From a virus (taxonomy: Duplodnaviria > Caudoviricetes), in IMG/VR virus record IMGVR_UViG_3300031555_002371, positions 1-64,000 of that record: a stretch of DNA of 64,000 nucleotides; one strand, 5' to 3'. Positions 1-64,000 of the stretch are shown one piece after another; positions within the stretch are counted from its first letter, which is position 1, and every line of letters starts with the position of its first letter. Under the pieces are notes generated by a model. That model ran no database searches and was not told the origin of the DNA. It worked only from the letters and a program-made list of their open reading frames with translations. Made by a program: the position numbers and the translations under genes.

Positions 1-117
1 GTTGGATTACAGCCATCACTAACCGATAGGGTTTATGATTCAGATGGTATAGCAACTGCAGTTGCAACGTCAACATTCTTCATGCCATGCTATTTAGTAA
101 AAGAAAAGGAAAAATAA
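1..117 (+). CDS. 3' end of a gene cut by the window edge; resembles the variable-region modules of phage C5 DNA methyltransferases
   Basis: Frame 1 reads VGLQPSLTDRVYDSDGIATAVATSTFFMPCYLVKEKEK*; the QxxxxDRVYxxxGIAxT pattern is common in phage MTase variable regions. Confidence 0.5.
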   Translation, partial: VGLQPSLTDRVYDSDGIATAVATSTFFMPCYLVKEKEK

Positions 118-261
118 ATACTTCTTTCATTCATTTTATAATTATTATATCTCCTAACTTTCGATGTTTGCGAAAAGGAAATATCAATATAAACACCAAC
201 TTTTGATATTGTAAACGCCGAAACTTTCGAGGTCTAAATTACAATAAAAGAAGTATTTTAT
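113..261. repeat. Inverted pair of recombination-site-like sequences bounding a candidate invertible segment
   Basis: Perfect 12-bp inverted repeat AAATACTTCTTT (116-127) / AAAGAAGTATTT (247-258); the sites are AATAAA-TACTTC-TTTCAT and ATAAAA-GAAGTA-TTTTAT, sharing one 6-bp spacer in opposite orientation. Confidence 0.65.
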
Positions 262-278
262 CCACAAATGGTATTACC

Positions 279-1130
279 GTGCTAAGTTTATTTGACGGAA
301 TATCTTGTGGTATGTTGGCTCTTGAAAAGGCTGGCATTAAAGTTAACAAATATTACGCGAGCGAGATTGACGAGTTTGCTATTAAGGTAAGCCAAAAGAA
401 TTATCCTTCGATTATACAGCTCGGAGATGTAAACGAATGGAGAACATGGGATATTGATTGGAGCAAAATTGACTTGCTCATTGGCGGTAGCCCATGCCAA
501 GGTTTTAGTTTTGCCGGAAAGATGCTTAACTTTCAAGATGAACGAAGTAAATTATTCTTCGTGTTTGTCGATATACTTAACCACATAAAAATACATAATC
601 CAGACGTTAAGTTCTTACTTGAAAATGTAAGAATGAAGAAAGATTACCAGGATGTAATTAGCCAACATCTTGAAGTAGAACCTATAAGAATCAACTCCGC
701 ACTTGTTACAGCGGCGCATAGAGATAGATTTTATTGGGCAAACTTCCCAATTACCCAACCAATCAATAAAGGCATTACATTCGATGACATAAATCAAAAT
801 AGTGACGATTGGCTATCCGATACATACATTCAGAAAGTCAAAAATTGGAAAGCGCAACAAGACCCTATTAAGTGCGCAACAACAATCGGAACTGCTTCAA
901 AACTTCCATGTCTAACCGCAAGAGGTTATAACCAGAGTCATAGTGGAATGATATTGATTACCGACGGTAAAAGATATCGCTATCTTACAAACGACGAGGC
1001 AGAACTTGCTATGACACTTCCGATTGGATATACATATGGAATTAAGAACAGAGAAAGAGCAAGGTGCATTGGTAATGGTTGGAGTGCCGATGTGATTGCA
1101 CATATTTTTAATTGTTATAAATCAATCTGA
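279..1130 (+). CDS. DNA (cytosine-5) methyltransferase
   Basis: Motif I LSLFDGISCG, motif IV GGSPCQGFS, motif VI LLENV, motif VIII R-x-R-F-Y-W, motif X GNGW; GTG start without an obvious SD. Confidence 0.92.
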   Translation: MLSLFDGISCGMLALEKAGIKVNKYYASEIDEFAIKVSQKNYPSIIQLGDVNEWRTWDIDWSKIDLLIGGSPCQGFSFAGKMLNFQDERSKLFFVFVDILNHIKIHNPDVKFLLENVRMKKDYQDVISQHLEVEPIRINSALVTAAHRDRFYWANFPITQPINKGITFDDINQNSDDWLSDTYIQKVKNWKAQQDPIKCATTIGTASKLPCLTARGYNQSHSGMILITDGKRYRYLTNDEAELAMTLPIGYTYGIKNRERARCIGNGWSADVIAHIFNCYKSI

Positions 1131-1140
1131 ACAACCACAA
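1124..1140 (+). promoter_or_regulatory. Copy of the dispersed motif AAWTCTGAACAAC just upstream of an RBS
   Basis: AATCTGAACAACCACAA followed by AAGGAG; similar copies at 11401, 15176, 28683, 31606, 33800. Confidence 0.55.
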
Positions 1141-1152
1141 AAGGAGAATGTT

Positions 1153-1670
1153 ATGGTAATTAACAGAGTATGGGCAATGCCCAACAGTAACACTTTTAGC
1201 ATTCCTCCCATCGGAGAGCTTGTCACTCGCTATACATCAGGGGGAGTAAAACAATAGTAGACCCGTTTGCCAATGGTTGCAAAATCGGGACTATCACTAA
1301 TGATTTGAACCAAAAGTTCGATACAACATATCACCTTGATGCGCTTGACTTTTTAAGATTGCTTCCGGATGCTTCTGCCGACGTAGTTTTATATGACCCG
1401 CCATACTCTCCGAGACAAGTCAAGGAGTGCTATGAGGGCGTAGGAATTACGGTCACGGCAGAACATACCAAAGCATCTTGGAGAGCAAAACATCTTGATG
1501 AAATCGCAAGAATCCTTAAACCTGGTGGAGTATGTTTATGTTTCGGATGGAACTCAAACGGAGTTGGAAAAAAGCGAGGTTTTGAGATGATAGAAATTCT
1601 TCTTGTTGCTCATGGTGGTAGCAAGAATGATACGATTTGTACGGTTGAAGTAAAAGGAGAGAACAATTGA
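1153..1670 (+). pseudogene. Adenine-specific DNA methyltransferase-like gene, frameshifted at a G5 tract (possibly phase-variable)
   Basis: SD AAGGAG + ATG 1153 gives MVINRVWAMPNSNTF..SGG, stop at 1257; the -1 frame continues KTIVDPFANG...YDPPYS; the switch point is GGGGG at 1240-1244. Confidence 0.8.
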
Positions 1671-1885
1671 CGATAGTTGCAATTATTTTAGGATGGATGT
1701 TGGTCAACACATGGGTGGCATTAATTTGGTGCAAATTAGACCACACATTTATATCCGAATGGGATGAATACTTTGCACTCTTTATTGTGAGTATTGTATC
1801 CGTTCCTATTATGCTTTTAATTAAACACATTATTATAAAAGTTAAAAAGGAGAGGAAAAATGAAGTACGCAAAAAGCAATTGTAA
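1667..1885 (+). CDS. Small membrane protein
   Basis: Two hydrophobic segments; SD AAGGAG before TTG. Confidence 0.6.
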   Translation: MTIVAIILGWMLVNTWVALIWCKLDHTFISEWDEYFALFIVSIVSVPIMLLIKHIIIKVKKERKNEVRKKQL

Positions 1886-2021
1886 ACACGCAGAAAAGCA
1901 TGACGCAACCCATATTAAATGTGCCAGAGATGGTTCATTAAGAAAAGTTGCAAAGGGCTGTCCTTGTAGAGTCTATGAGGAAACGTGGTTTACAAAGATG
2001 AAAAAGAAGTTGGTCTGGTAA
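1860..2021 (+). CDS. Small hypothetical protein (53 aa, not in ORF track)
   Basis: SD AGGAGAGG + ATG; MKYAKSNCKHAEKHDATHIKCARDG...; fills the gap before the next gene. Confidence 0.5.
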   Translation: MKYAKSNCKHAEKHDATHIKCARDGSLRKVAKGCPCRVYEETWFTKMKKKLVW

Positions 2022-2030
2022 GGAGTAAAA

Positions 2031-2399
2031 ATGGATAGGTATAATGTCGGGCAAATTGTTACAGCAACAGAAGATATTGAAGTTGTTGGTTGTTTCTCAG
2101 ATGAGAAACAGGTAATTAAAAAGGGAACAAAAGGATGGGTAACAGCCTCAAAAGGTTGCCCTGCGCTCTATTTGGAAAACGGTAGTACTTTCTTACTTGA
2201 CAAAGAAAATACTGAGCTTATCGGTTTCGATTCCGAGGGACTTGCAGAGTGGATTTTCCGTCATTTGAGAAATAGAACTCACATTGACGATATGATGGAA
2301 GATTACGATGTTGATGAGGATGATATTAAAAACATTATCTCGGAAGCTCTTGAAGAACTTGAATTTTATCCGGGAGAAGAAACGGAGGATAGAGAATGA
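2031..2399 (+). CDS. Hypothetical protein
   Basis: SD AAGGAG; stop overlaps the metK start. Confidence 0.75.
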   Translation: MDRYNVGQIVTATEDIEVVGCFSDEKQVIKKGTKGWVTASKGCPALYLENGSTFLLDKENTELIGFDSEGLAEWIFRHLRNRTHIDDMMEDYDVDEDDIKNIISEALEELEFYPGEETEDRE

Positions 2400-3454
2400 G
2401 TTACTTCTATAGCAATGAGATTGTATTTAGGGGACATCCTGACAAAGTTGCAGACCAGATTAGTGACGCACTTCTCGATGCTTATTTAGCAATTGACCCC
2501 AATAGTAGATGTGGTATCGAGGTTGTTGGCGGAAAGGGCAAAATTTTTGTCACTGGCGAGGTTACATCTAAGGCTACTATGGATGTTAATGTAGAAGCGG
2601 TTGTCCGCAGCGTGTTGAAAGATATCGGGTATAGAACGGATTATGAGATTATTAACAACATCGGGAAACAGTCACCGGATATCGCACAAGGTGTTGATAT
2701 TGGTGGAGCTGGCGACCAGGGTATGATGTTCGGTTATGCTTGTAGAGATACCGCACAAATGTTGCCAACAGCAATGGTAATTCTTCAAGAATTATCTATG
2801 TTTTACGATGCTCTTTGTCATTCAGATAAGAGATTTCTACCCGATGGAAAAGCTCAAATCACAGGCGAATACAACTCCGATAAGCAATTGGTGAAGATTA
2901 AAGATTTTACAATCTCTTATCAGAACACAGAAGAAGCAAGAGAAGAAACCGATAGAATTCTCAAGGAGTTTACCACAGAACTTTGTGCTGAGTACAATAT
3001 CAAAATTGATTGCTTCCATATTAACCCTACCGGCAAATTTCTTATTGGTGGGTTTGATGGAGACGCGGGTTTGACTGGACGCAAGATTGTTGTGGATGCT
3101 TACCAGTCATTTGCCAATGTTGGTGGTGGTGCATTCTCTGGGAAAGACCCGACAAAGGTTGATAGAAGTGCTGCATATAAAGCAAGACAACTCGCAAAAG
3201 AGTGTTTAATGACTCGCAATGACTTTAAGTGGTGCGAAGTCCAACTTTCTTATGCAATCGGGCTTGAATCTCCTTTGGCGATTTATGTAAGAACCGATAA
3301 AGGAAACTACACAGAGAACCTTAATTGGCTTTATCCTGAATGCACACCAAAACGAATTATTGAAGATTTGCATTTGCTTGATACCAAAAAAGTAAAGTAT
3401 TACTCAACAGCTAAATTTGGACATTTTGGAAACAAGGCGTTTCCATGGGAATGA
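2396..3454 (+). CDS. metK: S-adenosylmethionine synthetase
   Basis: GHPDKVADQISDA, GAGDQG, GDAGLTGRKIVVD, GGGAFSGKDPTKVDRSAAY, FGHFG motifs. Confidence 0.97.
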   Translation: MSYFYSNEIVFRGHPDKVADQISDALLDAYLAIDPNSRCGIEVVGGKGKIFVTGEVTSKATMDVNVEAVVRSVLKDIGYRTDYEIINNIGKQSPDIAQGVDIGGAGDQGMMFGYACRDTAQMLPTAMVILQELSMFYDALCHSDKRFLPDGKAQITGEYNSDKQLVKIKDFTISYQNTEEAREETDRILKEFTTELCAEYNIKIDCFHINPTGKFLIGGFDGDAGLTGRKIVVDAYQSFANVGGGAFSGKDPTKVDRSAAYKARQLAKECLMTRNDFKWCEVQLSYAIGLESPLAIYVRTDKGNYTENLNWLYPECTPKRIIEDLHLLDTKKVKYYSTAKFGHFGNKAFPWE

Positions 3455-3465
3455 GAGGTATAATA

Positions 3466-4113
3466 ATGAAAGTTTTTATTGATCTTGACAAAGTAACTGT
3501 TACTGACGGCAAGGTTATCATTGATGTTGACCCGAACCAGAATGGTTGGTTTGATACTATTCTTGCGGCAAAGAATGGTGTAAAACTCTCCAAACTTAGA
3601 CCCAAAGACGAATTCAAAATCGGAGATGAAGTGTTTATTGTGTTAGAGCAAACCGAAAACGGCACGAGGGTCATTGCCAAGGAGTTTATCTACGACGACA
3701 CACAATTTGGCGACAATTCCAATTGGAAGACATCTTCTATCCGTAAAATCCTCAACAATAAGTATCTTGAGAAGATTGCAACTATCATTGGAGAAAATAA
3801 CATCATATCGATGGATAGAGACCTTACTTCTCTTGATGGTTTGGATGACTACGGAATCTGCACCGACAAGGTTAGTCTTTTAACTGCTACAGAGTATGCA
3901 AAGTATCATAGAATTCTTGGTTTGAAGTCACGCTATCCTAATTGTTGGTGGCTTATTACTCCTGCATCCGCTCCAAGCAATGATTATTCTCGTTACGTTT
4001 GCTATGTCAACTCCGGCGGTATTCTGAGTTGGATTGTCTGTGTCTTTCGCTACGGTGTTCGTCCGTTTTTAAATCTTGAATCTTCCATTTCGGTACTTAT
4101 GAATAAAGATTAA
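3466..4113 (+). CDS. DUF6273-like protein with C-terminal GVRP motif (candidate DGR target)
   Basis: NWKTSSIRKILN...DKVSLLT..EY...WWLITP...GVRPFLNL; start moved to ATG 3466 after SD GAGG. Confidence 0.65.
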   Translation: MKVFIDLDKVTVTDGKVIIDVDPNQNGWFDTILAAKNGVKLSKLRPKDEFKIGDEVFIVLEQTENGTRVIAKEFIYDDTQFGDNSNWKTSSIRKILNNKYLEKIATIIGENNIISMDRDLTSLDGLDDYGICTDKVSLLTATEYAKYHRILGLKSRYPNCWWLITPASAPSNDYSRYVCYVNSGGILSWIVCVFRYGVRPFLNLESSISVLMNKD

Positions 4114-4138
4114 ACCATTCTTGTATTTTGAGGTACAT

Positions 4139-5098
4139 ATGGAAATTATAAAAACACATACAGGTAAGATATATGTAGATGTCGATAGGCAGTTAGAGTT
4201 TTTAACCGTTGGCGATTACGGCAAAGAAAACAATATCAAAGCTGATTTCCTCGGACTACATAAAGAGATTAATGGTGTAGAACATCATGAAGTGGATTTA
4301 TCGGATAAATGGGTTGCCACGATAAGCACCCAAAAAGGATGCCCGATGAAATGTCAATTTTGTGATTGCCCTAAATATGGTTTTCATGGTAATGCAAGCG
4401 TAGAAGATATGATGTACGAAGTTGCGACCATTTTGGAACATGAGGATGTAAAATCTACAAAGAGATTTAATGTGCATTTTGCAAGAATGGGTGAACCCTC
4501 GTTGAATCCTAATGTTCTTACATTTGCGGAGAATAATTTAAAGCCTCTTGTAGAGAAATATATCAAAGCAGACACAATTCATCCGGTGGTTTCTACGATG
4601 CTTCCTAAAAACCATCAATTTCTTGAACACTTTATTGAGAAATGGTGTTACATAAAGAATGAGGTTTATAATGGCGAGGCGGGATTGCAGTTTAGCATTA
4701 ACTCTACCGATGAGAAACAGAGAGCCGAGCAGTTCAACAATATGAGTTTATCTCTAAGTCAGATTTCCGCGCTTGCTAAAAAGCTGCCTATGCCGAAGGG
4801 TAGAAAGTATACTTTGAATTTCGCGGTAACAGCAGATACAATTCTGGATGCAAAAAGACTTTCGGAGTTGTTTGAAAAAGAAAAGTTTATCGTAAAGATT
4901 ACACCAATTCATAAGACAGATGCAGCCGTAAAGAATGGCTTTGGTGTAACCACCGAATATACCGATTATGACGTATATCGTAAGTTTGAAGCTCCACTTC
5001 TTGATGAGGGATGGGAAGTCATTGTGTTTGTTCCCAGCCAGGAAGAAGATAGCGATAGAATTACTTGTGGTAACGCATTGATTGCCACCAACAAATAA
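4139..5098 (+). CDS. Radical SAM protein, RlmN/Cfr-like
   Basis: ISTQKGCPMKCQFC (CxxxCxxC), ARMGEP (cf. MGMGEP), C-terminal DRITCGN (cf. IDAACGQ). Confidence 0.8.
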   Translation: MEIIKTHTGKIYVDVDRQLEFLTVGDYGKENNIKADFLGLHKEINGVEHHEVDLSDKWVATISTQKGCPMKCQFCDCPKYGFHGNASVEDMMYEVATILEHEDVKSTKRFNVHFARMGEPSLNPNVLTFAENNLKPLVEKYIKADTIHPVVSTMLPKNHQFLEHFIEKWCYIKNEVYNGEAGLQFSINSTDEKQRAEQFNNMSLSLSQISALAKKLPMPKGRKYTLNFAVTADTILDAKRLSELFEKEKFIVKITPIHKTDAAVKNGFGVTTEYTDYDVYRKFEAPLLDEGWEVIVFVPSQEEDSDRITCGNALIATNK

Positions 5099-5117
5099 AA
5101 GAAAGAAGGATTTAAAA

Positions 5118-5693
5118 ATGAAGAAGATTTTAAGTGTTATTTTGGTCGTAGTGATGATGTGTGCAATGTGTGCCGTATTTGTAGGATGTGATTACGACAC
5201 CCGCGTAAGTGGTTCAAAGCAAGATGTGAACAACACAATTAACGCAGCAAACAACATTCAGAGCAATCAGCCAACACCTACGGATATTTCGTATTCGCTC
5301 GAAAGATACAATCTTATCCGCAGAGCATATTGGGTAAATGGTCAGCGCGAAAAGGCAAATGCACTTCCTTGTGAGGTAGAGAAACCTCTTGGATATGTTG
5401 TATTGTTTAGCGGCAATGTAGTTATTGGCAACTTTGTTGTTGATGGTAAAGTATCGAGCCTTAATAGTTATCTTACTCCTGATAGTGAGTATTACGAGTA
5501 TAGCGGAGCTTCCGCTTCTTATTATAGAAATAACTGGCTTGCCGATGTAGATGGTTCTTATGGTTCTAACGACAACGGAATTTTCTTTTTCACCCCCGAT
5601 GGTAAGTACATTGAATGGACTGGTACATACCTCTATTCCGATATTCCGTTTGAAGTAGATTCTCCCATCCTCAATGTTGGAGGTGGTAACTAA
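5118..5693 (+). CDS. Putative lipoprotein
   Basis: MKK + hydrophobic stretch + lipobox-like FVGC. Confidence 0.7.
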   Translation: MKKILSVILVVVMMCAMCAVFVGCDYDTRVSGSKQDVNNTINAANNIQSNQPTPTDISYSLERYNLIRRAYWVNGQREKANALPCEVEKPLGYVVLFSGNVVIGNFVVDGKVSSLNSYLTPDSEYYEYSGASASYYRNNWLADVDGSYGSNDNGIFFFTPDGKYIEWTGTYLYSDIPFEVDSPILNVGGGN

Positions 5694-6085
5694 TGCGCAA
5701 CTTTGGTATTGCTTGCCTCGTTGTTCTTTTAGTTGTACTGTTTATTGGATTGCCGATTTTCTTCACTTGCACTCCTACCGGTGTTGCAACTTGGAATAAT
5801 TGGTTTCACAAAGTCCAGGAAGCAGACGATGATACAAATTATAAAACCTTGAAGAAGGTAGAAGATACTTGCCGCTCTATGATTGCTTCGTATAATGCCG
5901 ACAAACTCACATATGAGCAATATAAAGATTCAGACAATGAAGAAAAGCAGTCATGGGCGGAGCAGGCAAAGATGAGAGCTAATAAGACTGCAAGTTCATA
6001 CAATAATTACATCTTGAAGAATAGTTATATTTGGAAGGATAATGTTCCGGCAGATATTTATATGAATCTACCATATATTGAGTGA
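5693..6085 (+). CDS. Membrane-anchored hypothetical protein
   Basis: N-terminal TM helix; translationally coupled (TAATG). Confidence 0.7.
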   Translation: MRNFGIACLVVLLVVLFIGLPIFFTCTPTGVATWNNWFHKVQEADDDTNYKTLKKVEDTCRSMIASYNADKLTYEQYKDSDNEEKQSWAEQAKMRANKTASSYNNYILKNSYIWKDNVPADIYMNLPYIE

Positions 6086-6215
6086 TGGATTTATACGATA
6101 AGATATTAGACGATGCAATTAGAAAACATTTTGACTATTGTATCAAATACCAAAGATATAAGAAGACGAAGAATTGATTATATAACTATCAAAGGATAAA
6201 TATAAGGAGAAACAT

Positions 6216-6839
6216 ATGAGAGATAATTTAACTGAAATTGTTTTTATTTTGGATAGAAGCGGCTCAATGTCCGGATTGACAGACGATACTATTGGTGGCT
6301 TTAATTCCTTTATTGAGCAACAGAAGAAAGTAGAGGGTGAAGCCAAACTTACCACCGTTCTTTTCGATGATAGATATGAGTTGCTTCATAATGGCGTAGA
6401 TATCAAAGAAGTAAAGCCTATGACAAGAGACGAGTACAGCGCAAGAGGCATGACAGCTTTGTACGATGCCATTGGAAAAACTATCAATGATGTGGGAGAT
6501 AGATTAAGTAAGACTCCCGAAGATGATAGACCGTCAAAGGTTATTGTTGTAATCACTACCGATGGGGCGGAGAATTCAAGTAAGGAATTTTCGCAGAGCA
6601 AGGTTAAAGAGATGATTACGCATCAGACTGATAAGTATAGTTGGGAATTCATTTTCCTTGGTGCAAATATCGACTCTGTATCCGTTGGTGATAGTATTGG
6701 TATTGCAGCCAATCGTTCCGCGAATTACTCTGCATCTAATAAAGGTGTATCATCTGTATACTGCGCAATGTGTGATACTATTTCCACATATAGAATCACC
6801 GGCACTGTAGATGAGAAAACATTTGAAGGGCTTTGTTAA
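6216..6839 (+). CDS. von Willebrand factor A domain protein
   Basis: MIDAS DRSGSM, TALYDAIG, ITTDGAENSS. Confidence 0.88.
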   Translation: MRDNLTEIVFILDRSGSMSGLTDDTIGGFNSFIEQQKKVEGEAKLTTVLFDDRYELLHNGVDIKEVKPMTRDEYSARGMTALYDAIGKTINDVGDRLSKTPEDDRPSKVIVVITTDGAENSSKEFSQSKVKEMITHQTDKYSWEFIFLGANIDSVSVGDSIGIAANRSANYSASNKGVSSVYCAMCDTISTYRITGTVDEKTFEGLC

Positions 6840-6910
6840 CAACACGAAATAGATTTAACCTTGCAAAAAAAAACGAATAAAATATTTAATAAATAATTCT
6901 GAAAAACCAC

Positions 6911-6939
6911 TTGACAAAGTTTGAAAGGTGTGGTATAAT
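6911..6939 (+). promoter_or_regulatory. Consensus sigma-A promoter with extended -10
   Basis: TTGACA-17 bp-TATAAT with TG just upstream of the -10. Confidence 0.8.
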
Positions 6940-6967
6940 AATATCACAATATAGAAGCGGACGAAAT

Positions 6968-7005
6968 AAAAAAATCACCATATGGGCTGAGTTCCATATG
7001 GTGAT
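6968..7005 (-). terminator. Rho-independent terminator of the immR/immA-like operon
   Basis: 12-bp stem ATCACCATATGG/CCATATGGTGAT preceded by an A-run (U-tail on the - strand). Confidence 0.75.
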
Positions 7006-7016
7006 GTTCTAAGGTT

Positions 7017-7622
7017 TTAGAATTTTGATTTATAATTACGAATCATATCGTTTTCCCAAGCCGTCTTTATTCTTATTGATAACCACCTTGTATACTGTTC
7101 GTATCGGTAGATAGATGCTTCGTGTGATAGCCCAAAAACCCTTTGCGCGTCTTTGGATGAATGAATATTAAGAACTTTGAAAAGTGGGAATGGAGCTAAA
7201 ATAGTTGCAGCAAAATAATCTGCCTCTGACTCATAAAGAGGGTTGTATATTTGTAATAAACTATTTTCTGAAAGCTTCTCGTAAGCAGAAATAACGTGAT
7301 GGTTACATACAATATGTCCAATTTCATGTCCACACGTCCATCGTTGGCGACCAAGATTGTTATTATCATCAGTCGAATGATTGCAGAGAATTAAATAACG
7401 GTTTTGCATAATATCATAATGTGTACAACCGGATTTGCTCTCACAGAGCTGAATAACTTCTTCTAATGAACAGTTATTAATTTCTGCAAATTTTTGATAT
7501 GACATATACCTACAATTTGGCATATAACTAATTACTGATTGAATATCAAGAGGAAATTCAATTTTGGGCATTTGTAGGTAAATACTCAAAATTTGATTAT
7601 TTATAAAGGTATATCGAATCAT
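7017..7622 (-). CDS. ImmA/IrrE-family metallopeptidase (anti-repressor)
   Basis: RQRWTCGHEIGHI (HExxH) and YESEADYFAATILAP; coupled to the upstream XRE gene. Confidence 0.88.
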   Translation of the reverse strand: MIRYTFINNQILSIYLQMPKIEFPLDIQSVISYMPNCRYMSYQKFAEINNCSLEEVIQLCESKSGCTHYDIMQNRYLILCNHSTDDNNNLGRQRWTCGHEIGHIVCNHHVISAYEKLSENSLLQIYNPLYESEADYFAATILAPFPLFKVLNIHSSKDAQRVFGLSHEASIYRYEQYTRWLSIRIKTAWENDMIRNYKSKF

Positions 7623-7972
7623 TTATCCCCCTCATCGGAAAAGGCATATTCAAAGCCAAGTCTTAGCATTTGCATCATTCTTTCCCTATCTTTTGGAGTC
7701 ATCTTTTGCCTTGCTCTTTGAAATGATATTATATCTTCATCACCAATTATATCAGACATAGAACTTTCAATATCTGTACGACCCATAAGATAGTCAATAG
7801 AAACATCAAAATATGTAGCAACCTTAACTATTTTGTCTATTGACGGAGAACTACTCTTTTCCCATTTTTTGATTGATGAGTTGCCGAACCCAAGGTCAGC
7901 CTCTAATTTAGCTATCGTTATTCTTTTCCGATGGCAAAGCTGTTTGATTCTGTAATATAGAATGTTTTCCAT
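7619..7972 (-). CDS. XRE-family HTH repressor (ImmR-like)
   Basis: ITIAKLEADLGFGNSSIKKWEK..PSIDKIVKVATYFDVSIDYLMGR; ATG 7972 has SD AAGGAG. Confidence 0.88.
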   Translation of the reverse strand: MENILYYRIKQLCHRKRITIAKLEADLGFGNSSIKKWEKSSSPSIDKIVKVATYFDVSIDYLMGRTDIESSMSDIIGDEDIISFQRARQKMTPKDRERMMQMLRLGFEYAFSDEGDK

Positions 7973-8021
7973 GGCGTCGTTCTCCTTTTGCAAAAAAACG
8001 GTCAAATATTCTAAAAACCTA

Positions 8022-8050
8022 TTGACAGAGAGAAGATATTCTGTTATAAT
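8022..8050 (+). promoter_or_regulatory. Consensus sigma-A promoter for the rightward operon
   Basis: TTGACA-17 bp-TATAAT; overlaps ATATTCT operator-like repeats. Confidence 0.8.
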
Positions 8051-8086
8051 ATATCTGCAGTTAGAAAATATGACCTCAATACCAAT

Positions 8087-8115
8087 ATTATACAACTAAT
8101 ATTCTAATTTGTCAA
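8087..8115 (-). promoter_or_regulatory. Consensus sigma-A promoter for the repressor operon, face-to-face with the 8022 promoter
   Basis: Reverse complement TTGACA-AATTAGAATATTAGTTG-TATAAT. Confidence 0.8.
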
Positions 8116-8148
8116 GAGTCTATGGCAAATTAATGAAAGGAGCAGCAT

Positions 8149-9171
8149 ATGAACATTAAAGAAATAAAAACTATGCTTCATGGCAACAAATATGATTTTC
8201 TACGTACAGATGCAAACCTTGGCAAGAATATTATTCTTCTTGGTCTTGGTGGTAGTCATGCTTATGGTACTAATAATGAAAACAGCGATGTTGATATTCG
8301 GGGGATAGCCACAAACCAAAAGAGAAATATTCTTGTTGGCAGAGACTTCGAGCAAGTTGTTGATGTGGATACTGATACAACGGTTTATTCATTCGATAAG
8401 ATTGTAAAACTTCTTTGCTCATGCAATCCCAACACAATTGAGATTCTTGGATTAAAACCCGAACAGTACATTTACATGACACCAGTTGGAGAAGAACTTA
8501 TTGCTCATAAGCAGATATTCTTGTCAAAGATTGCTGTTCACTCATTCGGTGGATATGCAAATGCACAGTTGAGAAGGCTTGAAAATAAAGCTGCAAGATT
8601 GGTAAGTCAAACACAGCAGGAAAACTTTATCCTAAAAAGCATTGAACACGCCTCGGTAGATTTCAAGCAAAGATATTTCAAGTTCCCGGATGACGCTATT
8701 AGACTCTATGTGGATAGCACCGATAGAGAGGGATTTGATTCTGAAATCTTCATGGATGTGAATTTGACCAGATATCCTTTAAGAGATTTTGAGGGATTGT
8801 GGGCAGAGATGCATACAGTTGTAAAATCTTATAATAAGATAGGTAAGCGAAATGAAAAGGCAATCGCTCATGACAAACTTGGTAAACATATGATGCATCT
8901 TGTTAGACTTTATCTTATGTGTTTTGATATCCTTGAAAAAGGTGAAATTAATACGTATAGAGATAAAGACCATGACTTGCTTATGTCAATTCGTAATGGC
9001 GAATTTCTTGATGAAAATAGACAGCCAACGCAGAAGTTCTATAAGTTAGTTGATTCGTTGGAAAAGCGACTTGATTACGACAAGGAGCATACAGACTTAC
9101 CTGAAACGGTTGACATGGAAAAAGTAAATGATTTGGTTGCGAGAGTAAATGGTAGAATCTGCGCAAATTAA
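8149..9171 (+). CDS. Pol-beta superfamily nucleotidyltransferase (RlaP-like)
   Basis: GGSHAYGTNNENSDVDIRG (GS..DxD) and KHMMHLVRL. Confidence 0.85.
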   Translation: MNIKEIKTMLHGNKYDFLRTDANLGKNIILLGLGGSHAYGTNNENSDVDIRGIATNQKRNILVGRDFEQVVDVDTDTTVYSFDKIVKLLCSCNPNTIEILGLKPEQYIYMTPVGEELIAHKQIFLSKIAVHSFGGYANAQLRRLENKAARLVSQTQQENFILKSIEHASVDFKQRYFKFPDDAIRLYVDSTDREGFDSEIFMDVNLTRYPLRDFEGLWAEMHTVVKSYNKIGKRNEKAIAHDKLGKHMMHLVRLYLMCFDILEKGEINTYRDKDHDLLMSIRNGEFLDENRQPTQKFYKLVDSLEKRLDYDKEHTDLPETVDMEKVNDLVARVNGRICAN

Positions 9172-9187
9172 GGAGAATGATAAACAA

Positions 9188-10123
9188 ATGACCAGAGAGC
9201 AAATCCTAAATTCGGTTAGTCTTAAAAAGCGTTTTTGCAAAGACTACAACCTCCCCATTACGATTTATGATAATCCGTACTTTTACGAGAGATTGAGCGC
9301 AATCGATGTCATGTTTGATTGCATTAATAAGTTTGATAACTTCTGTCGTTGCCTTTCAAAGTTTGAGAGCGAGCAGGAATATTTTGAGTATTATAACGAA
9401 GTCAAGGACAGAGTTATTGATTATATTAAATCTAATCCCGCCTTCGAGTGTTTTAATGGAGATGTTTTTGATGTGAAATATAATTTCCCCAAGAACAATC
9501 TTTATGTAAGTCAAAACGACGATTGCACTTTTATTTCAATTGATATGAGAAAAGCAAATTTCTCTGCATTGCAACATTACGACAAAGCTATCTTTGGCGG
9601 CAAGGAAACGTGGGAAGAATTTCTGGGGATGTTCACCGATTGTTCTCATATCCTTCAGAGCAAGTATATTCGCCAGGTTATCCTTGGAGCTTGCAACCCG
9701 AAAAGACAGATTACATATGAACATTATCTTATGGGTAAGCTACTTACACATATTGTTGAAAACATTCCGACAATCAATGTATATAGCCTTGGAGAAGATG
9801 AAATCTTAATCAAAGTAGAAAAGGGTTGTGGGTATTCTAAAAAACAACTTCAAAAAGTGGTTAGTTCTTGTCCCGAAGGCATTGGAAGTATTGTTCGTAT
9901 CGATATCTTTGATTTACATATAATTAAGAACACTTCCGGATGGATGAAAGTAATGTATGATGATAATGGAAGCATCAAGTTTAAGTGTTTGGAAGCAGAA
10001 ACTTATCATCAAATTATTAAGCATTATTATGGATTGCCTATTACCGATAATGACCTTGTATTTTACCATAATGGTCAGTTAGCAAAGTTTTTGAAAGAGG
10101 TTGATAACCCATGGGAAGAATAA
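9188..10123 (+). CDS. Hypothetical protein with polymerase-palm-like motifs
   Basis: FISIDMRKANF / SKYIRQVILG / YSLGEDEIL; CDS is clear, function is inferred. Confidence 0.7.
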   Translation: MTREQILNSVSLKKRFCKDYNLPITIYDNPYFYERLSAIDVMFDCINKFDNFCRCLSKFESEQEYFEYYNEVKDRVIDYIKSNPAFECFNGDVFDVKYNFPKNNLYVSQNDDCTFISIDMRKANFSALQHYDKAIFGGKETWEEFLGMFTDCSHILQSKYIRQVILGACNPKRQITYEHYLMGKLLTHIVENIPTINVYSLGEDEILIKVEKGCGYSKKQLQKVVSSCPEGIGSIVRIDIFDLHIIKNTSGWMKVMYDDNGSIKFKCLEAETYHQIIKHYYGLPITDNDLVFYHNGQLAKFLKEVDNPWEE

Positions 10124-11355
10124 GTTTACCACCTGCGGTGTGCTTCATTCTTGATAGACTTTATGCTAACGGCTTTGAAGGATATGTTGTCGGAGGCTGT
10201 GTACGAGATAGTCTGATGGGTTTAGAACCGCACGATTGGGATATTTGCACGTCCGCTCTCCCGGAGCAGATGATGGATTTGTTTTCCGATTGCAAGGTTA
10301 TTCCCACCGGACTGCAACACGGAACGATTTCCGTTGTTATCGATTCAACACCATACGAAATTACTACTTATCGCATAGATGGCGAGTATAAAGATAATCG
10401 CCATCCAGACGGAGTGGAATTTGTATCTGATTTGAAACTTGACCTTATGCGCCGAGATTTTACTATCAACGCTATGGCATTTAGTCCACAAAATGGATTG
10501 GTAGATTTGTTTGGCGGAGAGGAAGATATCTGCAATCGTACAATTAGATGCGTTGGCAATCCAAATGAAAGATTTCAAGAGGATGCATTGCGTATTTTGA
10601 GAGCAATTAGATTCGCCATGAGGTATGGTTTCAAAATTGATAAGCCAACGCTTGAATCTTTGTATTTGCATAGACATCTACTCAAAAACATTTCCGTTGA
10701 AAGAGTATGCTCGGAAATCACCAAAACATTAAGTAGCACTCAAATCAATAAAAACGATTCAGATTTGCTAATTGCCATTTCATATTGCCTTGATGTTATA
10801 GACGAGAGAATTTTCTTCTTTGGAGATGAGCTTATCGAAACAGTTCCAAATCTTGCATTGCGACTTGCAATCATTTTCAACAATCCAGATATCCAAGATA
10901 TTATGGAGAAATTGAGGTTTCCGAATGACGTAATCGCGCAAGCTATTGAGATAAGAAAATTCGGATATAAAATCCTCGATGATATAGAGCAATTTAGCAA
11001 CGAAGATAATTTTTCGATTTTCTATCATCCTCGGAAGTTATTGCACGAAATGCAAAAAGCAGATGTGTGGTTAGTCATTGAGTTTGCCAAGAGTCATATA
11101 CATACTGAATGGCAGTATACAGCACTTAAAGAACTATCAAATAAGATAAAGTGGTGTGTTGAAAACAAAGATGTGTATAAGCTATCTTCTCTCGCCGTTA
11201 ATGGTAATGATTTAATTAAGATTGGCTGCAAAGGAAAGCAGATTGGTTTTATATTAAATGAGTTACTTGACATGGTGATGAATGATACGATAAAAAATAT
11301 ACAAGAAGATTTGTTACTACAAGCACATACATTGAAAACCAAATATTCACCATAA
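10111..11355 (+). CDS. cca: CCA-adding tRNA nucleotidyltransferase (class II)
   Basis: VGGCVRD, DWDICT, EITTYR, RRDFTINAMA, RFQEDALRILRAIRF. Confidence 0.93.
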   Translation: MGRISLPPAVCFILDRLYANGFEGYVVGGCVRDSLMGLEPHDWDICTSALPEQMMDLFSDCKVIPTGLQHGTISVVIDSTPYEITTYRIDGEYKDNRHPDGVEFVSDLKLDLMRRDFTINAMAFSPQNGLVDLFGGEEDICNRTIRCVGNPNERFQEDALRILRAIRFAMRYGFKIDKPTLESLYLHRHLLKNISVERVCSEITKTLSSTQINKNDSDLLIAISYCLDVIDERIFFFGDELIETVPNLALRLAIIFNNPDIQDIMEKLRFPNDVIAQAIEIRKFGYKILDDIEQFSNEDNFSIFYHPRKLLHEMQKADVWLVIEFAKSHIHTEWQYTALKELSNKIKWCVENKDVYKLSSLAVNGNDLIKIGCKGKQIGFILNELLDMVMNDTIKNIQEDLLLQAHTLKTKYSP

Positions 11356-11433
11356 TTATTTTCCGAGCATAGCCGGACTATAATTATTGGTTTTATAAAT
11401 AAATCTGAACAACTACAAAACGGAGGAACGAGA

Positions 11434-12369
11434 ATGAGGCTTAAAAACCAATGGATTCATGGTGATTGTCTTAAAGAGTTGAAGAAGCTCGACGATGAGA
11501 GTGTTGATTTAGTTATTACATCTCCGCCTTATCATAATTTACGAGTTTATAGTAACGACCCAAGCGACCTCTCAAACTGTGAATCTTATGAAGAATACTA
11601 CTATCTTCTCGGTTTAGTAATCGAAGAATGTAAGAGAGTGTTAAAACCTGGTGGTAAATTTGTAATTCAGTATGAGGATTACAATTACACGCTTGGTAGA
11701 GATAACAAAATGGGTCAGGAGAGCATTACGGGGGAGATAAACAATATCTTCTTAAACAACGAATTTTCCCTGTGGACGAAGGCATTTTGGCGCAAATATT
11801 CCGCACAAAGAGCAATGCTTGCACAAGGCAATCTATATTACAGAAACATGAAAGCAAGAGATACAATCCTTGCTGCGAATGTAGGGTTTGTATACGTTTA
11901 TAAAAAGGCTGGTGATTGTGAACTTATCAAGGCATCTGACATTACCCTTGAGGAATGGGCAGATTGGGCAGATGGTATGTGGAACATCAGCAATTCTGGT
12001 ATTGGTCATACCACTCCTTTCGCAGAAGAACTTGTTAAGCGTTGCATTAAATTGTGGAGTTGTCCGGGAGATACAGTATTAGACCCGTTTGCTGGTGCTG
12101 GAACGGTTAATAAGGTAGCCATTGAAAATGGCAGAAATGCAATCGGTATCGAGCTTAACGAGGAATTCTATAATCTTGCAAACGAGAAGCGATTCTCATT
12201 GTGGGATGATGAGGTCTATGAGAGCAACGATTCCATCGAAAAAATGAAAGAGCGTTTTGCAGAACAGCTTGCTCTTGGCAAGGAACAATCTGCAAAAGCA
12301 AAAGCCGAAAAGGAAGCGAAAAAGGCGGCAAGAGAAGTAAAGAAGAAAGGTGTTGAAAATGCCGATTGA
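11434..12369 (+). CDS. DNA methyltransferase, N4/N6 family (beta class, SPPY)
   Basis: VITSPPY precedes DPFAGAGT and GIELNEEF; frame intact. Confidence 0.9.
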   Translation: MRLKNQWIHGDCLKELKKLDDESVDLVITSPPYHNLRVYSNDPSDLSNCESYEEYYYLLGLVIEECKRVLKPGGKFVIQYEDYNYTLGRDNKMGQESITGEINNIFLNNEFSLWTKAFWRKYSAQRAMLAQGNLYYRNMKARDTILAANVGFVYVYKKAGDCELIKASDITLEEWADWADGMWNISNSGIGHTTPFAEELVKRCIKLWSCPGDTVLDPFAGAGTVNKVAIENGRNAIGIELNEEFYNLANEKRFSLWDDEVYESNDSIEKMKERFAEQLALGKEQSAKAKAEKEAKKAAREVKKKGVENAD

Positions 12370-13867
12370 ACTTCAAATTCCGGTTGATAAAATTCCTTAT
12401 ATAAGAACTATCGAGGGTAGAAAGTTTCACGATGGTAAATGGCAATTCCCAGATAGTGCAGCACCAAAACTTATTCAACTTGGATTTTTGAACGAGTCGG
12501 TTGCGCCACAAGAAAAGAGCTTCATTGATTATCCATTGTCAGCCCATTTGCGAAAGTACCAAAAAGAAATTTGTAACACCGCACTTAATCATGGTTGTTA
12601 TGGTATCTTCAGCGATACGGGTACGGGTAAGACTATAATGGGGTTAGAGATAGCGCACCATTATAATAAAACACTGATTTTATGTCCACTTTCAGTCATT
12701 GAAACCGCATGGATTGATGATTGTCGTAAGTTTTACCCGCAAACAGACATTATAAATGTATGGGCTGACTCAAAGAGCAAACGTATGAAGTTGCTAAATA
12801 CAGATTCGAGAATCTATGTAACCAATTACGAGAGCTTTAAGATTTTACATAAAGAGATAAAGAACGCTAACTTCGATTGTCTAATTGTGGATGAGAGTAG
12901 CGTTATGAAAAACATGACAAGCCAAATTACCTCGATGTTGATGGATATGATGACCTTCATTCCTCACCGATTTGTGTTGAGCGGCTGTCCTACGCCGAAC
13001 CACAATAGCGAGATATTCCCGCAGATGAAGTTTGTAGATGCGGATGTGTTTGGCAATAATTATTACGGCTTCCTTGCAAGGTACTTTCATCAAGACATGG
13101 AAAATCCACATAGATGGTATCAAACGCAGGAAGATAAAGATAGATATTTTACTCGTTTAGGTGAGAAGTCGGTATTCTTGAAAAAAGAAGATTGCGTTGA
13201 TTTGCCGGAAAAAGTTTTCCAGGTTAGACAATTCGACCTGTCAAGCAATCAGAGAGAATACTACGATGCGGTTGTTCATGATATAAAATCGCATATTAAC
13301 GAGTGGAGCAAGTTTGAGTTTACAGCAAAACTCATGAAGCTCCGAGAAATCGCAAGCGGCTTTGTTATACAAAAGGATGGAAGTATTACTTCTTTTGACA
13401 ATGCAAAAGAAAATCTTCTGCAAAGTGTTATCGAAGAAATTGGCGATAAGCCGATTATTGTATGGTGTCAATTCCAACATGAGATAAATACGCTTGCTAA
13501 AAAGTTTAACGGTGTTGGCTTAACATCTGAAACCAATCCTCGCAAACGTGATGAGATTATTAGGCAATTCAAGAATGGAGAAATTAAACTTCTTTTTACT
13601 CATCCATTACTAATTGGTAAAGGATTAACATTTACGAATTGCACTTACAACATCTATTACTCTTTGAGTTTTAGTTATGAAGAATTCAAGCAAAGTCAAG
13701 ACCGAATACATAGAATAGGTCAGAATAACAAGTGTACATATATTATTCTTCAAGCAAAAGACACTATCGAAGAACAAATATATGGGTGCTTACAAAGTAA
13801 GAAGAATGCTGTTGATGAACTATATTTGGAAATGGGCTTGAAAGGAGATTTATCAGATGGTGATTAG
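12359..13867 (+). CDS. SNF2-family helicase
   Basis: DTGTGKT, IVDESS, LSGCP, QSQDRIHRIGQ. Confidence 0.9.
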   Translation: MPIELQIPVDKIPYIRTIEGRKFHDGKWQFPDSAAPKLIQLGFLNESVAPQEKSFIDYPLSAHLRKYQKEICNTALNHGCYGIFSDTGTGKTIMGLEIAHHYNKTLILCPLSVIETAWIDDCRKFYPQTDIINVWADSKSKRMKLLNTDSRIYVTNYESFKILHKEIKNANFDCLIVDESSVMKNMTSQITSMLMDMMTFIPHRFVLSGCPTPNHNSEIFPQMKFVDADVFGNNYYGFLARYFHQDMENPHRWYQTQEDKDRYFTRLGEKSVFLKKEDCVDLPEKVFQVRQFDLSSNQREYYDAVVHDIKSHINEWSKFEFTAKLMKLREIASGFVIQKDGSITSFDNAKENLLQSVIEEIGDKPIIVWCQFQHEINTLAKKFNGVGLTSETNPRKRDEIIRQFKNGEIKLLFTHPLLIGKGLTFTNCTYNIYYSLSFSYEEFKQSQDRIHRIGQNNKCTYIILQAKDTIEEQIYGCLQSKKNAVDELYLEMGLKGDLSDGD

Positions 13868-14462
13868 TCCAAGAAGAAACAAGGATTCATTTTCGGATAT
13901 CGTAGTATTGCTTGACATGGACGATACAATTGTCGGTCTTTGTGAAGCATGGTGTAAGTGGTTGAATGATACACATGGCACATCTACAAAGATTGATGAT
14001 ATAACCGAATGGGATATCTCAAAGTTCTTTCCAACTCTTACAAAGGAGCAAGTATTTGCACCGTTACATAGAGAAGATTTTTGGCATCATGTTAAACCAA
14101 AAGAAAATGCGATTGAATATGTCAAAAAGTTAATTGATGATGGATTCAATGTTTATCTTTGCACATCAACAGATTATCGTAACGTAAAGCCGAAGTATGA
14201 ATATGTAATTCAAAAATACTTTCCATTTATCAAGTGGCAAAAAGTTATTGTATCTTATGATAAAGCTATGATAAAAGCCGATTTTCTTGTAGATGATGGA
14301 GTGCATAATCTTGAAAACGGTAGTTATATTAAAATGCTTATATCCGCTCCGCATAATAGGCAATATGATGCGGAGAAAAATGGGATGGTAAGAGTAATTG
14401 ATATGAAGGATGCATATAGCAAAATTCATAAATACGCAAGCGGGATGGTGAAACAGAAATGA
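13857..14462 (+). CDS. 5'(3')-deoxyribonucleotidase (HAD, NT5C-like)
   Basis: LLDMDDTI and FLVDDGVHNL motifs. Confidence 0.82.
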   Translation: MVISPRRNKDSFSDIVVLLDMDDTIVGLCEAWCKWLNDTHGTSTKIDDITEWDISKFFPTLTKEQVFAPLHREDFWHHVKPKENAIEYVKKLIDDGFNVYLCTSTDYRNVKPKYEYVIQKYFPFIKWQKVIVSYDKAMIKADFLVDDGVHNLENGSYIKMLISAPHNRQYDAEKNGMVRVIDMKDAYSKIHKYASGMVKQK

Positions 14463-15035
14463 TAGTAGATATTTATAACACCCAAAATCAATATGATTTG
14501 ATTGTTGCAGACCCTCCCTGGAAACAAGCAAAGGGTGGCAAAAAGAGTGTAAGACCGATAAGTAGTGGAACAGAGCTTGATTATCCAGTATGTTCTCTTG
14601 AAGAAATCAAAGAACATTTATCACAAGCAACCAGCCTTACTTCGGGGGGAGAGCAGTATATTGTTTCTGTGGACGATAGATAAGTATTTATTTGAGGCGC
14701 AGAAGATAGCCGAAGAACTTGGTTATAAACTCCATGCAAGAATGATATGGGATAAAGTAACTGGAATACCCGCAGCATTTACTGTGAGGTATGGTCACGA
14801 ATACTTGCTTTATATGTACAAAGGCAAACTAACTCCCGTAGCCATAGAAGAACGAGGAAAGGTACATACAGTATTCCGAGAGCAAGTTAAACGACATAGC
14901 CAAAAGCCTGAAATCTCGTTTGAGATAATCAATAGATTATATCCAAGTGCAAGAAAACTTGAATTGTATGCAAGAACCGAGCGGGATGGATATGATTGTT
15001 GGGGCAACGAGGTTAATAAGCAACTAAAGGAGTGA
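14459..15035 (+). pseudogene. MT-A70-family adenine methyltransferase, frameshifted at a G6 tract (possibly phase-variable)
   Basis: ORF 14459 has YDLIVADPPW; ORF ending 15035 has ILFLWT, IWDK, HSQKPE, LELYAR; frames join at GGGGGG 14644-14649. Confidence 0.85.
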
Positions 15036-15040
15036 TTAAA

Positions 15041-15226
15041 ATGTTTTGTAGAAGATGTAATATCCAGATGAAAAGTGTAATGCGTTTTGAAAACGGCAAA
15101 TCTTATTCATTACATAGATGCCCGAAGTGTTATTACGAAACAAAGAAACAGCCTTTAATTTTTAACTCTAAAACTAATTCTGAACAACCAAAACAAACAA
15201 AGAAAGGAAAGCCGAAGAAAAAGTAA
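15041..15226 (+). CDS. Small zinc-ribbon protein
   Basis: CRRC...CPKC; SD AAGGAG. Confidence 0.6.
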   Translation: MFCRRCNIQMKSVMRFENGKSYSLHRCPKCYYETKKQPLIFNSKTNSEQPKQTKKGKPKKK

Positions 15227-16543
15227 ATGTATTGCGCATATATCACTACAATCAAAGAATTGCGAAAGCATAGCAACGCTGACCGCCTTTTAGTAGCAAC
15301 AGTCTTTGGTAACGATGTTATCGTTGATTTGAGTTATGAAGTGGGAAAGAGAGTTGTTTATTTTCCGACTGATGGGCAGCTTGGAAAGACTTTCGCAGAG
15401 GAAAACAACCTTGTCAGAACAAAGGACGAGAATGGTAATAACACCGGCGGATATCTTGACCCAGACAAGAGAAATATTAAAGCATTAAAACTTCGTGGCG
15501 AGAAGTCCGATGGTTTGCTTCTGCCGATTGAAACCCTTGCGAAGTACACAGATATCTCCACGTTAAAGGATGGCGACCAAATCACCATTCTTAATGGTAA
15601 CGAGATTTGTAAAAAGTATATCCCTCGTGGAACTCGCAGAAGTCATTCTGGAAGCCACAGTGTTAAGGCATCGAAGAATAGTAAAGAAGCAAATATGAAG
15701 GTTTCGTATCCCTTCTTTACCGAACATATTGATACCGAACAGTTGGCTTATAACCAGCAAGCATTTAAACCTAACGACATTATCTATCTTACGCAGAAAT
15801 TACATGGAACATCTTTTAGAGTAAGCAACTGCATTGAGGTAACTACTAAAAAGAGAAATGCTTTGATTAAGAAATTGTTCCATCTCAAAGACAAAACCAC
15901 ATCCAAATATCAGGTTGTGAGTGGCACTCGCAGGGTAGTCTTGCGGGGGTATGACGGTGGTTTTTACGGCTCAAACGAATTCCGTAAGAAATACAATGAT
16001 TTCTTTATGGATAAGTTGCCAAAGGGAATGACCGTATATGGAGAGATTGTTGGATGGGTAGATGAAAACACACCTATCATGCCGAAGTGCAGTAATGCAA
16101 AGGTAAAGGATAAGGAATTTAGCCGACAGTACGGAGAAGAAACAATCTTTACATATGGTTGCAAGCCTGGTGAAAATAAGTGTTATTTGTATCGCATCAC
16201 GATGACAAATGAGGACGGAATCACCATTGAATTGCCAACCGAAGAAACTATGAAGTGGTGCGAAAGACTTGGATGCGAGTATGTTCCGCTCCTTGATAAA
16301 TTTCTTTACACCACATGGGAAGAACTGAATGAACGTTGTGCGCCATACCTTGACATTCCTGAACCCTTGGCTAACGGTTCTCATGTTACCGAGGGTGTAT
16401 GTGTAAGAATTGATAACCGTAGCAAGTTTACTTGTTACAAAACTAAATCTTTCACATTCAAGGTTCTTTCTGGTATAGCGGTTGATTCGTTGTCACAAGA
16501 GGATATAGACAAGATGGACGCCGATTTATTGAGTGAAATATAA
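15227..16543 (+). CDS. ATP-dependent RNA ligase (Rnl2/DRB0094-like, N-terminal OB-like domain)
   Basis: KHSNADRL N-terminus, motif I TQKLHGT, YGEIVG, EGVCVR, YKTKS. Confidence 0.8.
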   Translation: MYCAYITTIKELRKHSNADRLLVATVFGNDVIVDLSYEVGKRVVYFPTDGQLGKTFAEENNLVRTKDENGNNTGGYLDPDKRNIKALKLRGEKSDGLLLPIETLAKYTDISTLKDGDQITILNGNEICKKYIPRGTRRSHSGSHSVKASKNSKEANMKVSYPFFTEHIDTEQLAYNQQAFKPNDIIYLTQKLHGTSFRVSNCIEVTTKKRNALIKKLFHLKDKTTSKYQVVSGTRRVVLRGYDGGFYGSNEFRKKYNDFFMDKLPKGMTVYGEIVGWVDENTPIMPKCSNAKVKDKEFSRQYGEETIFTYGCKPGENKCYLYRITMTNEDGITIELPTEETMKWCERLGCEYVPLLDKFLYTTWEELNERCAPYLDIPEPLANGSHVTEGVCVRIDNRSKFTCYKTKSFTFKVLSGIAVDSLSQEDIDKMDADLLSEI

Positions 16544-16545
16544 AA

Positions 16546-17303
16546 ATGTCATATGCGCAAGATTTAACAGGAAAGCGGTTTGGTAGATTGCTGGTTATAT
16601 CAAGAAATTATGAAAAGCAAAAAGAATTATATGGCAAAACCAATAAACAAAAGGCGTTTTGGAATTGTATCTGCGACTGTGGAAATAGAAAAGTTGTTGA
16701 AAGTTCAAGTCTTAACAACAAAACCAATCCTACTTTATCGTGTGGCTGTTACAAAATAGAAGTATCTCATAAACAAAAGAACACTCAAAACATAACATGG
16801 ATACATAAACAAAATGTAACACTTGGGATAACACATTCGGGCAAAACTTTTTCTATTGATACTGATGATTTTGATAAAGTAAAGGATTATTGTTGGAGAA
16901 TTGATAAAAAGGTTATGTGGTTGCCAATTCAAGAAATGGAACTAACTCAATAGTTCGCTTACACAGGCTCATTATGGGTGGTTCAAACAATGATATTATT
17001 GATCATAAAGATTGGAACAAATCCAATAATACAAGAGATAATCTAAGATTTGCTACAAAATCACAGAATAACATTAACATTAAACTTAAATCAAATAATA
17101 CAACAGGATATCCAGGATTAACCATCAACCGGGGTGGCTATTATGTTGCACGAATTTCGTTAAATGGAAAGCGATATTACCTCGGCACTTTTAAGAATTT
17201 ACGAGATGCTGTAGCAGCGAGAAGGGAAGCGGAAATAAAATTTCATAAAGAATGGTCTGGAGAAAACAATAAGCATGATTATGAAAAAATTATACAAACG
17301 TAA
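16546..17303 (+). pseudogene. HNH/AP2 homing endonuclease split by a -1 frameshift
   Basis: DLTGKRFGRL..WNCICDCGN N-terminus; DHKDWNKSNNTRDNLR plus AP2-like C-terminus in the -1 frame; join at GATAAAAAGG ~16903-16912. Confidence 0.75.
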
Positions 17304-17315
17304 GGAGAAACAACT

Positions 17316-17609
17316 ATGGCACTGGACAAAGAAAAGCAGGAAGAACTGGAGCAGTTCTTTACGCAGAAGTTACAGGAACAATATCATAGAGGCATAGCCG
17401 TTGGTGTAAAGACCGCTTGTAAAGCAGTTCTTGACTTTCTTGGCGATAGCTCAAAACCCTTTATGAAGCGTATTGACATGGTTAAGGTGTTTTGTAAAAC
17501 ACCGTTTGGGATGTCAACAGAGATTAAAACAGATAACGCCGAGGAAAAGACGGATGAAACCGTTGTAACTGAGGAAAACATTGAAAAAATAGACGAAGCA
17601 GGCGAGTAA
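17316..17609 (+). CDS. Hypothetical protein
   Basis: SD AAGGAG; acidic C-terminus. Confidence 0.7.
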   Translation: MALDKEKQEELEQFFTQKLQEQYHRGIAVGVKTACKAVLDFLGDSSKPFMKRIDMVKVFCKTPFGMSTEIKTDNAEEKTDETVVTEENIEKIDEAGE

Positions 17610-17617
17610 TCGGTGTA

Positions 17618-17676
17618 TGTGAATGAAATGATAGTTTTATTCACAAAAACTCGCCTTTTGACACCGAAAGTTTCGG
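17618..17676. repeat. Recombination-site-like composite repeat
   Basis: TGTGA-ATGAAA-TGATAG-TTTTAT, 24-bp gap, CGAAAGTTTCG; same layout as the reverse complement of 31645-31702. Confidence 0.65.
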
Positions 17677-17685
17677 AGCGTAGAA

Positions 17686-18660
17686 ATGAGCAAAAATTTT
17701 AATCTTTCTTCTTCGTTATTCCGCAAGGAAATGCCTACGTTTTTTATGTTTATAGGCATTCCTGGATGTGGAAAGTCAACGATTGCAGAAGAAATCAAAA
17801 AGTCATCAAATAGAACAACCAAAATCCATTCGTCCGATGCGTTAAGAAAAGAACTTTTCGGAGACGAGGATGTGCAAGACAAGAATGTAGAATTGTTTAA
17901 CGAATTACATACTCGCATTAAAAACGATTTGCGCAGCGGTTTTGATGTTATCTATGATGCAACCAATATCAATAGAAAACGTAGATATGGCTTTTTGCAA
18001 GAACTTAAAAATATTCCTTGTTTGAGAGTTTGCGTTTGTGTAATTACTCCTTACGAAGTATGTTTGAAGCTCAATGCAGAAAGAACCAGAAATGTTCCCA
18101 TTGATGTTATTAAGAGAATGTATATGAATTGGCAACCCCCGGAGTACAGTGAGGGCTTTGACAACATTCTTCTGTGTGGAATTGGTTTAAGTGAGTCTAA
18201 CAATGATTGGAGTATTGCTACTCTTGTTGAAAATATGAAAGACTTTGACCAAGAAAATAGCCATCATGCATTGACTCTCGGAGAGCATTGCTTGGCAGCA
18301 CAGAAATATATTGATGAGAATTATCCCGATAATCACCGTTTGAGTATCGCAGCTTTACTTCATGATAATGGAAAAATCTTTACTAAAACACATATCAACG
18401 CTCGTGGCGAAGATGATGGGGATTGTCATTATTACCAACACCATTCGGTTGGCGCATATGATAGTATTCTCTATCTTTTCAATGAGGGATATGAAACCGA
18501 TGACATTATATACATTGCAAATTTGATTTACTTCCATATGCACCCTTATATGAGTTGGAAACAATCAAAAAGCGTTGAACGTAGAAACCAAATTATGCTT
18601 GGTGAAGATTTATATGATGACATTATGAGATTACACGAAGCTGATTTGGCAGCACATTAA
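17686..18660 (+). CDS. P-loop polynucleotide-kinase-like domain fused to an HD phosphohydrolase
   Basis: GIPGCGKST, YDATN, then EHC...LLHDNGK...HEADLAAH. Confidence 0.82.
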   Translation: MSKNFNLSSSLFRKEMPTFFMFIGIPGCGKSTIAEEIKKSSNRTTKIHSSDALRKELFGDEDVQDKNVELFNELHTRIKNDLRSGFDVIYDATNINRKRRYGFLQELKNIPCLRVCVCVITPYEVCLKLNAERTRNVPIDVIKRMYMNWQPPEYSEGFDNILLCGIGLSESNNDWSIATLVENMKDFDQENSHHALTLGEHCLAAQKYIDENYPDNHRLSIAALLHDNGKIFTKTHINARGEDDGDCHYYQHHSVGAYDSILYLFNEGYETDDIIYIANLIYFHMHPYMSWKQSKSVERRNQIMLGEDLYDDIMRLHEADLAAH

Positions 18661-18671
18661 GGAGAATTACG

Positions 18672-19154
18672 ATGGAGAAATATTATATTGTTTCACCTAA
18701 TAGCGAAGTCTACAAAGAGTATATGAAATACGAAAAGTTTGTAGATGCAATTTCAAAAGCGTTCTCTGATTTTGCTGACCAACATGGAATTAAAGCGACC
18801 AAATTTTATACATACACAAGTGTATTGCACATCTTCCCGGAGAAAGAAGATATAGAACGTTTCGGAGATTCTATGACCAAAACAGAGTTTGGTAGGTTCA
18901 AGAAAAGTTCTGAACTATCTCAAAAATGGGTAGCTAAATGCAAAGAACTTGGATTGGTCGAGGTTAGAAAACCATTTATTCCATTCTTGTTTAACGCTAT
19001 TGCAAAATCCTCATGGCGATTATTCAGCATTAAAGATGATGTGTATTGTACATATGAAAGCACTTCAAAATTTGATGCTCCTGAATGCTTTACAGAAATC
19101 AAAGCAAGCGAATTCTACAAGATAATGGAAGATAACAATGTCGAACTTAATTAA
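18672..19154 (+). CDS. Hypothetical protein
   Basis: SD AAGGAG, in operon. Confidence 0.7.
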   Translation: MEKYYIVSPNSEVYKEYMKYEKFVDAISKAFSDFADQHGIKATKFYTYTSVLHIFPEKEDIERFGDSMTKTEFGRFKKSSELSQKWVAKCKELGLVEVRKPFIPFLFNAIAKSSWRLFSIKDDVYCTYESTSKFDAPECFTEIKASEFYKIMEDNNVELN

Positions 19155-19218
19155 AACAACACTCATTGAGTGATTACATAGATACTTTCCAAAACACAAA
19201 ACAAAGGAGATTTAATAA

Positions 19219-19851
19219 ATGGAAGAAATCATTGTCTTTGAGACATTGAATAAGATTGATGTCTCAAACAAAATCAAAACCAAAAACAATTTGAAATATT
19301 TGTCTTGGGCGAGCGCATGGGCAGAGGTTAAGAAGGTATTCCCCGATGCTACATATCAAATCATTCCTCAGATTATGGATGACCGTGGCAACACAAGATT
19401 CTGGCATGATGATGGCAAGACTGGCTGGGTAGAGGTAGCGGTTACAATTAACGGTATCGAGCTTACTGAAATCCTTGCAATTATGGACTTCAAGAATAAG
19501 TCGATTGTAGCCGAGGATATTACCAGTGTTGATGCAAACAAGAGTATGAAGCGTTGTCTTGTTAAGGCGTGTGCAATGCATGGTCTTGGAATGTACATTT
19601 ATGAAGGTGAGGATATTCCCGAAGAAACCTCCAAGGTTCTTGACTTGCAGAATGAAATCAAGGAGCTTGTTGCGAAGAAGTGCCAACTTTCCGAAAAAGC
19701 GAAGGAGCAGGTATCCACTCTTTGCAAGAACGCAGAAAAAGAAGCAACACCAGATGTTCCCGATGATGCTATCACCGGCAACTATAAAAACATTAATGAT
19801 GCCACCATTCTTGAAAACCTCAAGAAGCGACTTTTGGCAGTAAGAAAGTAA
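19219..19851 (+). CDS. Sak/DUF1071 single-strand annealing protein (Rad52-like)
   Basis: LKYLSWASAW, KRCLVKACAMHGLGMYIYEGED. Confidence 0.85.
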   Translation: MEEIIVFETLNKIDVSNKIKTKNNLKYLSWASAWAEVKKVFPDATYQIIPQIMDDRGNTRFWHDDGKTGWVEVAVTINGIELTEILAIMDFKNKSIVAEDITSVDANKSMKRCLVKACAMHGLGMYIYEGEDIPEETSKVLDLQNEIKELVAKKCQLSEKAKEQVSTLCKNAEKEATPDVPDDAITGNYKNINDATILENLKKRLLAVRK

Positions 19852-19870
19852 GAAAAGGAGATTAAACACT

Positions 19871-20299
19871 ATGGGATTTAGACAGGCAGACAGCGAGAAG
19901 CGTGGCGGTTACGCCAAGGTATGGAAGGTAGAGGATAAGGGCAATTATTCTGTTGGTCAGGTAAGCACCAGTAAGAAGAAGCCCGGTACTGAGAGCGAAT
20001 ATGAGGTTGACTTCCAGGATGGGTATGTGAGATTTATCGGCGCAGCGCATGAGGCTATTCAGCAGTTACAGATTGGCGATAAGGGTCTTTCTATTCAGAT
20101 TACCTCTTGTGATGTTACCAACAAGTATGACAAGGCAAGCAACAGAACCTATGTTAACTATGCGATTTTCGCATTTGATGTAGTCGATGGAAACAACGGT
20201 GGCGGTGCTGCAAAGTCTACCGCAAAGAAGTCAACCGCAAAGCCCAAGGCGAAGGCAGAAGTCGAAGATACTACCGATGACGATGACCTTCCTTTCTAA
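19871..20299 (+). CDS. Single-stranded DNA-binding protein-like
   Basis: Follows Sak; flexible tail ending DDDDLPF. Confidence 0.75.
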   Translation: MGFRQADSEKRGGYAKVWKVEDKGNYSVGQVSTSKKKPGTESEYEVDFQDGYVRFIGAAHEAIQQLQIGDKGLSIQITSCDVTNKYDKASNRTYVNYAIFAFDVVDGNNGGGAAKSTAKKSTAKPKAKAEVEDTTDDDDLPF

Positions 20300-20321
20300 T
20301 GGAGTCGTTTGAATACTACCT

Positions 20322-20936
20322 ATGAATCAAACCAATATTGAGAGGTTTGAGCAGTTATTACATAGCGTAGATAGGGACGGTATGGATAATCTAATCGACT
20401 TTATTCGCAAATCAGATTTCTATACCGCTCCCGCTTCAACGCGATACCATTCGTGCCACGATGGTGGTCTGCTCGAACATAGTTTAAGTGTGTATGATTG
20501 TTTAGCAAACAAACGTGATGATTTGGTATGGAGTGAAGTGTTTGAAAATATCCCCAATGAATCATTAATCATCGTTGCTTTGCTTCATGATGTTTGCAAA
20601 ACTTATTTTTATGGCACAGAGATAAAAAACAAAAAGGTGTATAGCGACACCGGAACGAAGATTGATAGTAATGGCAGGTATGATTGGGTATCATCTCCCG
20701 CTTACACAATCGATGATAGAATTCCATATGGTCATGGTGAAAAATCTGTGATGATGATTGAGGAATATATAAAGCTCACTCCTATGGAACGATACGCGAT
20801 TAGATGGCATATGGGGTATAGCGAACCTAAAGAAAACTACAACACTTTAAGTGCTGCCATAAAAAAATATCCGCTTGTTCTTGCAATTCATGAGGCGGAT
20901 ATTGAGTCAACGTATTTAAAGGAGAAAGAGGAATAA
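20322..20936 (+). CDS. HD-domain phosphohydrolase
   Basis: APASTRYH, GGLLEHS, LLHDVCK, GHGEKS, AIRWHMG. Confidence 0.85.
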   Translation: MNQTNIERFEQLLHSVDRDGMDNLIDFIRKSDFYTAPASTRYHSCHDGGLLEHSLSVYDCLANKRDDLVWSEVFENIPNESLIIVALLHDVCKTYFYGTEIKNKKVYSDTGTKIDSNGRYDWVSSPAYTIDDRIPYGHGEKSVMMIEEYIKLTPMERYAIRWHMGYSEPKENYNTLSAAIKKYPLVLAIHEADIESTYLKEKEE

Positions 20937-20940
20937 TCTT

Positions 20941-21459
20941 ATGGCAAAAAAGACTGATATTAAAATATGCCGATATGCTAAATGCAATCATCCAAACAAG
21001 GAAATAAACATTACTTGTGATGCATTTGAGGCAAAGGGTACGTGTTACTATCATGCGGATTGCTACTCTGCAAAATCTGAGGCAGAAGAAGCAGAAAAGA
21101 AAATAAAGGCTGATATGCAGCTCATCAAAACCATGTGGATTGAAAATATTAGTAACACTGTGGTATATAGTCAGTTGTTCCGTTGCCTTAATGATTTGTT
21201 AGACCAAGGTATAGAGTCAAGTTACCTTGTGTTTGTTATGCAATACTGTGTCACAAATAAACTCAACCTAAGATATCCAATGGGATTTAAGTATTTTGTG
21301 GATAAAGCAGAAATCAAGAATGCCTACAAAAAGAAAAATCTTTTACAGCATAGAGTAAGTCAATCAGATTTCTCGGCAAATGACACAGATGATGCACCAA
21401 AATTCTCAATCAATAAAAAACCAGTAGGATTTAAACGGATATTAGGAGGTGACAAGTAA
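20941..21459 (+). CDS. Hypothetical protein upstream of the helicase (possible loader)
   Basis: Cys/His-rich N-terminus; coupled to the dnaB-like gene. Confidence 0.65.
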   Translation: MAKKTDIKICRYAKCNHPNKEINITCDAFEAKGTCYYHADCYSAKSEAEEAEKKIKADMQLIKTMWIENISNTVVYSQLFRCLNDLLDQGIESSYLVFVMQYCVTNKLNLRYPMGFKYFVDKAEIKNAYKKKNLLQHRVSQSDFSANDTDDAPKFSINKKPVGFKRILGGDK

Positions 21460-22802
21460 TGGATATTGCAGAGCTTTCCGATATTCAATCTGAAAGTGGC
21501 ATCATTGGTACATTAATTTATCACCCTGAATTTGTTTTGCATACTGATTATTTACAGCCTGGATACTTTTATGGTATTGAAAATGGTTGTATTTATTGGG
21601 CAATTCAGGAGTTGTATAAAGAAGGTATTTCCAATATTGATGCCTACAATGTTTCCAATAAACTTCAAAGTAATAGAGCGGTAACAAAGACCATTGAAAA
21701 GTATAATCTCCCATCAGTGCAGGAGTTTATTGAGTTGTACAAGGAAACCGCAAGACATACCATTGAAGAATACAAAATGCTTGCCGACAACATTATCACG
21801 CTTGCTTTTAAGAGAGACCTTGTAAAAACTTTGAATCAGTTATCTTCGGATTGTTTTTTGAAGGATTATGAGCTTGACAAGTTAAGCAATGTAGTGTATG
21901 GAGAGCTTGATAAACTAACGCAAAAGTATGTAACAACATCTGATGTTGGTACTCTCGGACAGAGCATAGATGATATTTGGGATGAGATTGTAAGCAGACG
22001 AACTTCTGATGGAACATACGGTATTCCCTCTAAGTATAAATCATTTATTGATTTTTACACATACGAGCCGGGAGAACTTGTGGTTATTCAGGCTAAGTAT
22101 AAACAAGGAAAGTCTGTGTTCTTGATGAATGAAGCGGTACACAAACTCAAAAACGGAGTTCCCACCTTGGTTGTTGATAGTGAAATGCCAACGAGATTAT
22201 ATACTGAAAGATTAATTTCTCACCTTACAGGAATTGAAATGAAACGCATCAAGAATGGTAACTATTCGGACGAAGAAAAGAAGATTATCGAGCAGTGGAT
22301 TTCATGGCTTAAAGATCAACCTTTTGTACATATCTATGACCCACAAATGACCAATGAAAAGTTATATTCCATTTGTAAAATGCTGAAGCATAAGATGAAT
22401 CTTTCATTTGTGGTGTTCGACTACTTAAAGAGTAATGAAACTTCAACGAGCGATAACTACAACGTACTTGGCGCAAAATGTGATTTCTTGAAGAATAACA
22501 TTGCTGGAGAACTTGACCTTGCGGTATTGGCTGCTTGCCAGCTTAACCGAAATGGGGAAGTCGCAGATAGTATCAAAATCAATAGATATTTGTCTGTTGG
22601 TATCCGATGGGAATACAAAACCCAAGAGATGATTGCAAGAGACGGGTTGAAATGTGGTAACGCATTTGCCAAAATTTATGTTAATCGTCTTGGTCGCCAA
22701 ATGCAAGAAGATGATGACAATGACTACATTGATTTTATTTTCGATGGTGACAAAATGACTATCGTTGAAGCACAACAGCACGATAGAGACAGCAGTTTCT
22801 AA
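21459..22802 (+). CDS. DnaB-like replicative helicase
   Basis: Walker A AKYKQGKS, DSEM, VFDYLK, ACQLNR. Confidence 0.88.
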   Translation: MDIAELSDIQSESGIIGTLIYHPEFVLHTDYLQPGYFYGIENGCIYWAIQELYKEGISNIDAYNVSNKLQSNRAVTKTIEKYNLPSVQEFIELYKETARHTIEEYKMLADNIITLAFKRDLVKTLNQLSSDCFLKDYELDKLSNVVYGELDKLTQKYVTTSDVGTLGQSIDDIWDEIVSRRTSDGTYGIPSKYKSFIDFYTYEPGELVVIQAKYKQGKSVFLMNEAVHKLKNGVPTLVVDSEMPTRLYTERLISHLTGIEMKRIKNGNYSDEEKKIIEQWISWLKDQPFVHIYDPQMTNEKLYSICKMLKHKMNLSFVVFDYLKSNETSTSDNYNVLGAKCDFLKNNIAGELDLAVLAACQLNRNGEVADSIKINRYLSVGIRWEYKTQEMIARDGLKCGNAFAKIYVNRLGRQMQEDDDNDYIDFIFDGDKMTIVEAQQHDRDSSF

Positions 22803-22823
22803 AACAGTGGAGGCATAGTCGAT

Positions 22824-23831
22824 ATGAGAAATTACGATGACGAAATGTTACAACAAATCAACGACAGTGCCGACTTATTGGAATATGTGAGCAAAACAAT
22901 CGATATGGAAAAGAGGGGTAATGACTACTTTGGTCGATGCCCTCTGCATATAGACAAAACCCCTTCTTTTTCCATTACTCCATCCAAAAATTCGTATTAT
23001 TGTTTTTCTTGTGGTAAGTCTGGCGGAATAATCGGATTCCTTATGGATTATGAAGGAATGTGTTTTGAGGATGCCGTTGAAAAAGCTGCGACTTTGGCAG
23101 ATTTGGATTTATCCAAGATGTGTCAATCAAAAACTATTTCATTCTTGCGAAAGTTGAGAACAATCGCTCTAAAAACTCCAACAGAATATGACCATCCTAT
23201 CCTGCGAGATAAAGACTATGAGAAATACAGCAAAGAACCAGCGTGGGAATGGTTAAATGAGGGTATTGAGCAAAAGGTGATGGATTTGTTCGGTGTAAGA
23301 ATTGATAATGAATACAATCGAATTATCTATCCAGTATACGACATCCATGGAAACTTAATTAATATCAAAGCAAGAACCAGATATCCGAACTATAAAGAAT
23401 TAAAACTTCCCAAATATATCAACTATTATAGTGTCGGTTGTATGGATTACTTTCAAGGATTAAATATAACTCTCCCATATGTAAAAGAAAAGAATGAGAT
23501 TATCATTTTTGAATCTATTAAATCTGTTATGAAAGCATATGGTTGGGGATATAAAAATTGCGCTTCAGCAGAAAAACACACATTGACAAAAGAGCAAATC
23601 AATCTTTTGGTGAAACTTAAAGTCAATATTGTTTTCGCTTATGATTCTGATGTTAGTTATCGTAGCCAAGATGTAAAACAAAACATAGACAAGTTAAAAA
23701 GAGTTACTAACGTGTTTATTATCGAGGATAAACAAAAGTTGCTCGGTGGCATAGACGCAAAAAACGCTCCGGTTGACTGTGGAAAAGATATTTGGGAAGA
23801 ACTATATTTTTCAAAAAAAAAGGTGGTGTAG
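22824..23831 (+). CDS. DNA primase (CHC2 zinc finger + TOPRIM)
   Basis: CPLHIDKTPSF..YYCFSCG; IFESIKS; FAYDSD. Confidence 0.88.
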   Translation: MRNYDDEMLQQINDSADLLEYVSKTIDMEKRGNDYFGRCPLHIDKTPSFSITPSKNSYYCFSCGKSGGIIGFLMDYEGMCFEDAVEKAATLADLDLSKMCQSKTISFLRKLRTIALKTPTEYDHPILRDKDYEKYSKEPAWEWLNEGIEQKVMDLFGVRIDNEYNRIIYPVYDIHGNLINIKARTRYPNYKELKLPKYINYYSVGCMDYFQGLNITLPYVKEKNEIIIFESIKSVMKAYGWGYKNCASAEKHTLTKEQINLLVKLKVNIVFAYDSDVSYRSQDVKQNIDKLKRVTNVFIIEDKQKLLGGIDAKNAPVDCGKDIWEELYFSKKKVV

Positions 23832-23836
23832 AGTAT

Positions 23837-24442
23837 ATGGAATTTGGCTATAACAAAAGGCGTAAACCCATGAAAAACAGCACCTTTCTCGAATTAAATT
23901 TACTCGATGAAGAACACGGTTTATATGGTAGATGCAAAACCAGTAACACCCAACAATATTATTACTTTTCTATGTGTGACTTTGAAAAGATTAAAGAGTA
24001 TTGTTGGAGCGAACATATTCACAAGGTAACTGGTTATAGGAGTTTAAGAGCAAAGGTTAATAAAAAAGTTATAACGATGCACAAATTGCTTGGTTTTAAT
24101 AGTCCTGACCATATCAATCGGAATGCTCTCGATAATCGCAGAGAAAACTTAAATGGCAATACTACAAACAGAGAACAATGCTTAAATCAAGGATTGAGAA
24201 AAGATAATAAATACGGTTGCAAGGGAATTGAGTGGAGAAAACAACGTGGAAAATGGCAAGCAAGAATAAACGTTGATGGGAAACAAAAATATTTAGGATT
24301 GTTCGAGAGCAAAGAAGATGCAATAATTTCTCGGTTAAAAGCAGAGTTGCTTTATTATAAAAACAAGGAACACTTGTGGCAAAAAGAACTCATGAGAAAG
24401 CACAAATTGATTGGAGGTGAGGAAAATAAAAAAACCTTATAG
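23837..24442 (+). CDS. HNH/AP2 homing endonuclease
   Basis: MHKLL..DHINRNALDNRRENL; KWQARINVDGKQKYLGLF. Confidence 0.8.
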   Translation: MEFGYNKRRKPMKNSTFLELNLLDEEHGLYGRCKTSNTQQYYYFSMCDFEKIKEYCWSEHIHKVTGYRSLRAKVNKKVITMHKLLGFNSPDHINRNALDNRRENLNGNTTNREQCLNQGLRKDNKYGCKGIEWRKQRGKWQARINVDGKQKYLGLFESKEDAIISRLKAELLYYKNKEHLWQKELMRKHKLIGGEENKKTL

Positions 24443-25199
24443 TTATAGTAGTACCGCCTGTTTTGGGCATTGTAAGTATGAGTTCTATCTTGATTATATT
24501 ATCAATGATGACGAACAGTATTTATCAGAAGGGAACTATTACGCCGAAGTAGGTAGTTTTGTTCATGAGATATTGGCAAAAATATTCCAAGGTGAAATCA
24601 AACCTGAAGATGCGGCGGAATATTTTATGGAGAATTATGAAAACAACATCTTTTATAAAGTAAAAGAGTCCACAATGACTAAAACTTATGATGCGTGTTT
24701 GGAATATTTCTTAACTGCTGATTTTGATTGGATTAACAATTACGACATTCTTGGTGTAGAACTGGAACAGCATTTTGTAATAGATGGATATGAATTTGTA
24801 GGTTACATAGATTTGCTTCTACGTGATAAATCAGATGGTAAAATCGTCGTTCTTGACCATAAATCTGCACCTTATCCAATGAAAAAAGATGGCGAAATAA
24901 AGAAAAACCAATTGCAAAGTTTCACATCTTATAAGAAGCAGATGTACTTATACTGTAATTCAATCTATCAGCAATATCACGAGTTCCCGAAAGAAATCGT
25001 TTGGAATCATTTTAAAGACGGTGGAAAATTCGCAATGATACCGTTCAAACAGGATGAATACGACGAAACAATCAAATGGTTTATCGATACAATCAAAACC
25101 ATTGAAAAAGAAGAAGATTTTGAACCATCACAGGACTTCTTCTATTGCACAAATCTCTGCAACTTTAGACATAGTTGCGAGTACAAAAATCATTCGTAA
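24411..25199 (+). CDS. PD-(D/E)xK RecB/Cas4-like exonuclease
   Basis: GSFVHEIL, GYIDLL, LDHKS, QMYLY, C-terminal CTNLCNFRHSC; exact start uncertain. Confidence 0.82.
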   Translation: MEVRKIKKPYSYSSTACFGHCKYEFYLDYIINDDEQYLSEGNYYAEVGSFVHEILAKIFQGEIKPEDAAEYFMENYENNIFYKVKESTMTKTYDACLEYFLTADFDWINNYDILGVELEQHFVIDGYEFVGYIDLLLRDKSDGKIVVLDHKSAPYPMKKDGEIKKNQLQSFTSYKKQMYLYCNSIYQQYHEFPKEIVWNHFKDGGKFAMIPFKQDEYDETIKWFIDTIKTIEKEEDFEPSQDFFYCTNLCNFRHSCEYKNHS

Positions 25200-28100
25200 A
25201 GGAGTTGAGTAGCATAAATAAACCGGAAACATATGTAGGATACCACATCCATAGTTTTTTGAGCAATGGAACAACCAATATCGATAGTATCACAAATTTC
25301 CGTAGTTATGTTGATGTTGCAAATAAGTATGGTATGTCAGCCCTCGGTATATCAGAACATGGGAACATCTTCGAGTGGTTACACAAAAAAGAAGCTATCG
25401 AAGCGGCTGGTATGAAATATCTACATTGTGTTGAAGCGTATCTTACAGAGGACAATGAAGAAAAGAGTGCGGTGTACACGGCTACTTCACTACTCGACTC
25501 CGCTTTTGCGGAAATGTGTGGAATACGAGATAAGAACATCAAAATTCGTTTCCGTAAATATTGGGAGAGAGAAGATGGTATGTGGTTGGCTACCGTTGAT
25601 GACGAAAACTCTCAACACAATGGAAAAACACTTCCCATTGATATCGATACTTTAAAAAAGGAATATGCAAAAAGTAGAGATAATTACCACTGTGTTTTGA
25701 TTGCAAAAAACTATGAAGGAGTATGTGAGTTAAATAAACTTGTGTCGGGTAGTTTTGACCGCTCCGATTATCACTTTTATTATATGCCACGTATCTCATT
25801 TGATGAACTTTTTGCCACATCAAAAAACATTATCATTACAACAGCTTGTTTAGGTGGTGTGTTACACAATGGCAACCCTCTAATTAAAGAAAAGATGATT
25901 TCTTTCCTAACCAGAAATAGGGATAGATGTTTTCTTGAAATCCAACATCATAATTGTGCCGACCAAATCGAATATAATCAAACCTTATATAATTTACATA
26001 AAGCAACACAAGTTCCCTTAATTGCCGGTACAGATACTCACGCTCTTAATGATGTGCATATGGATGGTCGTGCAATTCTTCAGAAAGCAAAAGATGTAAG
26101 GTTTGCGAATGAAGAAGAATGGGATTTGACTTTTAAATCCGTTGACGAATTAATTGCAGCATATAAAAAACAAAACTCTTTGCCTATGGATGTTGTTTAC
26201 GAAGCAATTCAAAACACCGTTAAGATGGCAGATATGGTTGAGGAATTTAAACTTGATTATTCTGCGAAGTATCCGAAACTTTACGATGATTCCGAAGAAG
26301 CATTTAAACAGCTTATCAACGAAGGTGTAAGGCGCAGAGGTATCCAATCGTATCCCAATTATAGTGTGTATGTTGATAGAATTCATAATGAATTTGAAAC
26401 ATACAAACACAATAACGCCATTGATTTTATGCTTCTTGAAGAAGATTACAAGTCTGAAATGAGAAGAAGAAACATCAAGTATGGTTATTCTCGTGGTTCT
26501 GTATCTGGAAGCATTATCGCTTATCTGCTCGGAATTACAGAAGTTGATAGTGTAAAATACAATCTTAACTTCGAGCGTTTCATGAATAGAGAGCGTGTAA
26601 GCCTTGCTGACGTAGATACCGACTGGTTATCAGAGGATAGAAAGGTTGTTAAAGATTATCTTTTCGCAAAACAAGGTTTGTATTGCTGCGATATTGTAAC
26701 CTTTAATACAATTGCACTCAAAGGAGCAATTGATGACGTTTGCAGAGCTTTATACAAAAGTGAATACCCTCCCGCATTAAAAAAGAAAATTCAAAAGGAA
26801 ATAAATGAGTTTGGAAAAGTTACTGCGGAAACAAACCAAGAATGTGCAAAATACGATAAGCAATATTTGGAGATTTCGGATAGGATAAAAACCGAAGCAG
26901 AAATCGACGAGGAAGCAACTCGCCAAAAATATCCCGATGTATTTAAGTATGTAGACCTTGTAAATGGTGTTGTTGTTTCTGTTGGTAATCACCCAGCCGG
27001 ATGCGTTGTATCACCATTTCCCGTTGATTCTTGGTTTGGAACGTTCACAACCACAACAGACGAATATCCGATTTCCGTTCTCAATATGAAAGAAATTGAC
27101 TCATTGAATTTCGTCAAGTTGGATATCCTTGGTCTTGATAATATTGGATTGATTTACAAGACTTGTGATGCTGCTGGAATCCCATTTTTAACTCCTGATA
27201 ATACGCCCGCAGATGATATGGATGTATGGAATAGCATTAAAGAAGATACAACAATGATATTCCAATGGGAGTCTGTAAGTGCAACATCATATTTACAACA
27301 GTTGTTTAGCGATACCACTATTGAGAAAATCAGAGAAGAAAACGCCAACTTCTCGTACATGGATTTGCTTTCGATTGGCAACGGTGCTATCCGACCAGCA
27401 GGTGAATCTTATAGAGATAAATTGGCACAGGGTATATATCAAGATAATGGTCATAAAGCCTTGAATGACTTTCTTGCCCCGACACTTGGATACCTTGTTT
27501 ATCAAGAGCAGATTATCGAATTTTTGCACTCATTCTGTGGATACACGATGGGCGAAGCGGACATTGTACGTCGAGGGTTTGCAAAGAAAACAGGTACGGA
27601 CAAATTTATTCCCAAAATCAAATCCGGTTTTGCCGAAACAATGAAAGAAAAATACGGGGTTTCAGAAAGTGAATCAGATAAGCTAATTGTAAACTTTATT
27701 CAAGTTATTGAAGATGCAAGTTCGTATCTATTTTCAAAAAACCATGCTGATCCATATAGTTGGATTGGATATATTTGCGGATATTTGCGTTATCACTATC
27801 CATTGGAGTTTATAACCACTGCATTAAATATCTTCGAGGGAAAAGAAGAAAAAAGTCTTGCAATTATTAACTATGCAAAGAAGCAGGGAATAAGAATTTC
27901 ACCTATTAAGTTTCGCCACTCTATTGCACAATATAGTTTCGACAAGAACACCAATGAAATATTCAAAGGTGTTTCTTCGATAAAATATATGAATGCTGCG
28001 GTTGCAAATGAAATTTATGAGTTAAGAGATAATCGTTACGATACTTTTATTGATTTACTCAAAGACCTTCGTGATAAAACATCTATCAACTCTCGTCAGT

Positions 28101-28681
28101 TGAATATTCTAATTGAACTTGATTTCTTTGAAGAATTCGGCAACGCAAATTCTTTGTTGGCGCAATGTAAATTGTATAACGATTTAAGCGATAAGGTTCA
28201 ATTTAAAAAGGATAAGCTCAAAGAATTGAATATCCCCGAAGAACTTGTACGAAAGTATGCAGAGAGAGAAACGGAGAAGATGTTTACAAAAGTCGATGTT
28301 GTTGGTTTATTAAATGCTATCATTCCAACAATTAAAGCCGCTCCGAGAACGCTTGGAGAAAAGGTGCAAGCTCAAATTACACATTTGGGCTATGTTGATA
28401 TTGTTGATGAGAGATATGCAAGAATGGCTGCCGTGTTATCTTTGGATACAAAATACTCTCCAAAACTCAAATTATACTCGTTAAAACACGGCACAGTTGT
28501 TGATTGCAAAATTGACAAAAAGACATTTGGAAAAACAAAACTATCAGAAGGCGACATTGTGAAAATCCAAAGCACAAAAGATAAGCCTAAAACAAGACGA
28601 AACGAAAATGGTGAGTGGGAATCTATTCCTGGCACAAAGGAAACATGGATAACTGCTTACCAAGTTATAAAGGATTTATAA
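25175..28681 (+). CDS. dnaE: DNA polymerase III alpha subunit
   Basis: PHP domain (HIHS, SEHG, GTDTH), SRGSVSGS, FERFMN..ADVDTD, HPAG, KLDILGL, YQEQI, YLFSKNHA; start probably ~25205-25214. Confidence 0.95.
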   Translation: MRVQKSFVKELSSINKPETYVGYHIHSFLSNGTTNIDSITNFRSYVDVANKYGMSALGISEHGNIFEWLHKKEAIEAAGMKYLHCVEAYLTEDNEEKSAVYTATSLLDSAFAEMCGIRDKNIKIRFRKYWEREDGMWLATVDDENSQHNGKTLPIDIDTLKKEYAKSRDNYHCVLIAKNYEGVCELNKLVSGSFDRSDYHFYYMPRISFDELFATSKNIIITTACLGGVLHNGNPLIKEKMISFLTRNRDRCFLEIQHHNCADQIEYNQTLYNLHKATQVPLIAGTDTHALNDVHMDGRAILQKAKDVRFANEEEWDLTFKSVDELIAAYKKQNSLPMDVVYEAIQNTVKMADMVEEFKLDYSAKYPKLYDDSEEAFKQLINEGVRRRGIQSYPNYSVYVDRIHNEFETYKHNNAIDFMLLEEDYKSEMRRRNIKYGYSRGSVSGSIIAYLLGITEVDSVKYNLNFERFMNRERVSLADVDTDWLSEDRKVVKDYLFAKQGLYCCDIVTFNTIALKGAIDDVCRALYKSEYPPALKKKIQKEINEFGKVTAETNQECAKYDKQYLEISDRIKTEAEIDEEATRQKYPDVFKYVDLVNGVVVSVGNHPAGCVVSPFPVDSWFGTFTTTTDEYPISVLNMKEIDSLNFVKLDILGLDNIGLIYKTCDAAGIPFLTPDNTPADDMDVWNSIKEDTTMIFQWESVSATSYLQQLFSDTTIEKIREENANFSYMDLLSIGNGAIRPAGESYRDKLAQGIYQDNGHKALNDFLAPTLGYLVYQEQIIEFLHSFCGYTMGEADIVRRGFAKKTGTDKFIPKIKSGFAETMKEKYGVSESESDKLIVNFIQVIEDASSYLFSKNHADPYSWIGYICGYLRYHYPLEFITTALNIFEGKEEKSLAIINYAKKQGIRISPIKFRHSIAQYSFDKNTNEIFKGVSSIKYMNAAVANEIYELRDNRYDTFIDLLKDLRDKTSINSRQLNILIELDFFEEFGNANSLLAQCKLYNDLSDKVQFKKDKLKELNIPEELVRKYAERETEKMFTKVDVVGLLNAIIPTIKAAPRTLGEKVQAQITHLGYVDIVDERYARMAAVLSLDTKYSPKLKLYSLKHGTVVDCKIDKKTFGKTKLSEGDIVKIQSTKDKPKTRRNENGEWESIPGTKETWITAYQVIKDL

Positions 28682-28710
28682 TAAATCTGAACAACCATAA
28701 AGGAGAATTG

Positions 28711-29486
28711 ATGAAATATATTGCAAGTTGCAGTTTCGGAAAAGATAGTCTTGCACAGATTATCCAAATAAAGAAACTCGGACTACCTCTTGATGAGGTT
28801 ATTTATTGCGATATTCTTTTCTCTGCCTCCCCCGAATTAGTGGCGAACATCCATTGATGGCTCAATGGATTCCCACTGCGGAGAGGATTTTAGAGAAAGA
28901 ATTTGGTATAAAAGTGAAGCATATAACCGCTAAAAAGTCTTTTGTAGAACAATTTTATACCGAGAAATCCAAAGGCAAACATATGGGAGATATTTATGGT
29001 TTCCCATATACTCTTGGAGCTTGGTGTAATAGCCGTTTGAAACTTGACCCGATAGCACAACACATATCTTCAATAAACGATAAAGTCTATCAATACGTGG
29101 GAATAGCCTATGATGAACCGGATAGATATAGGCGGCTCAAACAAAATGAAACAAACAAAATCGAATATGGCTCGGTGTTGTTTGATAATCAAATAACCGA
29201 GCAAATGGCATTTGATATTTGTGCAGAATATAACCTTGTGTCGCCTGTCTATTCGAGTGATTCTTTTCGAGGCGGATGCTGGTTTTGTGTAAAACAATGC
29301 ATAGCAGATTTATATATACTATGGAAAGATTACCCGGAATATTTTGAGATGTTACTGCAGTTAGAAAAAGATTCTCCGGTTTCTTTTAAACCTAATTCAA
29401 CAATTTCGGAATATGCAAGGAGATTTGAACATGGATACATACCACCAAGAAGAAAGAAAAGAAATGAACAACAAAATTACGCTTGA
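28711..29486 (+). pseudogene. PAPS-reductase (PP-loop) family protein, frameshifted at a C5 tract
   Basis: SD + ATG 28711 gives ASCSFGKDS; the -1 frame continues ISGEHP...WCNSRLK...GIAYDEP.R...RGGCWFC; join at CCCCC 28829-28833. Confidence 0.8.
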
Positions 29487-29817
29487 CTATGAAGAATTTG
29501 AGAAACACATATTATCAATACAAAGGATATTTAAACTCCAAGATGATATGAGTAATTTAACTCATAATTACAATAATGAGTGTGGAGATATGATTGAATT
29601 TTTCTTCCCAACTCTTGTTGATAATGTGGTCAAGCTGCTTACCAAAGCAACCAAAGATGAAGAAAACGGCTGGATAAGTTATTGGTTATACGAACTCGAT
29701 TGTGGTGAAAAATATCACGATGGAAGTGTTACATCCGCCGATAACCAAATTATTAAACTAAAAACCATACAAGATTTATGGAATGTATTAATGGAGGATT
29801 TGAAAGATGATTTTTGA
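29464..29817 (+). CDS. Hypothetical protein
   Basis: In operon; WISYWLYELDCG motif. Confidence 0.65.
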   Translation: MNNKITLDYEEFEKHILSIQRIFKLQDDMSNLTHNYNNECGDMIEFFFPTLVDNVVKLLTKATKDEENGWISYWLYELDCGEKYHDGSVTSADNQIIKLKTIQDLWNVLMEDLKDDF

Positions 29818-30244
29818 GGAAGTACAGCAAGATTTATTTACCGTTCCGCAGGGTTATTACCTTGCACATTGCATTAGTGGTGATTACGCTCTTGGAGCAG
29901 GTATTGCAAAGAAGTTTGACGAGGTATATAACATGAGATTTAAACTTCATAGAGATTTCGCAATTCCTGAAGGAGAGAAGTTTGCAAACGTTGGCAGAGC
30001 ATTGTTGGTTGACAACGTGTTTAACCTTGTTACCAAACAACGTTGTTTCCACAAACCTACTTACGACTCGCTTTATGACACTTTGATTGACATGAGAGAA
30101 CTGTGCGTAGACTTTGGAATTACCAAGCTCGCAATGCCCCTTATTGGATGCGGTCTTGATAAGTTAGATTGGGAGCAGGTAAAGGATGTAATCGATGATG
30201 TTTTTAATGAGACAGACATTAAAATTTTGATTTGTAAACTGTAA
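29807..30244 (+). CDS. Macrodomain ADP-ribosyl hydrolase (TARG1/DarG-like)
   Basis: DLF..YYLAHCISGDYALGAGIAKKF, NLVTK, LAMPLIGCGLDKLDW. Confidence 0.88.
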   Translation: MIFEEVQQDLFTVPQGYYLAHCISGDYALGAGIAKKFDEVYNMRFKLHRDFAIPEGEKFANVGRALLVDNVFNLVTKQRCFHKPTYDSLYDTLIDMRELCVDFGITKLAMPLIGCGLDKLDWEQVKDVIDDVFNETDIKILICKL

Positions 30245-30255
30245 GGAGAAAAACA

Positions 30256-31470
30256 ATGCCGGACTTTACACCAAGGTATTTGGTAATGGTTACGGCTGGT
30301 GCAAACAATAATAAGTATTATCGTATGACACCACATGGCGATTCGTGGACTGCGGAATATGGGCGCATAGGAAGCAGTTCACAACGCCGCACTTATTCAA
30401 AAAGCCAATGGAATGCGAAGTACAATGAGAAAATCAACAAGGGGTACGTTGACCAAACAGACCTTGTAAAAGATTTGATAAGCACCGAGAAGCCGAAACA
30501 ATCTGAATACAAAGAAATTGAAAATAAGGTTATCGCAGAAATTGTTGAAAGATTGCAAAGCATGGCTCGTAAGGCAATCAGCGAAAACTACACCATTTCA
30601 TCAAACAAAGTTACACAAGCAATGGTTGATGAAGCGCAAACAATTCTTACCAGTCTTTTAACCATCGAAGATAGGACGAAATTCAATGAAACGCTTTTAA
30701 AACTATTTACAGTTATCCCCCGAAAAATGGGTTCTGTAAGAAACTATATAGCACAAGATGATACGCAGTTCGCTAAAATCATTAGTAGAGAGCAAGACCT
30801 TCTTGACATTATGAAAGGTCAAGTTGTTCAGAAACAAGCCATAGAAGAAGTTAAAAATGATAAGCCTATCAATGATAAAACCATTCTCGAACAACTTGGC
30901 TTGGAATTTGAAGAATGTACTATTGATGATATTGCGAAAATAAAAGTAGCACTTGGTTCTTGTTCCGACAAATTCCATAAAGCTTGGAAAGTAAAGAATC
31001 TTAAAACACAAGAGCGTTTTGACAAGTTTGTAAAAGATAATGATATCAGTGATGTTCGATTGTTATTCCATGGTTCTCGTAATGAGAACTGGTGGTCTAT
31101 TATCAATAGCGGATTAGTATTAAGACCGACCAATGCGGTCATTACCGGCAAGATGTTTGGATATGGTATTTACTATGCGCCAAAAGCAAGAAAATCTTTG
31201 GGCTATACCAGCCTTTCAGGAAGCTATTGGGCTAATGGCAGTTCTTCGTCAGGGTTTATGGCGTTGATGGATGTTGCTTATGGTAATCCTTATGACGTTC
31301 ATTCATTCAATAGTAAATACTATAATTTCAATTATGAGGCTTTGCAGCGAGCTTGCCCAGGCGCAAATTGCTTACACGCTCACAAAGGACAAATGCTACG
31401 TAACGATGAGATAATTGTTTATAAAGAGGAACAATGTACGATTAAGTACCTTGTGGAACTTAAAAATTAA
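30256..31470 (+). CDS. Poly(ADP-ribose) polymerase-like protein: WGR + helical regulatory + catalytic domain
   Basis: NNNKYY...YGRIG...KINKGY (WGR); LFTVIPR; LLFHGSR, GKMFGYGIYYA, KSLGY, NDEIIVY (H-Y-E triad). Confidence 0.9.
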   Translation: MPDFTPRYLVMVTAGANNNKYYRMTPHGDSWTAEYGRIGSSSQRRTYSKSQWNAKYNEKINKGYVDQTDLVKDLISTEKPKQSEYKEIENKVIAEIVERLQSMARKAISENYTISSNKVTQAMVDEAQTILTSLLTIEDRTKFNETLLKLFTVIPRKMGSVRNYIAQDDTQFAKIISREQDLLDIMKGQVVQKQAIEEVKNDKPINDKTILEQLGLEFEECTIDDIAKIKVALGSCSDKFHKAWKVKNLKTQERFDKFVKDNDISDVRLLFHGSRNENWWSIINSGLVLRPTNAVITGKMFGYGIYYAPKARKSLGYTSLSGSYWANGSSSSGFMALMDVAYGNPYDVHSFNSKYYNFNYEALQRACPGANCLHAHKGQMLRNDEIIVYKEEQCTIKYLVELKN

Positions 31471-31491
31471 AAAATAAATCTGAAAAACCTC

Positions 31492-31520
31492 TTGACATTC
31501 AATGAGAAGTGTGATATAAT
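31492..31520 (+). promoter_or_regulatory. Consensus sigma-A promoter for the nucleotide-metabolism operon
   Basis: TTGACA-17 bp-TATAAT with extended TG. Confidence 0.8.
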
Positions 31521-31644
31521 TATACTGTAAATTAATCACAAGATATATTTGTGTAGGATAGTTTATTGATGGGGTAACTCATCAATAAATCTTATACACA
31601 AAAACTAAATCTGAACAATACACTCCGCGAAAACAAATAAGCCT

Positions 31645-31702
31645 CGAAAGTTTCGCAGAGTAAAAATCAGATTTTGATAATAAAAACCGCATTTCATTCA
31701 CA
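31645..31702. repeat. Recombination-site-like composite repeat, opposite orientation to 17618
   Basis: CGAAAGTTTCG, 24-bp gap, ATAAAA-ACCGCA-TTTCAT-TCACA. Confidence 0.65.
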
Positions 31703-31719
31703 TTTATAGGAGAAAAACA

Positions 31720-32523
31720 ATGAAAGTAGAAATTCTTAATCCAGAGGTTGTGAAAAGCCTATATCGCAACCACGGCGTATTTGCTTGCACTTGTTATAAC
31801 ACACCGGAAGCATATGCCGAAAAGGTTGGTAAGAGTTGTGCTAATGATGGTCACATGAGCGGTAGTCGCTGTGAATACATCAAGTTCAAAATTACAGACC
31901 TTGACAGAGGCACAGCAGAACAGTCTTTGCGACACGAAATCGGCACGGTAATTCCATATGAGTTCCAAGACAATTATTCGTTTGCGGATTACTCTGAACT
32001 TGTAAAGGATGTGAGTCCTGACCAGATTGTAAAGAATATGGCTTCGTTTAGGTACATCGATAAAGATGGGTTTAAATGGGAAACCCCCAAGACCATTTTG
32101 GATTGCACAGAAGCCAAACTTGAATACGATGAACTTATGGGAATTATCAATGAAAAGCGAAGAAAAATCAAACAGATTCTCGAAGACAACGGCGTTCCAG
32201 CTCATGCAGCAACACAAGATGCAAACTTTGTATTACCTCGCGCAACCACAACAGAGTTTGTAATCGGCTTTACGCCCGAAGCCTTAATTCATTTCTGTCA
32301 TAAACGACTTTGTACACGCGCACAAGAATTCATTAGAACACTCGCCATTTTAATGAAGAAAGAAGTTGCTAAGTATTCAGAGGAATTTGCAAAGGAGTTA
32401 GTTCCTCAATGTAATCATCTTCTCTGGTGTCCCGAAGGCAAGAGGTGTTGTGGTACATATCCAACCAAGACTGAACTTAAAAATATCCTGGCAGAAGCCA
32501 GAGAAACAACTAACAATGCGTAA
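31720..32523 (+). CDS. thyX: Divergent flavin-dependent thymidylate synthase
   Basis: DGHMS, QSLRH, ASFRY, DANFVLP, HFCHKRLCTRAQEFIR resemble ThyX motifs with substitutions. Confidence 0.72.
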   Translation: MKVEILNPEVVKSLYRNHGVFACTCYNTPEAYAEKVGKSCANDGHMSGSRCEYIKFKITDLDRGTAEQSLRHEIGTVIPYEFQDNYSFADYSELVKDVSPDQIVKNMASFRYIDKDGFKWETPKTILDCTEAKLEYDELMGIINEKRRKIKQILEDNGVPAHAATQDANFVLPRATTTEFVIGFTPEALIHFCHKRLCTRAQEFIRTLAILMKKEVAKYSEEFAKELVPQCNHLLWCPEGKRCCGTYPTKTELKNILAEARETTNNA

Positions 32524-32761
32524 ATACGAAAACCATTGTGTTGGCTGCCCAAAGGATATGGGATGCCTCGGTAGAATTTGCCGATATGTAGATGTTCCGG
32601 TTGACTATTGTGATAGTTGTAATGGCGAGGGAGCGAAATATCGAATAGATGGAGAAGATTATTGCGAAGAATGCGCAAAAGAATATTTAAAAGATATATT
32701 TAACGATTTGACCATTATAGAGCAAGCAGAAGTATTAGACATCGACATTGAAAGGATTTGA
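32516..32761 (+). CDS. Small Cys-rich protein
   Basis: CVGC, CDSC, CEEC motifs. Confidence 0.6.
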   Translation: MRKYENHCVGCPKDMGCLGRICRYVDVPVDYCDSCNGEGAKYRIDGEDYCEECAKEYLKDIFNDLTIIEQAEVLDIDIERI

Positions 32762-32770
32762 TGATTAAAT

Positions 32771-33349
32771 ATGAATGTAGTATTAATCGGTGCAAGTGCA
32801 TCGGGTAAGTCAACATTACAAACAATGCTTATCAAAAGAGAGCCATGTTTTAAAAAGGTTGTTACATACACTACAAGACCGCCAAGAGATGGAGAAGTGA
32901 ATGGCGTTGACTATCATTATATAACTAACGAGGAATTTGATAAATTAGTAAACGAGGGATTTTTTGCGGAACATAACTCATATCGTGAATGGTCGTATGG
33001 AACTCCCAAACACGAATTAATGAATGACAATGAAAATCATGTTATCGTACTGACTCCTGCAGGATATAGAGAATTAAAGAAAAACAACATTGAAACTCTA
33101 TCTATACTAATCGATGTTGATAGAAGGTCTCGTTTAATTAATAATCTCAAACGTGGGGATAATATTGAGGAAGCGTATCGTAGAAGTTTATCTGATGTGG
33201 GGCAATTCGATGGTGTGGCAAATGAGGTTGATTACATAATTGATAATTCTCAGTATAGATACAACGAAGAAGAAATGCTCGATATTCTATTAGATATCAT
33301 TACAAAGACAGACCCTCATTTTAGAAATCAACAGCTCACAGTTTTCTAA
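32771..33349 (+). CDS. gmk: Guanylate kinase
   Basis: GASASGKST, YTTRPPRDGEVNGVDYHY, YGTP. Confidence 0.88.
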   Translation: MNVVLIGASASGKSTLQTMLIKREPCFKKVVTYTTRPPRDGEVNGVDYHYITNEEFDKLVNEGFFAEHNSYREWSYGTPKHELMNDNENHVIVLTPAGYRELKKNNIETLSILIDVDRRSRLINNLKRGDNIEEAYRRSLSDVGQFDGVANEVDYIIDNSQYRYNEEEMLDILLDIITKTDPHFRNQQLTVF

Positions 33350-33360
33350 CGGAGGATGTT

Positions 33361-33798
33361 TTGAAGTATTTTAAGATTTATACAGCAGGCAAAATGGCTG
33401 GTCTCTCATATGAAGAACAGATGGGGTGGAGAAAAGAAATTGAGCATCTTATCAAACAGAAAACAGAGGCTAATATTACGTTTATCCATCCTCCGACTTA
33501 TTACAGATATGATAAAACTGAACATAAGAGTGAGAGAGAAGTCAAGGATTGGGATTTGAACCAGGTTAAAGATAGTGATATTGTTATTGTTAATTTGAGC
33601 GATATTGATGATAGTGTTGACACTTATTACAAACTTGGAGTTATTGATTCCATGAATTCTTTTGGTTATAGGCATATCTACGTGATTGGTGTTGGCAAAT
33701 CAAATGCTAACCATCCATTGATTAATTTAACATTATTAAGACAAGAGGATAATTTTGAAGATGCGGCAGAGTATGTCGTTAATTATTTACTCTTATAA
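33361..33798 (+). CDS. Nucleoside 2-deoxyribosyltransferase-like protein
   Basis: IYTAGKM..GWR..DLNQVKDSDIVIVNL. Confidence 0.65.
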   Translation: MKYFKIYTAGKMAGLSYEEQMGWRKEIEHLIKQKTEANITFIHPPTYYRYDKTEHKSEREVKDWDLNQVKDSDIVIVNLSDIDDSVDTYYKLGVIDSMNSFGYRHIYVIGVGKSNANHPLINLTLLRQEDNFEDAAEYVVNYLLL

Positions 33799-33827
33799 CT
33801 AAATCTAAACAACAAAGGAGACTAATA

Positions 33828-36044
33828 ATGATAATTATTAAACGCGATTGCTCCGAGGTTGAATTCGATAAGTCAAAAATATACGATGCCATTATGAAGG
33901 CTATGACGTTCGGTAGTGGCGTTATCAAACCACACATAGCTCATGAAATTGCTGACGAAATCGAAACCGAGGCTGCATACATTGAAGATTTGAGCATTTA
34001 CATTGTTGAGTCGATGGTTTTTGAAAAGCTCATTGGTAAAGGCGAAACACTTACCGCAAAAGCATACGAAGGATATAGAAGTGTTCGTGAATTCCAGCGA
34101 GACGTAAAAAACTCAACGGATGACACGATTAAAGAATTACTTACTGGTAAAAGCGACTATTGGAACAATGAAAACTCTAACAAAAATGCAATGCTGGTAA
34201 CAACACAGCGAGATTACATTGCCGGTATTGAAAGCGAAGATGTTACTCGCCGTATGTATTTGCCGCCTGATATTGTACAGGCTCATGATGATGGCATCAT
34301 TCACTTCCATGATGCGGATTACTTCTTGCAGAAAGCATTGTATAATTGCTGTCTTATCAATCTTGAAGATATGCTTCAGAATGGTACAGTTATTAGCAAT
34401 ACCTTAATTGAGAAACCTCATAGTTTCTCTACTGCCTGCAACGTAGCAACACAGATTATTGCACAAGTTGCATCAAGTCAGTATGGCGGTCAAACAATTT
34501 CTCTTTCTCATCTCGCACCGTTTGTTGATGTAAGTAGAAATAACATCCGCAAAGAGGTAATTAAAGAACTCAAAGATGTTCTCAATCTTGCCGATAGCGA
34601 GGCGTTCACAGAAGCGGTTGAGAAAATCACAGAAAAAAGATTGAAAAAGGAAATCAATAGAGGCGTACAAACTATTCAATATCAAGTTGTAACGCTGCAA
34701 ACCACAAATGGGCAAGCTCCTTTTCTTTCAGTGTTTGCGTATCTTGGAGAAACTAAAGACACTCAAACCAAACAAGACCTTGCGTTAATTATCGAAGAAG
34801 TATTGCGACAGAGAATTCAGGGTGTCAAAAATGAGCAAGGAGTATGGGTAACTCCTGCTTTCCCTAAATTGCTTTATGTTCTTGAAGAAGATAATATGCG
34901 CGGCGGAAAGTATTGGTATCTAACAGAACTCGCAGCAAAGTGTACCGCAAAGCGTCTTGTTCCTGACTACATTTCTGAAAAGAAAATGCTCGAATATAAA
35001 ATTGACAAAAACGGCAATGGAAATTGCTATGCGTGTATGGGTTGCCGCAGTTTCCTTACGCCTTATGTAGACGAAAACGGAAATCCAAAATATTACGGCA
35101 GGTTCAATCAGGGCGTTGTTACTATCAATTTGGTTGACCTTGCACTTTCTTCAAAGGGTGATTTTGATGCCTTCTGGAAATTGCTTGAAGTAAGAACTGA
35201 GTTATGCCATAAAGCACTACAGATTAGGCACAACCGACTTGAGAATACCTTATCTGATGTTGCTCCAATCTTGTGGCAGCATGGAGCTATTGCAAGACTC
35301 AAAAAGGGTGAGAACATCAATAAACTCTTGCATGGTGGCTATTCAACAATTTCACTTGGATACGCTGGTCTTTATGAGTGTGTTAAGTATATGACTGGGC
35401 ATAGTCACACAGATGGGGATATTGGTGAAAAGTTTGGTCTTGAGGTTATGCAGGCTCTTAACGATAAGTGTAAGCAGTGGAAAGAAGCAGAATCTATTGA
35501 TTATAGCCTCTACGGAACACCAATCGAAACAACCACATATAAGTTTGCAAAGTGTCTCCAAAAGAGATTTGGAATTATCGAAGGCGTAACGGATAAAAAC
35601 TATATCACCAATTCGTATCACGTTCCTGTATTTGAAGAAATCAACGCATTTGATAAATTGGCTCTTGAAGCTAAATTCCAAAAATTGAGTCCCGGCGGCG
35701 CAATTAGTTACGTTGAAATTCCAAACCTTTCCGACAACCTTGATATTGTTCTTCAGATCATTGAGTTCATCTACAACAACATTATGTATGCAGAACTTAA
35801 TACTAAGAGTGATTATTGTACGGTATGTGGATACGATAAGGAAATTGAAATTGTAACAGATGCAGAAAGCGGTAACCTTTACTGGCGTTGCCCTAAGTGT
35901 GGTAATACTGACCAAAGCAAAATGAGCGTTACACGAAGAACTTGCGGTTATATTGGTACAAACTTTTGGAATCAAGGCAGAACTCAGGAAATCAAAGAAA
36001 GAGTCCTTCACATCGACGATAAAGAATGTGAGGAAACGCCTTAA
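33828..36044 (+). CDS. nrdD: Anaerobic (class III) ribonucleotide reductase
   Basis: ATP cone, NCCL, MGCRSFL, GRFNQGVVTINL, YITNSYH, RRTCGY. Confidence 0.97.
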   Translation: MIIIKRDCSEVEFDKSKIYDAIMKAMTFGSGVIKPHIAHEIADEIETEAAYIEDLSIYIVESMVFEKLIGKGETLTAKAYEGYRSVREFQRDVKNSTDDTIKELLTGKSDYWNNENSNKNAMLVTTQRDYIAGIESEDVTRRMYLPPDIVQAHDDGIIHFHDADYFLQKALYNCCLINLEDMLQNGTVISNTLIEKPHSFSTACNVATQIIAQVASSQYGGQTISLSHLAPFVDVSRNNIRKEVIKELKDVLNLADSEAFTEAVEKITEKRLKKEINRGVQTIQYQVVTLQTTNGQAPFLSVFAYLGETKDTQTKQDLALIIEEVLRQRIQGVKNEQGVWVTPAFPKLLYVLEEDNMRGGKYWYLTELAAKCTAKRLVPDYISEKKMLEYKIDKNGNGNCYACMGCRSFLTPYVDENGNPKYYGRFNQGVVTINLVDLALSSKGDFDAFWKLLEVRTELCHKALQIRHNRLENTLSDVAPILWQHGAIARLKKGENINKLLHGGYSTISLGYAGLYECVKYMTGHSHTDGDIGEKFGLEVMQALNDKCKQWKEAESIDYSLYGTPIETTTYKFAKCLQKRFGIIEGVTDKNYITNSYHVPVFEEINAFDKLALEAKFQKLSPGGAISYVEIPNLSDNLDIVLQIIEFIYNNIMYAELNTKSDYCTVCGYDKEIEIVTDAESGNLYWRCPKCGNTDQSKMSVTRRTCGYIGTNFWNQGRTQEIKERVLHIDDKECEETP

Positions 36045-36550
36045 TGAGATATTCCATGATTAGAAAAATGGATGTGTCAAACGGACGGGGAGTTGGAATC
36101 TCCCTGTTCGTTCAGGGCTGTCATTTCCATTGCAAAGGCTGCTTTAATCCGGAGACATGGGATTTTAATGGCGGCAAAGAATGGACAGAAGAAACTGAAA
36201 AGTTATTCCTTAGTCTTGCCGACCATGAATATATTCAGCGAATATCTATTTTGGGCGGAGAGCCTTTGTGTGATGAAAATATAGAAACAGTTGTTTCTCT
36301 CATTAATAAAATAAGGGTTTCATTTCCAAATAAAATAATTTGGGTTTACTCAGGGTATACATGGGAAAACCTTGTTGCATTACAAAAATATAAGCTGATT
36401 CAGAATGCAGATGTTCTTGTAGATGGCAATTTCCAATTGGACAAACAAGATATATATAACGAACATATCGTATTCGCCGGAAGCACAAATCAGCGAATTA
36501 TTGATATTAAGAAGTCAATCGCTAACAATGCGTTATGCGAATGGAGGTGA
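36044..36550 (+). CDS. nrdG: Anaerobic RNR activating protein
   Basis: GCHFHCKGCFN, ILGGEP, GSTNQR. Confidence 0.95.
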   Translation: MRYSMIRKMDVSNGRGVGISLFVQGCHFHCKGCFNPETWDFNGGKEWTEETEKLFLSLADHEYIQRISILGGEPLCDENIETVVSLINKIRVSFPNKIIWVYSGYTWENLVALQKYKLIQNADVLVDGNFQLDKQDIYNEHIVFAGSTNQRIIDIKKSIANNALCEWR

Positions 36551-36555
36551 ATACG

Positions 36556-37098
36556 TTGGATGGATGTATAGTTGTGAACTTATTTGGAGTACCATCAGCA
36601 GGGAAGTCTACTGGTGCCGCCTACATATTTAGTAAGTTGAAAATGGCTGGAATTAACGCAGAGTTAATCACAGAATTCGCCAAAGACAAAGCATGGGAAA
36701 ATAATGAAGAAGCATTTAAACCAGACAACCAATGTTATATGTTTGGCGAACAGTTTTATAAAATGAGTAGATGTAGAGATAAGGTAGAAGTTCTTGTTAC
36801 CGATAGCCCGCTACCGTTAAGCATTTTATATAATAGAAGTAAAATTCTCGGAAAAGCATTCCACGATACTGTTATGGATTGCTTTAACTCCTTTAACAAC
36901 GTGTCCTATTTGCTGTTAAGAGATAAACCATATAATCCAAAAGGTAGAATTCAGACTGAAGAAGAAAGTGACGCATTACAAAATCCTTTGTGTTCATTGC
37001 TTAACGAATACAATATAAACTACACGGAGTTAAAGGGGAATGTAAAAAATTACGATTCAATCGTAGATACGATTATTAAAATAGTCAAGGAGAACTAA
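36556..37098 (+). CDS. P-loop nucleotide kinase (NadR/AAA_28-like)
   Basis: [24 protein letters not shown]; TTG after SD GGAGGTG. Confidence 0.7.
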
Positions 37099-37100
37099 AT

Positions 37101-37532
37101 ATGGAGCAGATTAAAATTAAATATTTTTCAAAAGAGATTGACAAGATTTCCAAGATGGAAATTGGAGATTGGATTGATTTAAGAGCGGCAGAAGATGTAG
37201 AACTTGCCAAGGGTGAGTTTAAACTGATTAATCTCGGTGTCGGCATGATTCTTCCCAAGGGATACGAGGCTCATGTCGTTCCTCGCAGTAGTACATATAA
37301 AAATTTCGGCATTACTCAGGCAAATCATATGGGGGTTATTGATGAATCTTATTGTGGAGATAACGACCAGTGGAAGTTCCCTGCAAAGGCAGAGCGAGAT
37401 ACAGTTATTCATAAGAATGATAGAATTTGCCAATTCAGAATTGTTGAAAAACAACCAGACCTTGAATTCATTGAGGTTGACCGGCTTGATGGTAAAAATC
37501 GTGGTGGATTCGGAAGTACAGGAATTAATTAA
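37101..37532 (+). CDS. dut: dUTPase (trimeric)
   Basis: [31 protein letters not shown]. Confidence 0.92.
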
Positions 37533-37583
37533 TCTATAAATAAATTATAGACATTAAATTGATGTCTATGGATATATTAAACG

Positions 37584-37618
37584 TAAAAGCAGTTTATTTT
37601 GTATAAACTGCTTTTATT
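37584..37618 (+). terminator. Terminator-like hairpin after dut
   Basis: TAAAAGCAGTTTA..TAAACTGCTTTTA. Confidence 0.6.
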
Positions 37619-37636
37619 AAAAAGGCGGTTATAATA

Positions 37637-37840
37637 ATGAGTAAATTAAATTTATTACCATGTCAAAAGTTGTGTTTGACCATTGAAGAAGCTGCGGCAT
37701 ACTCAATGTTGGGGGAAAATAGATTGAGAAAAATTATAGAAGAAGACAAGACTCTCGATTGGGTATTGTATGTTGGCTCTTGGATTAGAATAAAAAGACC
37801 TCAATTTGAACAATGGATTTCAGAACAAAATTATATATAA
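37637..37840 (+). CDS. xis: Excisionase (Tn916 Xis-like HTH)
   Basis: LTIEEAAAYSMLGENRLR..VG..IRIKR..FE; directly upstream of the integrase. Confidence 0.8.
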   Translation: MSKLNLLPCQKLCLTIEEAAAYSMLGENRLRKIIEEDKTLDWVLYVGSWIRIKRPQFEQWISEQNYI

Positions 37841-37869
37841 TAAAAAATAGTAATTTTTAGAAACAATGA

Positions 37870-37898
37870 TTGACATTAAAACTGCAATATAGTATAAT
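37870..37898 (+). promoter_or_regulatory. Consensus promoter for the integrase
   Basis: TTGACA-17 bp-TATAAT. Confidence 0.75.
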
Positions 37899-37943
37899 AT
37901 AGGTAACATACTTGTATTGCGGTTTTTTGAAAGGAAAATAAAA

Positions 37944-39212
37944 ATGGCAGAAAGACGCGATACAAAAAATCGTCTCTTAGGAAAAGGTGAATACCAAAAG
38001 AGCGATGGCAGATATATGTATAGATATGTTGATTCAAAGGGAAATGATAGGTTTGTTTATAGTTGGACGCTAACGCAAACCGATAGACCGCCCAAAGGGA
38101 AACGCTCTGATAAATGCTTGCGAGAATTAGAGAAAGAAATTGCCAAAGACTTGCAGGATGAGATAGATTCATTCAAAGCAAAAAAAATGACACTCAACGC
38201 TTTCTACGAGGATTATATTGAGCAGAAGCAGGAGCTAAAAACCTCAACGAGAACCAACTACAAGTATATGTATAAAAAGTATGTTTGGGACTCTATTGGT
38301 CGCAGGAAACTCTCGGAAATCAAATACAGCGACATCAAAAAATTCTACAATCACCTCATTCGTGAGGTTGGTTTCAAGCCGAATAGTATGGAAATAATTC
38401 ACACTATTTTGCATCCCATTTTCGCCACGGCAGTTAGAGACGGTTATATCCGTGTTAATCCTACCGATGGTGTAATGGCTGAAATCAAAAAGAGCAACGA
38501 TTGGGAGAAACCAAAAAGACACGCATTGTCAGTTCAGGAACAAGAAGCATTTGTTGAGTTCGCCAAGTCTCACAGTGTTTATAGCCACTGGCTGCCGTTG
38601 TTCACAGTTCTTCTTGGCACAGGCTGTAGAGTTGGAGAAATCGTTGGTTTGACTTGGGATGATTGTGATTTCAAGAACGGCATTATCAATATTAACCATA
38701 GCCTTATTTACAGACCAGATGAGTTCACCGGCAAGTCTGGGTTCTATATCTCAACTCCGAAAACAAAAGCAGGTGAGCGTGAGATACCGATGTTTGAGGC
38801 TGTGAGAAAAGCATTGCTTAATGAGCGTTTGAGACAGATGCAAGAGGGTTTTAATCAAACTGTCATTGATGGTTATTCTGGCTTTATCTTTTCTAACAGA
38901 TTTAATGGAGTGCTTTCCCCGCACAACATTAACAGAGCGATTGAACGAATTACACGAGATTACAATGTCGCAGAAAGTGAACTTGCGGAAAGGCAAAACA
39001 GAGAGCCTTTACTTCTACCGCATTTCTCGGTTCACAATTTGAGACACACCTTCTGTACTCGTATGTGTGAGAATGAATCCAACATCAAAGTCATTCAAGA
39101 GATTATGGGACATTCCGACATTTCAACGACGATGGATGTTTATAATGAGGCAACTCGTGATAAGAAGAAAGAGTCGTTTGCGGGTCTGGAGGGCAAAATG
39201 AAGATTTGCTAA
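37944..39212 (+). CDS. int: Tyrosine integrase (Tn916-like)
   Basis: N-terminal arm-binding domain GEYQKSDGRYMYRY; TGCRVGE, PKT, HNLRHT, MGHSDISTTMDVY. Confidence 0.95.
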   Translation: MAERRDTKNRLLGKGEYQKSDGRYMYRYVDSKGNDRFVYSWTLTQTDRPPKGKRSDKCLRELEKEIAKDLQDEIDSFKAKKMTLNAFYEDYIEQKQELKTSTRTNYKYMYKKYVWDSIGRRKLSEIKYSDIKKFYNHLIREVGFKPNSMEIIHTILHPIFATAVRDGYIRVNPTDGVMAEIKKSNDWEKPKRHALSVQEQEAFVEFAKSHSVYSHWLPLFTVLLGTGCRVGEIVGLTWDDCDFKNGIININHSLIYRPDEFTGKSGFYISTPKTKAGEREIPMFEAVRKALLNERLRQMQEGFNQTVIDGYSGFIFSNRFNGVLSPHNINRAIERITRDYNVAESELAERQNREPLLLPHFSVHNLRHTFCTRMCENESNIKVIQEIMGHSDISTTMDVYNEATRDKKKESFAGLEGKMKIC

Positions 39213-39522
39213 ATTTACTAAAAAATTTGCAAAAATTGAAGCGTTCATTTTAAGAAGTTTTGCAAAGTTTTAAGAAGTAGGCGAATAAAAAAACAAAAGA
39301 GATTACTATATATTGTGTTTTGACGACAAAAATACCGCAATATATAGTATATTATTCAACGTAGAAAGCGATGTTCTTCTAATCCCCACAATGAAGCCGA
39401 CTGAGCTATAAGTTGCGAAAAAAGGTATTAAAACTCCTTAAAACCTCTTAAAACACCTTACATTTGATCATTTTATAAAATGAGATCATTGTTTTACTAA
39501 AAATTTACTAAAAATAACTAAA
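39213..39522. mobile_element. attP region: lysS 3'-end core flanked by arm-type repeats
   Basis: 39370-39411 translates DVLLIPTMKPTEL* (cf. LysS C-terminus DVLLFPTMKP); TTTACTAAAAA at 39214, 39493, 39504; TTTTAAGAAGT / AAAACYYCTT-like periodic repeats. Confidence 0.75.
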
Positions 39523-39546
39523 CCGCGATAAATACAAGTATGCCGT

Positions 39547-39579
39547 AAAAAAACAAGGATTACCAATCCTTGTTTTTTT
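39547..39579. terminator. Bidirectional terminator
   Basis: AAAAAAACAAGGATT-ACC-AATCCTTGTTTTTTT. Confidence 0.65.
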
Positions 39580-39756
39580 ATATCAAAAAAAAAATACACA
39601 CTACTACAATATCATAATAGCACAAATTATGCACTCATATTTTTGAATGCAAAAAAATGTCGCTAACACATTAGTGACTATTGATGATAAATCCAGCCAG
39701 GAAACTTTTTATAATTGCATGAATGGCATTACAGTAGGCGCATAATTGAAAACGCA

Positions 39757-39790
39757 AAAAAAAATACCCCTGCTATGTGCAGGGGTATTT
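39757..39790 (-). terminator. Terminator downstream of the Panacea-like cassette
   Basis: A-run + AATACCCCTGC..GCAGGGGTATT; near-identical copy at 42172-42203. Confidence 0.75.
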
Positions 39791-39807
39791 GTATGCCACT
39801 GATTGTT

Positions 39808-40836
39808 TTATATTTGTGGTACTCCGCAATCTTCGTCCACCGGAGTTTCGCTGATCGGCTCAGCCAAGGAGACATTTACATCTATTGTTACATTTGAATC
39901 GACATTCGTTTGACTTATGTTCGTATCAGAATCAGGGCAAACAAACTGTAAGATAAACCCAGCGACCATGACCAAGATTAGTACGATACAAACAAACATG
40001 ACAGTATTATCAGAAAAAAATTTCATATCTTCTTTGCCGCCAATTTTTGCTATAAAACGGAACATAGTTGTCATGAAGACAAGGCATACAAGACCAACAA
40101 GAGCGGAAATACTAAATAACCTATAAAAATTTGCCGAGTTAATGCTTTCAATAACCGAAGAAAAATAAAATAATCCTGTAACTATACTAAGAACAATTCC
40201 TGAGAATATACCTAATATAGTTACACTTGTCTCAGACATTCTGGATGTTACTCGATGCATTTGAGACTTTACGGCGTCTTCGACCTTGCTGTCAACGACC
40301 TTCTCTGTGATTTTTTGTACTGCATCAGCTGCTTTGCTTTCTGCTGATTTTTCCATTTTGCGCAAAGTGCTTCCTGATGTTTGAGCAGAACGAATATCGT
40401 AAAAATGGACAAACACGCGGTAATGTTCACTAATCTCTTGGATGTAATCAATAGTAAAATCAAGCACGGTCGGAAATGGATGACGTAGATTTTTTGTTTG
40501 ATAATATTCTTTGCATTGTTCACAAAACGAAGCGTAAGAACCTAAAGCATCAAATTCAAATGGTCTTTTGAATTGATGCGCTTCAAATTCTGAATCTTGG
40601 TAATACGATTTGATATACCGCGCTATTTTTTTAAGAACAAACGATCTGATCTTCGGATTGGTTTTTGCTTCTCTGACATTCAAGTTTGACGTATCTTCTG
40701 GTGACAAAGAATCGATATATTGTTTAGCTTTCTGTATATCAGTTTCGTCTAAAGAATCTTTTTTTGTCAATATGATTGAGCAAAATTCATCAATCAATTG
40801 TTCAATTCGATCATAGTTTTCTTCTTCACAATGCAT
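39808..40836 (-). CDS. Membrane protein with 3 C-terminal TM helices (candidate PanT-type toxin)
   Basis: VTILGIFSGIVLSIVTGLFYFSSVIESI plus two more TMs; overlaps the upstream Panacea-like gene. Confidence 0.65.
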   Translation of the reverse strand: MHCEEENYDRIEQLIDEFCSIILTKKDSLDETDIQKAKQYIDSLSPEDTSNLNVREAKTNPKIRSFVLKKIARYIKSYYQDSEFEAHQFKRPFEFDALGSYASFCEQCKEYYQTKNLRHPFPTVLDFTIDYIQEISEHYRVFVHFYDIRSAQTSGSTLRKMEKSAESKAADAVQKITEKVVDSKVEDAVKSQMHRVTSRMSETSVTILGIFSGIVLSIVTGLFYFSSVIESINSANFYRLFSISALVGLVCLVFMTTMFRFIAKIGGKEDMKFFSDNTVMFVCIVLILVMVAGFILQFVCPDSDTNISQTNVDSNVTIDVNVSLAEPISETPVDEDCGVPQI

Positions 40837-41563
40837 CTTTATTTTTTCTCCAAGCTACTTTGTCGTTAAACAAGTATTTTATCAAGGAAGATGTTGGTTT
40901 GTCCATAATGTCGGAAAAATCTGCGCGTTTTAATTCTTTAACCCTTTTAAGGCATACCTCTTTATTAGCACCCGCGACTCCACGGCTATCAACAATTGGG
41001 TTAATGCATTCTCCGAGGTCATTGGGAGTATACGCACCAAAGGTTTTGAACACAGAGTCAATCATATCCGTAACGCCTAAATCAAGACCAGAGATATCCT
41101 CGTAGTCTTTTGGGATTACTACATTCAAATCAAATGGGCTGGCAATAGAACCATCAGGTATGCTTTTTCTGTTGTCATCATATTTACAACGGGTATATAT
41201 TTCGCTGTCATTAAATCTGTCCATTATCTCTTGAATTGCCGTGCCGCAATCATCATATTTATATATCGTTTCTTTGAATGCTATGCAGTCGCGCCCGGCA
41301 TACGCGAAAGCAACTATCGAAAGTAATTTTCCTAATTTTGTTCTGGTGCAAGAATACCTTTTACCTGTTCTATAAAATAATTGGACAAGATAATTCGTTG
41401 CTTTTGTTAAATTAATCTCTAATTCTTTCATTCTATAATGCGAAAGGCTTCTTTGGGCAGAAATGCCTTCTATATTTACCTCCATTGAAATTTCAATACT
41501 TCCATTATTTAATGGCTTGATTTTAATACAATTTATTCTACCATTATAGTCAAATTTTGTCAA
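40826..41563 (-). CDS. Divergent Panacea (DUF4065/SocA)-like antitoxin
   Basis: TRTKLGKLLSI..FKETIYKYDDCGTAI..MIDSVFKTFGAYTPNDL parallels TxLKLQKLLY..FxExIEAWxxGPV..IDxVxxxYGxxxxxxL. Confidence 0.6.
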   Translation of the reverse strand: MTKFDYNGRINCIKIKPLNNGSIEISMEVNIEGISAQRSLSHYRMKELEINLTKATNYLVQLFYRTGKRYSCTRTKLGKLLSIVAFAYAGRDCIAFKETIYKYDDCGTAIQEIMDRFNDSEIYTRCKYDDNRKSIPDGSIASPFDLNVVIPKDYEDISGLDLGVTDMIDSVFKTFGAYTPNDLGECINPIVDSRGVAGANKEVCLKRVKELKRADFSDIMDKPTSSLIKYLFNDKVAWRKNKDAL

Positions 41564-42171
41564 CTTTTCTACCGCCCTTTTTATAATAAATTTGTAAAAA
41601 TATTGTGAATTCTTGTTTTATTAGTTGATTTTTCTTCGCCAAATACATATAATGTCTATTTATTGCCTTTATATAGGTAGATAATATTATATCACCCTAA
41701 AACTAAAAGTTTTGCCGAATCGACGCAACCAATAAAAAGGTAGAAAATATTCGTTTGACATTTTCCCATCCGATTATCCAAAGTTCGAGTATTTTGTGAA
41801 TTTAAGATATGTATTTATAAATATGACGATTTAGACTTTCCCTTTTAAGAACGCTTGTATTCAAAAGTTTGAGCAGTCATAGATAATAAAATCGCTTAGC
41901 GTTCAATCCTAATATAGTGTTTATATTGTATCATTAAATATAACATTAGAAAGTATTACCTTTTCGAAAAATATCTGACCATTAAGGAATAGAACTACCT
42001 CTTTGACAACTCCTATGTCTTTGCTGCCGTTCTTGAGGTCGTTTTCGTACTTTTCGACCATCTTTTTAGTTATGTGTCCCATGCGAAACAAGGAATTACC
42101 AAGAACATCACGAACCCTGCCGGATCACTTAACCGCTATAACGTATAAATATCAAATCGTACTATAATGGC

Positions 42172-42203
42172 AAAAAAAATACCCCTGCATAGCAGGGGTA
42201 TTT
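42172..42203 (-). terminator. Terminator downstream of the GNAT cassette
   Basis: A-run + AATACCCCTGC-ATA-GCAGGGGTATT. Confidence 0.75.
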
Positions 42204-42270
42204 ACATTAGCTTTTGCGCGGTTAGTATGGTTTACCGACGTGTTGGAAATATTATTGTTCTTATCAATTT

Positions 42271-42826
42271 TCACATAACATAGAACATGGGAGTGCATCC
42301 GCCTATAAAAGGAAGCTCATCTCTCTTCATAAAAGAACTAAATTCCTCAAAACCACACCTTTTATAAAAATTTACGGCTTTAGGAACTGCGTATAGACAT
42401 ATATGCGTAGCTCCAACGCTGTTTATAGAAATAGAATTTATATATTCAATCATGGCCAAAAATAACGCCTGACTAAGAGTATTATACCTCGTAGAATCTT
42501 TGTCATATAGAAGGCTTCTATAATCTTCATCTATTGCAAAGTAATCTATTTCTATAGACGGTATACTTGTGTTATATGTTCTACCATTCAATTCTTCAAC
42601 AACCGCTATACCGTTACAGCAAATTGCACAAACTCCTATAAGTCTGTTGTTTTCTTCGTCGACAAATAAATATGTTACATCTTTTTTTTGATGTTAAACA
42701 TTCATTCTGAACAAAATCACTAATGGCGGGATATTCACAATTGAATTTTTTTAGGATTTCAGCGTCGTTGTCATTTACTCGGTGAAAAGATATTTGGTAT
42801 TCTTCTCCATACTTGTGTGTTATCAT
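42271..42826 (-). pseudogene. GNAT acetyltransferase (toxin-like), frameshifted at an A8 tract
   Basis: FNCEYPAISDF; removing one A at 42682-42689 gives KKDVTYLFVD...IPSIEIDYFAID...LYAVPKAVNFYKRCGF. Confidence 0.75.
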
Positions 42827-42984
42827 TGTTTCTCTTCAATGATTCCAATCTTTTTAACTATTTTGTTTGTCAATTCTCTGTTTTTTTCAATAGTTTTTTC
42901 ATTCTTCTTTTGCTCTTTGAAGAGTTGAGTTCTTTCCTTAGAAACTAAGAAGACGCGATCGCATTTTGCTGTTAATACTGCCAT
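42823..42984 (-). CDS. Small basic protein, candidate antitoxin
   Basis: SD AAGGAG + MAVLTAK..; ATGA overlap with the GNAT gene. Confidence 0.6.
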   Translation of the reverse strand: MAVLTAKCDRVFLVSKERTQLFKEQKKNEKTIEKNRELTNKIVKKIGIIEEKQ

Positions 42985-43095
42985 TTTTTTTCTCCTTCTT
43001 TCTTTCATTTTTTGTCGCCCCTTATTTTTTTGTTTTTTACATTATACTATTAAGAGTGCGAACAATTTGTCGAAAAATATCCTATCACCATTTGT

Positions 43096-43124
43096 ATTAT
43101 ATCATTTTGTTTTACAAATTGCAA
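43096..43124 (-). promoter_or_regulatory. Promoter of the GNAT cassette
   Basis: TTGCAA-17 bp-TATAAT with extended TG on the - strand. Confidence 0.6.
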
Positions 43125-43314
43125 CATTTTATTTCAAAAAATAAATCTTTTTGCAAATCTGACAGAATTCTGACAGTTCATGCCGCCTCTTATGATCAAT
43201 GCCCCATACTATGCCTATTGATACTCTCATTCTATCGACAAATATAGTCTTAAAAATAACACCTTTATATTTCAAAGTTTATCTATAGTTTTCAAATACT
43301 CCTGCTACTGAGAC

Positions 43315-44313
43315 TTATACCGTTGTGCTAATTTTGTAAGTGCCAAGCGGCACGGGCTTATTGTTGATAAAGTCCATGCCGTTCAGCACGATACAATCCT
43401 CGTACACATCTACAAGATAGCCTTGGCTTTCATCATACCGAACAACAAGTTCACCATTAACTACATCTCTTGGAGAACTCGATGAAGGAACATGAACAGA
43501 CTTGAAGCCGTCCGATGTTGAATAGTTGGCAGTAGTATCTAATTCTTGGCACTCAAACTTCGTATGTGAATGCCCATGAAAAATGATTGTGTTTTTGTAT
43601 TGGCTTAACAGGCTTTTGAACTCCGACAATCGATTCCAATTTTCGAAAATTGGAACCGTTTTGTAAGCGCCAACAGGGTTTCCACTACTGATGTACGGAT
43701 GAACAAACACAAAACACCTTTTATTTTTATTTGCCTCAAGTGTTGTGCCTAACCATTGGAATGCTTCATCACTCATTGGCTTGCTTCCTTTTGATTGCCC
43801 TACAAAGATAAACACATCATTTCCTTGCGAAACGGTGTAATATAGATCCCTGCCTGTGTAAGTTTTCAATTCGGTTAAGTTGTTTGTGATATCTACAACA
43901 TAGCTTTCGTGGTTTCCGCAACATCCGTGAACAGGAATAGTATGCTTGTCACATATTTCCTTGAAGTGAGCAAACTGGGCAGGCTGTAGGTTAACTTTGT
44001 CACCATCGTCATAAAGGCCTGTTTGCGTAATATCTCCACAGTGAGCGCAAAAAACACAATCGTTGTTTTCGAAGAAGGAAAGAGCCTTGTCAAACTTCCC
44101 TTCAGGATCCCAAGTAACCCAAGATTCTCCCTTTTTGTAGAAGTGTATATCGCTTACTAACCCAAAAGAGTATAACTTCGCACTAACTACAGGCGTTAGT
44201 CGACCGAGAGGGATTGTACAAACTTTAGCTCCACTACTGTCGTATACACCTATCCTTACCGCACCTTTAGGAGCTGTGTTTTCAGGGATAAAGTGCTTGT
44301 ATCTATACGCCAT
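43315..44313 (-). CDS. Calcineurin-like metallophosphoesterase
   Basis: SDIH, CGDIT, GNHE, FVHP, HGHSH. Confidence 0.88.
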   Translation of the reverse strand: MAYRYKHFIPENTAPKGAVRIGVYDSSGAKVCTIPLGRLTPVVSAKLYSFGLVSDIHFYKKGESWVTWDPEGKFDKALSFFENNDCVFCAHCGDITQTGLYDDGDKVNLQPAQFAHFKEICDKHTIPVHGCCGNHESYVVDITNNLTELKTYTGRDLYYTVSQGNDVFIFVGQSKGSKPMSDEAFQWLGTTLEANKNKRCFVFVHPYISSGNPVGAYKTVPIFENWNRLSEFKSLLSQYKNTIIFHGHSHTKFECQELDTTANYSTSDGFKSVHVPSSSSPRDVVNGELVVRYDESQGYLVDVYEDCIVLNGMDFINNKPVPLGTYKISTTV

Positions 44314-44323
44314 TTACATCACC

Positions 44324-47300
44324 TCACCACATAATGGTTTCATAGGCTGTTCCCGCTACGATAACATCTGTGGTAACTGCCCACTCTTGTGTTGTACCAC
44401 TAAGTGCCAATGAATGGTCATCTTCGGGCATAATAGTATAACCGCCCATAGATTCGTCATACTCTCCAGTTTCAAGATTCGTCGTATTATAATCGCTCTC
44501 TAACCATTGTTCCCACGTCATACCTTCCTCGAATTGGTATGTCGTACCTTCAATAGTAAACTGACTCAAATTGCTGGAAATCTGTTCGTCGATGGTCAGA
44601 ATTGTGTCATCTGTAATGCTTCCGCAAGAGAAACGTAAATAACCTTCACTTACAGGAACGGATGAAGAGATGCCAATGACATCAAATCGCCATACACCAT
44701 TTTCAAGTTGTATCCAAGAATATCCTAAAGACGGGTCTCCAAATACAGCTTGTTTAACAAGTTGCTTGTCCGTATTATAAAAAGCAATCGCGTTAGCATT
44801 CGAATTACTGCTCAATGAAATATTCTTAAGATAGACATAAGTCATATTCTCATAACGAATAAAACCAGAACAATAAGCAGTACTTTCAGCCTGTTCAACA
44901 CCTGATGACTTTATTCTGAATCCGGCTTTATAGCCATCTTCACTGTTAGTGCCAACATAATCACTTCCACTCTCGTTAACTGAAAGCGGGATCAAGTTGG
45001 TATATGAAGTTGTTATGTTTTGATTTATGGCCACAATAGATTCGTCGGTAATTCGTGAGCTGCCGATACGAATGTAAGCAACATTTGAAAGATTCGTAAA
45101 GAGTGAACAATTGGTCAACGATGAAGCATATACACCATTGCCTTTGTATGTTCCATCTGTAACGAACAATTGATACAATGAAGTTCCTTTATTACTACCG
45201 TTAACAGAAATTGGTTGCTTATTACTGTCATAGCAGGTAATATTGGAGTTGTTTTCATTGTTAATACCAATATCTTTAATGCAAATATCATCAGTTGCCG
45301 TGCATGGAATAAAGCCTGTACATTCGTAATTTGCCAATGCACTCTCGCCACCGCCTGACAGAGAAAGCCTGTATCCTGTCTTCCAACCCTTGCCGCCGTT
45401 GAAATGATTGCCGCTTGAATCTGTAGAAATCGGAATTTGGTTGACCATCGCAGCAGCTTTCTCTGCAACAGCAGTAATAACAAGAACCCCCGTTAATTTA
45501 GGAATGTTAATCTCATTACTGTCAACATACAGATTAGTAACATCTACTCCACCCATTAGAACTTCTACACTCTGTAACTCATAACCATCATCCGCATAGA
45601 CAAAGGCGTGATAGTCTTGTGTAACAACTGCAGGGTTGTGGCTGATAGTACAATTTGTTAGGCGGTAAGTGGCAGCATAAGAATCAGCAACATCGTCAAC
45701 TTCAAGGCCGCCAACAGGTGAGAAGCTGCCATCACTATGCTCAAACCTAAGTGTATATGTTCCATCTGGAAGATCACCACGTAAAGTTATTACATTGTTG
45801 TCTTCGATATAACCAGATATATCACCCTCAACCACATCTGCTTTAATATCTAAGCCACTACCTTGAGGCACACCATTCACAAAGAGATACACCAGACCGT
45901 CTGTATGAACTCCTAAAGTCAGTCCGCTTTTATCTGCTTTATCAGAAACCATCTGATTAACAAGCCCGGCAACTTCATTTAATTTAGTGGTAACCGCCTT
46001 GTTTTGAACAGGATTTGTAGAACTAGCACTCAATACAGAATCGACAGTTGTCTTATTTGCACCAGCTGCAATACCATTAAGTTTTGTCACCATATCCTTA
46101 GACATTGCACCATTCTTAGAAGTAGTAGCAGTATCAGTATCTTTCAGAATTTTCTGCCATGCATTATAAGTAAATGTACCAGCCGTTCCACCAGAGTTAA
46201 CACTTTGATACCATTCATTACCCTTGTGGTCAATAATCTTTCTTAATCTATAAACCCAAGTTTTACTTGTTTCGTTATCAATTGTAGTTGACAGCGGTGA
46301 ATATACTTGCATCATAAACGCCATTGTTGTAGGGCAATTTGTCATAGTTGCCACATCTGCATTTTTAGAACAATAGAAGTTACCTACCTTCAGATAAGTA
46401 GTAGTATTTATGTCTGCATTCGCAGGAATCGATGTTCCATAAGGAATCATCGAACAGAATACTCTTTGAAAAGCATTGCCGCTTACATCTTTTGTTTTAG
46501 CATCAAGAATAGCAGTTGCTTGTGCCGCAGAAACAGGTTTATTTATATCAGAAGTGTTATCTACGTTCCCTAATCCAACTTGCGATTTCGTAACACCGTG
46601 AGGATTAGACTTGTTGCTTGTATGAGTATCAAATTCTGTCTTAGACGCTCTACTTGTATCGGTAGGATGTTTATGGTCGCTTCTCGCTACTGTACTTGCA
46701 GAGCCAACCGAAGCAGACCCATCCATGACAGGAGCCGTTGTTGAATAAGATACATGAGTGCCATGAGACGAAGCAGCCTTGCCATCTAAGGCAGATTGAA
46801 GACCAGATACATCCGAAATAGCATGAGTATGAGAATCCAATTCATCTTGCAACGCATCAATTAAGGATTTAATGGCAACACCCTGAGCTGCGCTCAAAGG
46901 TTTATTGGTAACGTTTGTTGTAAGGTTGTTTATAATATCAGACACATTAACCTTGCTTGTCGTAATGCCATCAATTAAGTTCTTGTTATTTTTAATGTAG
47001 GCGACAACTTCGCTCATTTGGTCAAGAGTAGTGTCATCACTGTTAGCAAGAGCGTTCAGACGGGTAGTTAAGCCGGCGATTAAATCACGAATATCATTAT
47101 GAGTAGAATTGGATGTGTTATGGGTGCTAATACTTGTATTTACCGAAGAAGTAGATGCAAGATCAGATGTTTTTGTATCGGTATAAGATTTAGCAGTTTC
47201 TAAAGTTTTATTAGCCTCATCATTGGCGATTTGCCTAATAGGTCGTACTTGGTCTTCCGCAGTAAAATCACGACCATTATCATACATTTTGAGTATAAGA

Positions 47301-47755
47301 TTGCCAACATCCTGTACTACAGATTGATTCATCTCATCAATTTCGGTTTCGGTGTAATAACGGTCATCATGTGTATGAGTTGCGTTTGCTTTATTTACAA
47401 GAAGAGTGTCAATAATATTTGTAGTATAATAATCTTCTGCGTTTGGGAAAAGCACATTACCTTGCTGCCATTGATTGTCTGCCGTTACAATTAAAGCATA
47501 AACACAACTTCCATCGGTTTGCGTAAATACGCATCCTTCACCGTTCAAAGTGGTTGCCAAATTATACAGTATACCATTTTCATCTATTGCTTGTACGACG
47601 CGACCTGCATTGACCGCATCAATGATTTCTTGAAAAGCTGTTTCATATGAAATGGCAACGAATACCTTTGCTTCTGTTTTGGTTGCAAATAGTTTTTTTA
47701 ATTTGTTTAAGAAATCTCTTAAACTTCTTAAACCCGCATATTCTTTTTGTTCCAT
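44324..47755 (-). CDS. Large tail fibre / appendage protein
   Basis: HTHDDRYY, ARSDHKHP, NPHGVTKSQVGLGNVDNTSD fibre repeats; mosaic C-terminus. Confidence 0.75.
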   Translation of the reverse strand: MEQKEYAGLRSLRDFLNKLKKLFATKTEAKVFVAISYETAFQEIIDAVNAGRVVQAIDENGILYNLATTLNGEGCVFTQTDGSCVYALIVTADNQWQQGNVLFPNAEDYYTTNIIDTLLVNKANATHTHDDRYYTETEIDEMNQSVVQDVGNLILKMYDNGRDFTAEDQVRPIRQIANDEANKTLETAKSYTDTKTSDLASTSSVNTSISTHNTSNSTHNDIRDLIAGLTTRLNALANSDDTTLDQMSEVVAYIKNNKNLIDGITTSKVNVSDIINNLTTNVTNKPLSAAQGVAIKSLIDALQDELDSHTHAISDVSGLQSALDGKAASSHGTHVSYSTTAPVMDGSASVGSASTVARSDHKHPTDTSRASKTEFDTHTSNKSNPHGVTKSQVGLGNVDNTSDINKPVSAAQATAILDAKTKDVSGNAFQRVFCSMIPYGTSIPANADINTTTYLKVGNFYCSKNADVATMTNCPTTMAFMMQVYSPLSTTIDNETSKTWVYRLRKIIDHKGNEWYQSVNSGGTAGTFTYNAWQKILKDTDTATTSKNGAMSKDMVTKLNGIAAGANKTTVDSVLSASSTNPVQNKAVTTKLNEVAGLVNQMVSDKADKSGLTLGVHTDGLVYLFVNGVPQGSGLDIKADVVEGDISGYIEDNNVITLRGDLPDGTYTLRFEHSDGSFSPVGGLEVDDVADSYAATYRLTNCTISHNPAVVTQDYHAFVYADDGYELQSVEVLMGGVDVTNLYVDSNEINIPKLTGVLVITAVAEKAAAMVNQIPISTDSSGNHFNGGKGWKTGYRLSLSGGGESALANYECTGFIPCTATDDICIKDIGINNENNSNITCYDSNKQPISVNGSNKGTSLYQLFVTDGTYKGNGVYASSLTNCSLFTNLSNVAYIRIGSSRITDESIVAINQNITTSYTNLIPLSVNESGSDYVGTNSEDGYKAGFRIKSSGVEQAESTAYCSGFIRYENMTYVYLKNISLSSNSNANAIAFYNTDKQLVKQAVFGDPSLGYSWIQLENGVWRFDVIGISSSVPVSEGYLRFSCGSITDDTILTIDEQISSNLSQFTIEGTTYQFEEGMTWEQWLESDYNTTNLETGEYDESMGGYTIMPEDDHSLALSGTTQEWAVTTDVIVAGTAYETIMW

Positions 47756-47789
47756 TTTAATCTCTCCTTTCTACATTTGATATCGTCCC

Positions 47790-48173
47790 TTACCACGACA
47801 GAACTTGATACTGCCATCCGCTCATTATCGCATCTCTCGAATAGACTTCGGTAGAGCTTGTCGAAGGATATACTGCAACAGAATCACTATAATTAGGATG
47901 AATCACTCCATATTGGGGGCTTACAACATAATTGTCAGTGTTATAAGAACTTGTTACCCACGCGCCCCAAGTCATCCCTTGATCGGCTTGGTAACTTGTA
48001 CCGTCAATGGTAAAGGAAATAAGACCGGTACCACCAAAGGTTGCCGTGCCTACAATGCGCTCGCCTTTGGCATTATAGGCGATCACACCCTCCGCGAGTG
48101 TCTCTGGTGTAACTGTGGAATCTGTTAAATCAACAAGAGTATCTCCGTCATAAATAACCTTATTGACTGCCAT
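47790..48173 (-). CDS. Tail-associated protein
   Basis: NKVIYDG.TL.DLT N-terminus and GMTW C-terminal module shared with neighbours. Confidence 0.65.
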   Translation of the reverse strand: MAVNKVIYDGDTLVDLTDSTVTPETLAEGVIAYNAKGERIVGTATFGGTGLISFTIDGTSYQADQGMTWGAWVTSSYNTDNYVVSPQYGVIHPNYSDSVAVYPSTSSTEVYSRDAIMSGWQYQVLSW

Positions 48174-48185
48174 TTACATCACCTC

Positions 48186-49010
48186 TTAATACGAAAGAAC
48201 TTGGTACTGTCCTCCGCTAATTATCACGTCTGACGATGTAACTACGCTACCATTTTGCGAAGGATATACTGCAGTAGAAGTTGAACCATAAGGCTGAATT
48301 ACTCTGTCGATTGGGTCTACCGCATAATTGTCAGTGTTATAGCTGCTATCAACCCACGCCCCCCAAGTCATTCCTTGATTGGCTTGATAGCTTTTACTGT
48401 CAATGGAGAAGGAAATCAGAGTGCCACCACCGCCGCCGATCGTTACCGTCTTGCCCCCTGCGGAATTGTTGGTTTCCACATAGGGAATCGAAGAAACCGT
48501 TACCTCTGACAGATAGTTATATCCCGAATCAGGAAGAACGGTCTGTTGCGTTGCCGACGGCGTAATAGTTTTGGATTGCGCTTTAACACCTTCTGTTCCC
48601 GACATAGTACCTTCTACACCGAGAATCGTTACACCATCGCGGATGTTAGCAGGAATCAGCTTCGCCTGTTCTGTCGAGTCAATCTGTACTGTGCCAGAGC
48701 CATCGTGATAGCCCTGCGGCACGGTGTATTTTCCTGATTTAGACGAAATCGTTCCGCTGACAGCACCTTTGTTTGGCATTGTGCCTGTAACCATGACGCC
48801 TCTGACATAAGCTGTTTGACCTGCAATGATTTCGTCCTGCGCAGCATTGGCTTCACTTGTATCAGCATCGTAAGGACAAGTTCCTTCAATAAGTTCGCCG
48901 TCTTTACCGTGCGCCGTTGCGCCTATAAGAAGCTTGTCTTTTGTAACAGTGTCATTCGTTAAGTCAATAAGTGTTTCGCCTGCGTAAATAACTTTTGAAA
49001 TTTTTGCCAT
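48186..49010 (-). CDS. Tail-associated protein
   Basis: GYHDGSG, LIPANIRDGVTILGV, PDSGYNYLS, C-terminal GMTW module. Confidence 0.7.
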   Translation of the reverse strand: MAKISKVIYAGETLIDLTNDTVTKDKLLIGATAHGKDGELIEGTCPYDADTSEANAAQDEIIAGQTAYVRGVMVTGTMPNKGAVSGTISSKSGKYTVPQGYHDGSGTVQIDSTEQAKLIPANIRDGVTILGVEGTMSGTEGVKAQSKTITPSATQQTVLPDSGYNYLSEVTVSSIPYVETNNSAGGKTVTIGGGGGTLISFSIDSKSYQANQGMTWGAWVDSSYNTDNYAVDPIDRVIQPYGSTSTAVYPSQNGSVVTSSDVIISGGQYQVLSY

Positions 49011-49026
49011 AATTTTACCTCTTTCT

Positions 49027-49410
49027 TTATCCTATATTGACGGTCTTTCCGCCTTCGTTATTAGATACCTCGCTATAAGGTATTTCTTTTACAAATAGGT
49101 CTTGCTCCATAATTGCCTGCGCTGTTGGTAGCTGCTGTTTTTGGGTGGATGGAGTTACTTCGTAGTTTCCCGAATATACTTTGAGTTCGGCAAGAACACG
49201 CTGTACGATCAGTGCTATATCAGCTTCTGTCAGCGTGTACGAGCCATTACCGCCACCGCCGCCGTTAGCGAGAATACTTGCAAGAACTTCGTCTAAACGC
49301 TTGCCAGTATCATCAACTTGCACATCTCGTGCATTGACAAGTGGGAATTCTCCGTTATTCTTCGGCTTGATGCCGCTAATCAGTTCAATAGAACCATTGT
49401 ACTCTGCCAT
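49027..49410 (-). CDS. Tail-associated protein
   Basis: YEVTP..IPYSEVSNNEGGKTVNIG, shared with the 48186 gene. Confidence 0.65.
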   Translation of the reverse strand: MAEYNGSIELISGIKPKNNGEFPLVNARDVQVDDTGKRLDEVLASILANGGGGGNGSYTLTEADIALIVQRVLAELKVYSGNYEVTPSTQKQQLPTAQAIMEQDLFVKEIPYSEVSNNEGGKTVNIG

Positions 49411-49422
49411 ATTTCACCCCAC

Positions 49423-50076
49423 TTACGAAACAGTTATGGTTGTAGAACCAAGGCTTGCATTATCGGAACGATAAATATAGTATGATTCACTATATCCGCT
49501 ACCATTGGTAATATTGATTGTATTTACAAGAGTGAAACCGCCACCGAAACCGCCAACATTAAACGAACACGCTCCCATCCTTGAAGGAATTGCGTACCAA
49601 ATATATTCTCCCGAATTAGCAGTTACAGTAAATGTTTGTTCTTTTGAACTTGCCAAAGCCGAAGACATTGCTTCTGTCGTGAATTCGATCGCCGTTCCCC
49701 AATATGCCCTATTCAAGAATGTCACGCTCGTAGTCTTGATGGTGGCAGTTCCTTTTTCATCTTCAGCAGTTAATGTCCAAGTTTTATCGTTTTTGATATT
49801 CAGGTTAGTTAATGTTATACTGCCGGTAGTACCAGCGGTTTGAATGACATTTCCGTCAATTTTTACACTTGACGCTGGTTTATTAAGCGACCAGTCCAGT
49901 GTGACCGATGTGATATTGGAACCAATTTCTGCACTCGTAATACTGCTGCTGAAGCTATTGATCTCTATTGGGATGTATAGGGCTTCTGCAAGTCTGTCCT
50001 CTATCTTTTGAATCAGTGAGTCATAGACATAATCCAAAGATTCAACTGTTACCAATTTATTTTTAATATCTGCCAT
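49423..50076 (-). CDS. Putative structural protein (beta-rich)
   Basis: Ig-like composition; resembles the C-terminus of the 53244 gene. Confidence 0.6.
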   Translation of the reverse strand: MADIKNKLVTVESLDYVYDSLIQKIEDRLAEALYIPIEINSFSSSITSAEIGSNITSVTLDWSLNKPASSVKIDGNVIQTAGTTGSITLTNLNIKNDKTWTLTAEDEKGTATIKTTSVTFLNRAYWGTAIEFTTEAMSSALASSKEQTFTVTANSGEYIWYAIPSRMGACSFNVGGFGGGFTLVNTINITNGSGYSESYYIYRSDNASLGSTTITVS

Positions 50077-50126
50077 AGCAAGCTCCTTTCTTAAGTATTT
50101 TAAGTGTTTTGCTTCCGCAAATATAA

Positions 50127-50155
50127 TAGAGTAGGGAGGATTTCTCCCTACTCTA
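50127..50155 (-). terminator. Hairpin/terminator
   Basis: TAGAGTAGGGAG-GATTT-CTCCCTACTCTA. Confidence 0.55.
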
Positions 50156-50165
50156 TAAAGTTATA

Positions 50166-51323
50166 TTAAGAAGCAAACATGGCGTCAATTTCTGCGGTAG
50201 TAATCTCTACATAAGTTACGGACTTCAAGTTGTCAACGTCTGTTCTTAAATCAGTAACTTCTCCATCAGCGAGTGCGGTTACTGCGCTCTGTGCGTCAGT
50301 ACCGGCTTTCTTCGCATCGGCAATAGCATTTGCGGTAGCTCCACCTTCAGCAAGGGATGCTTCAAGCTTGTCGATATCGCCTGCGTTGGTTGCAATACCA
50401 GAAAGGTCAACGTCACCAATCGCATCGTTTGTATACTGCTTAGCGGCTTCGAGAGCGGCATCTGCCTTTGCCTGCGCGTTAGCGTCAGCGTTATCAGCTT
50501 TGTCAAGAGAAGCCTGTACTGCGGTAGACAGTTTCTCTTTGGTTACATTGCCGTTTGCAATTTTCTCGGTTGTAACGGCATTAGCGGCAAGCTCAGTCGC
50601 AGTAATAGAACCAGCGACAACGGTTGCGCTAATTTCTCTTGTAGCGGAATCAACGACAAGCTGAATCTGAGTAGCGTTTGCCTGTGCCTTGTAAATATCG
50701 ACAAGAGTGCCAACGTTTACATAGATAACATCGTTTGTTGCATTTGCAAGAACGAGCTTGATATAAGTACCTGCTGTCTGACCTTCAGGGTTAACTACAA
50801 CTTCACCGGACTCAACTACCATGTCCTTAGGAATGTCGATGACTCCAATTTTAGCTTCGCCCTGATAAATTGTATAAGACTTAGCCGCACCTTCAGACGT
50901 GGTGTCGGTCGCAATAGAAATAGCCGCAGCAGTACCACCTGCAGATACGGAACGTCTAACCTCGTTGATGGCATCTACGATGTTATCCTTGTCAGTTGTT
51001 TCAAGGCCTTCAAGAGCGCCAATTTCGCCCTGAACCTCATCCTTTGCATCCTTAACGGCTTTCTTAACGCTGCCCTCGGTAGCCTCGTCGCCGTTCAACG
51101 TCTCAATTGCTTCCTTATTGGTCTTTACCTGACCATCAGCAAGTTCCTTAACCTTTGTTTCCGCAGTACCGGCAGCGTCATAATTCTCTGCAAGACTGTC
51201 ACTGTAATCCTTTGCATCCTGAAGGGTCTTAGCATCACCATTGTTGATCTCTGTTCTGATGTTCTCAACCAGTCTCTCAACGCCTTCTGTACCTAAAAAT
51301 TTCTTTTCGATAAGTTCTGCCAT
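50166..51323 (-). CDS. Putative tail/structural protein
   Basis: Ala-rich coiled coil, IDIPKDMVV motif; in the tail operon. Confidence 0.7.
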   Translation of the reverse strand: MAELIEKKFLGTEGVERLVENIRTEINNGDAKTLQDAKDYSDSLAENYDAAGTAETKVKELADGQVKTNKEAIETLNGDEATEGSVKKAVKDAKDEVQGEIGALEGLETTDKDNIVDAINEVRRSVSAGGTAAAISIATDTTSEGAAKSYTIYQGEAKIGVIDIPKDMVVESGEVVVNPEGQTAGTYIKLVLANATNDVIYVNVGTLVDIYKAQANATQIQLVVDSATREISATVVAGSITATELAANAVTTEKIANGNVTKEKLSTAVQASLDKADNADANAQAKADAALEAAKQYTNDAIGDVDLSGIATNAGDIDKLEASLAEGGATANAIADAKKAGTDAQSAVTALADGEVTDLRTDVDNLKSVTYVEITTAEIDAMFAS

Positions 51324-51356
51324 AATAAAAGTCTCCTTTTTAATAAAATAATTGTT

Positions 51357-51827
51357 TTATCTTTGAAATAACGCATCAATATCTTCTGCGGTCATTTCCA
51401 CTGTTTTATCAGCTACAATAACATACTGTAATGTAGCTTCGTCCCATATAGATATCGCTTTATTTGCTTTATCTACATATAGGGTTTTCACTGAACCCAA
51501 TTTAGGCAATTCTGTGCCAATAAAAATTATTTCTTTGGGTGGGGTAGTAATTTGAATCCAACCAGATTCTTGATATGACCAGAATACCGCCGTATCAATT
51601 ACAAAATAATAAGAACCAGTCACAGGAGCAAGTAAAGACTTCCTTGTCTGCTCTGTTTCCAGTTCGATAATCTGATTATAAAAAACACGTTTGTCGCCAT
51701 AATCAAGGGCGATTCGATGCTTATCTTGAACAAAAATAAGTTGCCCGTTCTTTATCGTAAGCTCGGACAAACGACTTCCCACCGTGGCACAAACTGACAG
51801 AATCGGATAGGTGATTGTATCTGTCAC
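51357..51827 (-). CDS. Hypothetical structural-region protein
   Basis: GTG start with SD GGAGG. Confidence 0.65.
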   Translation of the reverse strand: MTDTITYPILSVCATVGSRLSELTIKNGQLIFVQDKHRIALDYGDKRVFYNQIIELETEQTRKSLLAPVTGSYYFVIDTAVFWSYQESGWIQITTPPKEIIFIGTELPKLGSVKTLYVDKANKAISIWDEATLQYVIVADKTVEMTAEDIDALFQR

Positions 51828-51849
51828 GTGCCTACCTCCTCTAAATTAA

Positions 51850-53226
51850 TTAGAATTCAACAACTGCCAATGCGGAAGTTATCTGTTCGTCGGTGTAGGT
51901 TTTTGAAGTATCAATTGCTTCTTGTTTTGCCGTAGCGATAGCTGTTGCACTTGCCGTACCGCCAGAACCAACTGCGGTATCAATATAGGATTTAATGGTT
52001 GTATCAGTAGGAATACCGCCAATTCTTTCCTCTAACGCATCAGAGGCGTTCTGTGCTGCCGCGTCAAGAATTTCTTCCTTTGCGGTAGCGATTTTAGCAT
52101 CAACCTCAGAACCGCTAACTTTACTATTGATATTTTCTTCAAGCGTTTGACGGTAAGTGTCCTCTTCTGTTTTGGTATAAGCATCTGTGATACCGTAACC
52201 AGCAAGAGTTTTGGCTTTATTTGCTTTTTCCTCAAACTTGCCATCAAGACCGAGAGCATCTACAATGCCTTGTGCTTCCTCTTTTGCGGCAGCAAGCAAT
52301 TCTGCCTGAGTTTTGTCATAGGTATCGAGCTGTGCTTTATTAGTATGTTCATGTGCTTTTGCAATCGCATCATTCAGAGATGCAATCTGAATGCCAGCAC
52401 CCTTGATTACCTTACCAGTAACAGAGTCAAATACAACGATTTCACCAATAGTTGTAGTATCGGCAGTAGAAGTAACTGCGCCGTCAATATTGCTCTGAAG
52501 AACCATAAAGTCCGCATCAGATGCAGTATCAGCGTTGTAGTCCCTTACAACAAGAATTAAGTCGCCAACTTCGCATTCCACGCCAGCATATGTGCCATCT
52601 TCGGCTACGCGATAGCTTCTGCCAGCCTTATATTCTGTAGGAATAGGATTGGTCGAATCAACAATGTCTGGGATAGAAGATTCTTTTAACTGCGCAAATA
52701 AACTTTCAACATAAGGTTTAAGTGCCACTTCATCTTCTCCAACCTTAACAACTCCGGAGAATACAGGATTGCTAATAGGCGCTTTTTCGTCAAGGGCAGC
52801 TTCAAGCTCATCTACTTTATCGGATATGGTCTGAATATTCGTAGTAACATCCCAGAACACATTCTTCCATGCGCTTCCAGTCCAAATAGAACCAGTAGTC
52901 CCACAAATATAAAGAATACCTTGCTCCTGACCGGATTCGGGTAATACGTCAACAACCAATACGTATTGCTTCAAATCGGCTGCCGAGATTGCACCAACTT
53001 CTTCTAAAACATAGCCGGACTCAGATGGCTGAAGAATATATTCATGATACTTGCCATCTTCGAGCTTTGCTTTAATAGTCTGACCTTCATATGCAATCGC
53101 AGAAGCGGCATAAGTTTCAGCTTCTGCAAGAGTGCTATGGATTTCCGATGCATCAAGAGGTAAAGCCTGTCCTCTTGACATAGCCTTTACCCATACAAGT
53201 AAATTCTTACTTTCAATTGCAGACAT
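51850..53226 (-). CDS. Putative tail-associated protein
   Basis: KTLAGYGITDAY fibre-like motif; CEVGDLIL. Confidence 0.65.
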   Translation of the reverse strand: MSAIESKNLLVWVKAMSRGQALPLDASEIHSTLAEAETYAASAIAYEGQTIKAKLEDGKYHEYILQPSESGYVLEEVGAISAADLKQYVLVVDVLPESGQEQGILYICGTTGSIWTGSAWKNVFWDVTTNIQTISDKVDELEAALDEKAPISNPVFSGVVKVGEDEVALKPYVESLFAQLKESSIPDIVDSTNPIPTEYKAGRSYRVAEDGTYAGVECEVGDLILVVRDYNADTASDADFMVLQSNIDGAVTSTADTTTIGEIVVFDSVTGKVIKGAGIQIASLNDAIAKAHEHTNKAQLDTYDKTQAELLAAAKEEAQGIVDALGLDGKFEEKANKAKTLAGYGITDAYTKTEEDTYRQTLEENINSKVSGSEVDAKIATAKEEILDAAAQNASDALEERIGGIPTDTTIKSYIDTAVGSGGTASATAIATAKQEAIDTSKTYTDEQITSALAVVEF

Positions 53227-53243
53227 AGTATTTTACCTCCTTT

Positions 53244-54227
53244 TTAAATTGTTACCTTGAATGTCATGGTTGCCGCTGCGGGAACTGCCATAGCATAGGT
53301 GTACACCTTATAAGATGTTTTGCCATTTTCTCCGCCACGTGCGTCAGCAACATCAAGTGTTGTCTTGGTAAAGTTGCTCGCCATACCACCATCATTTGCT
53401 TCAACATAAGTAACATTGTTAATGTCGCGCAATGTAGCAGGGTATGCAATAACAATATATTGCTGTCCAACATCAACTGTAATGTTAAAAGAGTATCCCT
53501 GTGTGGGTGCAAGTTTCTTATTTGTCAATGCACGAACAACATCAGATGTCAATGTAGGAATACTACCAACGCCTGTTCCATAGAACAGATTTCTCTTGCC
53601 TGTAATGTTATAATCAGAAGAAGTCATAGTGTCTCCTGCGAACCAGTTCTCAGTGGATTCTGCTCCGAGGTTATTCTTCTTTACAGGTGCATCACCATAT
53701 GTGGCTGATGCGCTAAATGTAATAGTTTCATCACCAACAACAATTGCTTCGCCTTCGTATGTAAGCGGTGAAGTCGTGCCATTTGCAACCTGTGTAGAAC
53801 CTTTTAAAATAGAGATTGCAGATAAATCTCCCGCATCATTCTGAGTAAAGGTTGCTTTGAGCTTTGGTGTAACCGATGTACCAGCTTCAACATTACCGGA
53901 TGCCTGTCCACCATTGTTAGAAATTGTTAATGTGGGCTTTGTATAAGTAGCGGGAATAGCTTTCTGTGTAATTAGCGCAACAAGATCGTCAAAAGTTGTG
54001 TTAGTGGGAACGGTATCGCCATCCTCCAACGCTCCAAGTGATACACCATTCAATGTATGTGCCTTTTGCGTTCTCGGTGTGTTGATAACTGTGTTCTTGT
54101 TTTTATCAACCCAACCAATCTCGCCATTGTCCATAAAAATCACGTCAAATTCGTCGATTTTTCCAGAATCTTTGGCTGTCTGAATGTTTTCCTTGCTACC
54201 AAAAGCGTGTTTTGATAAATTCGACAT
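53244..54227 (-). CDS. Putative structural protein
   Basis: Thr-rich beta protein in the tail operon. Confidence 0.65.
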   Translation of the reverse strand: MSNLSKHAFGSKENIQTAKDSGKIDEFDVIFMDNGEIGWVDKNKNTVINTPRTQKAHTLNGVSLGALEDGDTVPTNTTFDDLVALITQKAIPATYTKPTLTISNNGGQASGNVEAGTSVTPKLKATFTQNDAGDLSAISILKGSTQVANGTTSPLTYEGEAIVVGDETITFSASATYGDAPVKKNNLGAESTENWFAGDTMTSSDYNITGKRNLFYGTGVGSIPTLTSDVVRALTNKKLAPTQGYSFNITVDVGQQYIVIAYPATLRDINNVTYVEANDGGMASNFTKTTLDVADARGGENGKTSYKVYTYAMAVPAAATMTFKVTI

Positions 54228-54279
54228 AGTTTTGTCCTCCTGTTATGAATTTATGATGTAATAATTACATTCAAGAAAA

Positions 54280-54759
54280 TTAAAACTCGATAACTTCAAA
54301 TCCATCTCCGTCAGATGGGGTAATTATTCCATCATTGGGCGAGTCGGTTGTTCCATCATCGGGATTATCAGAGGGTATATCAAGATGTTGATAACAAGGA
54401 TTGACTGCATTAATGGATATATTTGTTTCTCCACTATGCAAAATATGTTGCTTTCCTTTGTTCAACACCAAATGTATAGTTATGTCTCCTGCGAATTTTG
54501 TAAGCTCGCTATCGACAGGCAAATAAAAACATAACATACGATTTTGATATAATTCATTAGATAACAATAATTTTTCTGAATGAATAGTATTACCTTTGTC
54601 AATATATTTTAGCGTTGTTGTAAAATCGGATAACTTCAAATCGTTATATTTTTGTGGAATGAGGAATCTGAATTTATCAACTAATTTCTCGCCTTGGAAT
54701 AAAGTTTTCACAACAGTTTTTGATAAACTTTTATCGCCATTCATAAGTATCGTGTACAT
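54280..54759 (-). CDS. Hypothetical protein (BppU N-terminal-like)
   Basis: LPVDSELTKFAGDI pattern; SD GGAGG. Confidence 0.55.
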   Translation of the reverse strand: MYTILMNGDKSLSKTVVKTLFQGEKLVDKFRFLIPQKYNDLKLSDFTTTLKYIDKGNTIHSEKLLLSNELYQNRMLCFYLPVDSELTKFAGDITIHLVLNKGKQHILHSGETNISINAVNPCYQHLDIPSDNPDDGTTDSPNDGIITPSDGDGFEVIEF

Positions 54760-54780
54760 GAAAAACCTCCTTCCATATTA

Positions 54781-55236
54781 TTAAGATTGTGTACTTAAAT
54801 AAGTTATTACCTCTTCAACCGTTGCAACCTCAATTGTTGTTGGTATGGATGGAGAATCATTTCCAGTATCTCCACCAGGATTTCCACCATGATTTCCGTC
54901 AGAACCACCGCTTTCATTATCGGCTGCAAAAGGGTCTTTGATTGCTAATAAACTAATCTCAAATGTTTTTGCAATTTTACTCGCATTTGTACCCTGCAAA
55001 GCTAAAGTAAATTCACCCGCTTTGATTTCTTTTGGTAGAAAAACAGCGTTTTCACTATCAAGTGTTTGATTATATGGATTTCCATTTTGTTTAAATTGTG
55101 CAAATGAAGTTAAGCTAATCCAATCACCAGATAAATCAAAAACGAAACGGATGAAGTTTTGCGTACCTACAACAAAACGTTTTTGATTGGTTGCAATTTT
55201 TAATTTCTGACCAATTACATCAACATATATATCCAT
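54781..55236 (-). CDS. Hypothetical structural-region protein
   Basis: SD AGGAG; in operon. Confidence 0.6.
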   Translation of the reverse strand: MDIYVDVIGQKLKIATNQKRFVVGTQNFIRFVFDLSGDWISLTSFAQFKQNGNPYNQTLDSENAVFLPKEIKAGEFTLALQGTNASKIAKTFEISLLAIKDPFAADNESGGSDGNHGGNPGGDTGNDSPSIPTTIEVATVEEVITYLSTQS

Positions 55237-55269
55237 TTTATCTCTCCTAACTACAATATAATATTAACT

Positions 55270-55821
55270 TCATTCATTTGCTTTTTTTACATATTCTGCA
55301 GTACCGACATATCTATGTTCGACATCACGAGGCGGTCGTTTCGGCAATGCGCGAAGTTCATTCATAAGACCTAAGACGAATGAGTTTCCATGTTCTTTCT
55401 CGTAAATAGCATATCGTTTTTCGAGACATTCCATAGAGTAATCATCTATCCACTCCTGTTCGTACACAAATTTGTGATGCTGTAGGGTAATAAATGATTT
55501 AATGTCCTCTTTGTCAGATTCGATTAACATTTCAATAGAATCTTCTATCTTCTTAAACCTATTATCCGCATCGGCAAACCCTTTATCAACAACTGCCTTT
55601 TCTTCATAGAACTTATTCAAATCTTTGATTTCTTCTTCAATCCTATCATGTTCTTTCTTTTCCTCTAATGCCTTATTTGTCGATTTGCGAACTTTTGCTT
55701 TTATCCAATCAACAAAAGTAATTCCTTCTTTGATTGCCAAAATGAAAATTAGTGCAAATACCAAAAATTCCGCAAAAGAGTATTTAGAAAGAAAGTCTCC
55801 GATTGATATAATATCTTTCAT
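55270..55821 (-). CDS. Single-TM protein, possibly holin-like
   Basis: N-terminal TM + coiled coil; YEKEHGNSFV motif. Confidence 0.55.
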   Translation of the reverse strand: MKDIISIGDFLSKYSFAEFLVFALIFILAIKEGITFVDWIKAKVRKSTNKALEEKKEHDRIEEEIKDLNKFYEEKAVVDKGFADADNRFKKIEDSIEMLIESDKEDIKSFITLQHHKFVYEQEWIDDYSMECLEKRYAIYEKEHGNSFVLGLMNELRALPKRPPRDVEHRYVGTAEYVKKANE

Positions 55822-55873
55822 AGGTAATCCTCCGTTGTTGGCGTGAGTGATTTACCTAAATCACCTAACGCTT

Positions 55874-56248
55874 TTATTTTTCTTCAATAAAGGCGAAAAG
55901 GGAAGTCATACCTTCAGTAGAGATTTTAATATCTTCCAACTCATCAAAAGTGATTGAGAGGGAAGGCTTGTCTACTTCTGTGGATTCAAGTTCAACGATT
56001 GCTTTGTGGCAATCACCACGCCATTCTTCTTTTATTTTAATACCCGTCTCTGTTTCAATGAATTTTCCCTTATCATCTTTTTCGCCATACTTTTCTATAA
56101 TTTCTTGCAATTTCTCTTTATAAAACTTTTCGTCAGTTTCAGTTGCAGAGAGGAATTTCAAGAATTTGTAAGCAAGTTTTCCAGCAATCTTTTCTTTGTA
56201 AAGCATTGCAACGGTCATTCTTGCTTTAATAATTTCAAATAATTTCAT
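55874..56248 (-). CDS. Hypothetical protein (DUF1617-like)
   Basis: KLAYK..IIEKYGEKDDKG; follows the tail spike gene. Confidence 0.55.
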   Translation of the reverse strand: MKLFEIIKARMTVAMLYKEKIAGKLAYKFLKFLSATETDEKFYKEKLQEIIEKYGEKDDKGKFIETETGIKIKEEWRGDCHKAIVELESTEVDKPSLSITFDELEDIKISTEGMTSLFAFIEEK

Positions 56249-56263
56249 TTCTTTATCTCTCCT

Positions 56264-59200
56264 TTATTGATTCAATAAATTTAAAAGTTGTTCTCTTAAT
56301 TCTTTGTTTTTTTGTTCGAGCGCTTCGACTTTTTCTTCCAAGGTTGCAGATCGTGCTTTGAGTTTTTGAATTTGCCAAGTATTTAGTGCTATAAATTCAT
56401 TATACCGCAATCCACTCCACTCTTGTTCTGTTCCTCTCCCAAAGGTACAAATTGCTCCAAACTCTTTTTCGTCTACGCCACCAGTAATTAGCGCATTCTG
56501 CACATCCTGCGTGATATATCCTGTATGATATCTGCCAGAATGACCATTGTTATATTTAAAGCGCTTGGGAATTAAATTGTCAAAAACAACATTATATCTA
56601 TCATCAAACTGCTCTATCGAATTTTTGAGGTTAGCGTCAGACCCAACAATGAAATCGTTATTCGGATCTACCCAAACGCCAGACATGATAGCTATACAGC
56701 CATTATCGTTCTCGTTAATAACTACACCCACTGACGAACCATCGTACCATGTGAATTCAAAACCGCCACCATCATAGACAGCTATATTCTTAGAAATATC
56801 ATCACCAGTATCGCCGCCTTCAAAGAACCACAAAGCGCCGTTCCAAAGTCTTGCGGTATAATGATCGGAAGTCGTTCTAACATCGCTACCTTCAATCAAA
56901 CTTCCGGATATTGTTCCCGTGATTTGTGCAGCATTCGCATACAGCGAGCCATCATCAAGGACGGCGAACATACTGGAACCAAGATTGCTATTGGATGATG
57001 CTCCGGCATAAAAACGCACGTATGAATAACTCACACCTTCTGTGTTTAAAAGCGATTTTTTTTTATACTGTAAAAGTTGGGAAGTGTTCCCGCTGTATAA
57101 ACCACAGCAACCATTGGTATTGGTTGATTTTAACGATGTCCCATCTATTGCCCATCCGCCGATTTTTCCTTTGTCAAACTCACAATCAAGACCTTCTACA
57201 AAGTCCGCCGTTATTTTTCCCTCAATAATAGCCACAACACCTGTTGGTGTTTGATAACCACTATCGTTTTCAAGGTCAGATACCTTTTCTGGAATACCAA
57301 ATGTAATTTTGTCAGCACTAATATCTATAGTAGAACCCTCACTGTCGGTTGCCTGCATACTAATTGATGCAGTGTTACCATTCACAGAAGTAGTCAATTT
57401 TAGTTTGGCAATCGCGCCGTCAGCATAGGCTTTAGCTTCCTGTTCTATATTGCTCATTGCACTATTAAGAGCTTCTTTTGTACTATAGGTTGCACTAATA
57501 TTGTTTTGAAAATAGGAAAGCGTTTCGTTAACATCGCTTATTACTTTACGTTCTACTTCGTTAATTGCTTTGCTAACAACATCTTTGGTTTCATAATTCG
57601 CCTCAAGAGTTTCACGTAATTCAACAACTGCGCCGTCAGCATAAGATTTGGCATTTAGTTCTACTTGGCTAATCGCTTCGCTAAGAGACTCATTTGTGCT
57701 ATAATCCGCCTCAATAGTTTCACGTAAACTTGAAACCGCTTTGTCAGCGTAGACTTCGGCGCTACGTTGTATTTCGTTAATTGCTTTGCTAACAACATCT
57801 TTGGTTTCATAATTCGCCTCAAGAGTGTCACGTAAACTTGAAACCGCGCCGTCAGCATAAGCTTTGGTTTCTCGTTCTACTTCGTTAATTGCAGAACTAA
57901 GATTCGTAACATCTGAAAGCCCAATTTGGAGTTTATTATTGGTTATTTTTAACCCGCCGATTTCACCAGATGTTGCTACAACCTCGCCGGTGATATACAA
58001 TCCATCTTTTGAAACTCGAAGAACATCTTCGTTGTTTACTTGAATAGATAAGATGTTATCCGTTGTATTTGGGTTTAACATAAATGTTGTCACATCATTA
58101 GTGACTATAAGCCCATTTTTGTTGAATTGGAGAGTTGCTCCAGAATTATAAATTCCTAATTGCTCGCCCAAAATAATTTTACCAATAAGTGTTTCGCCAT
58201 TAATGCCATAAGCATATGTAAGTTCATTGGTGAGCGGGTCAATATAGTAATGGCTACCAACCGCAGTTTTAACCGTTATCCAATTATCATTTGTTATTGC
58301 GATTGTGGAGTTTATAATCTTTAATTGTTCATCCCCATATGTACCAGAAAGCGGCATATACTTACGGAACAACATACCATGTTCGTCGAATACATAGTCT
58401 TGATTGTCGGCACTATTTATAATCTTTAATGCTGTTAATGCAAGCCCATTTGTAGTCCAATCATCCAACTGTTTTCTACTATTATTACCTTGCTGTGCTT
58501 GATGTGCAACATTATCATAAGAAGATACAATGGATTTTAAATTTCCAATCACATCATCTATATCATCAATATCTGTTCCATCCTCTCTGACATCAGAAAA
58601 TGTTACAGATAAATCATCAAGATTATCAAAATCTATGCTAAATGAAAGCAAACGAACATCATAAACCGATTCATCACATTGAACATGGATAAAATTGCCC
58701 AATTCAAATTTATCGGTTAATCCATCAAACTCTTTCATTACCAAGAGATTTTTCAACGTTGATGTCAACGAATGTTGAAGATTTGCAGACTTGTATAATT
58801 CTTTTTTTGCAACCTCTATGAAATCCATTGCTCTATTAAACAATTCTGCATTGTCTAATCCATCGGAAATGTAGTTTGAATTTGAATACGTGTCTTCTCG
58901 ACGATACGCAATAAACATTAGCCACAAATCAGTTCCAAGGTATTTTTCAAAGTTTAAAGCATCTTGAATTTGACCTCTGAATGTATTTATTTCACTTTGA
59001 ACACTACCAATAAGGGCAATTTCTGACTCTCTTAAAGAAATTTCTTCCTGAATATAACTATGCTTATTTCTATATGGGAGGTATAAGTTATCATATAAAT
59101 TATCATCAGAACTACTCCAAGTTTCTCTATTCGCAGCACTTCGTTCGATTAAGATGTTTAAACAAGCCTCGCAGCTCTTATAAAACGCATTAAGTCTTGC

Positions 59201-60775
59201 GAGAGAATATTTCTTTAATTCGCTCTTGAACTGCTCGTCTCCCATATCAAATAGTGTGACAATATCGATAGCATAATCAGTTGTATTAGACAATGATTTA
59301 TCTAACATTTGAGAAACATAATCTTCATAGTTTTCTACAATATTTACTAATATAACTGAACTACTGGCTGTATCTTTTTCATCATAATAATTTGTTACAA
59401 CAAAACTGCCTCTCCAAGTTTGGTCGGAATAAGAGCTACTAATAATTTTAACTTGATAACGATAATCAACTTGGGCTTTTGCCATAGCAAGAACAGCGCT
59501 ATCAACTGTTGACGAGGAAGCCGATGTTAATGAGTATACTGCAACCGGAGATATTCTCGTGGCTGTTAATCTTGATGCTTGTTCCAAAGCCGATGTTTCC
59601 ATTGTTTCCGCAGATGGCATAAGGCTGCTTTGTAATAACAACTTGAAATCGATTGTATTATAATATTCATTCATCAGAGCAGGGAAACCTACTATTGATG
59701 TTTTTAAATTACTCAAATCTGATTTATATGTCTTATATTTTGAAACCAGAGAGTTGTACGATGTTGTAAGGGTTGAACTCGGCATAACTGTATGAGAATT
59801 TTGATAATATTCAAACAATTCATCATAAGATTCGATTTTTTCAACAAGTTTGTTCGGCATATCTTTTTTCATAAAAGATGGGATATGCCATAAGTAGCCA
59901 CTACCATTTGGGTTGCAGTTTATAATTGTTGCATCCATCAAATCGTCGCCACTCTCTAATTTGAAACAATTTTTAACCGAATCTTCATTTGTTTCAAAAG
60001 ATACTTCATCTGTAAGATTATGCGTTGAAACAAAAATATTAGTATCATCACCATAGCCATTTACAACATCTTCACTACCACATTCTTCACAAACATCTTT
60101 AAACTCTCCACGCTTTTTACAAATCAAACAATAGCTGTTTAAATCATAAACAGTGATAGTCCTATTTGGTTTCCCGTTTTCATCAGAATGAATTGCATAA
60201 TCAAAATAACATCCAATTTCTTCTGCTATTTCTGACAACGCTTCATAAACTGTACTACCGTTAAAAGAGAATATTCTTTGAATATTTCTTAAACTTATAG
60301 GGACAGATTTAATACTATAATGCGGAGTTTTGTTTAACACTCTATTAAGCAAAGAACAAGATTCATCCGTAGAATCATAAAATACGGTTGGAGAATAATC
60401 ATCTCTTTTAATATCAATTTCTGTATTAATTTCAATTCCGTATATTTTCGTTTGCGCTAATTCGGCTTGAGCGAGAGATTTCGCCGTTATATTCTTTATA
60501 CAAACATTGCCATCACCAGTCTGCACATGAATTTCAAACCACAAATCAAATTCTTTTACCCATAGCAATTTGAAGTCTACAATCTTATCCCATATTTCCA
60601 ACCTTTTACCATTATTGGTTTTATAAACGGAGAACTCCATAGTCCACATAGAATTGAATTCTGCGTTTACCTTTAAATGATGGGCTGGTAAAGTTCCAAG
60701 TTTTGTACCATCTTTTTTTGCCAATACTAATGTAAGAGGTTTGGGGTTGTGTTGCGAATCCAAATTCAAATTCAT
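56264..60775 (-). CDS. Tail-associated / baseplate hub-spike protein with C-terminal intramolecular chaperone (peptidase S74-like)
   Basis: Follows Dit; C-terminal SDANLKNSI..GYITQDV..LRYNEFIA + coiled coil. Confidence 0.8.
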   Translation of the reverse strand: MNLNLDSQHNPKPLTLVLAKKDGTKLGTLPAHHLKVNAEFNSMWTMEFSVYKTNNGKRLEIWDKIVDFKLLWVKEFDLWFEIHVQTGDGNVCIKNITAKSLAQAELAQTKIYGIEINTEIDIKRDDYSPTVFYDSTDESCSLLNRVLNKTPHYSIKSVPISLRNIQRIFSFNGSTVYEALSEIAEEIGCYFDYAIHSDENGKPNRTITVYDLNSYCLICKKRGEFKDVCEECGSEDVVNGYGDDTNIFVSTHNLTDEVSFETNEDSVKNCFKLESGDDLMDATIINCNPNGSGYLWHIPSFMKKDMPNKLVEKIESYDELFEYYQNSHTVMPSSTLTTSYNSLVSKYKTYKSDLSNLKTSIVGFPALMNEYYNTIDFKLLLQSSLMPSAETMETSALEQASRLTATRISPVAVYSLTSASSSTVDSAVLAMAKAQVDYRYQVKIISSSYSDQTWRGSFVVTNYYDEKDTASSSVILVNIVENYEDYVSQMLDKSLSNTTDYAIDIVTLFDMGDEQFKSELKKYSLARLNAFYKSCEACLNILIERSAANRETWSSSDDNLYDNLYLPYRNKHSYIQEEISLRESEIALIGSVQSEINTFRGQIQDALNFEKYLGTDLWLMFIAYRREDTYSNSNYISDGLDNAELFNRAMDFIEVAKKELYKSANLQHSLTSTLKNLLVMKEFDGLTDKFELGNFIHVQCDESVYDVRLLSFSIDFDNLDDLSVTFSDVREDGTDIDDIDDVIGNLKSIVSSYDNVAHQAQQGNNSRKQLDDWTTNGLALTALKIINSADNQDYVFDEHGMLFRKYMPLSGTYGDEQLKIINSTIAITNDNWITVKTAVGSHYYIDPLTNELTYAYGINGETLIGKIILGEQLGIYNSGATLQFNKNGLIVTNDVTTFMLNPNTTDNILSIQVNNEDVLRVSKDGLYITGEVVATSGEIGGLKITNNKLQIGLSDVTNLSSAINEVERETKAYADGAVSSLRDTLEANYETKDVVSKAINEIQRSAEVYADKAVSSLRETIEADYSTNESLSEAISQVELNAKSYADGAVVELRETLEANYETKDVVSKAINEVERKVISDVNETLSYFQNNISATYSTKEALNSAMSNIEQEAKAYADGAIAKLKLTTSVNGNTASISMQATDSEGSTIDISADKITFGIPEKVSDLENDSGYQTPTGVVAIIEGKITADFVEGLDCEFDKGKIGGWAIDGTSLKSTNTNGCCGLYSGNTSQLLQYKKKSLLNTEGVSYSYVRFYAGASSNSNLGSSMFAVLDDGSLYANAAQITGTISGSLIEGSDVRTTSDHYTARLWNGALWFFEGGDTGDDISKNIAVYDGGGFEFTWYDGSSVGVVINENDNGCIAIMSGVWVDPNNDFIVGSDANLKNSIEQFDDRYNVVFDNLIPKRFKYNNGHSGRYHTGYITQDVQNALITGGVDEKEFGAICTFGRGTEQEWSGLRYNEFIALNTWQIQKLKARSATLEEKVEALEQKNKELREQLLNLLNQ
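57416..57890 (-). repeat. Coding tandem repeat of ~108 bp (36 aa), about 4-5 units
   Basis: AINEVERETKAYADGAVSSLRDTLEANYETKDVVSK-type units; long identical DNA stretches at ~57556-57608 and ~57772-57824. Confidence 0.8.
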
Positions 60776-60790
60776 AATATCACCTCCGCT

Positions 60791-61609
60791 TTAAAATGTT
60801 TCTTTGATAATTGGTGTATATATAATTGTCACCACACATGGCAAGGAAAAATTAAAATTATTCACTCTATTTTTAAGCGTATTCGTTAATTGTGGGAACA
60901 CATAATTAAATCTATCCCAAATATTGTTGGAAGAAGTCGAGGTAATCATAAGAATGTTTCCATCTATTGTGATTTCTTCTCCTTCTACGCAGTTTTGGAT
61001 AATAGTTTTTCTATCTAATGTGGAATTATAAATCTCCAAATTTCCTGTGCCGTTGCAAACGATATGTAATTTTGGGTAGATATCACCAATATCATCAGAC
61101 ACATCTTTTACCATAAAGTTTTTTGCCGTTGTCGTTCTTGTTACTGTAAATGAAAACTTCTCATCCGCTCCATAAGCGTAAGGTTTATCCGTTTCCATTG
61201 TCAACCGTAAACCGCAAACACGTTCGCCAACTTTAATTTTTTCTATATTAAAGCTTGCATTATAATAAAATGTATCTATATCATCATCGTCATATAGAAC
61301 TCGAAATTTGTGAAAGGTTCCTCTATTAAGCCAACGCATAATATCACGGCATTCATCAGATGTAAAATATATATCACCATCAAATGTTGCATCTGGGTCT
61401 TTACATATATCAAATGTTGCCGTAATGCATTCATCATATTGAATTCCAGAGAGGGAATTAGCTCTGCCAAAATTTCGCGTAATTTTATTAAATGTGATGG
61501 AAGAACCGGCACTGGCAAATACCGCTCCTGACGAACCATCAAAATCACAAACAATGCAATTATAATCGCTCAACGATTGTCCATCGTATTCAAAGTCTTT
61601 TGCGTACAT
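60791..61609 (-). CDS. Distal tail protein (Dit-like)
   Basis: Lies between tape measure and tail spike; DFEYDGQSLSD, TDKPYAY. Confidence 0.7.
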   Translation of the reverse strand: MYAKDFEYDGQSLSDYNCIVCDFDGSSGAVFASAGSSITFNKITRNFGRANSLSGIQYDECITATFDICKDPDATFDGDIYFTSDECRDIMRWLNRGTFHKFRVLYDDDDIDTFYYNASFNIEKIKVGERVCGLRLTMETDKPYAYGADEKFSFTVTRTTTAKNFMVKDVSDDIGDIYPKLHIVCNGTGNLEIYNSTLDRKTIIQNCVEGEEITIDGNILMITSTSSNNIWDRFNYVFPQLTNTLKNRVNNFNFSLPCVVTIIYTPIIKETF

Positions 61610-61636
61610 ACCAATACCTCCTTTCGCAATACGCAA

Positions 61637-61662
61637 AGAGAGATGACCGAAGCCATCTCTCT
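61637..61662 (-). terminator. Hairpin after the tape measure gene
   Basis: AGAGAGATG-ACCGAAGC-CATCTCTCT. Confidence 0.5.
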
Positions 61663-61665
61663 AAA

Positions 61666-64000
61666 TTATTTAGTCCATTGGTATTTATATTTATCAAGCG
61701 GACTTCCACCGTTTATTCTACCAATAGTCATTGCCTGAATCATTTTTTCAAACTTTCCATCTTTTTGAAGTTTAGTTACAAAATCATTGTAATCCTCAAC
61801 TTTCTCAATAGGAATAGTTATCTCGAAATGATTTTCAACATTTGTTTCACCATAGTTTGTAAGAATCTGCGCCAACTTCTCCCCAAAATTAGGAATATTA
61901 TTTCCGTAAGACATCGGAGCGAAAGAAGAATACAAAGGATTTCCAAAACTAACATTATCGGACGCTAATTGCGCGAGAATATCTCTTAACGCAATAAAGT
62001 TTTGAGTATCTTCGGAGTCAAGCACCATTTCAGGCTTGGTCTTTGTACCGTCCATCCATGCAAGACCCGTAAAATCTGCAAGACCACCTTCATTATAAGA
62101 ATTTAACTTATTAAAAAAAGCAGTGGTCATCTCTGAACGTTTATTTTTGTCTGCAAAGTTTACCCATCCACCATCTGTGGAGACAACATAAACAACACCA
62201 TCAAGTCCTGCGAGTGTTTTGGCAGGTGGCTTTGTACCACCAAATAGGTCGTTTAGTTTTCTTTCCGTTGTATCAGATACGGTATTATCTTCGGAATCAT
62301 ATGTTGCAACTTTAAAAGTTTGACCGTCAATTTTGACTTCACAATCATCCCATCCAACACTTGCATCGTTTAATCCAGATACAGAATAGTCTTGCGAGTT
62401 TAAAGTGCCAGTACGTTTTAAGGTACTCTCAAATTTTGGAATATTAATTCCGCCAGGGTTTGATGGAACTTTTGATTCAGTTGTGCCACTTCCACTCGGA
62501 GTGCTACCACTATCAGAACTACCAGTAGAATTGCTTTCATTTCCAGCGTTGACAAGTGCCTCAAGAGCAGAAACAATTATAGATAATGTGTTTTCAATTG
62601 TTGTAACACCAGAGCTTATCGTGTCATTATTTGTACTATAGTCTGAAACAACAGTTTTACACTCATCAACAACCGTCCAAATTGCATCCATCTTATCGGA
62701 CAAAGTAGTATCAACACTCCCCACGGCGGCTTCAAGAGTTTCCTTAATGTCTGACGCATTAGTATTGATAGCAGTAATGGAATCCTTAATTAATGTGCCT
62801 ACATTATCTAATCTGCGATTAAGAATTGACTCATAATCGTCATAAAGATTATCAAGCAACTTCTTTTGGTCTGCAATAAACTGGTCATATTCAGTTTTCT
62901 GAAGTTCTTCTTGTGCTTCCTCCAAATCGACCTTTAACTTTTGAATTTGTGCTTTTGCTTCTTCAGAAGTATCATTTTCATAGGCTATAATTTGCTTTTG
63001 CAAAGTGCCTATTTCTTCGGTGATATCAGAAACTTTATTTCGATAATCATATAAATCCTTGGTAGCATCAAGAGCGTCCTTGTATTTATTAATAAGATTG
63101 TCAAGGGCATCAAGTTCTGCTTCGATACCTTCTTTAACCAAATCAATCATTGCTTGTTTTTCATCCTCTGCGGCAAGCACAGATTCACGCTGCAATTCAA
63201 GCAATTCTTCTTTTCGGTCAATTAAAGTTTGATTTGCTGGATCGTTTGCCAAGTCAGACTCAATTTTTGCAAGTTCATCCGCATATCGCTGAGCTTGTTC
63301 CATATAAACATTATAGTTTACACCATGTAAGCCCATGGCGGCATTACCATATTCGGTTAGCTTGCCATTATCATCAACCATATCCCTGTTATCCAAGAGG
63401 TTAAGCAAGAATTCCGATTCATCGGTTATCTTTTTGATTTCTTCTTGAACATCATCGAACTTTTTCCATTCGAGGTCTCGAATTTTATCTTTCACATTGG
63501 AGAGGGAATTAGCGAGAGCAACCATTTGGGCAATCTGCGCCTCGGTTGCGCCATTAGCCGCGAGAGTTGCTCCATATTCGGCTATGAGTTCATCTACGAG
63601 GCGATCAACTTCATCAGCAGCAATCGCAATTTTACCGCTTGAGAAGTCAAACAAGTTTGCATAATCTTTATTGAGTTTGATTAATTCATTATAAGTTTCT
63701 ACGGAAACAGAGCCGGTATTATTGTACTCGTCGGTTGCGGATTTGAGTTTGCCAATAGTGTTTTGATATGAATTAATTACTTTAGTTAGCGTATCAATGC
63801 CGCTCGTTGATTCTTCAATTTGCTTATTCAACTCATTGTAATATGTTGGGAACTGTGTCGCCATCATATTGTCAATCAAAGTCTGGACATTGTCGCTTGT
63901 TGCCGTTCCGTCAAGCAATAACTGTTTAATATCTTCATTTGCAGCAAGATTATCAATCAACTTTTGTTGATATGCCAAATAAGAATCAACAGAGTCAACA
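61666..64000 (-). CDS. Tape measure protein, C-terminal part (runs off the window)
   Basis: Long coiled coil; GGLADFTGLAWMDGTKTKPEMVL motif; frame is open to the window edge. Confidence 0.8.
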   Translation of the reverse strand, partial: VDSVDSYLAYQQKLIDNLAANEDIKQLLLDGTATSDNVQTLIDNMMATQFPTYYNELNKQIEESTSGIDTLTKVINSYQNTIGKLKSATDEYNNTGSVSVETYNELIKLNKDYANLFDFSSGKIAIAADEVDRLVDELIAEYGATLAANGATEAQIAQMVALANSLSNVKDKIRDLEWKKFDDVQEEIKKITDESEFLLNLLDNRDMVDDNGKLTEYGNAAMGLHGVNYNVYMEQAQRYADELAKIESDLANDPANQTLIDRKEELLELQRESVLAAEDEKQAMIDLVKEGIEAELDALDNLINKYKDALDATKDLYDYRNKVSDITEEIGTLQKQIIAYENDTSEEAKAQIQKLKVDLEEAQEELQKTEYDQFIADQKKLLDNLYDDYESILNRRLDNVGTLIKDSITAINTNASDIKETLEAAVGSVDTTLSDKMDAIWTVVDECKTVVSDYSTNNDTISSGVTTIENTLSIIVSALEALVNAGNESNSTGSSDSGSTPSGSGTTESKVPSNPGGINIPKFESTLKRTGTLNSQDYSVSGLNDASVGWDDCEVKIDGQTFKVATYDSEDNTVSDTTERKLNDLFGGTKPPAKTLAGLDGVVYVVSTDGGWVNFADKNKRSEMTTAFFNKLNSYNEGGLADFTGLAWMDGTKTKPEMVLDSEDTQNFIALRDILAQLASDNVSFGNPLYSSFAPMSYGNNIPNFGEKLAQILTNYGETNVENHFEITIPIEKVEDYNDFVTKLQKDGKFEKMIQAMTIGRINGGSPLDKYKYQWTK

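Follow-up and report, generated by a model that had tools for sequence, protein, structure and literature searches.

A 125-bp invertible segment bearing the start codon of a phage C5 methylase, and its probable role as an ON/OFF switch

Inversion of the segment and the start signals that it carries

Does a phage turn one of its own DNA methylases on and off by inverting the piece of DNA that holds the gene's start codon? The question is raised by the first few hundred bases of the window, a 64,000-nt stretch comprising bases 1-64000 of a 156,001-bp IMG/VR phage record (G000), for which an earlier note had proposed such a switch. The features of the locus are as follows, in window coordinates.

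1-117, plus strand: upstream ORF, 3′ end, being the final TRD-like piece of a multi-TRD C5 methylase that is fragmented (stop codon 115-117)
108-135: left recombination site, with outer arm 108-118 (degenerate), spacer 119-124 and inner arm 125-135 (repeat search and half-site alignment)
125-249: invertible segment, OFF as assembled (contig ends, and a unitig of 116-258 joined to both flanks in both orientations)
132-134, minus strand: ATG, the start codon after inversion (flipped right-junction contigs from runs X1, X2 and X13; homologue P0002/L092, assembled ON)
151-155, minus strand: AGGAG, Shine-Dalgarno-like (sequence; also in L092)
186-215, minus strand: promoter-like site, 10/12 consensus positions with an 18-nt spacer (consensus match only)
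219-229, no strand: 11-nt palindrome within the segment, one of a dispersed family (17665, 31645, 92400 and four times at 97009-97229)
239-266: right recombination site, with inner arm 239-249, spacer 250-255 and outer arm 256-266 (repeat search and half-site alignment)
237-1130, plus strand: C5 cytosine DNA methylase, frame open from 237 (PF00145 and TIGR00675)

The two sites on which the proposal was built, AATAAA-TACTTC-TTTCAT (113-130) and ATAAAA-GAAGTA-TTTTAT (244-261), are present in the window letter for letter, as is the 12-bp perfect inverted repeat that they were said to form (core 116-127 / 247-258). A repeat search of the window gave arms of 16 nt at 94% identity (116-131 / 243-258), 111 nt apart. 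The whole 156-kb genome (37% G+C) holds approximately 15 places with perfect 12-mer inverted pairs 30-400 nt apart, and therefore the repeat by itself is not significant. It is the junction evidence and the conservation, not the repeat alone, that show the invertible element to be real.

Inversion is recorded in the ends of the contig itself. Positions 155760-155886 of G000 are a second copy of window 1-127, after which 155887-156001 read as the reverse complement of window 246-132 and not as 128 onward. The last 127 nt (G000:155875-156001) are the exact reverse complement of window 132-258, such that the final 242 nt of the contig consist of window 1-127 followed by the reverse complement of 128-258, i.e. 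the flipped left junction. The contig starts with the branch k-mer 1-127 and ends with the first k-mer that reverse-complements one already used. Because these ends are expected of a k=127 de Bruijn path round a circle, they imply that both left junctions were present in the reads. The genome is circular, with a true length of ~155.76 kb; IMG/VR lists it as linear because the flipped segment breaks the 127-nt end overlap, an example of circularity masked by an inverton that coincides with a contig break. The assembly was not broken at any of the remaining ~14 inverted repeat pairs.

Four public runs (X1, possibly the source run, X2, X7 and X13) were compared with window 1-1700 in the form of Logan k=31 contigs. 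In X1 the upstream unitig ends at 127, the downstream unitig begins at 247 and a 143-nt unitig is exactly 116-258. Its 48-nt junction unitigs represent the assembled orientation (left, depth 5; right, depth 3.1) as well as the flipped orientation (left, depth 2.6; right, depth 4). The runs were seen as contigs, not raw reads, and orientation ratios are rough; on contig depths, assembled to flipped in X1 is approximately 55:45. X13 is a bovine-gut run from a separate study whose strain differs at 11 positions in the 143-nt node, and variants belonging to that strain (at 240 and 144) are carried by both of the flipped junctions found in this run. X1 and X13 (faecal and bovine-gut runs) gave the full set of four junctions, two for either orientation, whilst X2 yielded the flipped right junction (depth 3.3) and X7 the assembled orientation alone, contigs being prone to lose minor variants. 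Unitigs branch at 127/128 in both X1 and X13, and therefore the exchange point lies within the 12-nt core 116-127. The flipped-form junctions that the earlier note had suggested looking for were thus recovered from X1, X2 and X13, and with the contig's own ends and junction contigs from independent samples the predicted inversion is confirmed. Both orientations coexist in one sample, as expected of an inverton (X1, X13 and the contig ends). The 125-bp segment flips in natural populations.

As assembled, the methylase frame is open from 237, following an in-frame stop at 234-236, and neither an ATG, GTG or TTG nor a Shine-Dalgarno (SD) sequence is found between 237 and GTG 279. The lone start in this orientation is indeed, as had been claimed, a GTG inside motif I without an SD (283 aa). 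In the flipped right junction, the minus-strand ATG (134-132) and four further bases run into 247 onward in the methylase frame. AAT and one G (131-128) travel with the ATG, so that the segment gives the first 2⅓ codons, and the outer arm of the right site (256-266) is part of the methylase reading frame. A 48-nt contig present in X1 and X2 matches the predicted flipped reading: the reverse complement of 132-145 joined to 243-276, in which just one base, 246, is changed, as expected. The AGGAG-ATG-methylase fusion foreseen for the flipped state is in frame, its product is 297 aa and its N-terminus matches those of close homologues; the upstream stop codon (115-117), which overlaps the repeat core, is left unchanged by the flip, also as anticipated. 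The long gap between AGGAG and ATG, already flagged as a caveat, is 16 nt and is kept at the same spacing in L092, making this a weak though conserved candidate start arrangement.

The promoter-like site at 186-215 points at the methylase only when the segment is flipped. The promoter scan barely exceeds shuffled sequence (3 found versus 1.8 expected), and a consensus scan of 1-420 gave no promoter-like site on the plus strand. Folding of the flipped segment as RNA gave no significant structure (z = -1.85). The segment also contains three direct copies of a 12-nt motif (156-167, 198-209 and 222-233), the third overlapping the palindrome. Single palindromic 11-6-11 sites with half-sites like the switch arms occur at 17618 and 31675, each 24 nt from a copy of the 11-nt palindrome (17618-17675 and 31645-31702), and a genome scan found no spacer-matched partners for them. 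The palindrome and the 11-6-11 sites may constitute a family of operator or accessory sites.

The switched gene matches PF00145 (E 5.8e-33, Pfam) and TIGR00675 (104.8 bits, cut-off 100.65), exceeding the cut-off of each, and its translation has motifs I, IV (PCQ), VI (ENV) and X, which places it in the C5 family; the TRD is short. The best PDB matches are the DNMT3B/3A catalytic domains over the full length of the phage enzyme (DNMT3B, E 4e-29 over residues 12-294), with a far poorer match to M.HhaI (E = 1e-10, N-terminal part only). The enzyme is nearer to the eukaryotic DNMT3A/3B catalytic domains than to M.HhaI or M.HaeIII.

The same layout in related phages

A homologue search of 5.8 billion proteins returned thousands of matches, and N-termini were compared among the best 120 representatives. 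Two length classes are apparent in this set. Approximately 40 short homologues (~272-284 aa) start within motif I, or slightly ahead of it at a TTG that has no SD, and approximately 69 long homologues (~297-302 aa) carry an extra 14-20 N-terminal residues. The DNA of nine proteins' loci shows both forms, and therefore short and long homologues are one gene in two orientations. L092 (85% identity) is assembled ON with a core identical to that of the window. L093-96 are OFF and, when flipped, have the N-terminus seen in the P0032/P0037 group; for L104/105/108-110, which are likewise OFF, the flipped form (AGGAGG, 4 nt, ATG) has that of the P0013 group. L097-100 and L107 are assembled ON and L106 is OFF. 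In two more distant phages, G001 and G006, whose methylases are 42-47% identical, a 15-nt repeat with 110 nt between its arms encloses an SD, an ATG and five codons, and both are assembled OFF. Comparison of the locus in related phages, which the earlier note had recommended, therefore reveals the same layout in eight further lineages, down to 42% methylase identity. Both orientations are common in public assemblies, dozens of independent assemblies being fixed in one state or the other. Among 80 related loci listed with the methylase query, all at ≤62% identity, 2 carry the switch (L075 and L081). Megablast of window 1-3500 found no match among GenBank phages.

Four half-sites from each of seven lineages (n = 28) were aligned, oriented towards the spacer. 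The arm consensus is RATAAAA, its final three positions being A in 28/28 and the preceding RAT occurring in approximately 20/28. Each locus has this arm in three of its four half-sites; the outer-left arm is degenerate and overlaps the upstream stop codon. The spacers differ between lineages (TACTTC, TAGAAC, TGGTGT, TATCTT, TAGTAT, TAGTGT and a seventh in G001/G006). Each of these seven distinct 6-bp spacers is identical to that of its partner site, with the exception of a one-base mismatch in L111/112. Tyrosine recombinases need identity in the overlap for strand exchange, and therefore conserved arms combined with covarying, matched spacers are the signature expected of such an enzyme. The suggestion that two arms around a matching 6-bp spacer represent a tyrosine-recombinase-type layout is upheld by its recurrence in nine lineages. 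Perfect ATAAAA-N6-TTTTAT sites number 6 in the genome against ~0 in shuffled sequence, all of them single, and a genome-wide scan found no other inverted site pair with a common spacer.

In all lineages one and the same segment end holds an ATG that flipping brings into frame, in most cases with an SD (GAGG/AGGAGG) 4-9 nt upstream. A perfect consensus promoter is located beyond the segment, on the upstream side of the left site, in the lineages of L104 and L111. What all lineages share is therefore an exchange of translation-start signals, not of a promoter. The N-terminal extension is variable in sequence except for the site-encoded residues and some homologues have just two residues ahead of motif I, so the extension looks like a by-product of placing a recombination site in the reading frame.

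Several lineages show peculiarities of their own. L111 (1380-1560) and L112 are ON-oriented with spacers one base apart between the sites, and may be locked-ON derivatives. The ON-reading segment of L104 (1300-1520) and L108 opens with a hairpin and then a T run, resembling a terminator. L106 (1392-1543) has a third copy of the core site within the segment, oriented as the left site, and two nested inversions are conceivable there.

Candidate recombinases, mechanism and alternatives

Four proteins matching PF00589 (tyrosine recombinase) are encoded in G000, none of them adjacent to the switch.

37917-39212, plus strand: R1, Tn916-type tyrosine integrase, the only recombinase in the window
G000:69787-70845, minus strand: R2, Xer-like, 352 aa, PF00589
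G000:119306-120268, no strand given: R3, 320 aa, PF00589, with the R...HxxR...Y catalytic residues kept
G000:121630-122631, no strand given: R4, a weak PF00589 match

Of these, R1 is the least likely invertase. A protein like R3 is the only PF00589 protein of G001 (29% identity, E = 4e-25; G001 is 63% complete) and another occurs in G006, whilst R3-like proteins are absent from four switch-less phages with homologous methylases. R2 is conserved in G006 (36% identity). The co-occurrence of R2 with the switch is not separable from that of R3, and the association is confounded by relatedness. NCBIfam and PHROGs name none of R1-R4 as an invertase. No serine recombinase (PF00239), as a serine invertase would be, was found in G000, G001 or G006; a PF07508 match in G000 was sub-threshold and is attributed to chance. 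On these protein matches, the invertase is most likely the phage's own tyrosine recombinase, R3 or R2.

Taken together, we think it likely that a phage-encoded inverton sets the C5 methylase ON or OFF via its start signals. Two inverted core-type sites (7-bp RATAAAA arms, identical 6-bp spacer) would bound the 125-bp segment, which conservative site-specific recombination, most likely by R3 or R2, would flip. The segment would present an RBS, an ATG and the first 2⅓ codons pointing outward at one end and, in this lineage, probably also a promoter. In the ON state these start signals would be fused in frame, through the right-hand site, to the DNMT3-like C5 methylase of 297 aa; in the OFF state, as assembled, the SD-less GTG in motif I alone would remain, with the start signals facing the end of the upstream gene. 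The inversion, the coexistence of both forms in samples, their conservation and the in-frame start are observed directly. Loss of methylase synthesis in the OFF state we infer from the absence of an SD-preceded start in any OFF contig, and methylation probably follows orientation, just as R3 or R2 is the probable enzyme. Phage populations would then be mixtures of methylase-ON and methylase-OFF genomes, and the phage appears, from its genome, to phase-vary its own DNA methylation. Our hypothesis is that this serves as bet-hedging against restriction systems of opposite methylation preference, with some hosts having restriction enzymes that 5mC blocks and others attacking DNA that is methylated.

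The segment might instead be flipped by a recombinase of the host (Xer-like or of another kind), with the phage supplying sites only. The switch has no adjoining recombinase gene, the size of its sites (7-11 bp arms, 6-bp spacer) is like that of dif-type sites and similar single sites are scattered in the genome, all of which this explanation would accommodate. We nevertheless rate it as rather unlikely, given that the phage has four tyrosine recombinases of its own, two of them conserved in distant switch-bearing phages, and that the arms are conserved across phages with possibly different hosts.

It is unlikely, too, that the segment inverts yet OFF genomes also produce the methylase, through read-through or a start at GTG 279. 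The switch would then not be a strict ON/OFF one but would tune the level of the enzyme, swap its N-terminus or chiefly turn the segment's promoter antisense to the methylase gene upstream. GTG 279 does lie in frame and some homologues begin two residues before motif I; as such two-residue homologues exist, a product from GTG 279 might be active if made. Moreover, the OFF promoter-like site and ATG point into the upstream gene. However, GTG 279 is without an SD, L104/105 are without that GTG, motif I of other OFF contigs offers just a TTG or an ATG without an SD, and the in-frame segment ATG is kept in every lineage.

A neutral polymorphism, arising without a recombinase by homologous recombination or template switching at a chance repeat, would be in keeping with the frequency of 12-nt inverted pairs in an AT-rich genome. 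We consider it very improbable, since both states stand at comparable depth within samples, since architecture and arm consensus persist down to 42% protein identity, together with the covarying spacers and the in-frame ATG, and since the other repeat pairs, ~14 in number, left the assembly whole. That the inversion is an artefact of assembly or library preparation, for instance of fold-back chimeras formed at the inverted repeat, is extremely improbable: the first hint did come from a contig end and the runs were seen as contigs rather than reads, but all four junctions occur in independently sequenced samples with strain-specific SNPs, and independent assemblies fixed in one state or the other number in the dozens.

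To our knowledge, textbook programmed inversion in phages concerns tail fibres only (Mu, P1), and we know of phase-variable methylases solely as bacterial devices. The closest phage precedents, Mu Gin and P1 Cin, are likewise phage-encoded programmed inversions that yield two phage subpopulations, but they rely on serine invertases, kilobase segments and an enhancer, and act on tail-fibre genes (host range). The E. coli element fimS (FimB/FimE) is similar in being a short element with short inverted repeats, flipped by a tyrosine recombinase, which carries expression signals for an adjacent gene and sets it ON or OFF. However, fimS bears a promoter only, lies outside coding sequence and has its recombinase genes adjacent, whereas the phage switch carries an SD, an ATG and the first codons, has one site in the reading frame, is phage-borne and targets a methylase. 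Phasevarions (SSR-controlled mod/hsdM) share the random ON/OFF switching of a DNA methylase, but operate by repeat-tract slippage in bacterial R-M genes and not by inversion.

The RecV switches of C. difficile (flgB, cwpV, cmrRST) resemble the phage switch in that segments of ~150-200 bp lie in the 5′ regions of Firmicutes genes and a distantly encoded tyrosine recombinase serves several sites (PMC5386303, PMC6837544). They differ in acting through leader RNA or a promoter and in residing on the bacterial chromosome, none being phage-encoded or giving a methylase its start codon. In Type I hsdS invertons (pneumococcal SpnD39III, PsrA/CreX) tyrosine-recombinase inversion also alters the population methylome (PMC4948785, PMC7672463), but there specificity domains are shuffled between long repeats and the target changes, whereas here a single orphan C5 methylase, and a viral one, would go ON or OFF via its 5′ end. 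Intragenic invertons likewise have one repeat arm in coding sequence and a flip that alters the end of a protein, but have been described in bacterial chromosomes (PMC10028968, PMC9881135). The searchable literature holds bacterial invertons near methylases, Type I hsdS shufflons and intragenic invertons, and a 2026 report describes putative viral invertons, none involving a methylase. A phage methylase switched via its start codon was not found in the searchable literature.

A widespread family of ~150-kb gut phages appears to phase-vary its own anti-restriction methylation with a minimal 125-bp start-codon cassette. If confirmed, epigenetic bet-hedging would join the counter-defence repertoire of phages and the switch would account for the 'truncated' methylase calls in many assemblies. 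The compact 28-bp site pair and the small recombinase candidates would also be of interest as genetic switches.

Homopolymer breaks in neighbouring modification genes

The switched gene lies in a modification island together with an N6/N4 methylase, the fragmented multi-TRD C5 methylase upstream, a DPPY methylase downstream and a SAM synthetase. Several genes are interrupted at homopolymers. The multi-TRD C5 methylase, which has a zinc-ribbon insert, occupies G000:153929-155876, which on the circular genome closely precedes position 1 of the window. Its frame changes at a G7 run (154673) and at G5 runs (154967, 155092, 155539 and 155709); adding one G to each G5 gives sensible TRD or motif IX-X sequence, and the gene calls of relatives are fragmented too. 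An MT-A70-type methylase (DPPW) is split at a G6 run (14644) and a PAPS-reductase-like gene at a C5 run (28829). The MT-A70 gene would be mended by the loss of one G, a change opposite in direction to the others and hence an argument against a sequencing bias that acts one way only. Such breaks may add a slippage mode to the neighbouring phage methylase genes. Tentatively, and with less conviction than doubt, we raise the idea of a multi-locus phage phasevarion, comprising the inversion-controlled C5 methylase and homopolymer-toggled DPPY, MT-A70, PAPS-reductase-like and multi-TRD C5 genes. Were this true, one genotype would give virions with combinatorial epigenetic coats, a form of bet-hedging against both classical and methylation-dependent restriction.

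Lastly, the DPPY N6/N4 methylase (1153-1670) has a one-base split at a G5 run (1240-1244), which may reflect homopolymer phase variation or a -1 frameshift site. In another lineage the same gene is split with G5 in L097/L098 and intact with G6 in L099/L100. Among close relatives, the split form of 121 aa occurs on at least 27 contigs and the intact form of 172 aa on at least 11.

Follow-up and report, generated by a model that had tools for sequence, protein, structure and literature searches.

Contingency loci are already known in phages, from agt of T2 and from the poly-G tracts of Fletchervirus. The T2 glucosyltransferase gene agt contains a homopolymer that is a phage contingency locus (Gomez, Barrick and Waters 2025, bioRxiv, PMC12633550). 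The repeat in this T-even coliphage is a single run of A. Its reversion rates were measured by experiment, and it is proposed to hedge between TgvAB, which attacks modified DNA, and McrA/BC, which attacks unmodified DNA. The Fletchervirus phages of Campylobacter have hypermutable poly-G tracts (Sorensen et al. 2021, Cell Rep 35:109214; cited in PMC12823448 and PMC12633550). These tracts are reported to be G7-G11, to lie in the coding sequences of receptor-binding protein genes, to alter host recognition, and to vary in length within populations, giving phenotypic subpopulations. Bacterial phase-variable methyltransferases, such as type III mod (reviewed in PMC13076061), have a repeat within the ORF and are turned on and off by slipped-strand mispairing. 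Finally, host-associated bacteria have invertible promoters and "epigenetic invertons," in which a site-specific recombinase flips a segment flanked by inverted repeats and so alters modification output; the known ones flip surface-gene promoters or shuffle hsdS, the specificity gene of type I systems (PMC7672463, PMC7641763).

The phage that we describe here has a circular genome of 156,001 bp, and the stretch that was analyzed (the window) is its first 64 kb. It is an uncultured phage of gut Clostridia, from gut or rumen, and is a member of a widespread clade of ~150-kb phages that infect gut and rumen Clostridia. A megablast search with 25 kb of the genome gave no matches to GenBank phages. 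We propose that its tract-bearing and inverton-controlled modification genes are mutational switches, one per gene, that diversify the phage's DNA marks against bacterial defenses, and we put the probability of this at roughly 0.65. As in T2 agt, simple repeats lie within phage DNA-modification genes and are frequently frameshifted; this is reversible in T2, and we infer that it is reversible here. The trade-off between defenses that was proposed for agt is also the one that the earlier note proposed for this phage. Unlike in T2, the repeats are G/C runs in at least four methyltransferase or PAPS-reductase-like genes, with an inverton in addition, and they are conserved at homologous sites across the whole phage clade; the evidence is comparative only. 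The inverton shares its architecture with those of bacteria but, unlike them, uses a 119-bp cassette from which a phage C5 methyltransferase would obtain its promoter, Shine-Dalgarno sequence, and start codon. In contrast to Fletchervirus, the tracts are in DNA-modification genes and, in this genome, are only 5-7 long. The tracts also resemble those of bacterial phase-variable methyltransferases, and the earlier note called the system a possible phasevarion. However, a phasevarion is defined by a set of cellular genes whose expression shifts with methylation (PMC13076061), whereas this system is carried by a virus and probably serves to evade restriction. As nothing in the sequence argues for a methylation regulon, that name should not be used.

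The genome contains at least eight modification genes, some of them beyond the window, and five are off in the assembled consensus, so the earlier count of four off out of five needs correction. In the window, they and metK are:

279-1130, + strand: C5 methyltransferase (PF00145, E = 1.7e-32)
1245-1670, + strand: DPPY amino-methyltransferase, downstream part (phrog_11619 DNA methyltransferase, E = 4.8e-44; motif I (DPFANG) and DPPY)
2396-3454, + strand: metK, S-adenosylmethionine synthetase, intact (PF02773, PF00438, PF02772)
11434-12369, + strand: SPPY N6/N4 methyltransferase, intact (PF01555)
14649-15035, + strand: MT-A70 methyltransferase, downstream part (PF05063, E = 2.6e-14)
28833-29486, + strand: PAPS-reductase-like gene, downstream part (phrog_424 PAPS reductase, E = 1.4e-29)

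MetK may supply SAM for phage methylation. The Dam gene (PF05869) is intact. We considered whether a G5 at genome position 123949 breaks Dam and rejected this, as the run sits in the end of the upstream gene and the Dam leader. We also rejected a shared leader of three modification genes (TAAATCTGAAC/AAAC) as non-specific: it occurs about 24 times, ahead of many genes and of sigma-70-like promoters.

Tracing the reading frames confirmed that the DPPY, MT-A70, and PAPS-reductase-like genes are each one base out of frame at a homopolymer:

1153-1257, + strand: DPPY methyltransferase, N-terminal part (~30 codons), from ATG 1153 to a premature stop past the tract; orthologs are 70-86% identical here
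1240-1244, + strand: DPPY tract, G5; frame 1 (ATG 1153) to frame 3 (to 1670); repaired by +1 base
14459-14683, + strand: MT-A70 methyltransferase (DPPW), N-terminal part, ending at a premature stop (phrog_359)
14644-14649, + strand: MT-A70 tract, G6; frame 2 (ATG 14459) to frame 3 (to 15035); repaired by -1 base
28711-28857, + strand: PAPS-reductase-like gene, N-terminal part (phrog_424 and phrog_15238)
28829-28833, + strand: PAPS-reductase-like tract, C5; frame 1 (ATG 28711) to frame 3 (to 29486); repaired by +1 base

All three tracts are within the coding sequence, in the first third of the gene, and set its frame (codon 30 of about 172 for DPPY, 62 of about 191 for MT-A70, and 40 of about 258 for the PAPS-reductase-like gene). 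Past the breaks, there are no extra stops or indels and the motifs are intact.

The most mundane explanation would be errors of sequencing or assembly, with the real phage genes intact. Indel errors classically fall at homopolymers, the record was assembled from a metagenome, and a related dataset (3300045988) has indels at A/T runs. But the breaks at runs are confined to modification genes in this genome, while long core genes (PolIII alpha, 1168 aa; SNF2 helicase, 505 aa; DnaB, 447 aa; and primase) are unbroken, as the earlier note had argued. Besides the G/C runs, there are about 1,500 A/T runs of at least 4, and none of them breaks a tested core gene. Also, the 127-bp overlap of the contig's ends points to a short-read de Bruijn assembly (we take it to fit metaSPAdes), which is very unlikely to get the length of a run of 5-6 wrong in its consensus. 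Many independent assemblies show breaks at these sites, and tract-less orthologs never do. Hence, we consider errors to be very improbable.

G/C runs of at least 5 are concentrated in modification genes, which contain 11 of the 46 in the genome within 4.4% of the sequence (binomial p = 4e-6). This excess stands even though GGG is the rarest glycine codon in the genome (7.3%). Not every run is a candidate: the SPPY methyltransferase is an unbroken ORF, as previously described, and the G5 within it (11730-11734), which we considered as a fifth switch and rejected, is incidental. It is missing from all 50 of 50 orthologs, which have GGA or GGT instead. SPPY also serves as a control, with 47/50 orthologs unbroken.

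Comparison of near-identical contigs showed G/C tracts to be hypermutable. We used 19 pairs, which align over 104,851 bp with 21 mismatches. The pairs are not all independent, since 6/19 come from four contigs of a single project. We left out dataset 3300045988, which is large and may be long-read. Between the members of these 19 pairs, none of 464 A/T runs of 5-8 differed in length. G/C runs differed in 3/5 cases at length 6, 1/6 at length 7, 4/16 at length 8, and 23/38 at length 9 or more. L090 and L094 have no mismatches over 6.4 kb yet have six tract indels. In near-identical contigs of different metagenomes, the length of G/C tracts is almost the sole difference. Runs with a maximum length of 5 did not differ (0/33), so switching at the G5 and C5 tracts of this phage may be slow.

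Comparisons with more distant relatives, which the earlier note had proposed, show that tract length is polymorphic at the same sites and sets the frame. For MT-A70 (71 distinct orthologs), all 52 of 52 tract-less genes are in frame; with a tract of at least 5, 13 are in frame and 2 are out, and one G4 is also out. The in-frame lengths are G5 and G8; the gene is out of frame with G4, G6, or G9. For DPPY (36 distinct viral orthologs), all 21 of 21 tract-less genes are in frame, and among those with a tract of at least 5, 3 are in frame and 9 are out, in both of the out-of-frame phases; orthologs have G4-G10 or C9 at this position. The pattern repeats for DPPY in metagenome contigs, including one pair with the same flanks that is on with G5 and off with G6, and one contig with C9 at the site. 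For the PAPS-reductase-like gene, two tract-less orthologs (L131 and L133) are in frame and two sequences with C5 are out, including L128 in the same off phase. Overall, tract-bearing orthologs between them cover all three frames at these sites. A tree of 33 distinct DPPY genes requires at least seven changes between on and off, at least three of which are forced by supported branches. Every tract-bearing ORF that we tested in relatives was a PAPS_reduct, N6_N4, or C5 methylase gene. Tracts in the relatives reach G8-G11, which is longer than chance allows, and are found only in modification genes, which argues for selection for mutability. Some relatives lack the tracts or lack the genes entirely. 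Isolate genomes with relatives of SPPY (Eubacterium plexicaudatum ASF492, Hominimerdicola aceti, and two MAGs) had no ortholog of DPPY and only distant C5 methyltransferases; they did not provide a clonal reference for the tracts.

A second possibility is recoding: the off tracts might be stable in the DNA, and a low level of full-length enzyme might be made by P-site slippage of the ribosome or stuttering of RNA polymerase, so that the frameshift is a throttle. Five diverged and independent DPPY lineages (the window, L084, L086, L089, and L111) share G5 in one off phase, which requires +1, as a fixed frameshift read by slippage would look, and no G6-on allele of this subgroup was found among the viral orthologs or metagenome contigs. 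Similarly, both PAPS-reductase-like lineages with C5 require the same +1. Both halves of the broken genes are under purifying selection, a glycine or proline tRNA on a run of five could re-pair perfectly one base back, and in L128 a UGA stop directly follows CCC. However, the direction of the shift varies within this genome (+1, -1, +1), as the earlier note had reported, and relatives show all three phases, including in-frame alleles, rather than the conserved direction of a programmed frameshift. The canonical X XXY YYZ heptamer is absent, and the downstream hairpins either recur in in-frame orthologs, in which they encode DPFANGCK, or lack conservation, so they do not look like stimulatory structures. 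Finally, changes in tract length at the DNA level are seen directly in relatives. The earlier note's preference for slipped-strand switching over a single programmed ribosomal shift is thus upheld by the differing directions and by the phases in relatives, but, given the phase that five lineages share, recoding may also contribute. As the whole explanation, we think recoding is quite unlikely.

Third, the tracts could be mutational hot spots at which genes were recently lost, in one direction, perhaps because the current host does not have matching restriction systems. The shortness of the G5 and C5 tracts, the invariance of length-5 runs in near-identical contigs, the number of modification genes that are off simultaneously, and the relatives without tracts or genes would all fit. 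If so, the downstream sequences should be decaying neutrally, but they have not decayed. They are under strong purifying selection, with raw pN/pS of 0.07-0.23 and pS of 0.6-0.95 (near saturation), including between pairs that are both off. By gene, raw pN/pS was 0.07-0.23 for DPPY, 0.09-0.18 for MT-A70, and 0.20 for the PAPS-reductase-like gene against L128, which is likewise frameshifted. The interleaving of on and off states on the DPPY tree and the confinement of G8-G11 tracts to modification genes in relatives also argue against loss, and we view one-way inactivation as unlikely. Tract polymorphism, differences almost confined to G/C tracts, and low pN/pS instead favor slipped-strand switches over errors or pseudogenes.

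The C5 methyltransferase at 279-1130 appears to be controlled by a different kind of switch. Its surroundings are:

1-115, + strand: 3' end of the last target-recognition mini-ORF of a multi-specificity C5 cluster; the translation has the QPSLTDRVYDSDGIATAV module, and bases 1-127 recur at 155760-155886
116-127, no strand: left inverted-repeat core, AAATACTTCTTT (perfect 12-bp repeat)
128-246, - strand: invertible cassette, 119 bp, in the OFF orientation in the window (sigma-70-like promoter from 215 to 186, AGGAGA ribosome-binding site, ATG from 134 to 132)
247-258, no strand: right inverted-repeat core, AAAGAAGTATTT (perfect 12-bp repeat)

As assembled, the C5 gene starts inside motif I, has a GTG as its only start codon there, and lacks a Shine-Dalgarno sequence, and the signals of the cassette face away from it. 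If the cassette were flipped, its ATG would be 13 codons upstream of 279 and in frame. The promoter-like site (TTTACA-18-TATATT) matches the consensus at 10/12 positions, which is a consensus-level match only, and is co-oriented with the Shine-Dalgarno sequence and ATG. Furthermore, the contig closes with 115 bases that repeat 132-246 in reverse complement and that follow the 127-bp direct overlap with bases 1-127, so both orientations of the cassette occur beside the same left flank. This bears out the claim that the gene depends on an invertible segment: it has no promoter, ribosome-binding site, or ATG unless 128-246 is inverted.

Exact copies of the 12-bp core in the genome are limited to 116-127, 247-258, and the terminal duplicate, and the exact inverted-repeat pair is absent from other IMG/VR contigs. 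Among eight relatives, none had comparable inverted repeats downstream of the C5 cluster (one match, in L166, is inside coding sequence). Nothing in IMG/VR is closely related to the inverton-controlled methyltransferase itself, the best match being 53% identical. The genome encodes three tyrosine recombinases above the cutoff (PF00589; at 38526, 69871, and 119486), a weak match at 121996, and no serine recombinase. No recombinase gene adjoins the inverton.

The multi-specificity C5 cluster begins at genome position 153929, wraps around the circular genome, and is broken more than once. Multi-specificity C5 methyltransferases of the Bacillus phages SPR, phi3T, and rho11s have serial target-recognition modules between motifs VIII and IX. 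The family of the cluster is similar in having several recognition modules in series in one phage enzyme and differs in that motif I comes after motif X, which is a circular permutation. Intact relatives exist (L177, L183, and L188). Further G/C runs are within the recognition modules, and in the window's clade the poly-G tract is in their Gly-Gly loop. Translation of the modules may give a single chain or several separate products of mini-ORFs.

To summarize the switching that we propose, each modification gene would carry its own switch, and the phage would hold a set of them. Slippage of the polymerase would add or remove a base in a G/C run far more often than ordinary mutation does, which would move the gene in or out of frame. 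As a fifth switch, site-specific recombination between the 12-bp inverted repeats would flip the cassette with its promoter, ribosome-binding site, and start codon. The assembled consensus would be a snapshot of the states of these switches, and progeny populations would include genomes with differing combinations of active enzymes and hence differing patterns of DNA modification. The likely benefit is a hedge against both systems that cut unmodified DNA and systems that cut modified DNA, that is, between restriction-modification and type IV restriction. The breaks, the two cassette orientations, the polymorphism of tract length in relatives, and the long-term constraint on the coding sequence are observations, whereas reversion at G5 and C5 in the phage, the rates of switching, the sequences that are modified, and this benefit are inferences.

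A stronger version, which we offer tentatively and think is somewhat doubtful, is that the phage, like its clade, runs a combinatorial randomizer of its epigenome, with at least six independent heritable switches (tracts in separate genes, tracts in C5 modules, and the start-codon inverton). If so, each burst would release genomes with many modification patterns, and the tracts in modules would alter which sequences are methylated, not merely whether an enzyme is produced.

In relatives, three ORFs with PAPS-reductase domains bear the same type of switch as the neighboring methyltransferases, which hints that PAPS-reductase-like genes may also act on DNA. For annotation, genes of this kind will routinely be labeled as pseudogenes or split ORFs. 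For host prediction, the phage methylation motifs that are used to link phages to hosts in metagenomes may vary within one phage population. More broadly, the methyltransferases of phages are usually seen as fixed equipment against restriction, whereas this clade appears to switch nearly every DNA-modification gene separately. This would carry the recently proposed concept of contingency loci in phages beyond the single genes of laboratory coliphages, to a system in natural communities that has multiple genes and two mechanisms (tracts and an inverton), and it would be one possible answer to hosts that have both restriction-modification and modification-dependent defenses.

Three modification genes of this phage are each broken by one base in a homopolymer, exactly as the earlier note had described:

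Frame breaks (window coordinates)
DPPY methyltransferase: ATG at 1153 (frame 1), G5 at 1240-1244, continues to 1670 in frame 3; repaired by +1 base
MT-A70 methyltransferase: ATG at 14459 (frame 2), G6 at 14644-14649, continues to 15035 in frame 3; repaired by -1 base
PAPS-reductase-like gene: ATG at 28711 (frame 1), C5 at 28829-28833, continues to 29486 in frame 3; repaired by +1 base

Motif I (VDPFANG) and DPPY both lie in the downstream frame of the DPPY gene. In the MT-A70 gene, DPPW is in the upstream part, and the downstream frame opens at ILFLWT. The proposed gene families were upheld (PF00145, phrog_11619, PF01555, PF05063, phrog_424, and three metK domains), and metK may plausibly supply SAM. 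Also, as had been claimed, the long core genes are free of breaks (PolIII alpha of 1168 aa, SNF2 helicase, DnaB, primase, RNA ligase, and CCA-adding enzyme). When the whole genome was scanned for homopolymers that join two long frames, G/C runs were flagged in modification genes only, and the A/T-run flags were ordinary gene junctions.

Could these breaks be sequencing errors? The IMG/VR record is a single contig of 156,001 bp (37% G+C, rated complete by CheckV), the first 64 kb of which form the window. Its two ends share a direct 127-bp overlap, which leaves a unique circle of 155,759 bp. Short-read metaSPAdes assemblies made with k = 127 leave an overlap of exactly this size. Sequencing error does not sit well with this type of assembly, with the gene specificity of the breaks, or with their recurrence across independent assemblies. 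As a control, we considered the intact SPPY methyltransferase gene, whose orthologs lack a tract: 47 of 50 are unbroken, so the surveyed assemblies do not scatter frameshifts at random. (The G5 in the phage's own SPPY gene had been listed as a further tract, but it is missing from the orthologs.)

Among related phages, a comparison that the earlier note had proposed, tract length is polymorphic and the frame follows it. In our survey of orthologs from IMG/VR and JGI metagenomes, there were 71 distinct MT-A70 sequences. The 52 tract-less sequences are all in frame; those bearing a tract of 5 or more split into 13 in frame and 2 out of frame, and a single G4 allele is also out of frame. Length modulo 3 sets the frame throughout the series G4, G5, G6, G8, and G9. 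Similarly, viral DPPY orthologs without a tract are all in frame (21/21); among those with a tract (G5 to G9), 3 read in frame, and the 9 that do not cover both out-of-frame phases. A further metagenome scan for DPPY found about 55 tract-less orthologs, all in frame, as well as a G6-off allele that shares its flanks with two G5-on alleles, and a G10 allele. For the PAPS-like gene, tract-less orthologs are in frame, and the sole other tract-bearing lineage is also C5 and also out of frame. One DPPY ortholog (contig L307, OCTX011424214.1) has a coding-strand C9 at the site of the other orthologs' poly-G; the site stays homopolymeric there despite the changed base.

We also compared 19 pairs of near-identical contigs from different samples (104,851 aligned bp with 21 mismatches):

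Runs that differ in length within pairs
A/T runs of 5-8: 0 of 464
G/C runs of 5: 0 of 33
G/C runs of 6: 3 of 5
G/C runs of 7: 1 of 6
G/C runs of 8: 4 of 16
G/C runs of 9 or more: 23 of 38

G/C and A/T runs differ starkly here, even though the 19 pairs are not all independent of one another. For example, one pair (L090 and L094) has zero substitutions over 6.4 kb and six tract indels. The sole difference between L052 and L053 is G5 versus G6, and between L198 and L199 it is G6 versus G11. Dataset 3300045988 was left out of these counts because one of its contigs has indels in A/T runs as well. Contigs of this IMG dataset differ from their near-identical counterparts (L083 versus L084, and others) in both A/T and G/C runs; the dataset may be derived from long reads, and its homopolymer lengths call for caution.

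Downstream of the breaks, where the earlier note had considered neutral decay, the sequence is constrained. Synonymous sites differ at 60-95%, compared with nonsynonymous differences of 5-22%, and raw pN/pS is 0.07-0.23, which is an upper bound given saturation; these comparisons include pairs of genomes that are both off. One-way loss of the modification genes is hard to reconcile with this persistent constraint or with the fact that relatives keep long tracts. In the DPPY gene tree, on and off alleles are interleaved, with at least seven changes, three of which are forced by supported branches.

The tracts are also concentrated in modification genes. In relatives with long tracts, all of the tested tract-bearing ORFs are PAPS_reduct, N6_N4, or C5 methylase genes, and their loci have nine runs of 7 or more within 6-8 kb. 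The phage genome is not rich in G/C runs overall (46 observed versus about 58 expected from composition), but 11 of the 46 fall in modification genes, which make up 4.4% of the sequence (p = 4e-6). This enrichment holds although GGG is the rarest glycine codon of the genome. In two related phages (L203:451-3495 and L217:615-2919), up to three different PAPS-reductase-domain genes adjoin methyltransferases, each with a G8-G9 tract, which suggests that these proteins may be DNA-modification enzymes in their own right.

The earlier note counted four of five modification genes as off. Several are indeed off, but the count changes with the genes found outside the window: there are at least eight modification genes, five of them off in the consensus.

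Further modification genes
Genome 152797-153543: N6_N4 methyltransferase, intact, outside the window
Genome 123856-124374 (L002:1856-2374): Dam-family enzyme (PF05869), intact, outside the window
Genome 153929-155886 (L001:3929-5886) plus window 1-115: multi-specificity C5 methyltransferase, pieces in different frames

The Dam-family enzyme has NPLYG in place of the family's usual NPPY/DPPY and is otherwise intact. The multi-specificity C5 gene changes frame at G7 154673, G5 154967, G5 155092, and G5 155709. Its intact relatives on contigs L177, L183, and L188 are single ORFs of 491-733 aa in which the order is motifs II-VIII, several recognition modules, motifs IX-X, and lastly motif I, which is a circular permutation. 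The phage's own protein belongs to this permuted family, and its motif I (SYFSGIGAFE) likewise comes after motif X. In this phage's clade, a poly-G tract lies in the Gly-Gly loop of the recognition modules, and the phage's own breaks are at G7/G5 tracts there. The SNTVRAGG site has G5-G8 in relatives (G11 in one), in all three frames. The frame with the conserved RGS-DRH-WD peptide runs into a stop 15 codons past the first tract, and several recognition modules start with their own ATG. The modules may be translated either as a single chain or individually.

The other C5 methyltransferase gene (window 279-1130) adjoins an inverton. The inverted-repeat core AAATACTTCTTT lies at 116-127, with its inverted copy at 247-258, and has no other exact occurrence. 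A promoter-like site (TTTACA-18-TATATT), AGGAGA, and ATG lie on the same strand of the cassette between the repeats. In the window these signals face away from the gene, whose only start codon is then a GTG inside motif I; if the cassette is flipped, the ATG is in frame, 13 codons upstream of the gene. The last 115 bases of the contig are the reverse complement of 132-246, attached to a second copy of bases 1-127, so the assembler had reads linking the same left flank to both orientations. The repeat, at 12 bp, is much shorter than the k-mer and so could not by itself have produced this as a graph artefact. The expression signals and the two orientations support the proposal that this gene depends on the invertible segment. 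The palindromic motif CCTCGAAAGTTTCG and its variants occur inside the cassette (window 160-240) and again near 31650 (31640-31660), and could be a protein-binding site.

Tyrosine recombinases (genome coordinates)
38526-39155, 69871-70401, and 119486-120031: above the Pfam cut-off
121996-122190: weak fourth match

None of these adjoins the inverton, and the genome has no serine recombinase. One of them may be the invertase. Three or four tyrosine recombinases are more than a phage would need for integration alone.

The best reading is that two processes switch these genes: DNA-level polymerase slippage and site-specific inversion. Slippage at the tracts would give each gene a heritable on/off state that is independent of the other genes, and inversion of the cassette would add a further heritable state. 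Another possibility is recoding, in which off alleles may yield a full-length product by slippage on the tract. Five diverged DPPY lineages and both PAPS-like C5 lineages are in one shared off phase, no in-frame allele of that DPPY subgroup was found among the orthologs surveyed, and perfect tRNA re-pairing one base back is possible on such runs. However, the tracts have no canonical heptamer and no conserved stimulatory structure, the shifts needed within this genome differ in direction (+1, -1, +1), and all phases are present among relatives. All four points weigh against recoding as the main mechanism; the earlier note had cited the differing directions in favor of slipped-strand switching over one programmed ribosomal shift.

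The host is probably a member of the gut or rumen Clostridia, as relatives of the phage's genes are present in contigs of Eubacterium plexicaudatum ASF492, Hominimerdicola aceti, and Lachnospiraceae or Clostridia MAGs, and the phage genes have AGGAG as ribosome-binding site and TTGACA/TATAAT as promoter. About 24 copies of a dispersed intergenic motif, TAAATCTGAA(A/C)AAC, occur genome-wide (window 1124, 11402, 28684, 31477, and 33802; genome 97890, 101834, 107746, 119249, 153543, and others); the motif is not specific to modification genes. On its 3' side is a strong TTGACA-17-TATAAT promoter or, directly, a ribosome-binding site. An RNA-repair-like set (an RlaP-family nucleotidyltransferase, a CCA-adding or poly(A) polymerase-family enzyme, and an RNA ligase) is interleaved with the methyltransferase genes at window 8149-11355 and 15227-16543.

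The term "phasevarion" should be dropped, as nothing shows a methylation-controlled regulon. Contingency loci in phages were proposed in a 2025 preprint, which noted poly-G in receptor-binding genes of Fletchervirus as well as in a phage BPP-1 methylase gene (PMC12633550). A 2026 review of prokaryotic methyltransferases includes no phase-variable phage enzyme (PMC13076061). This phage would add a short-tract case, with four kinds of modification gene and an inverton switched in one genome. For the A-run in agt of phage T2, a trade-off between TgvAB and McrA/BC was demonstrated experimentally (PMC12633550), and it is identical to the one that we infer here: the switches would balance the risk of restriction directed at unmodified DNA against that of restriction directed at modified DNA.
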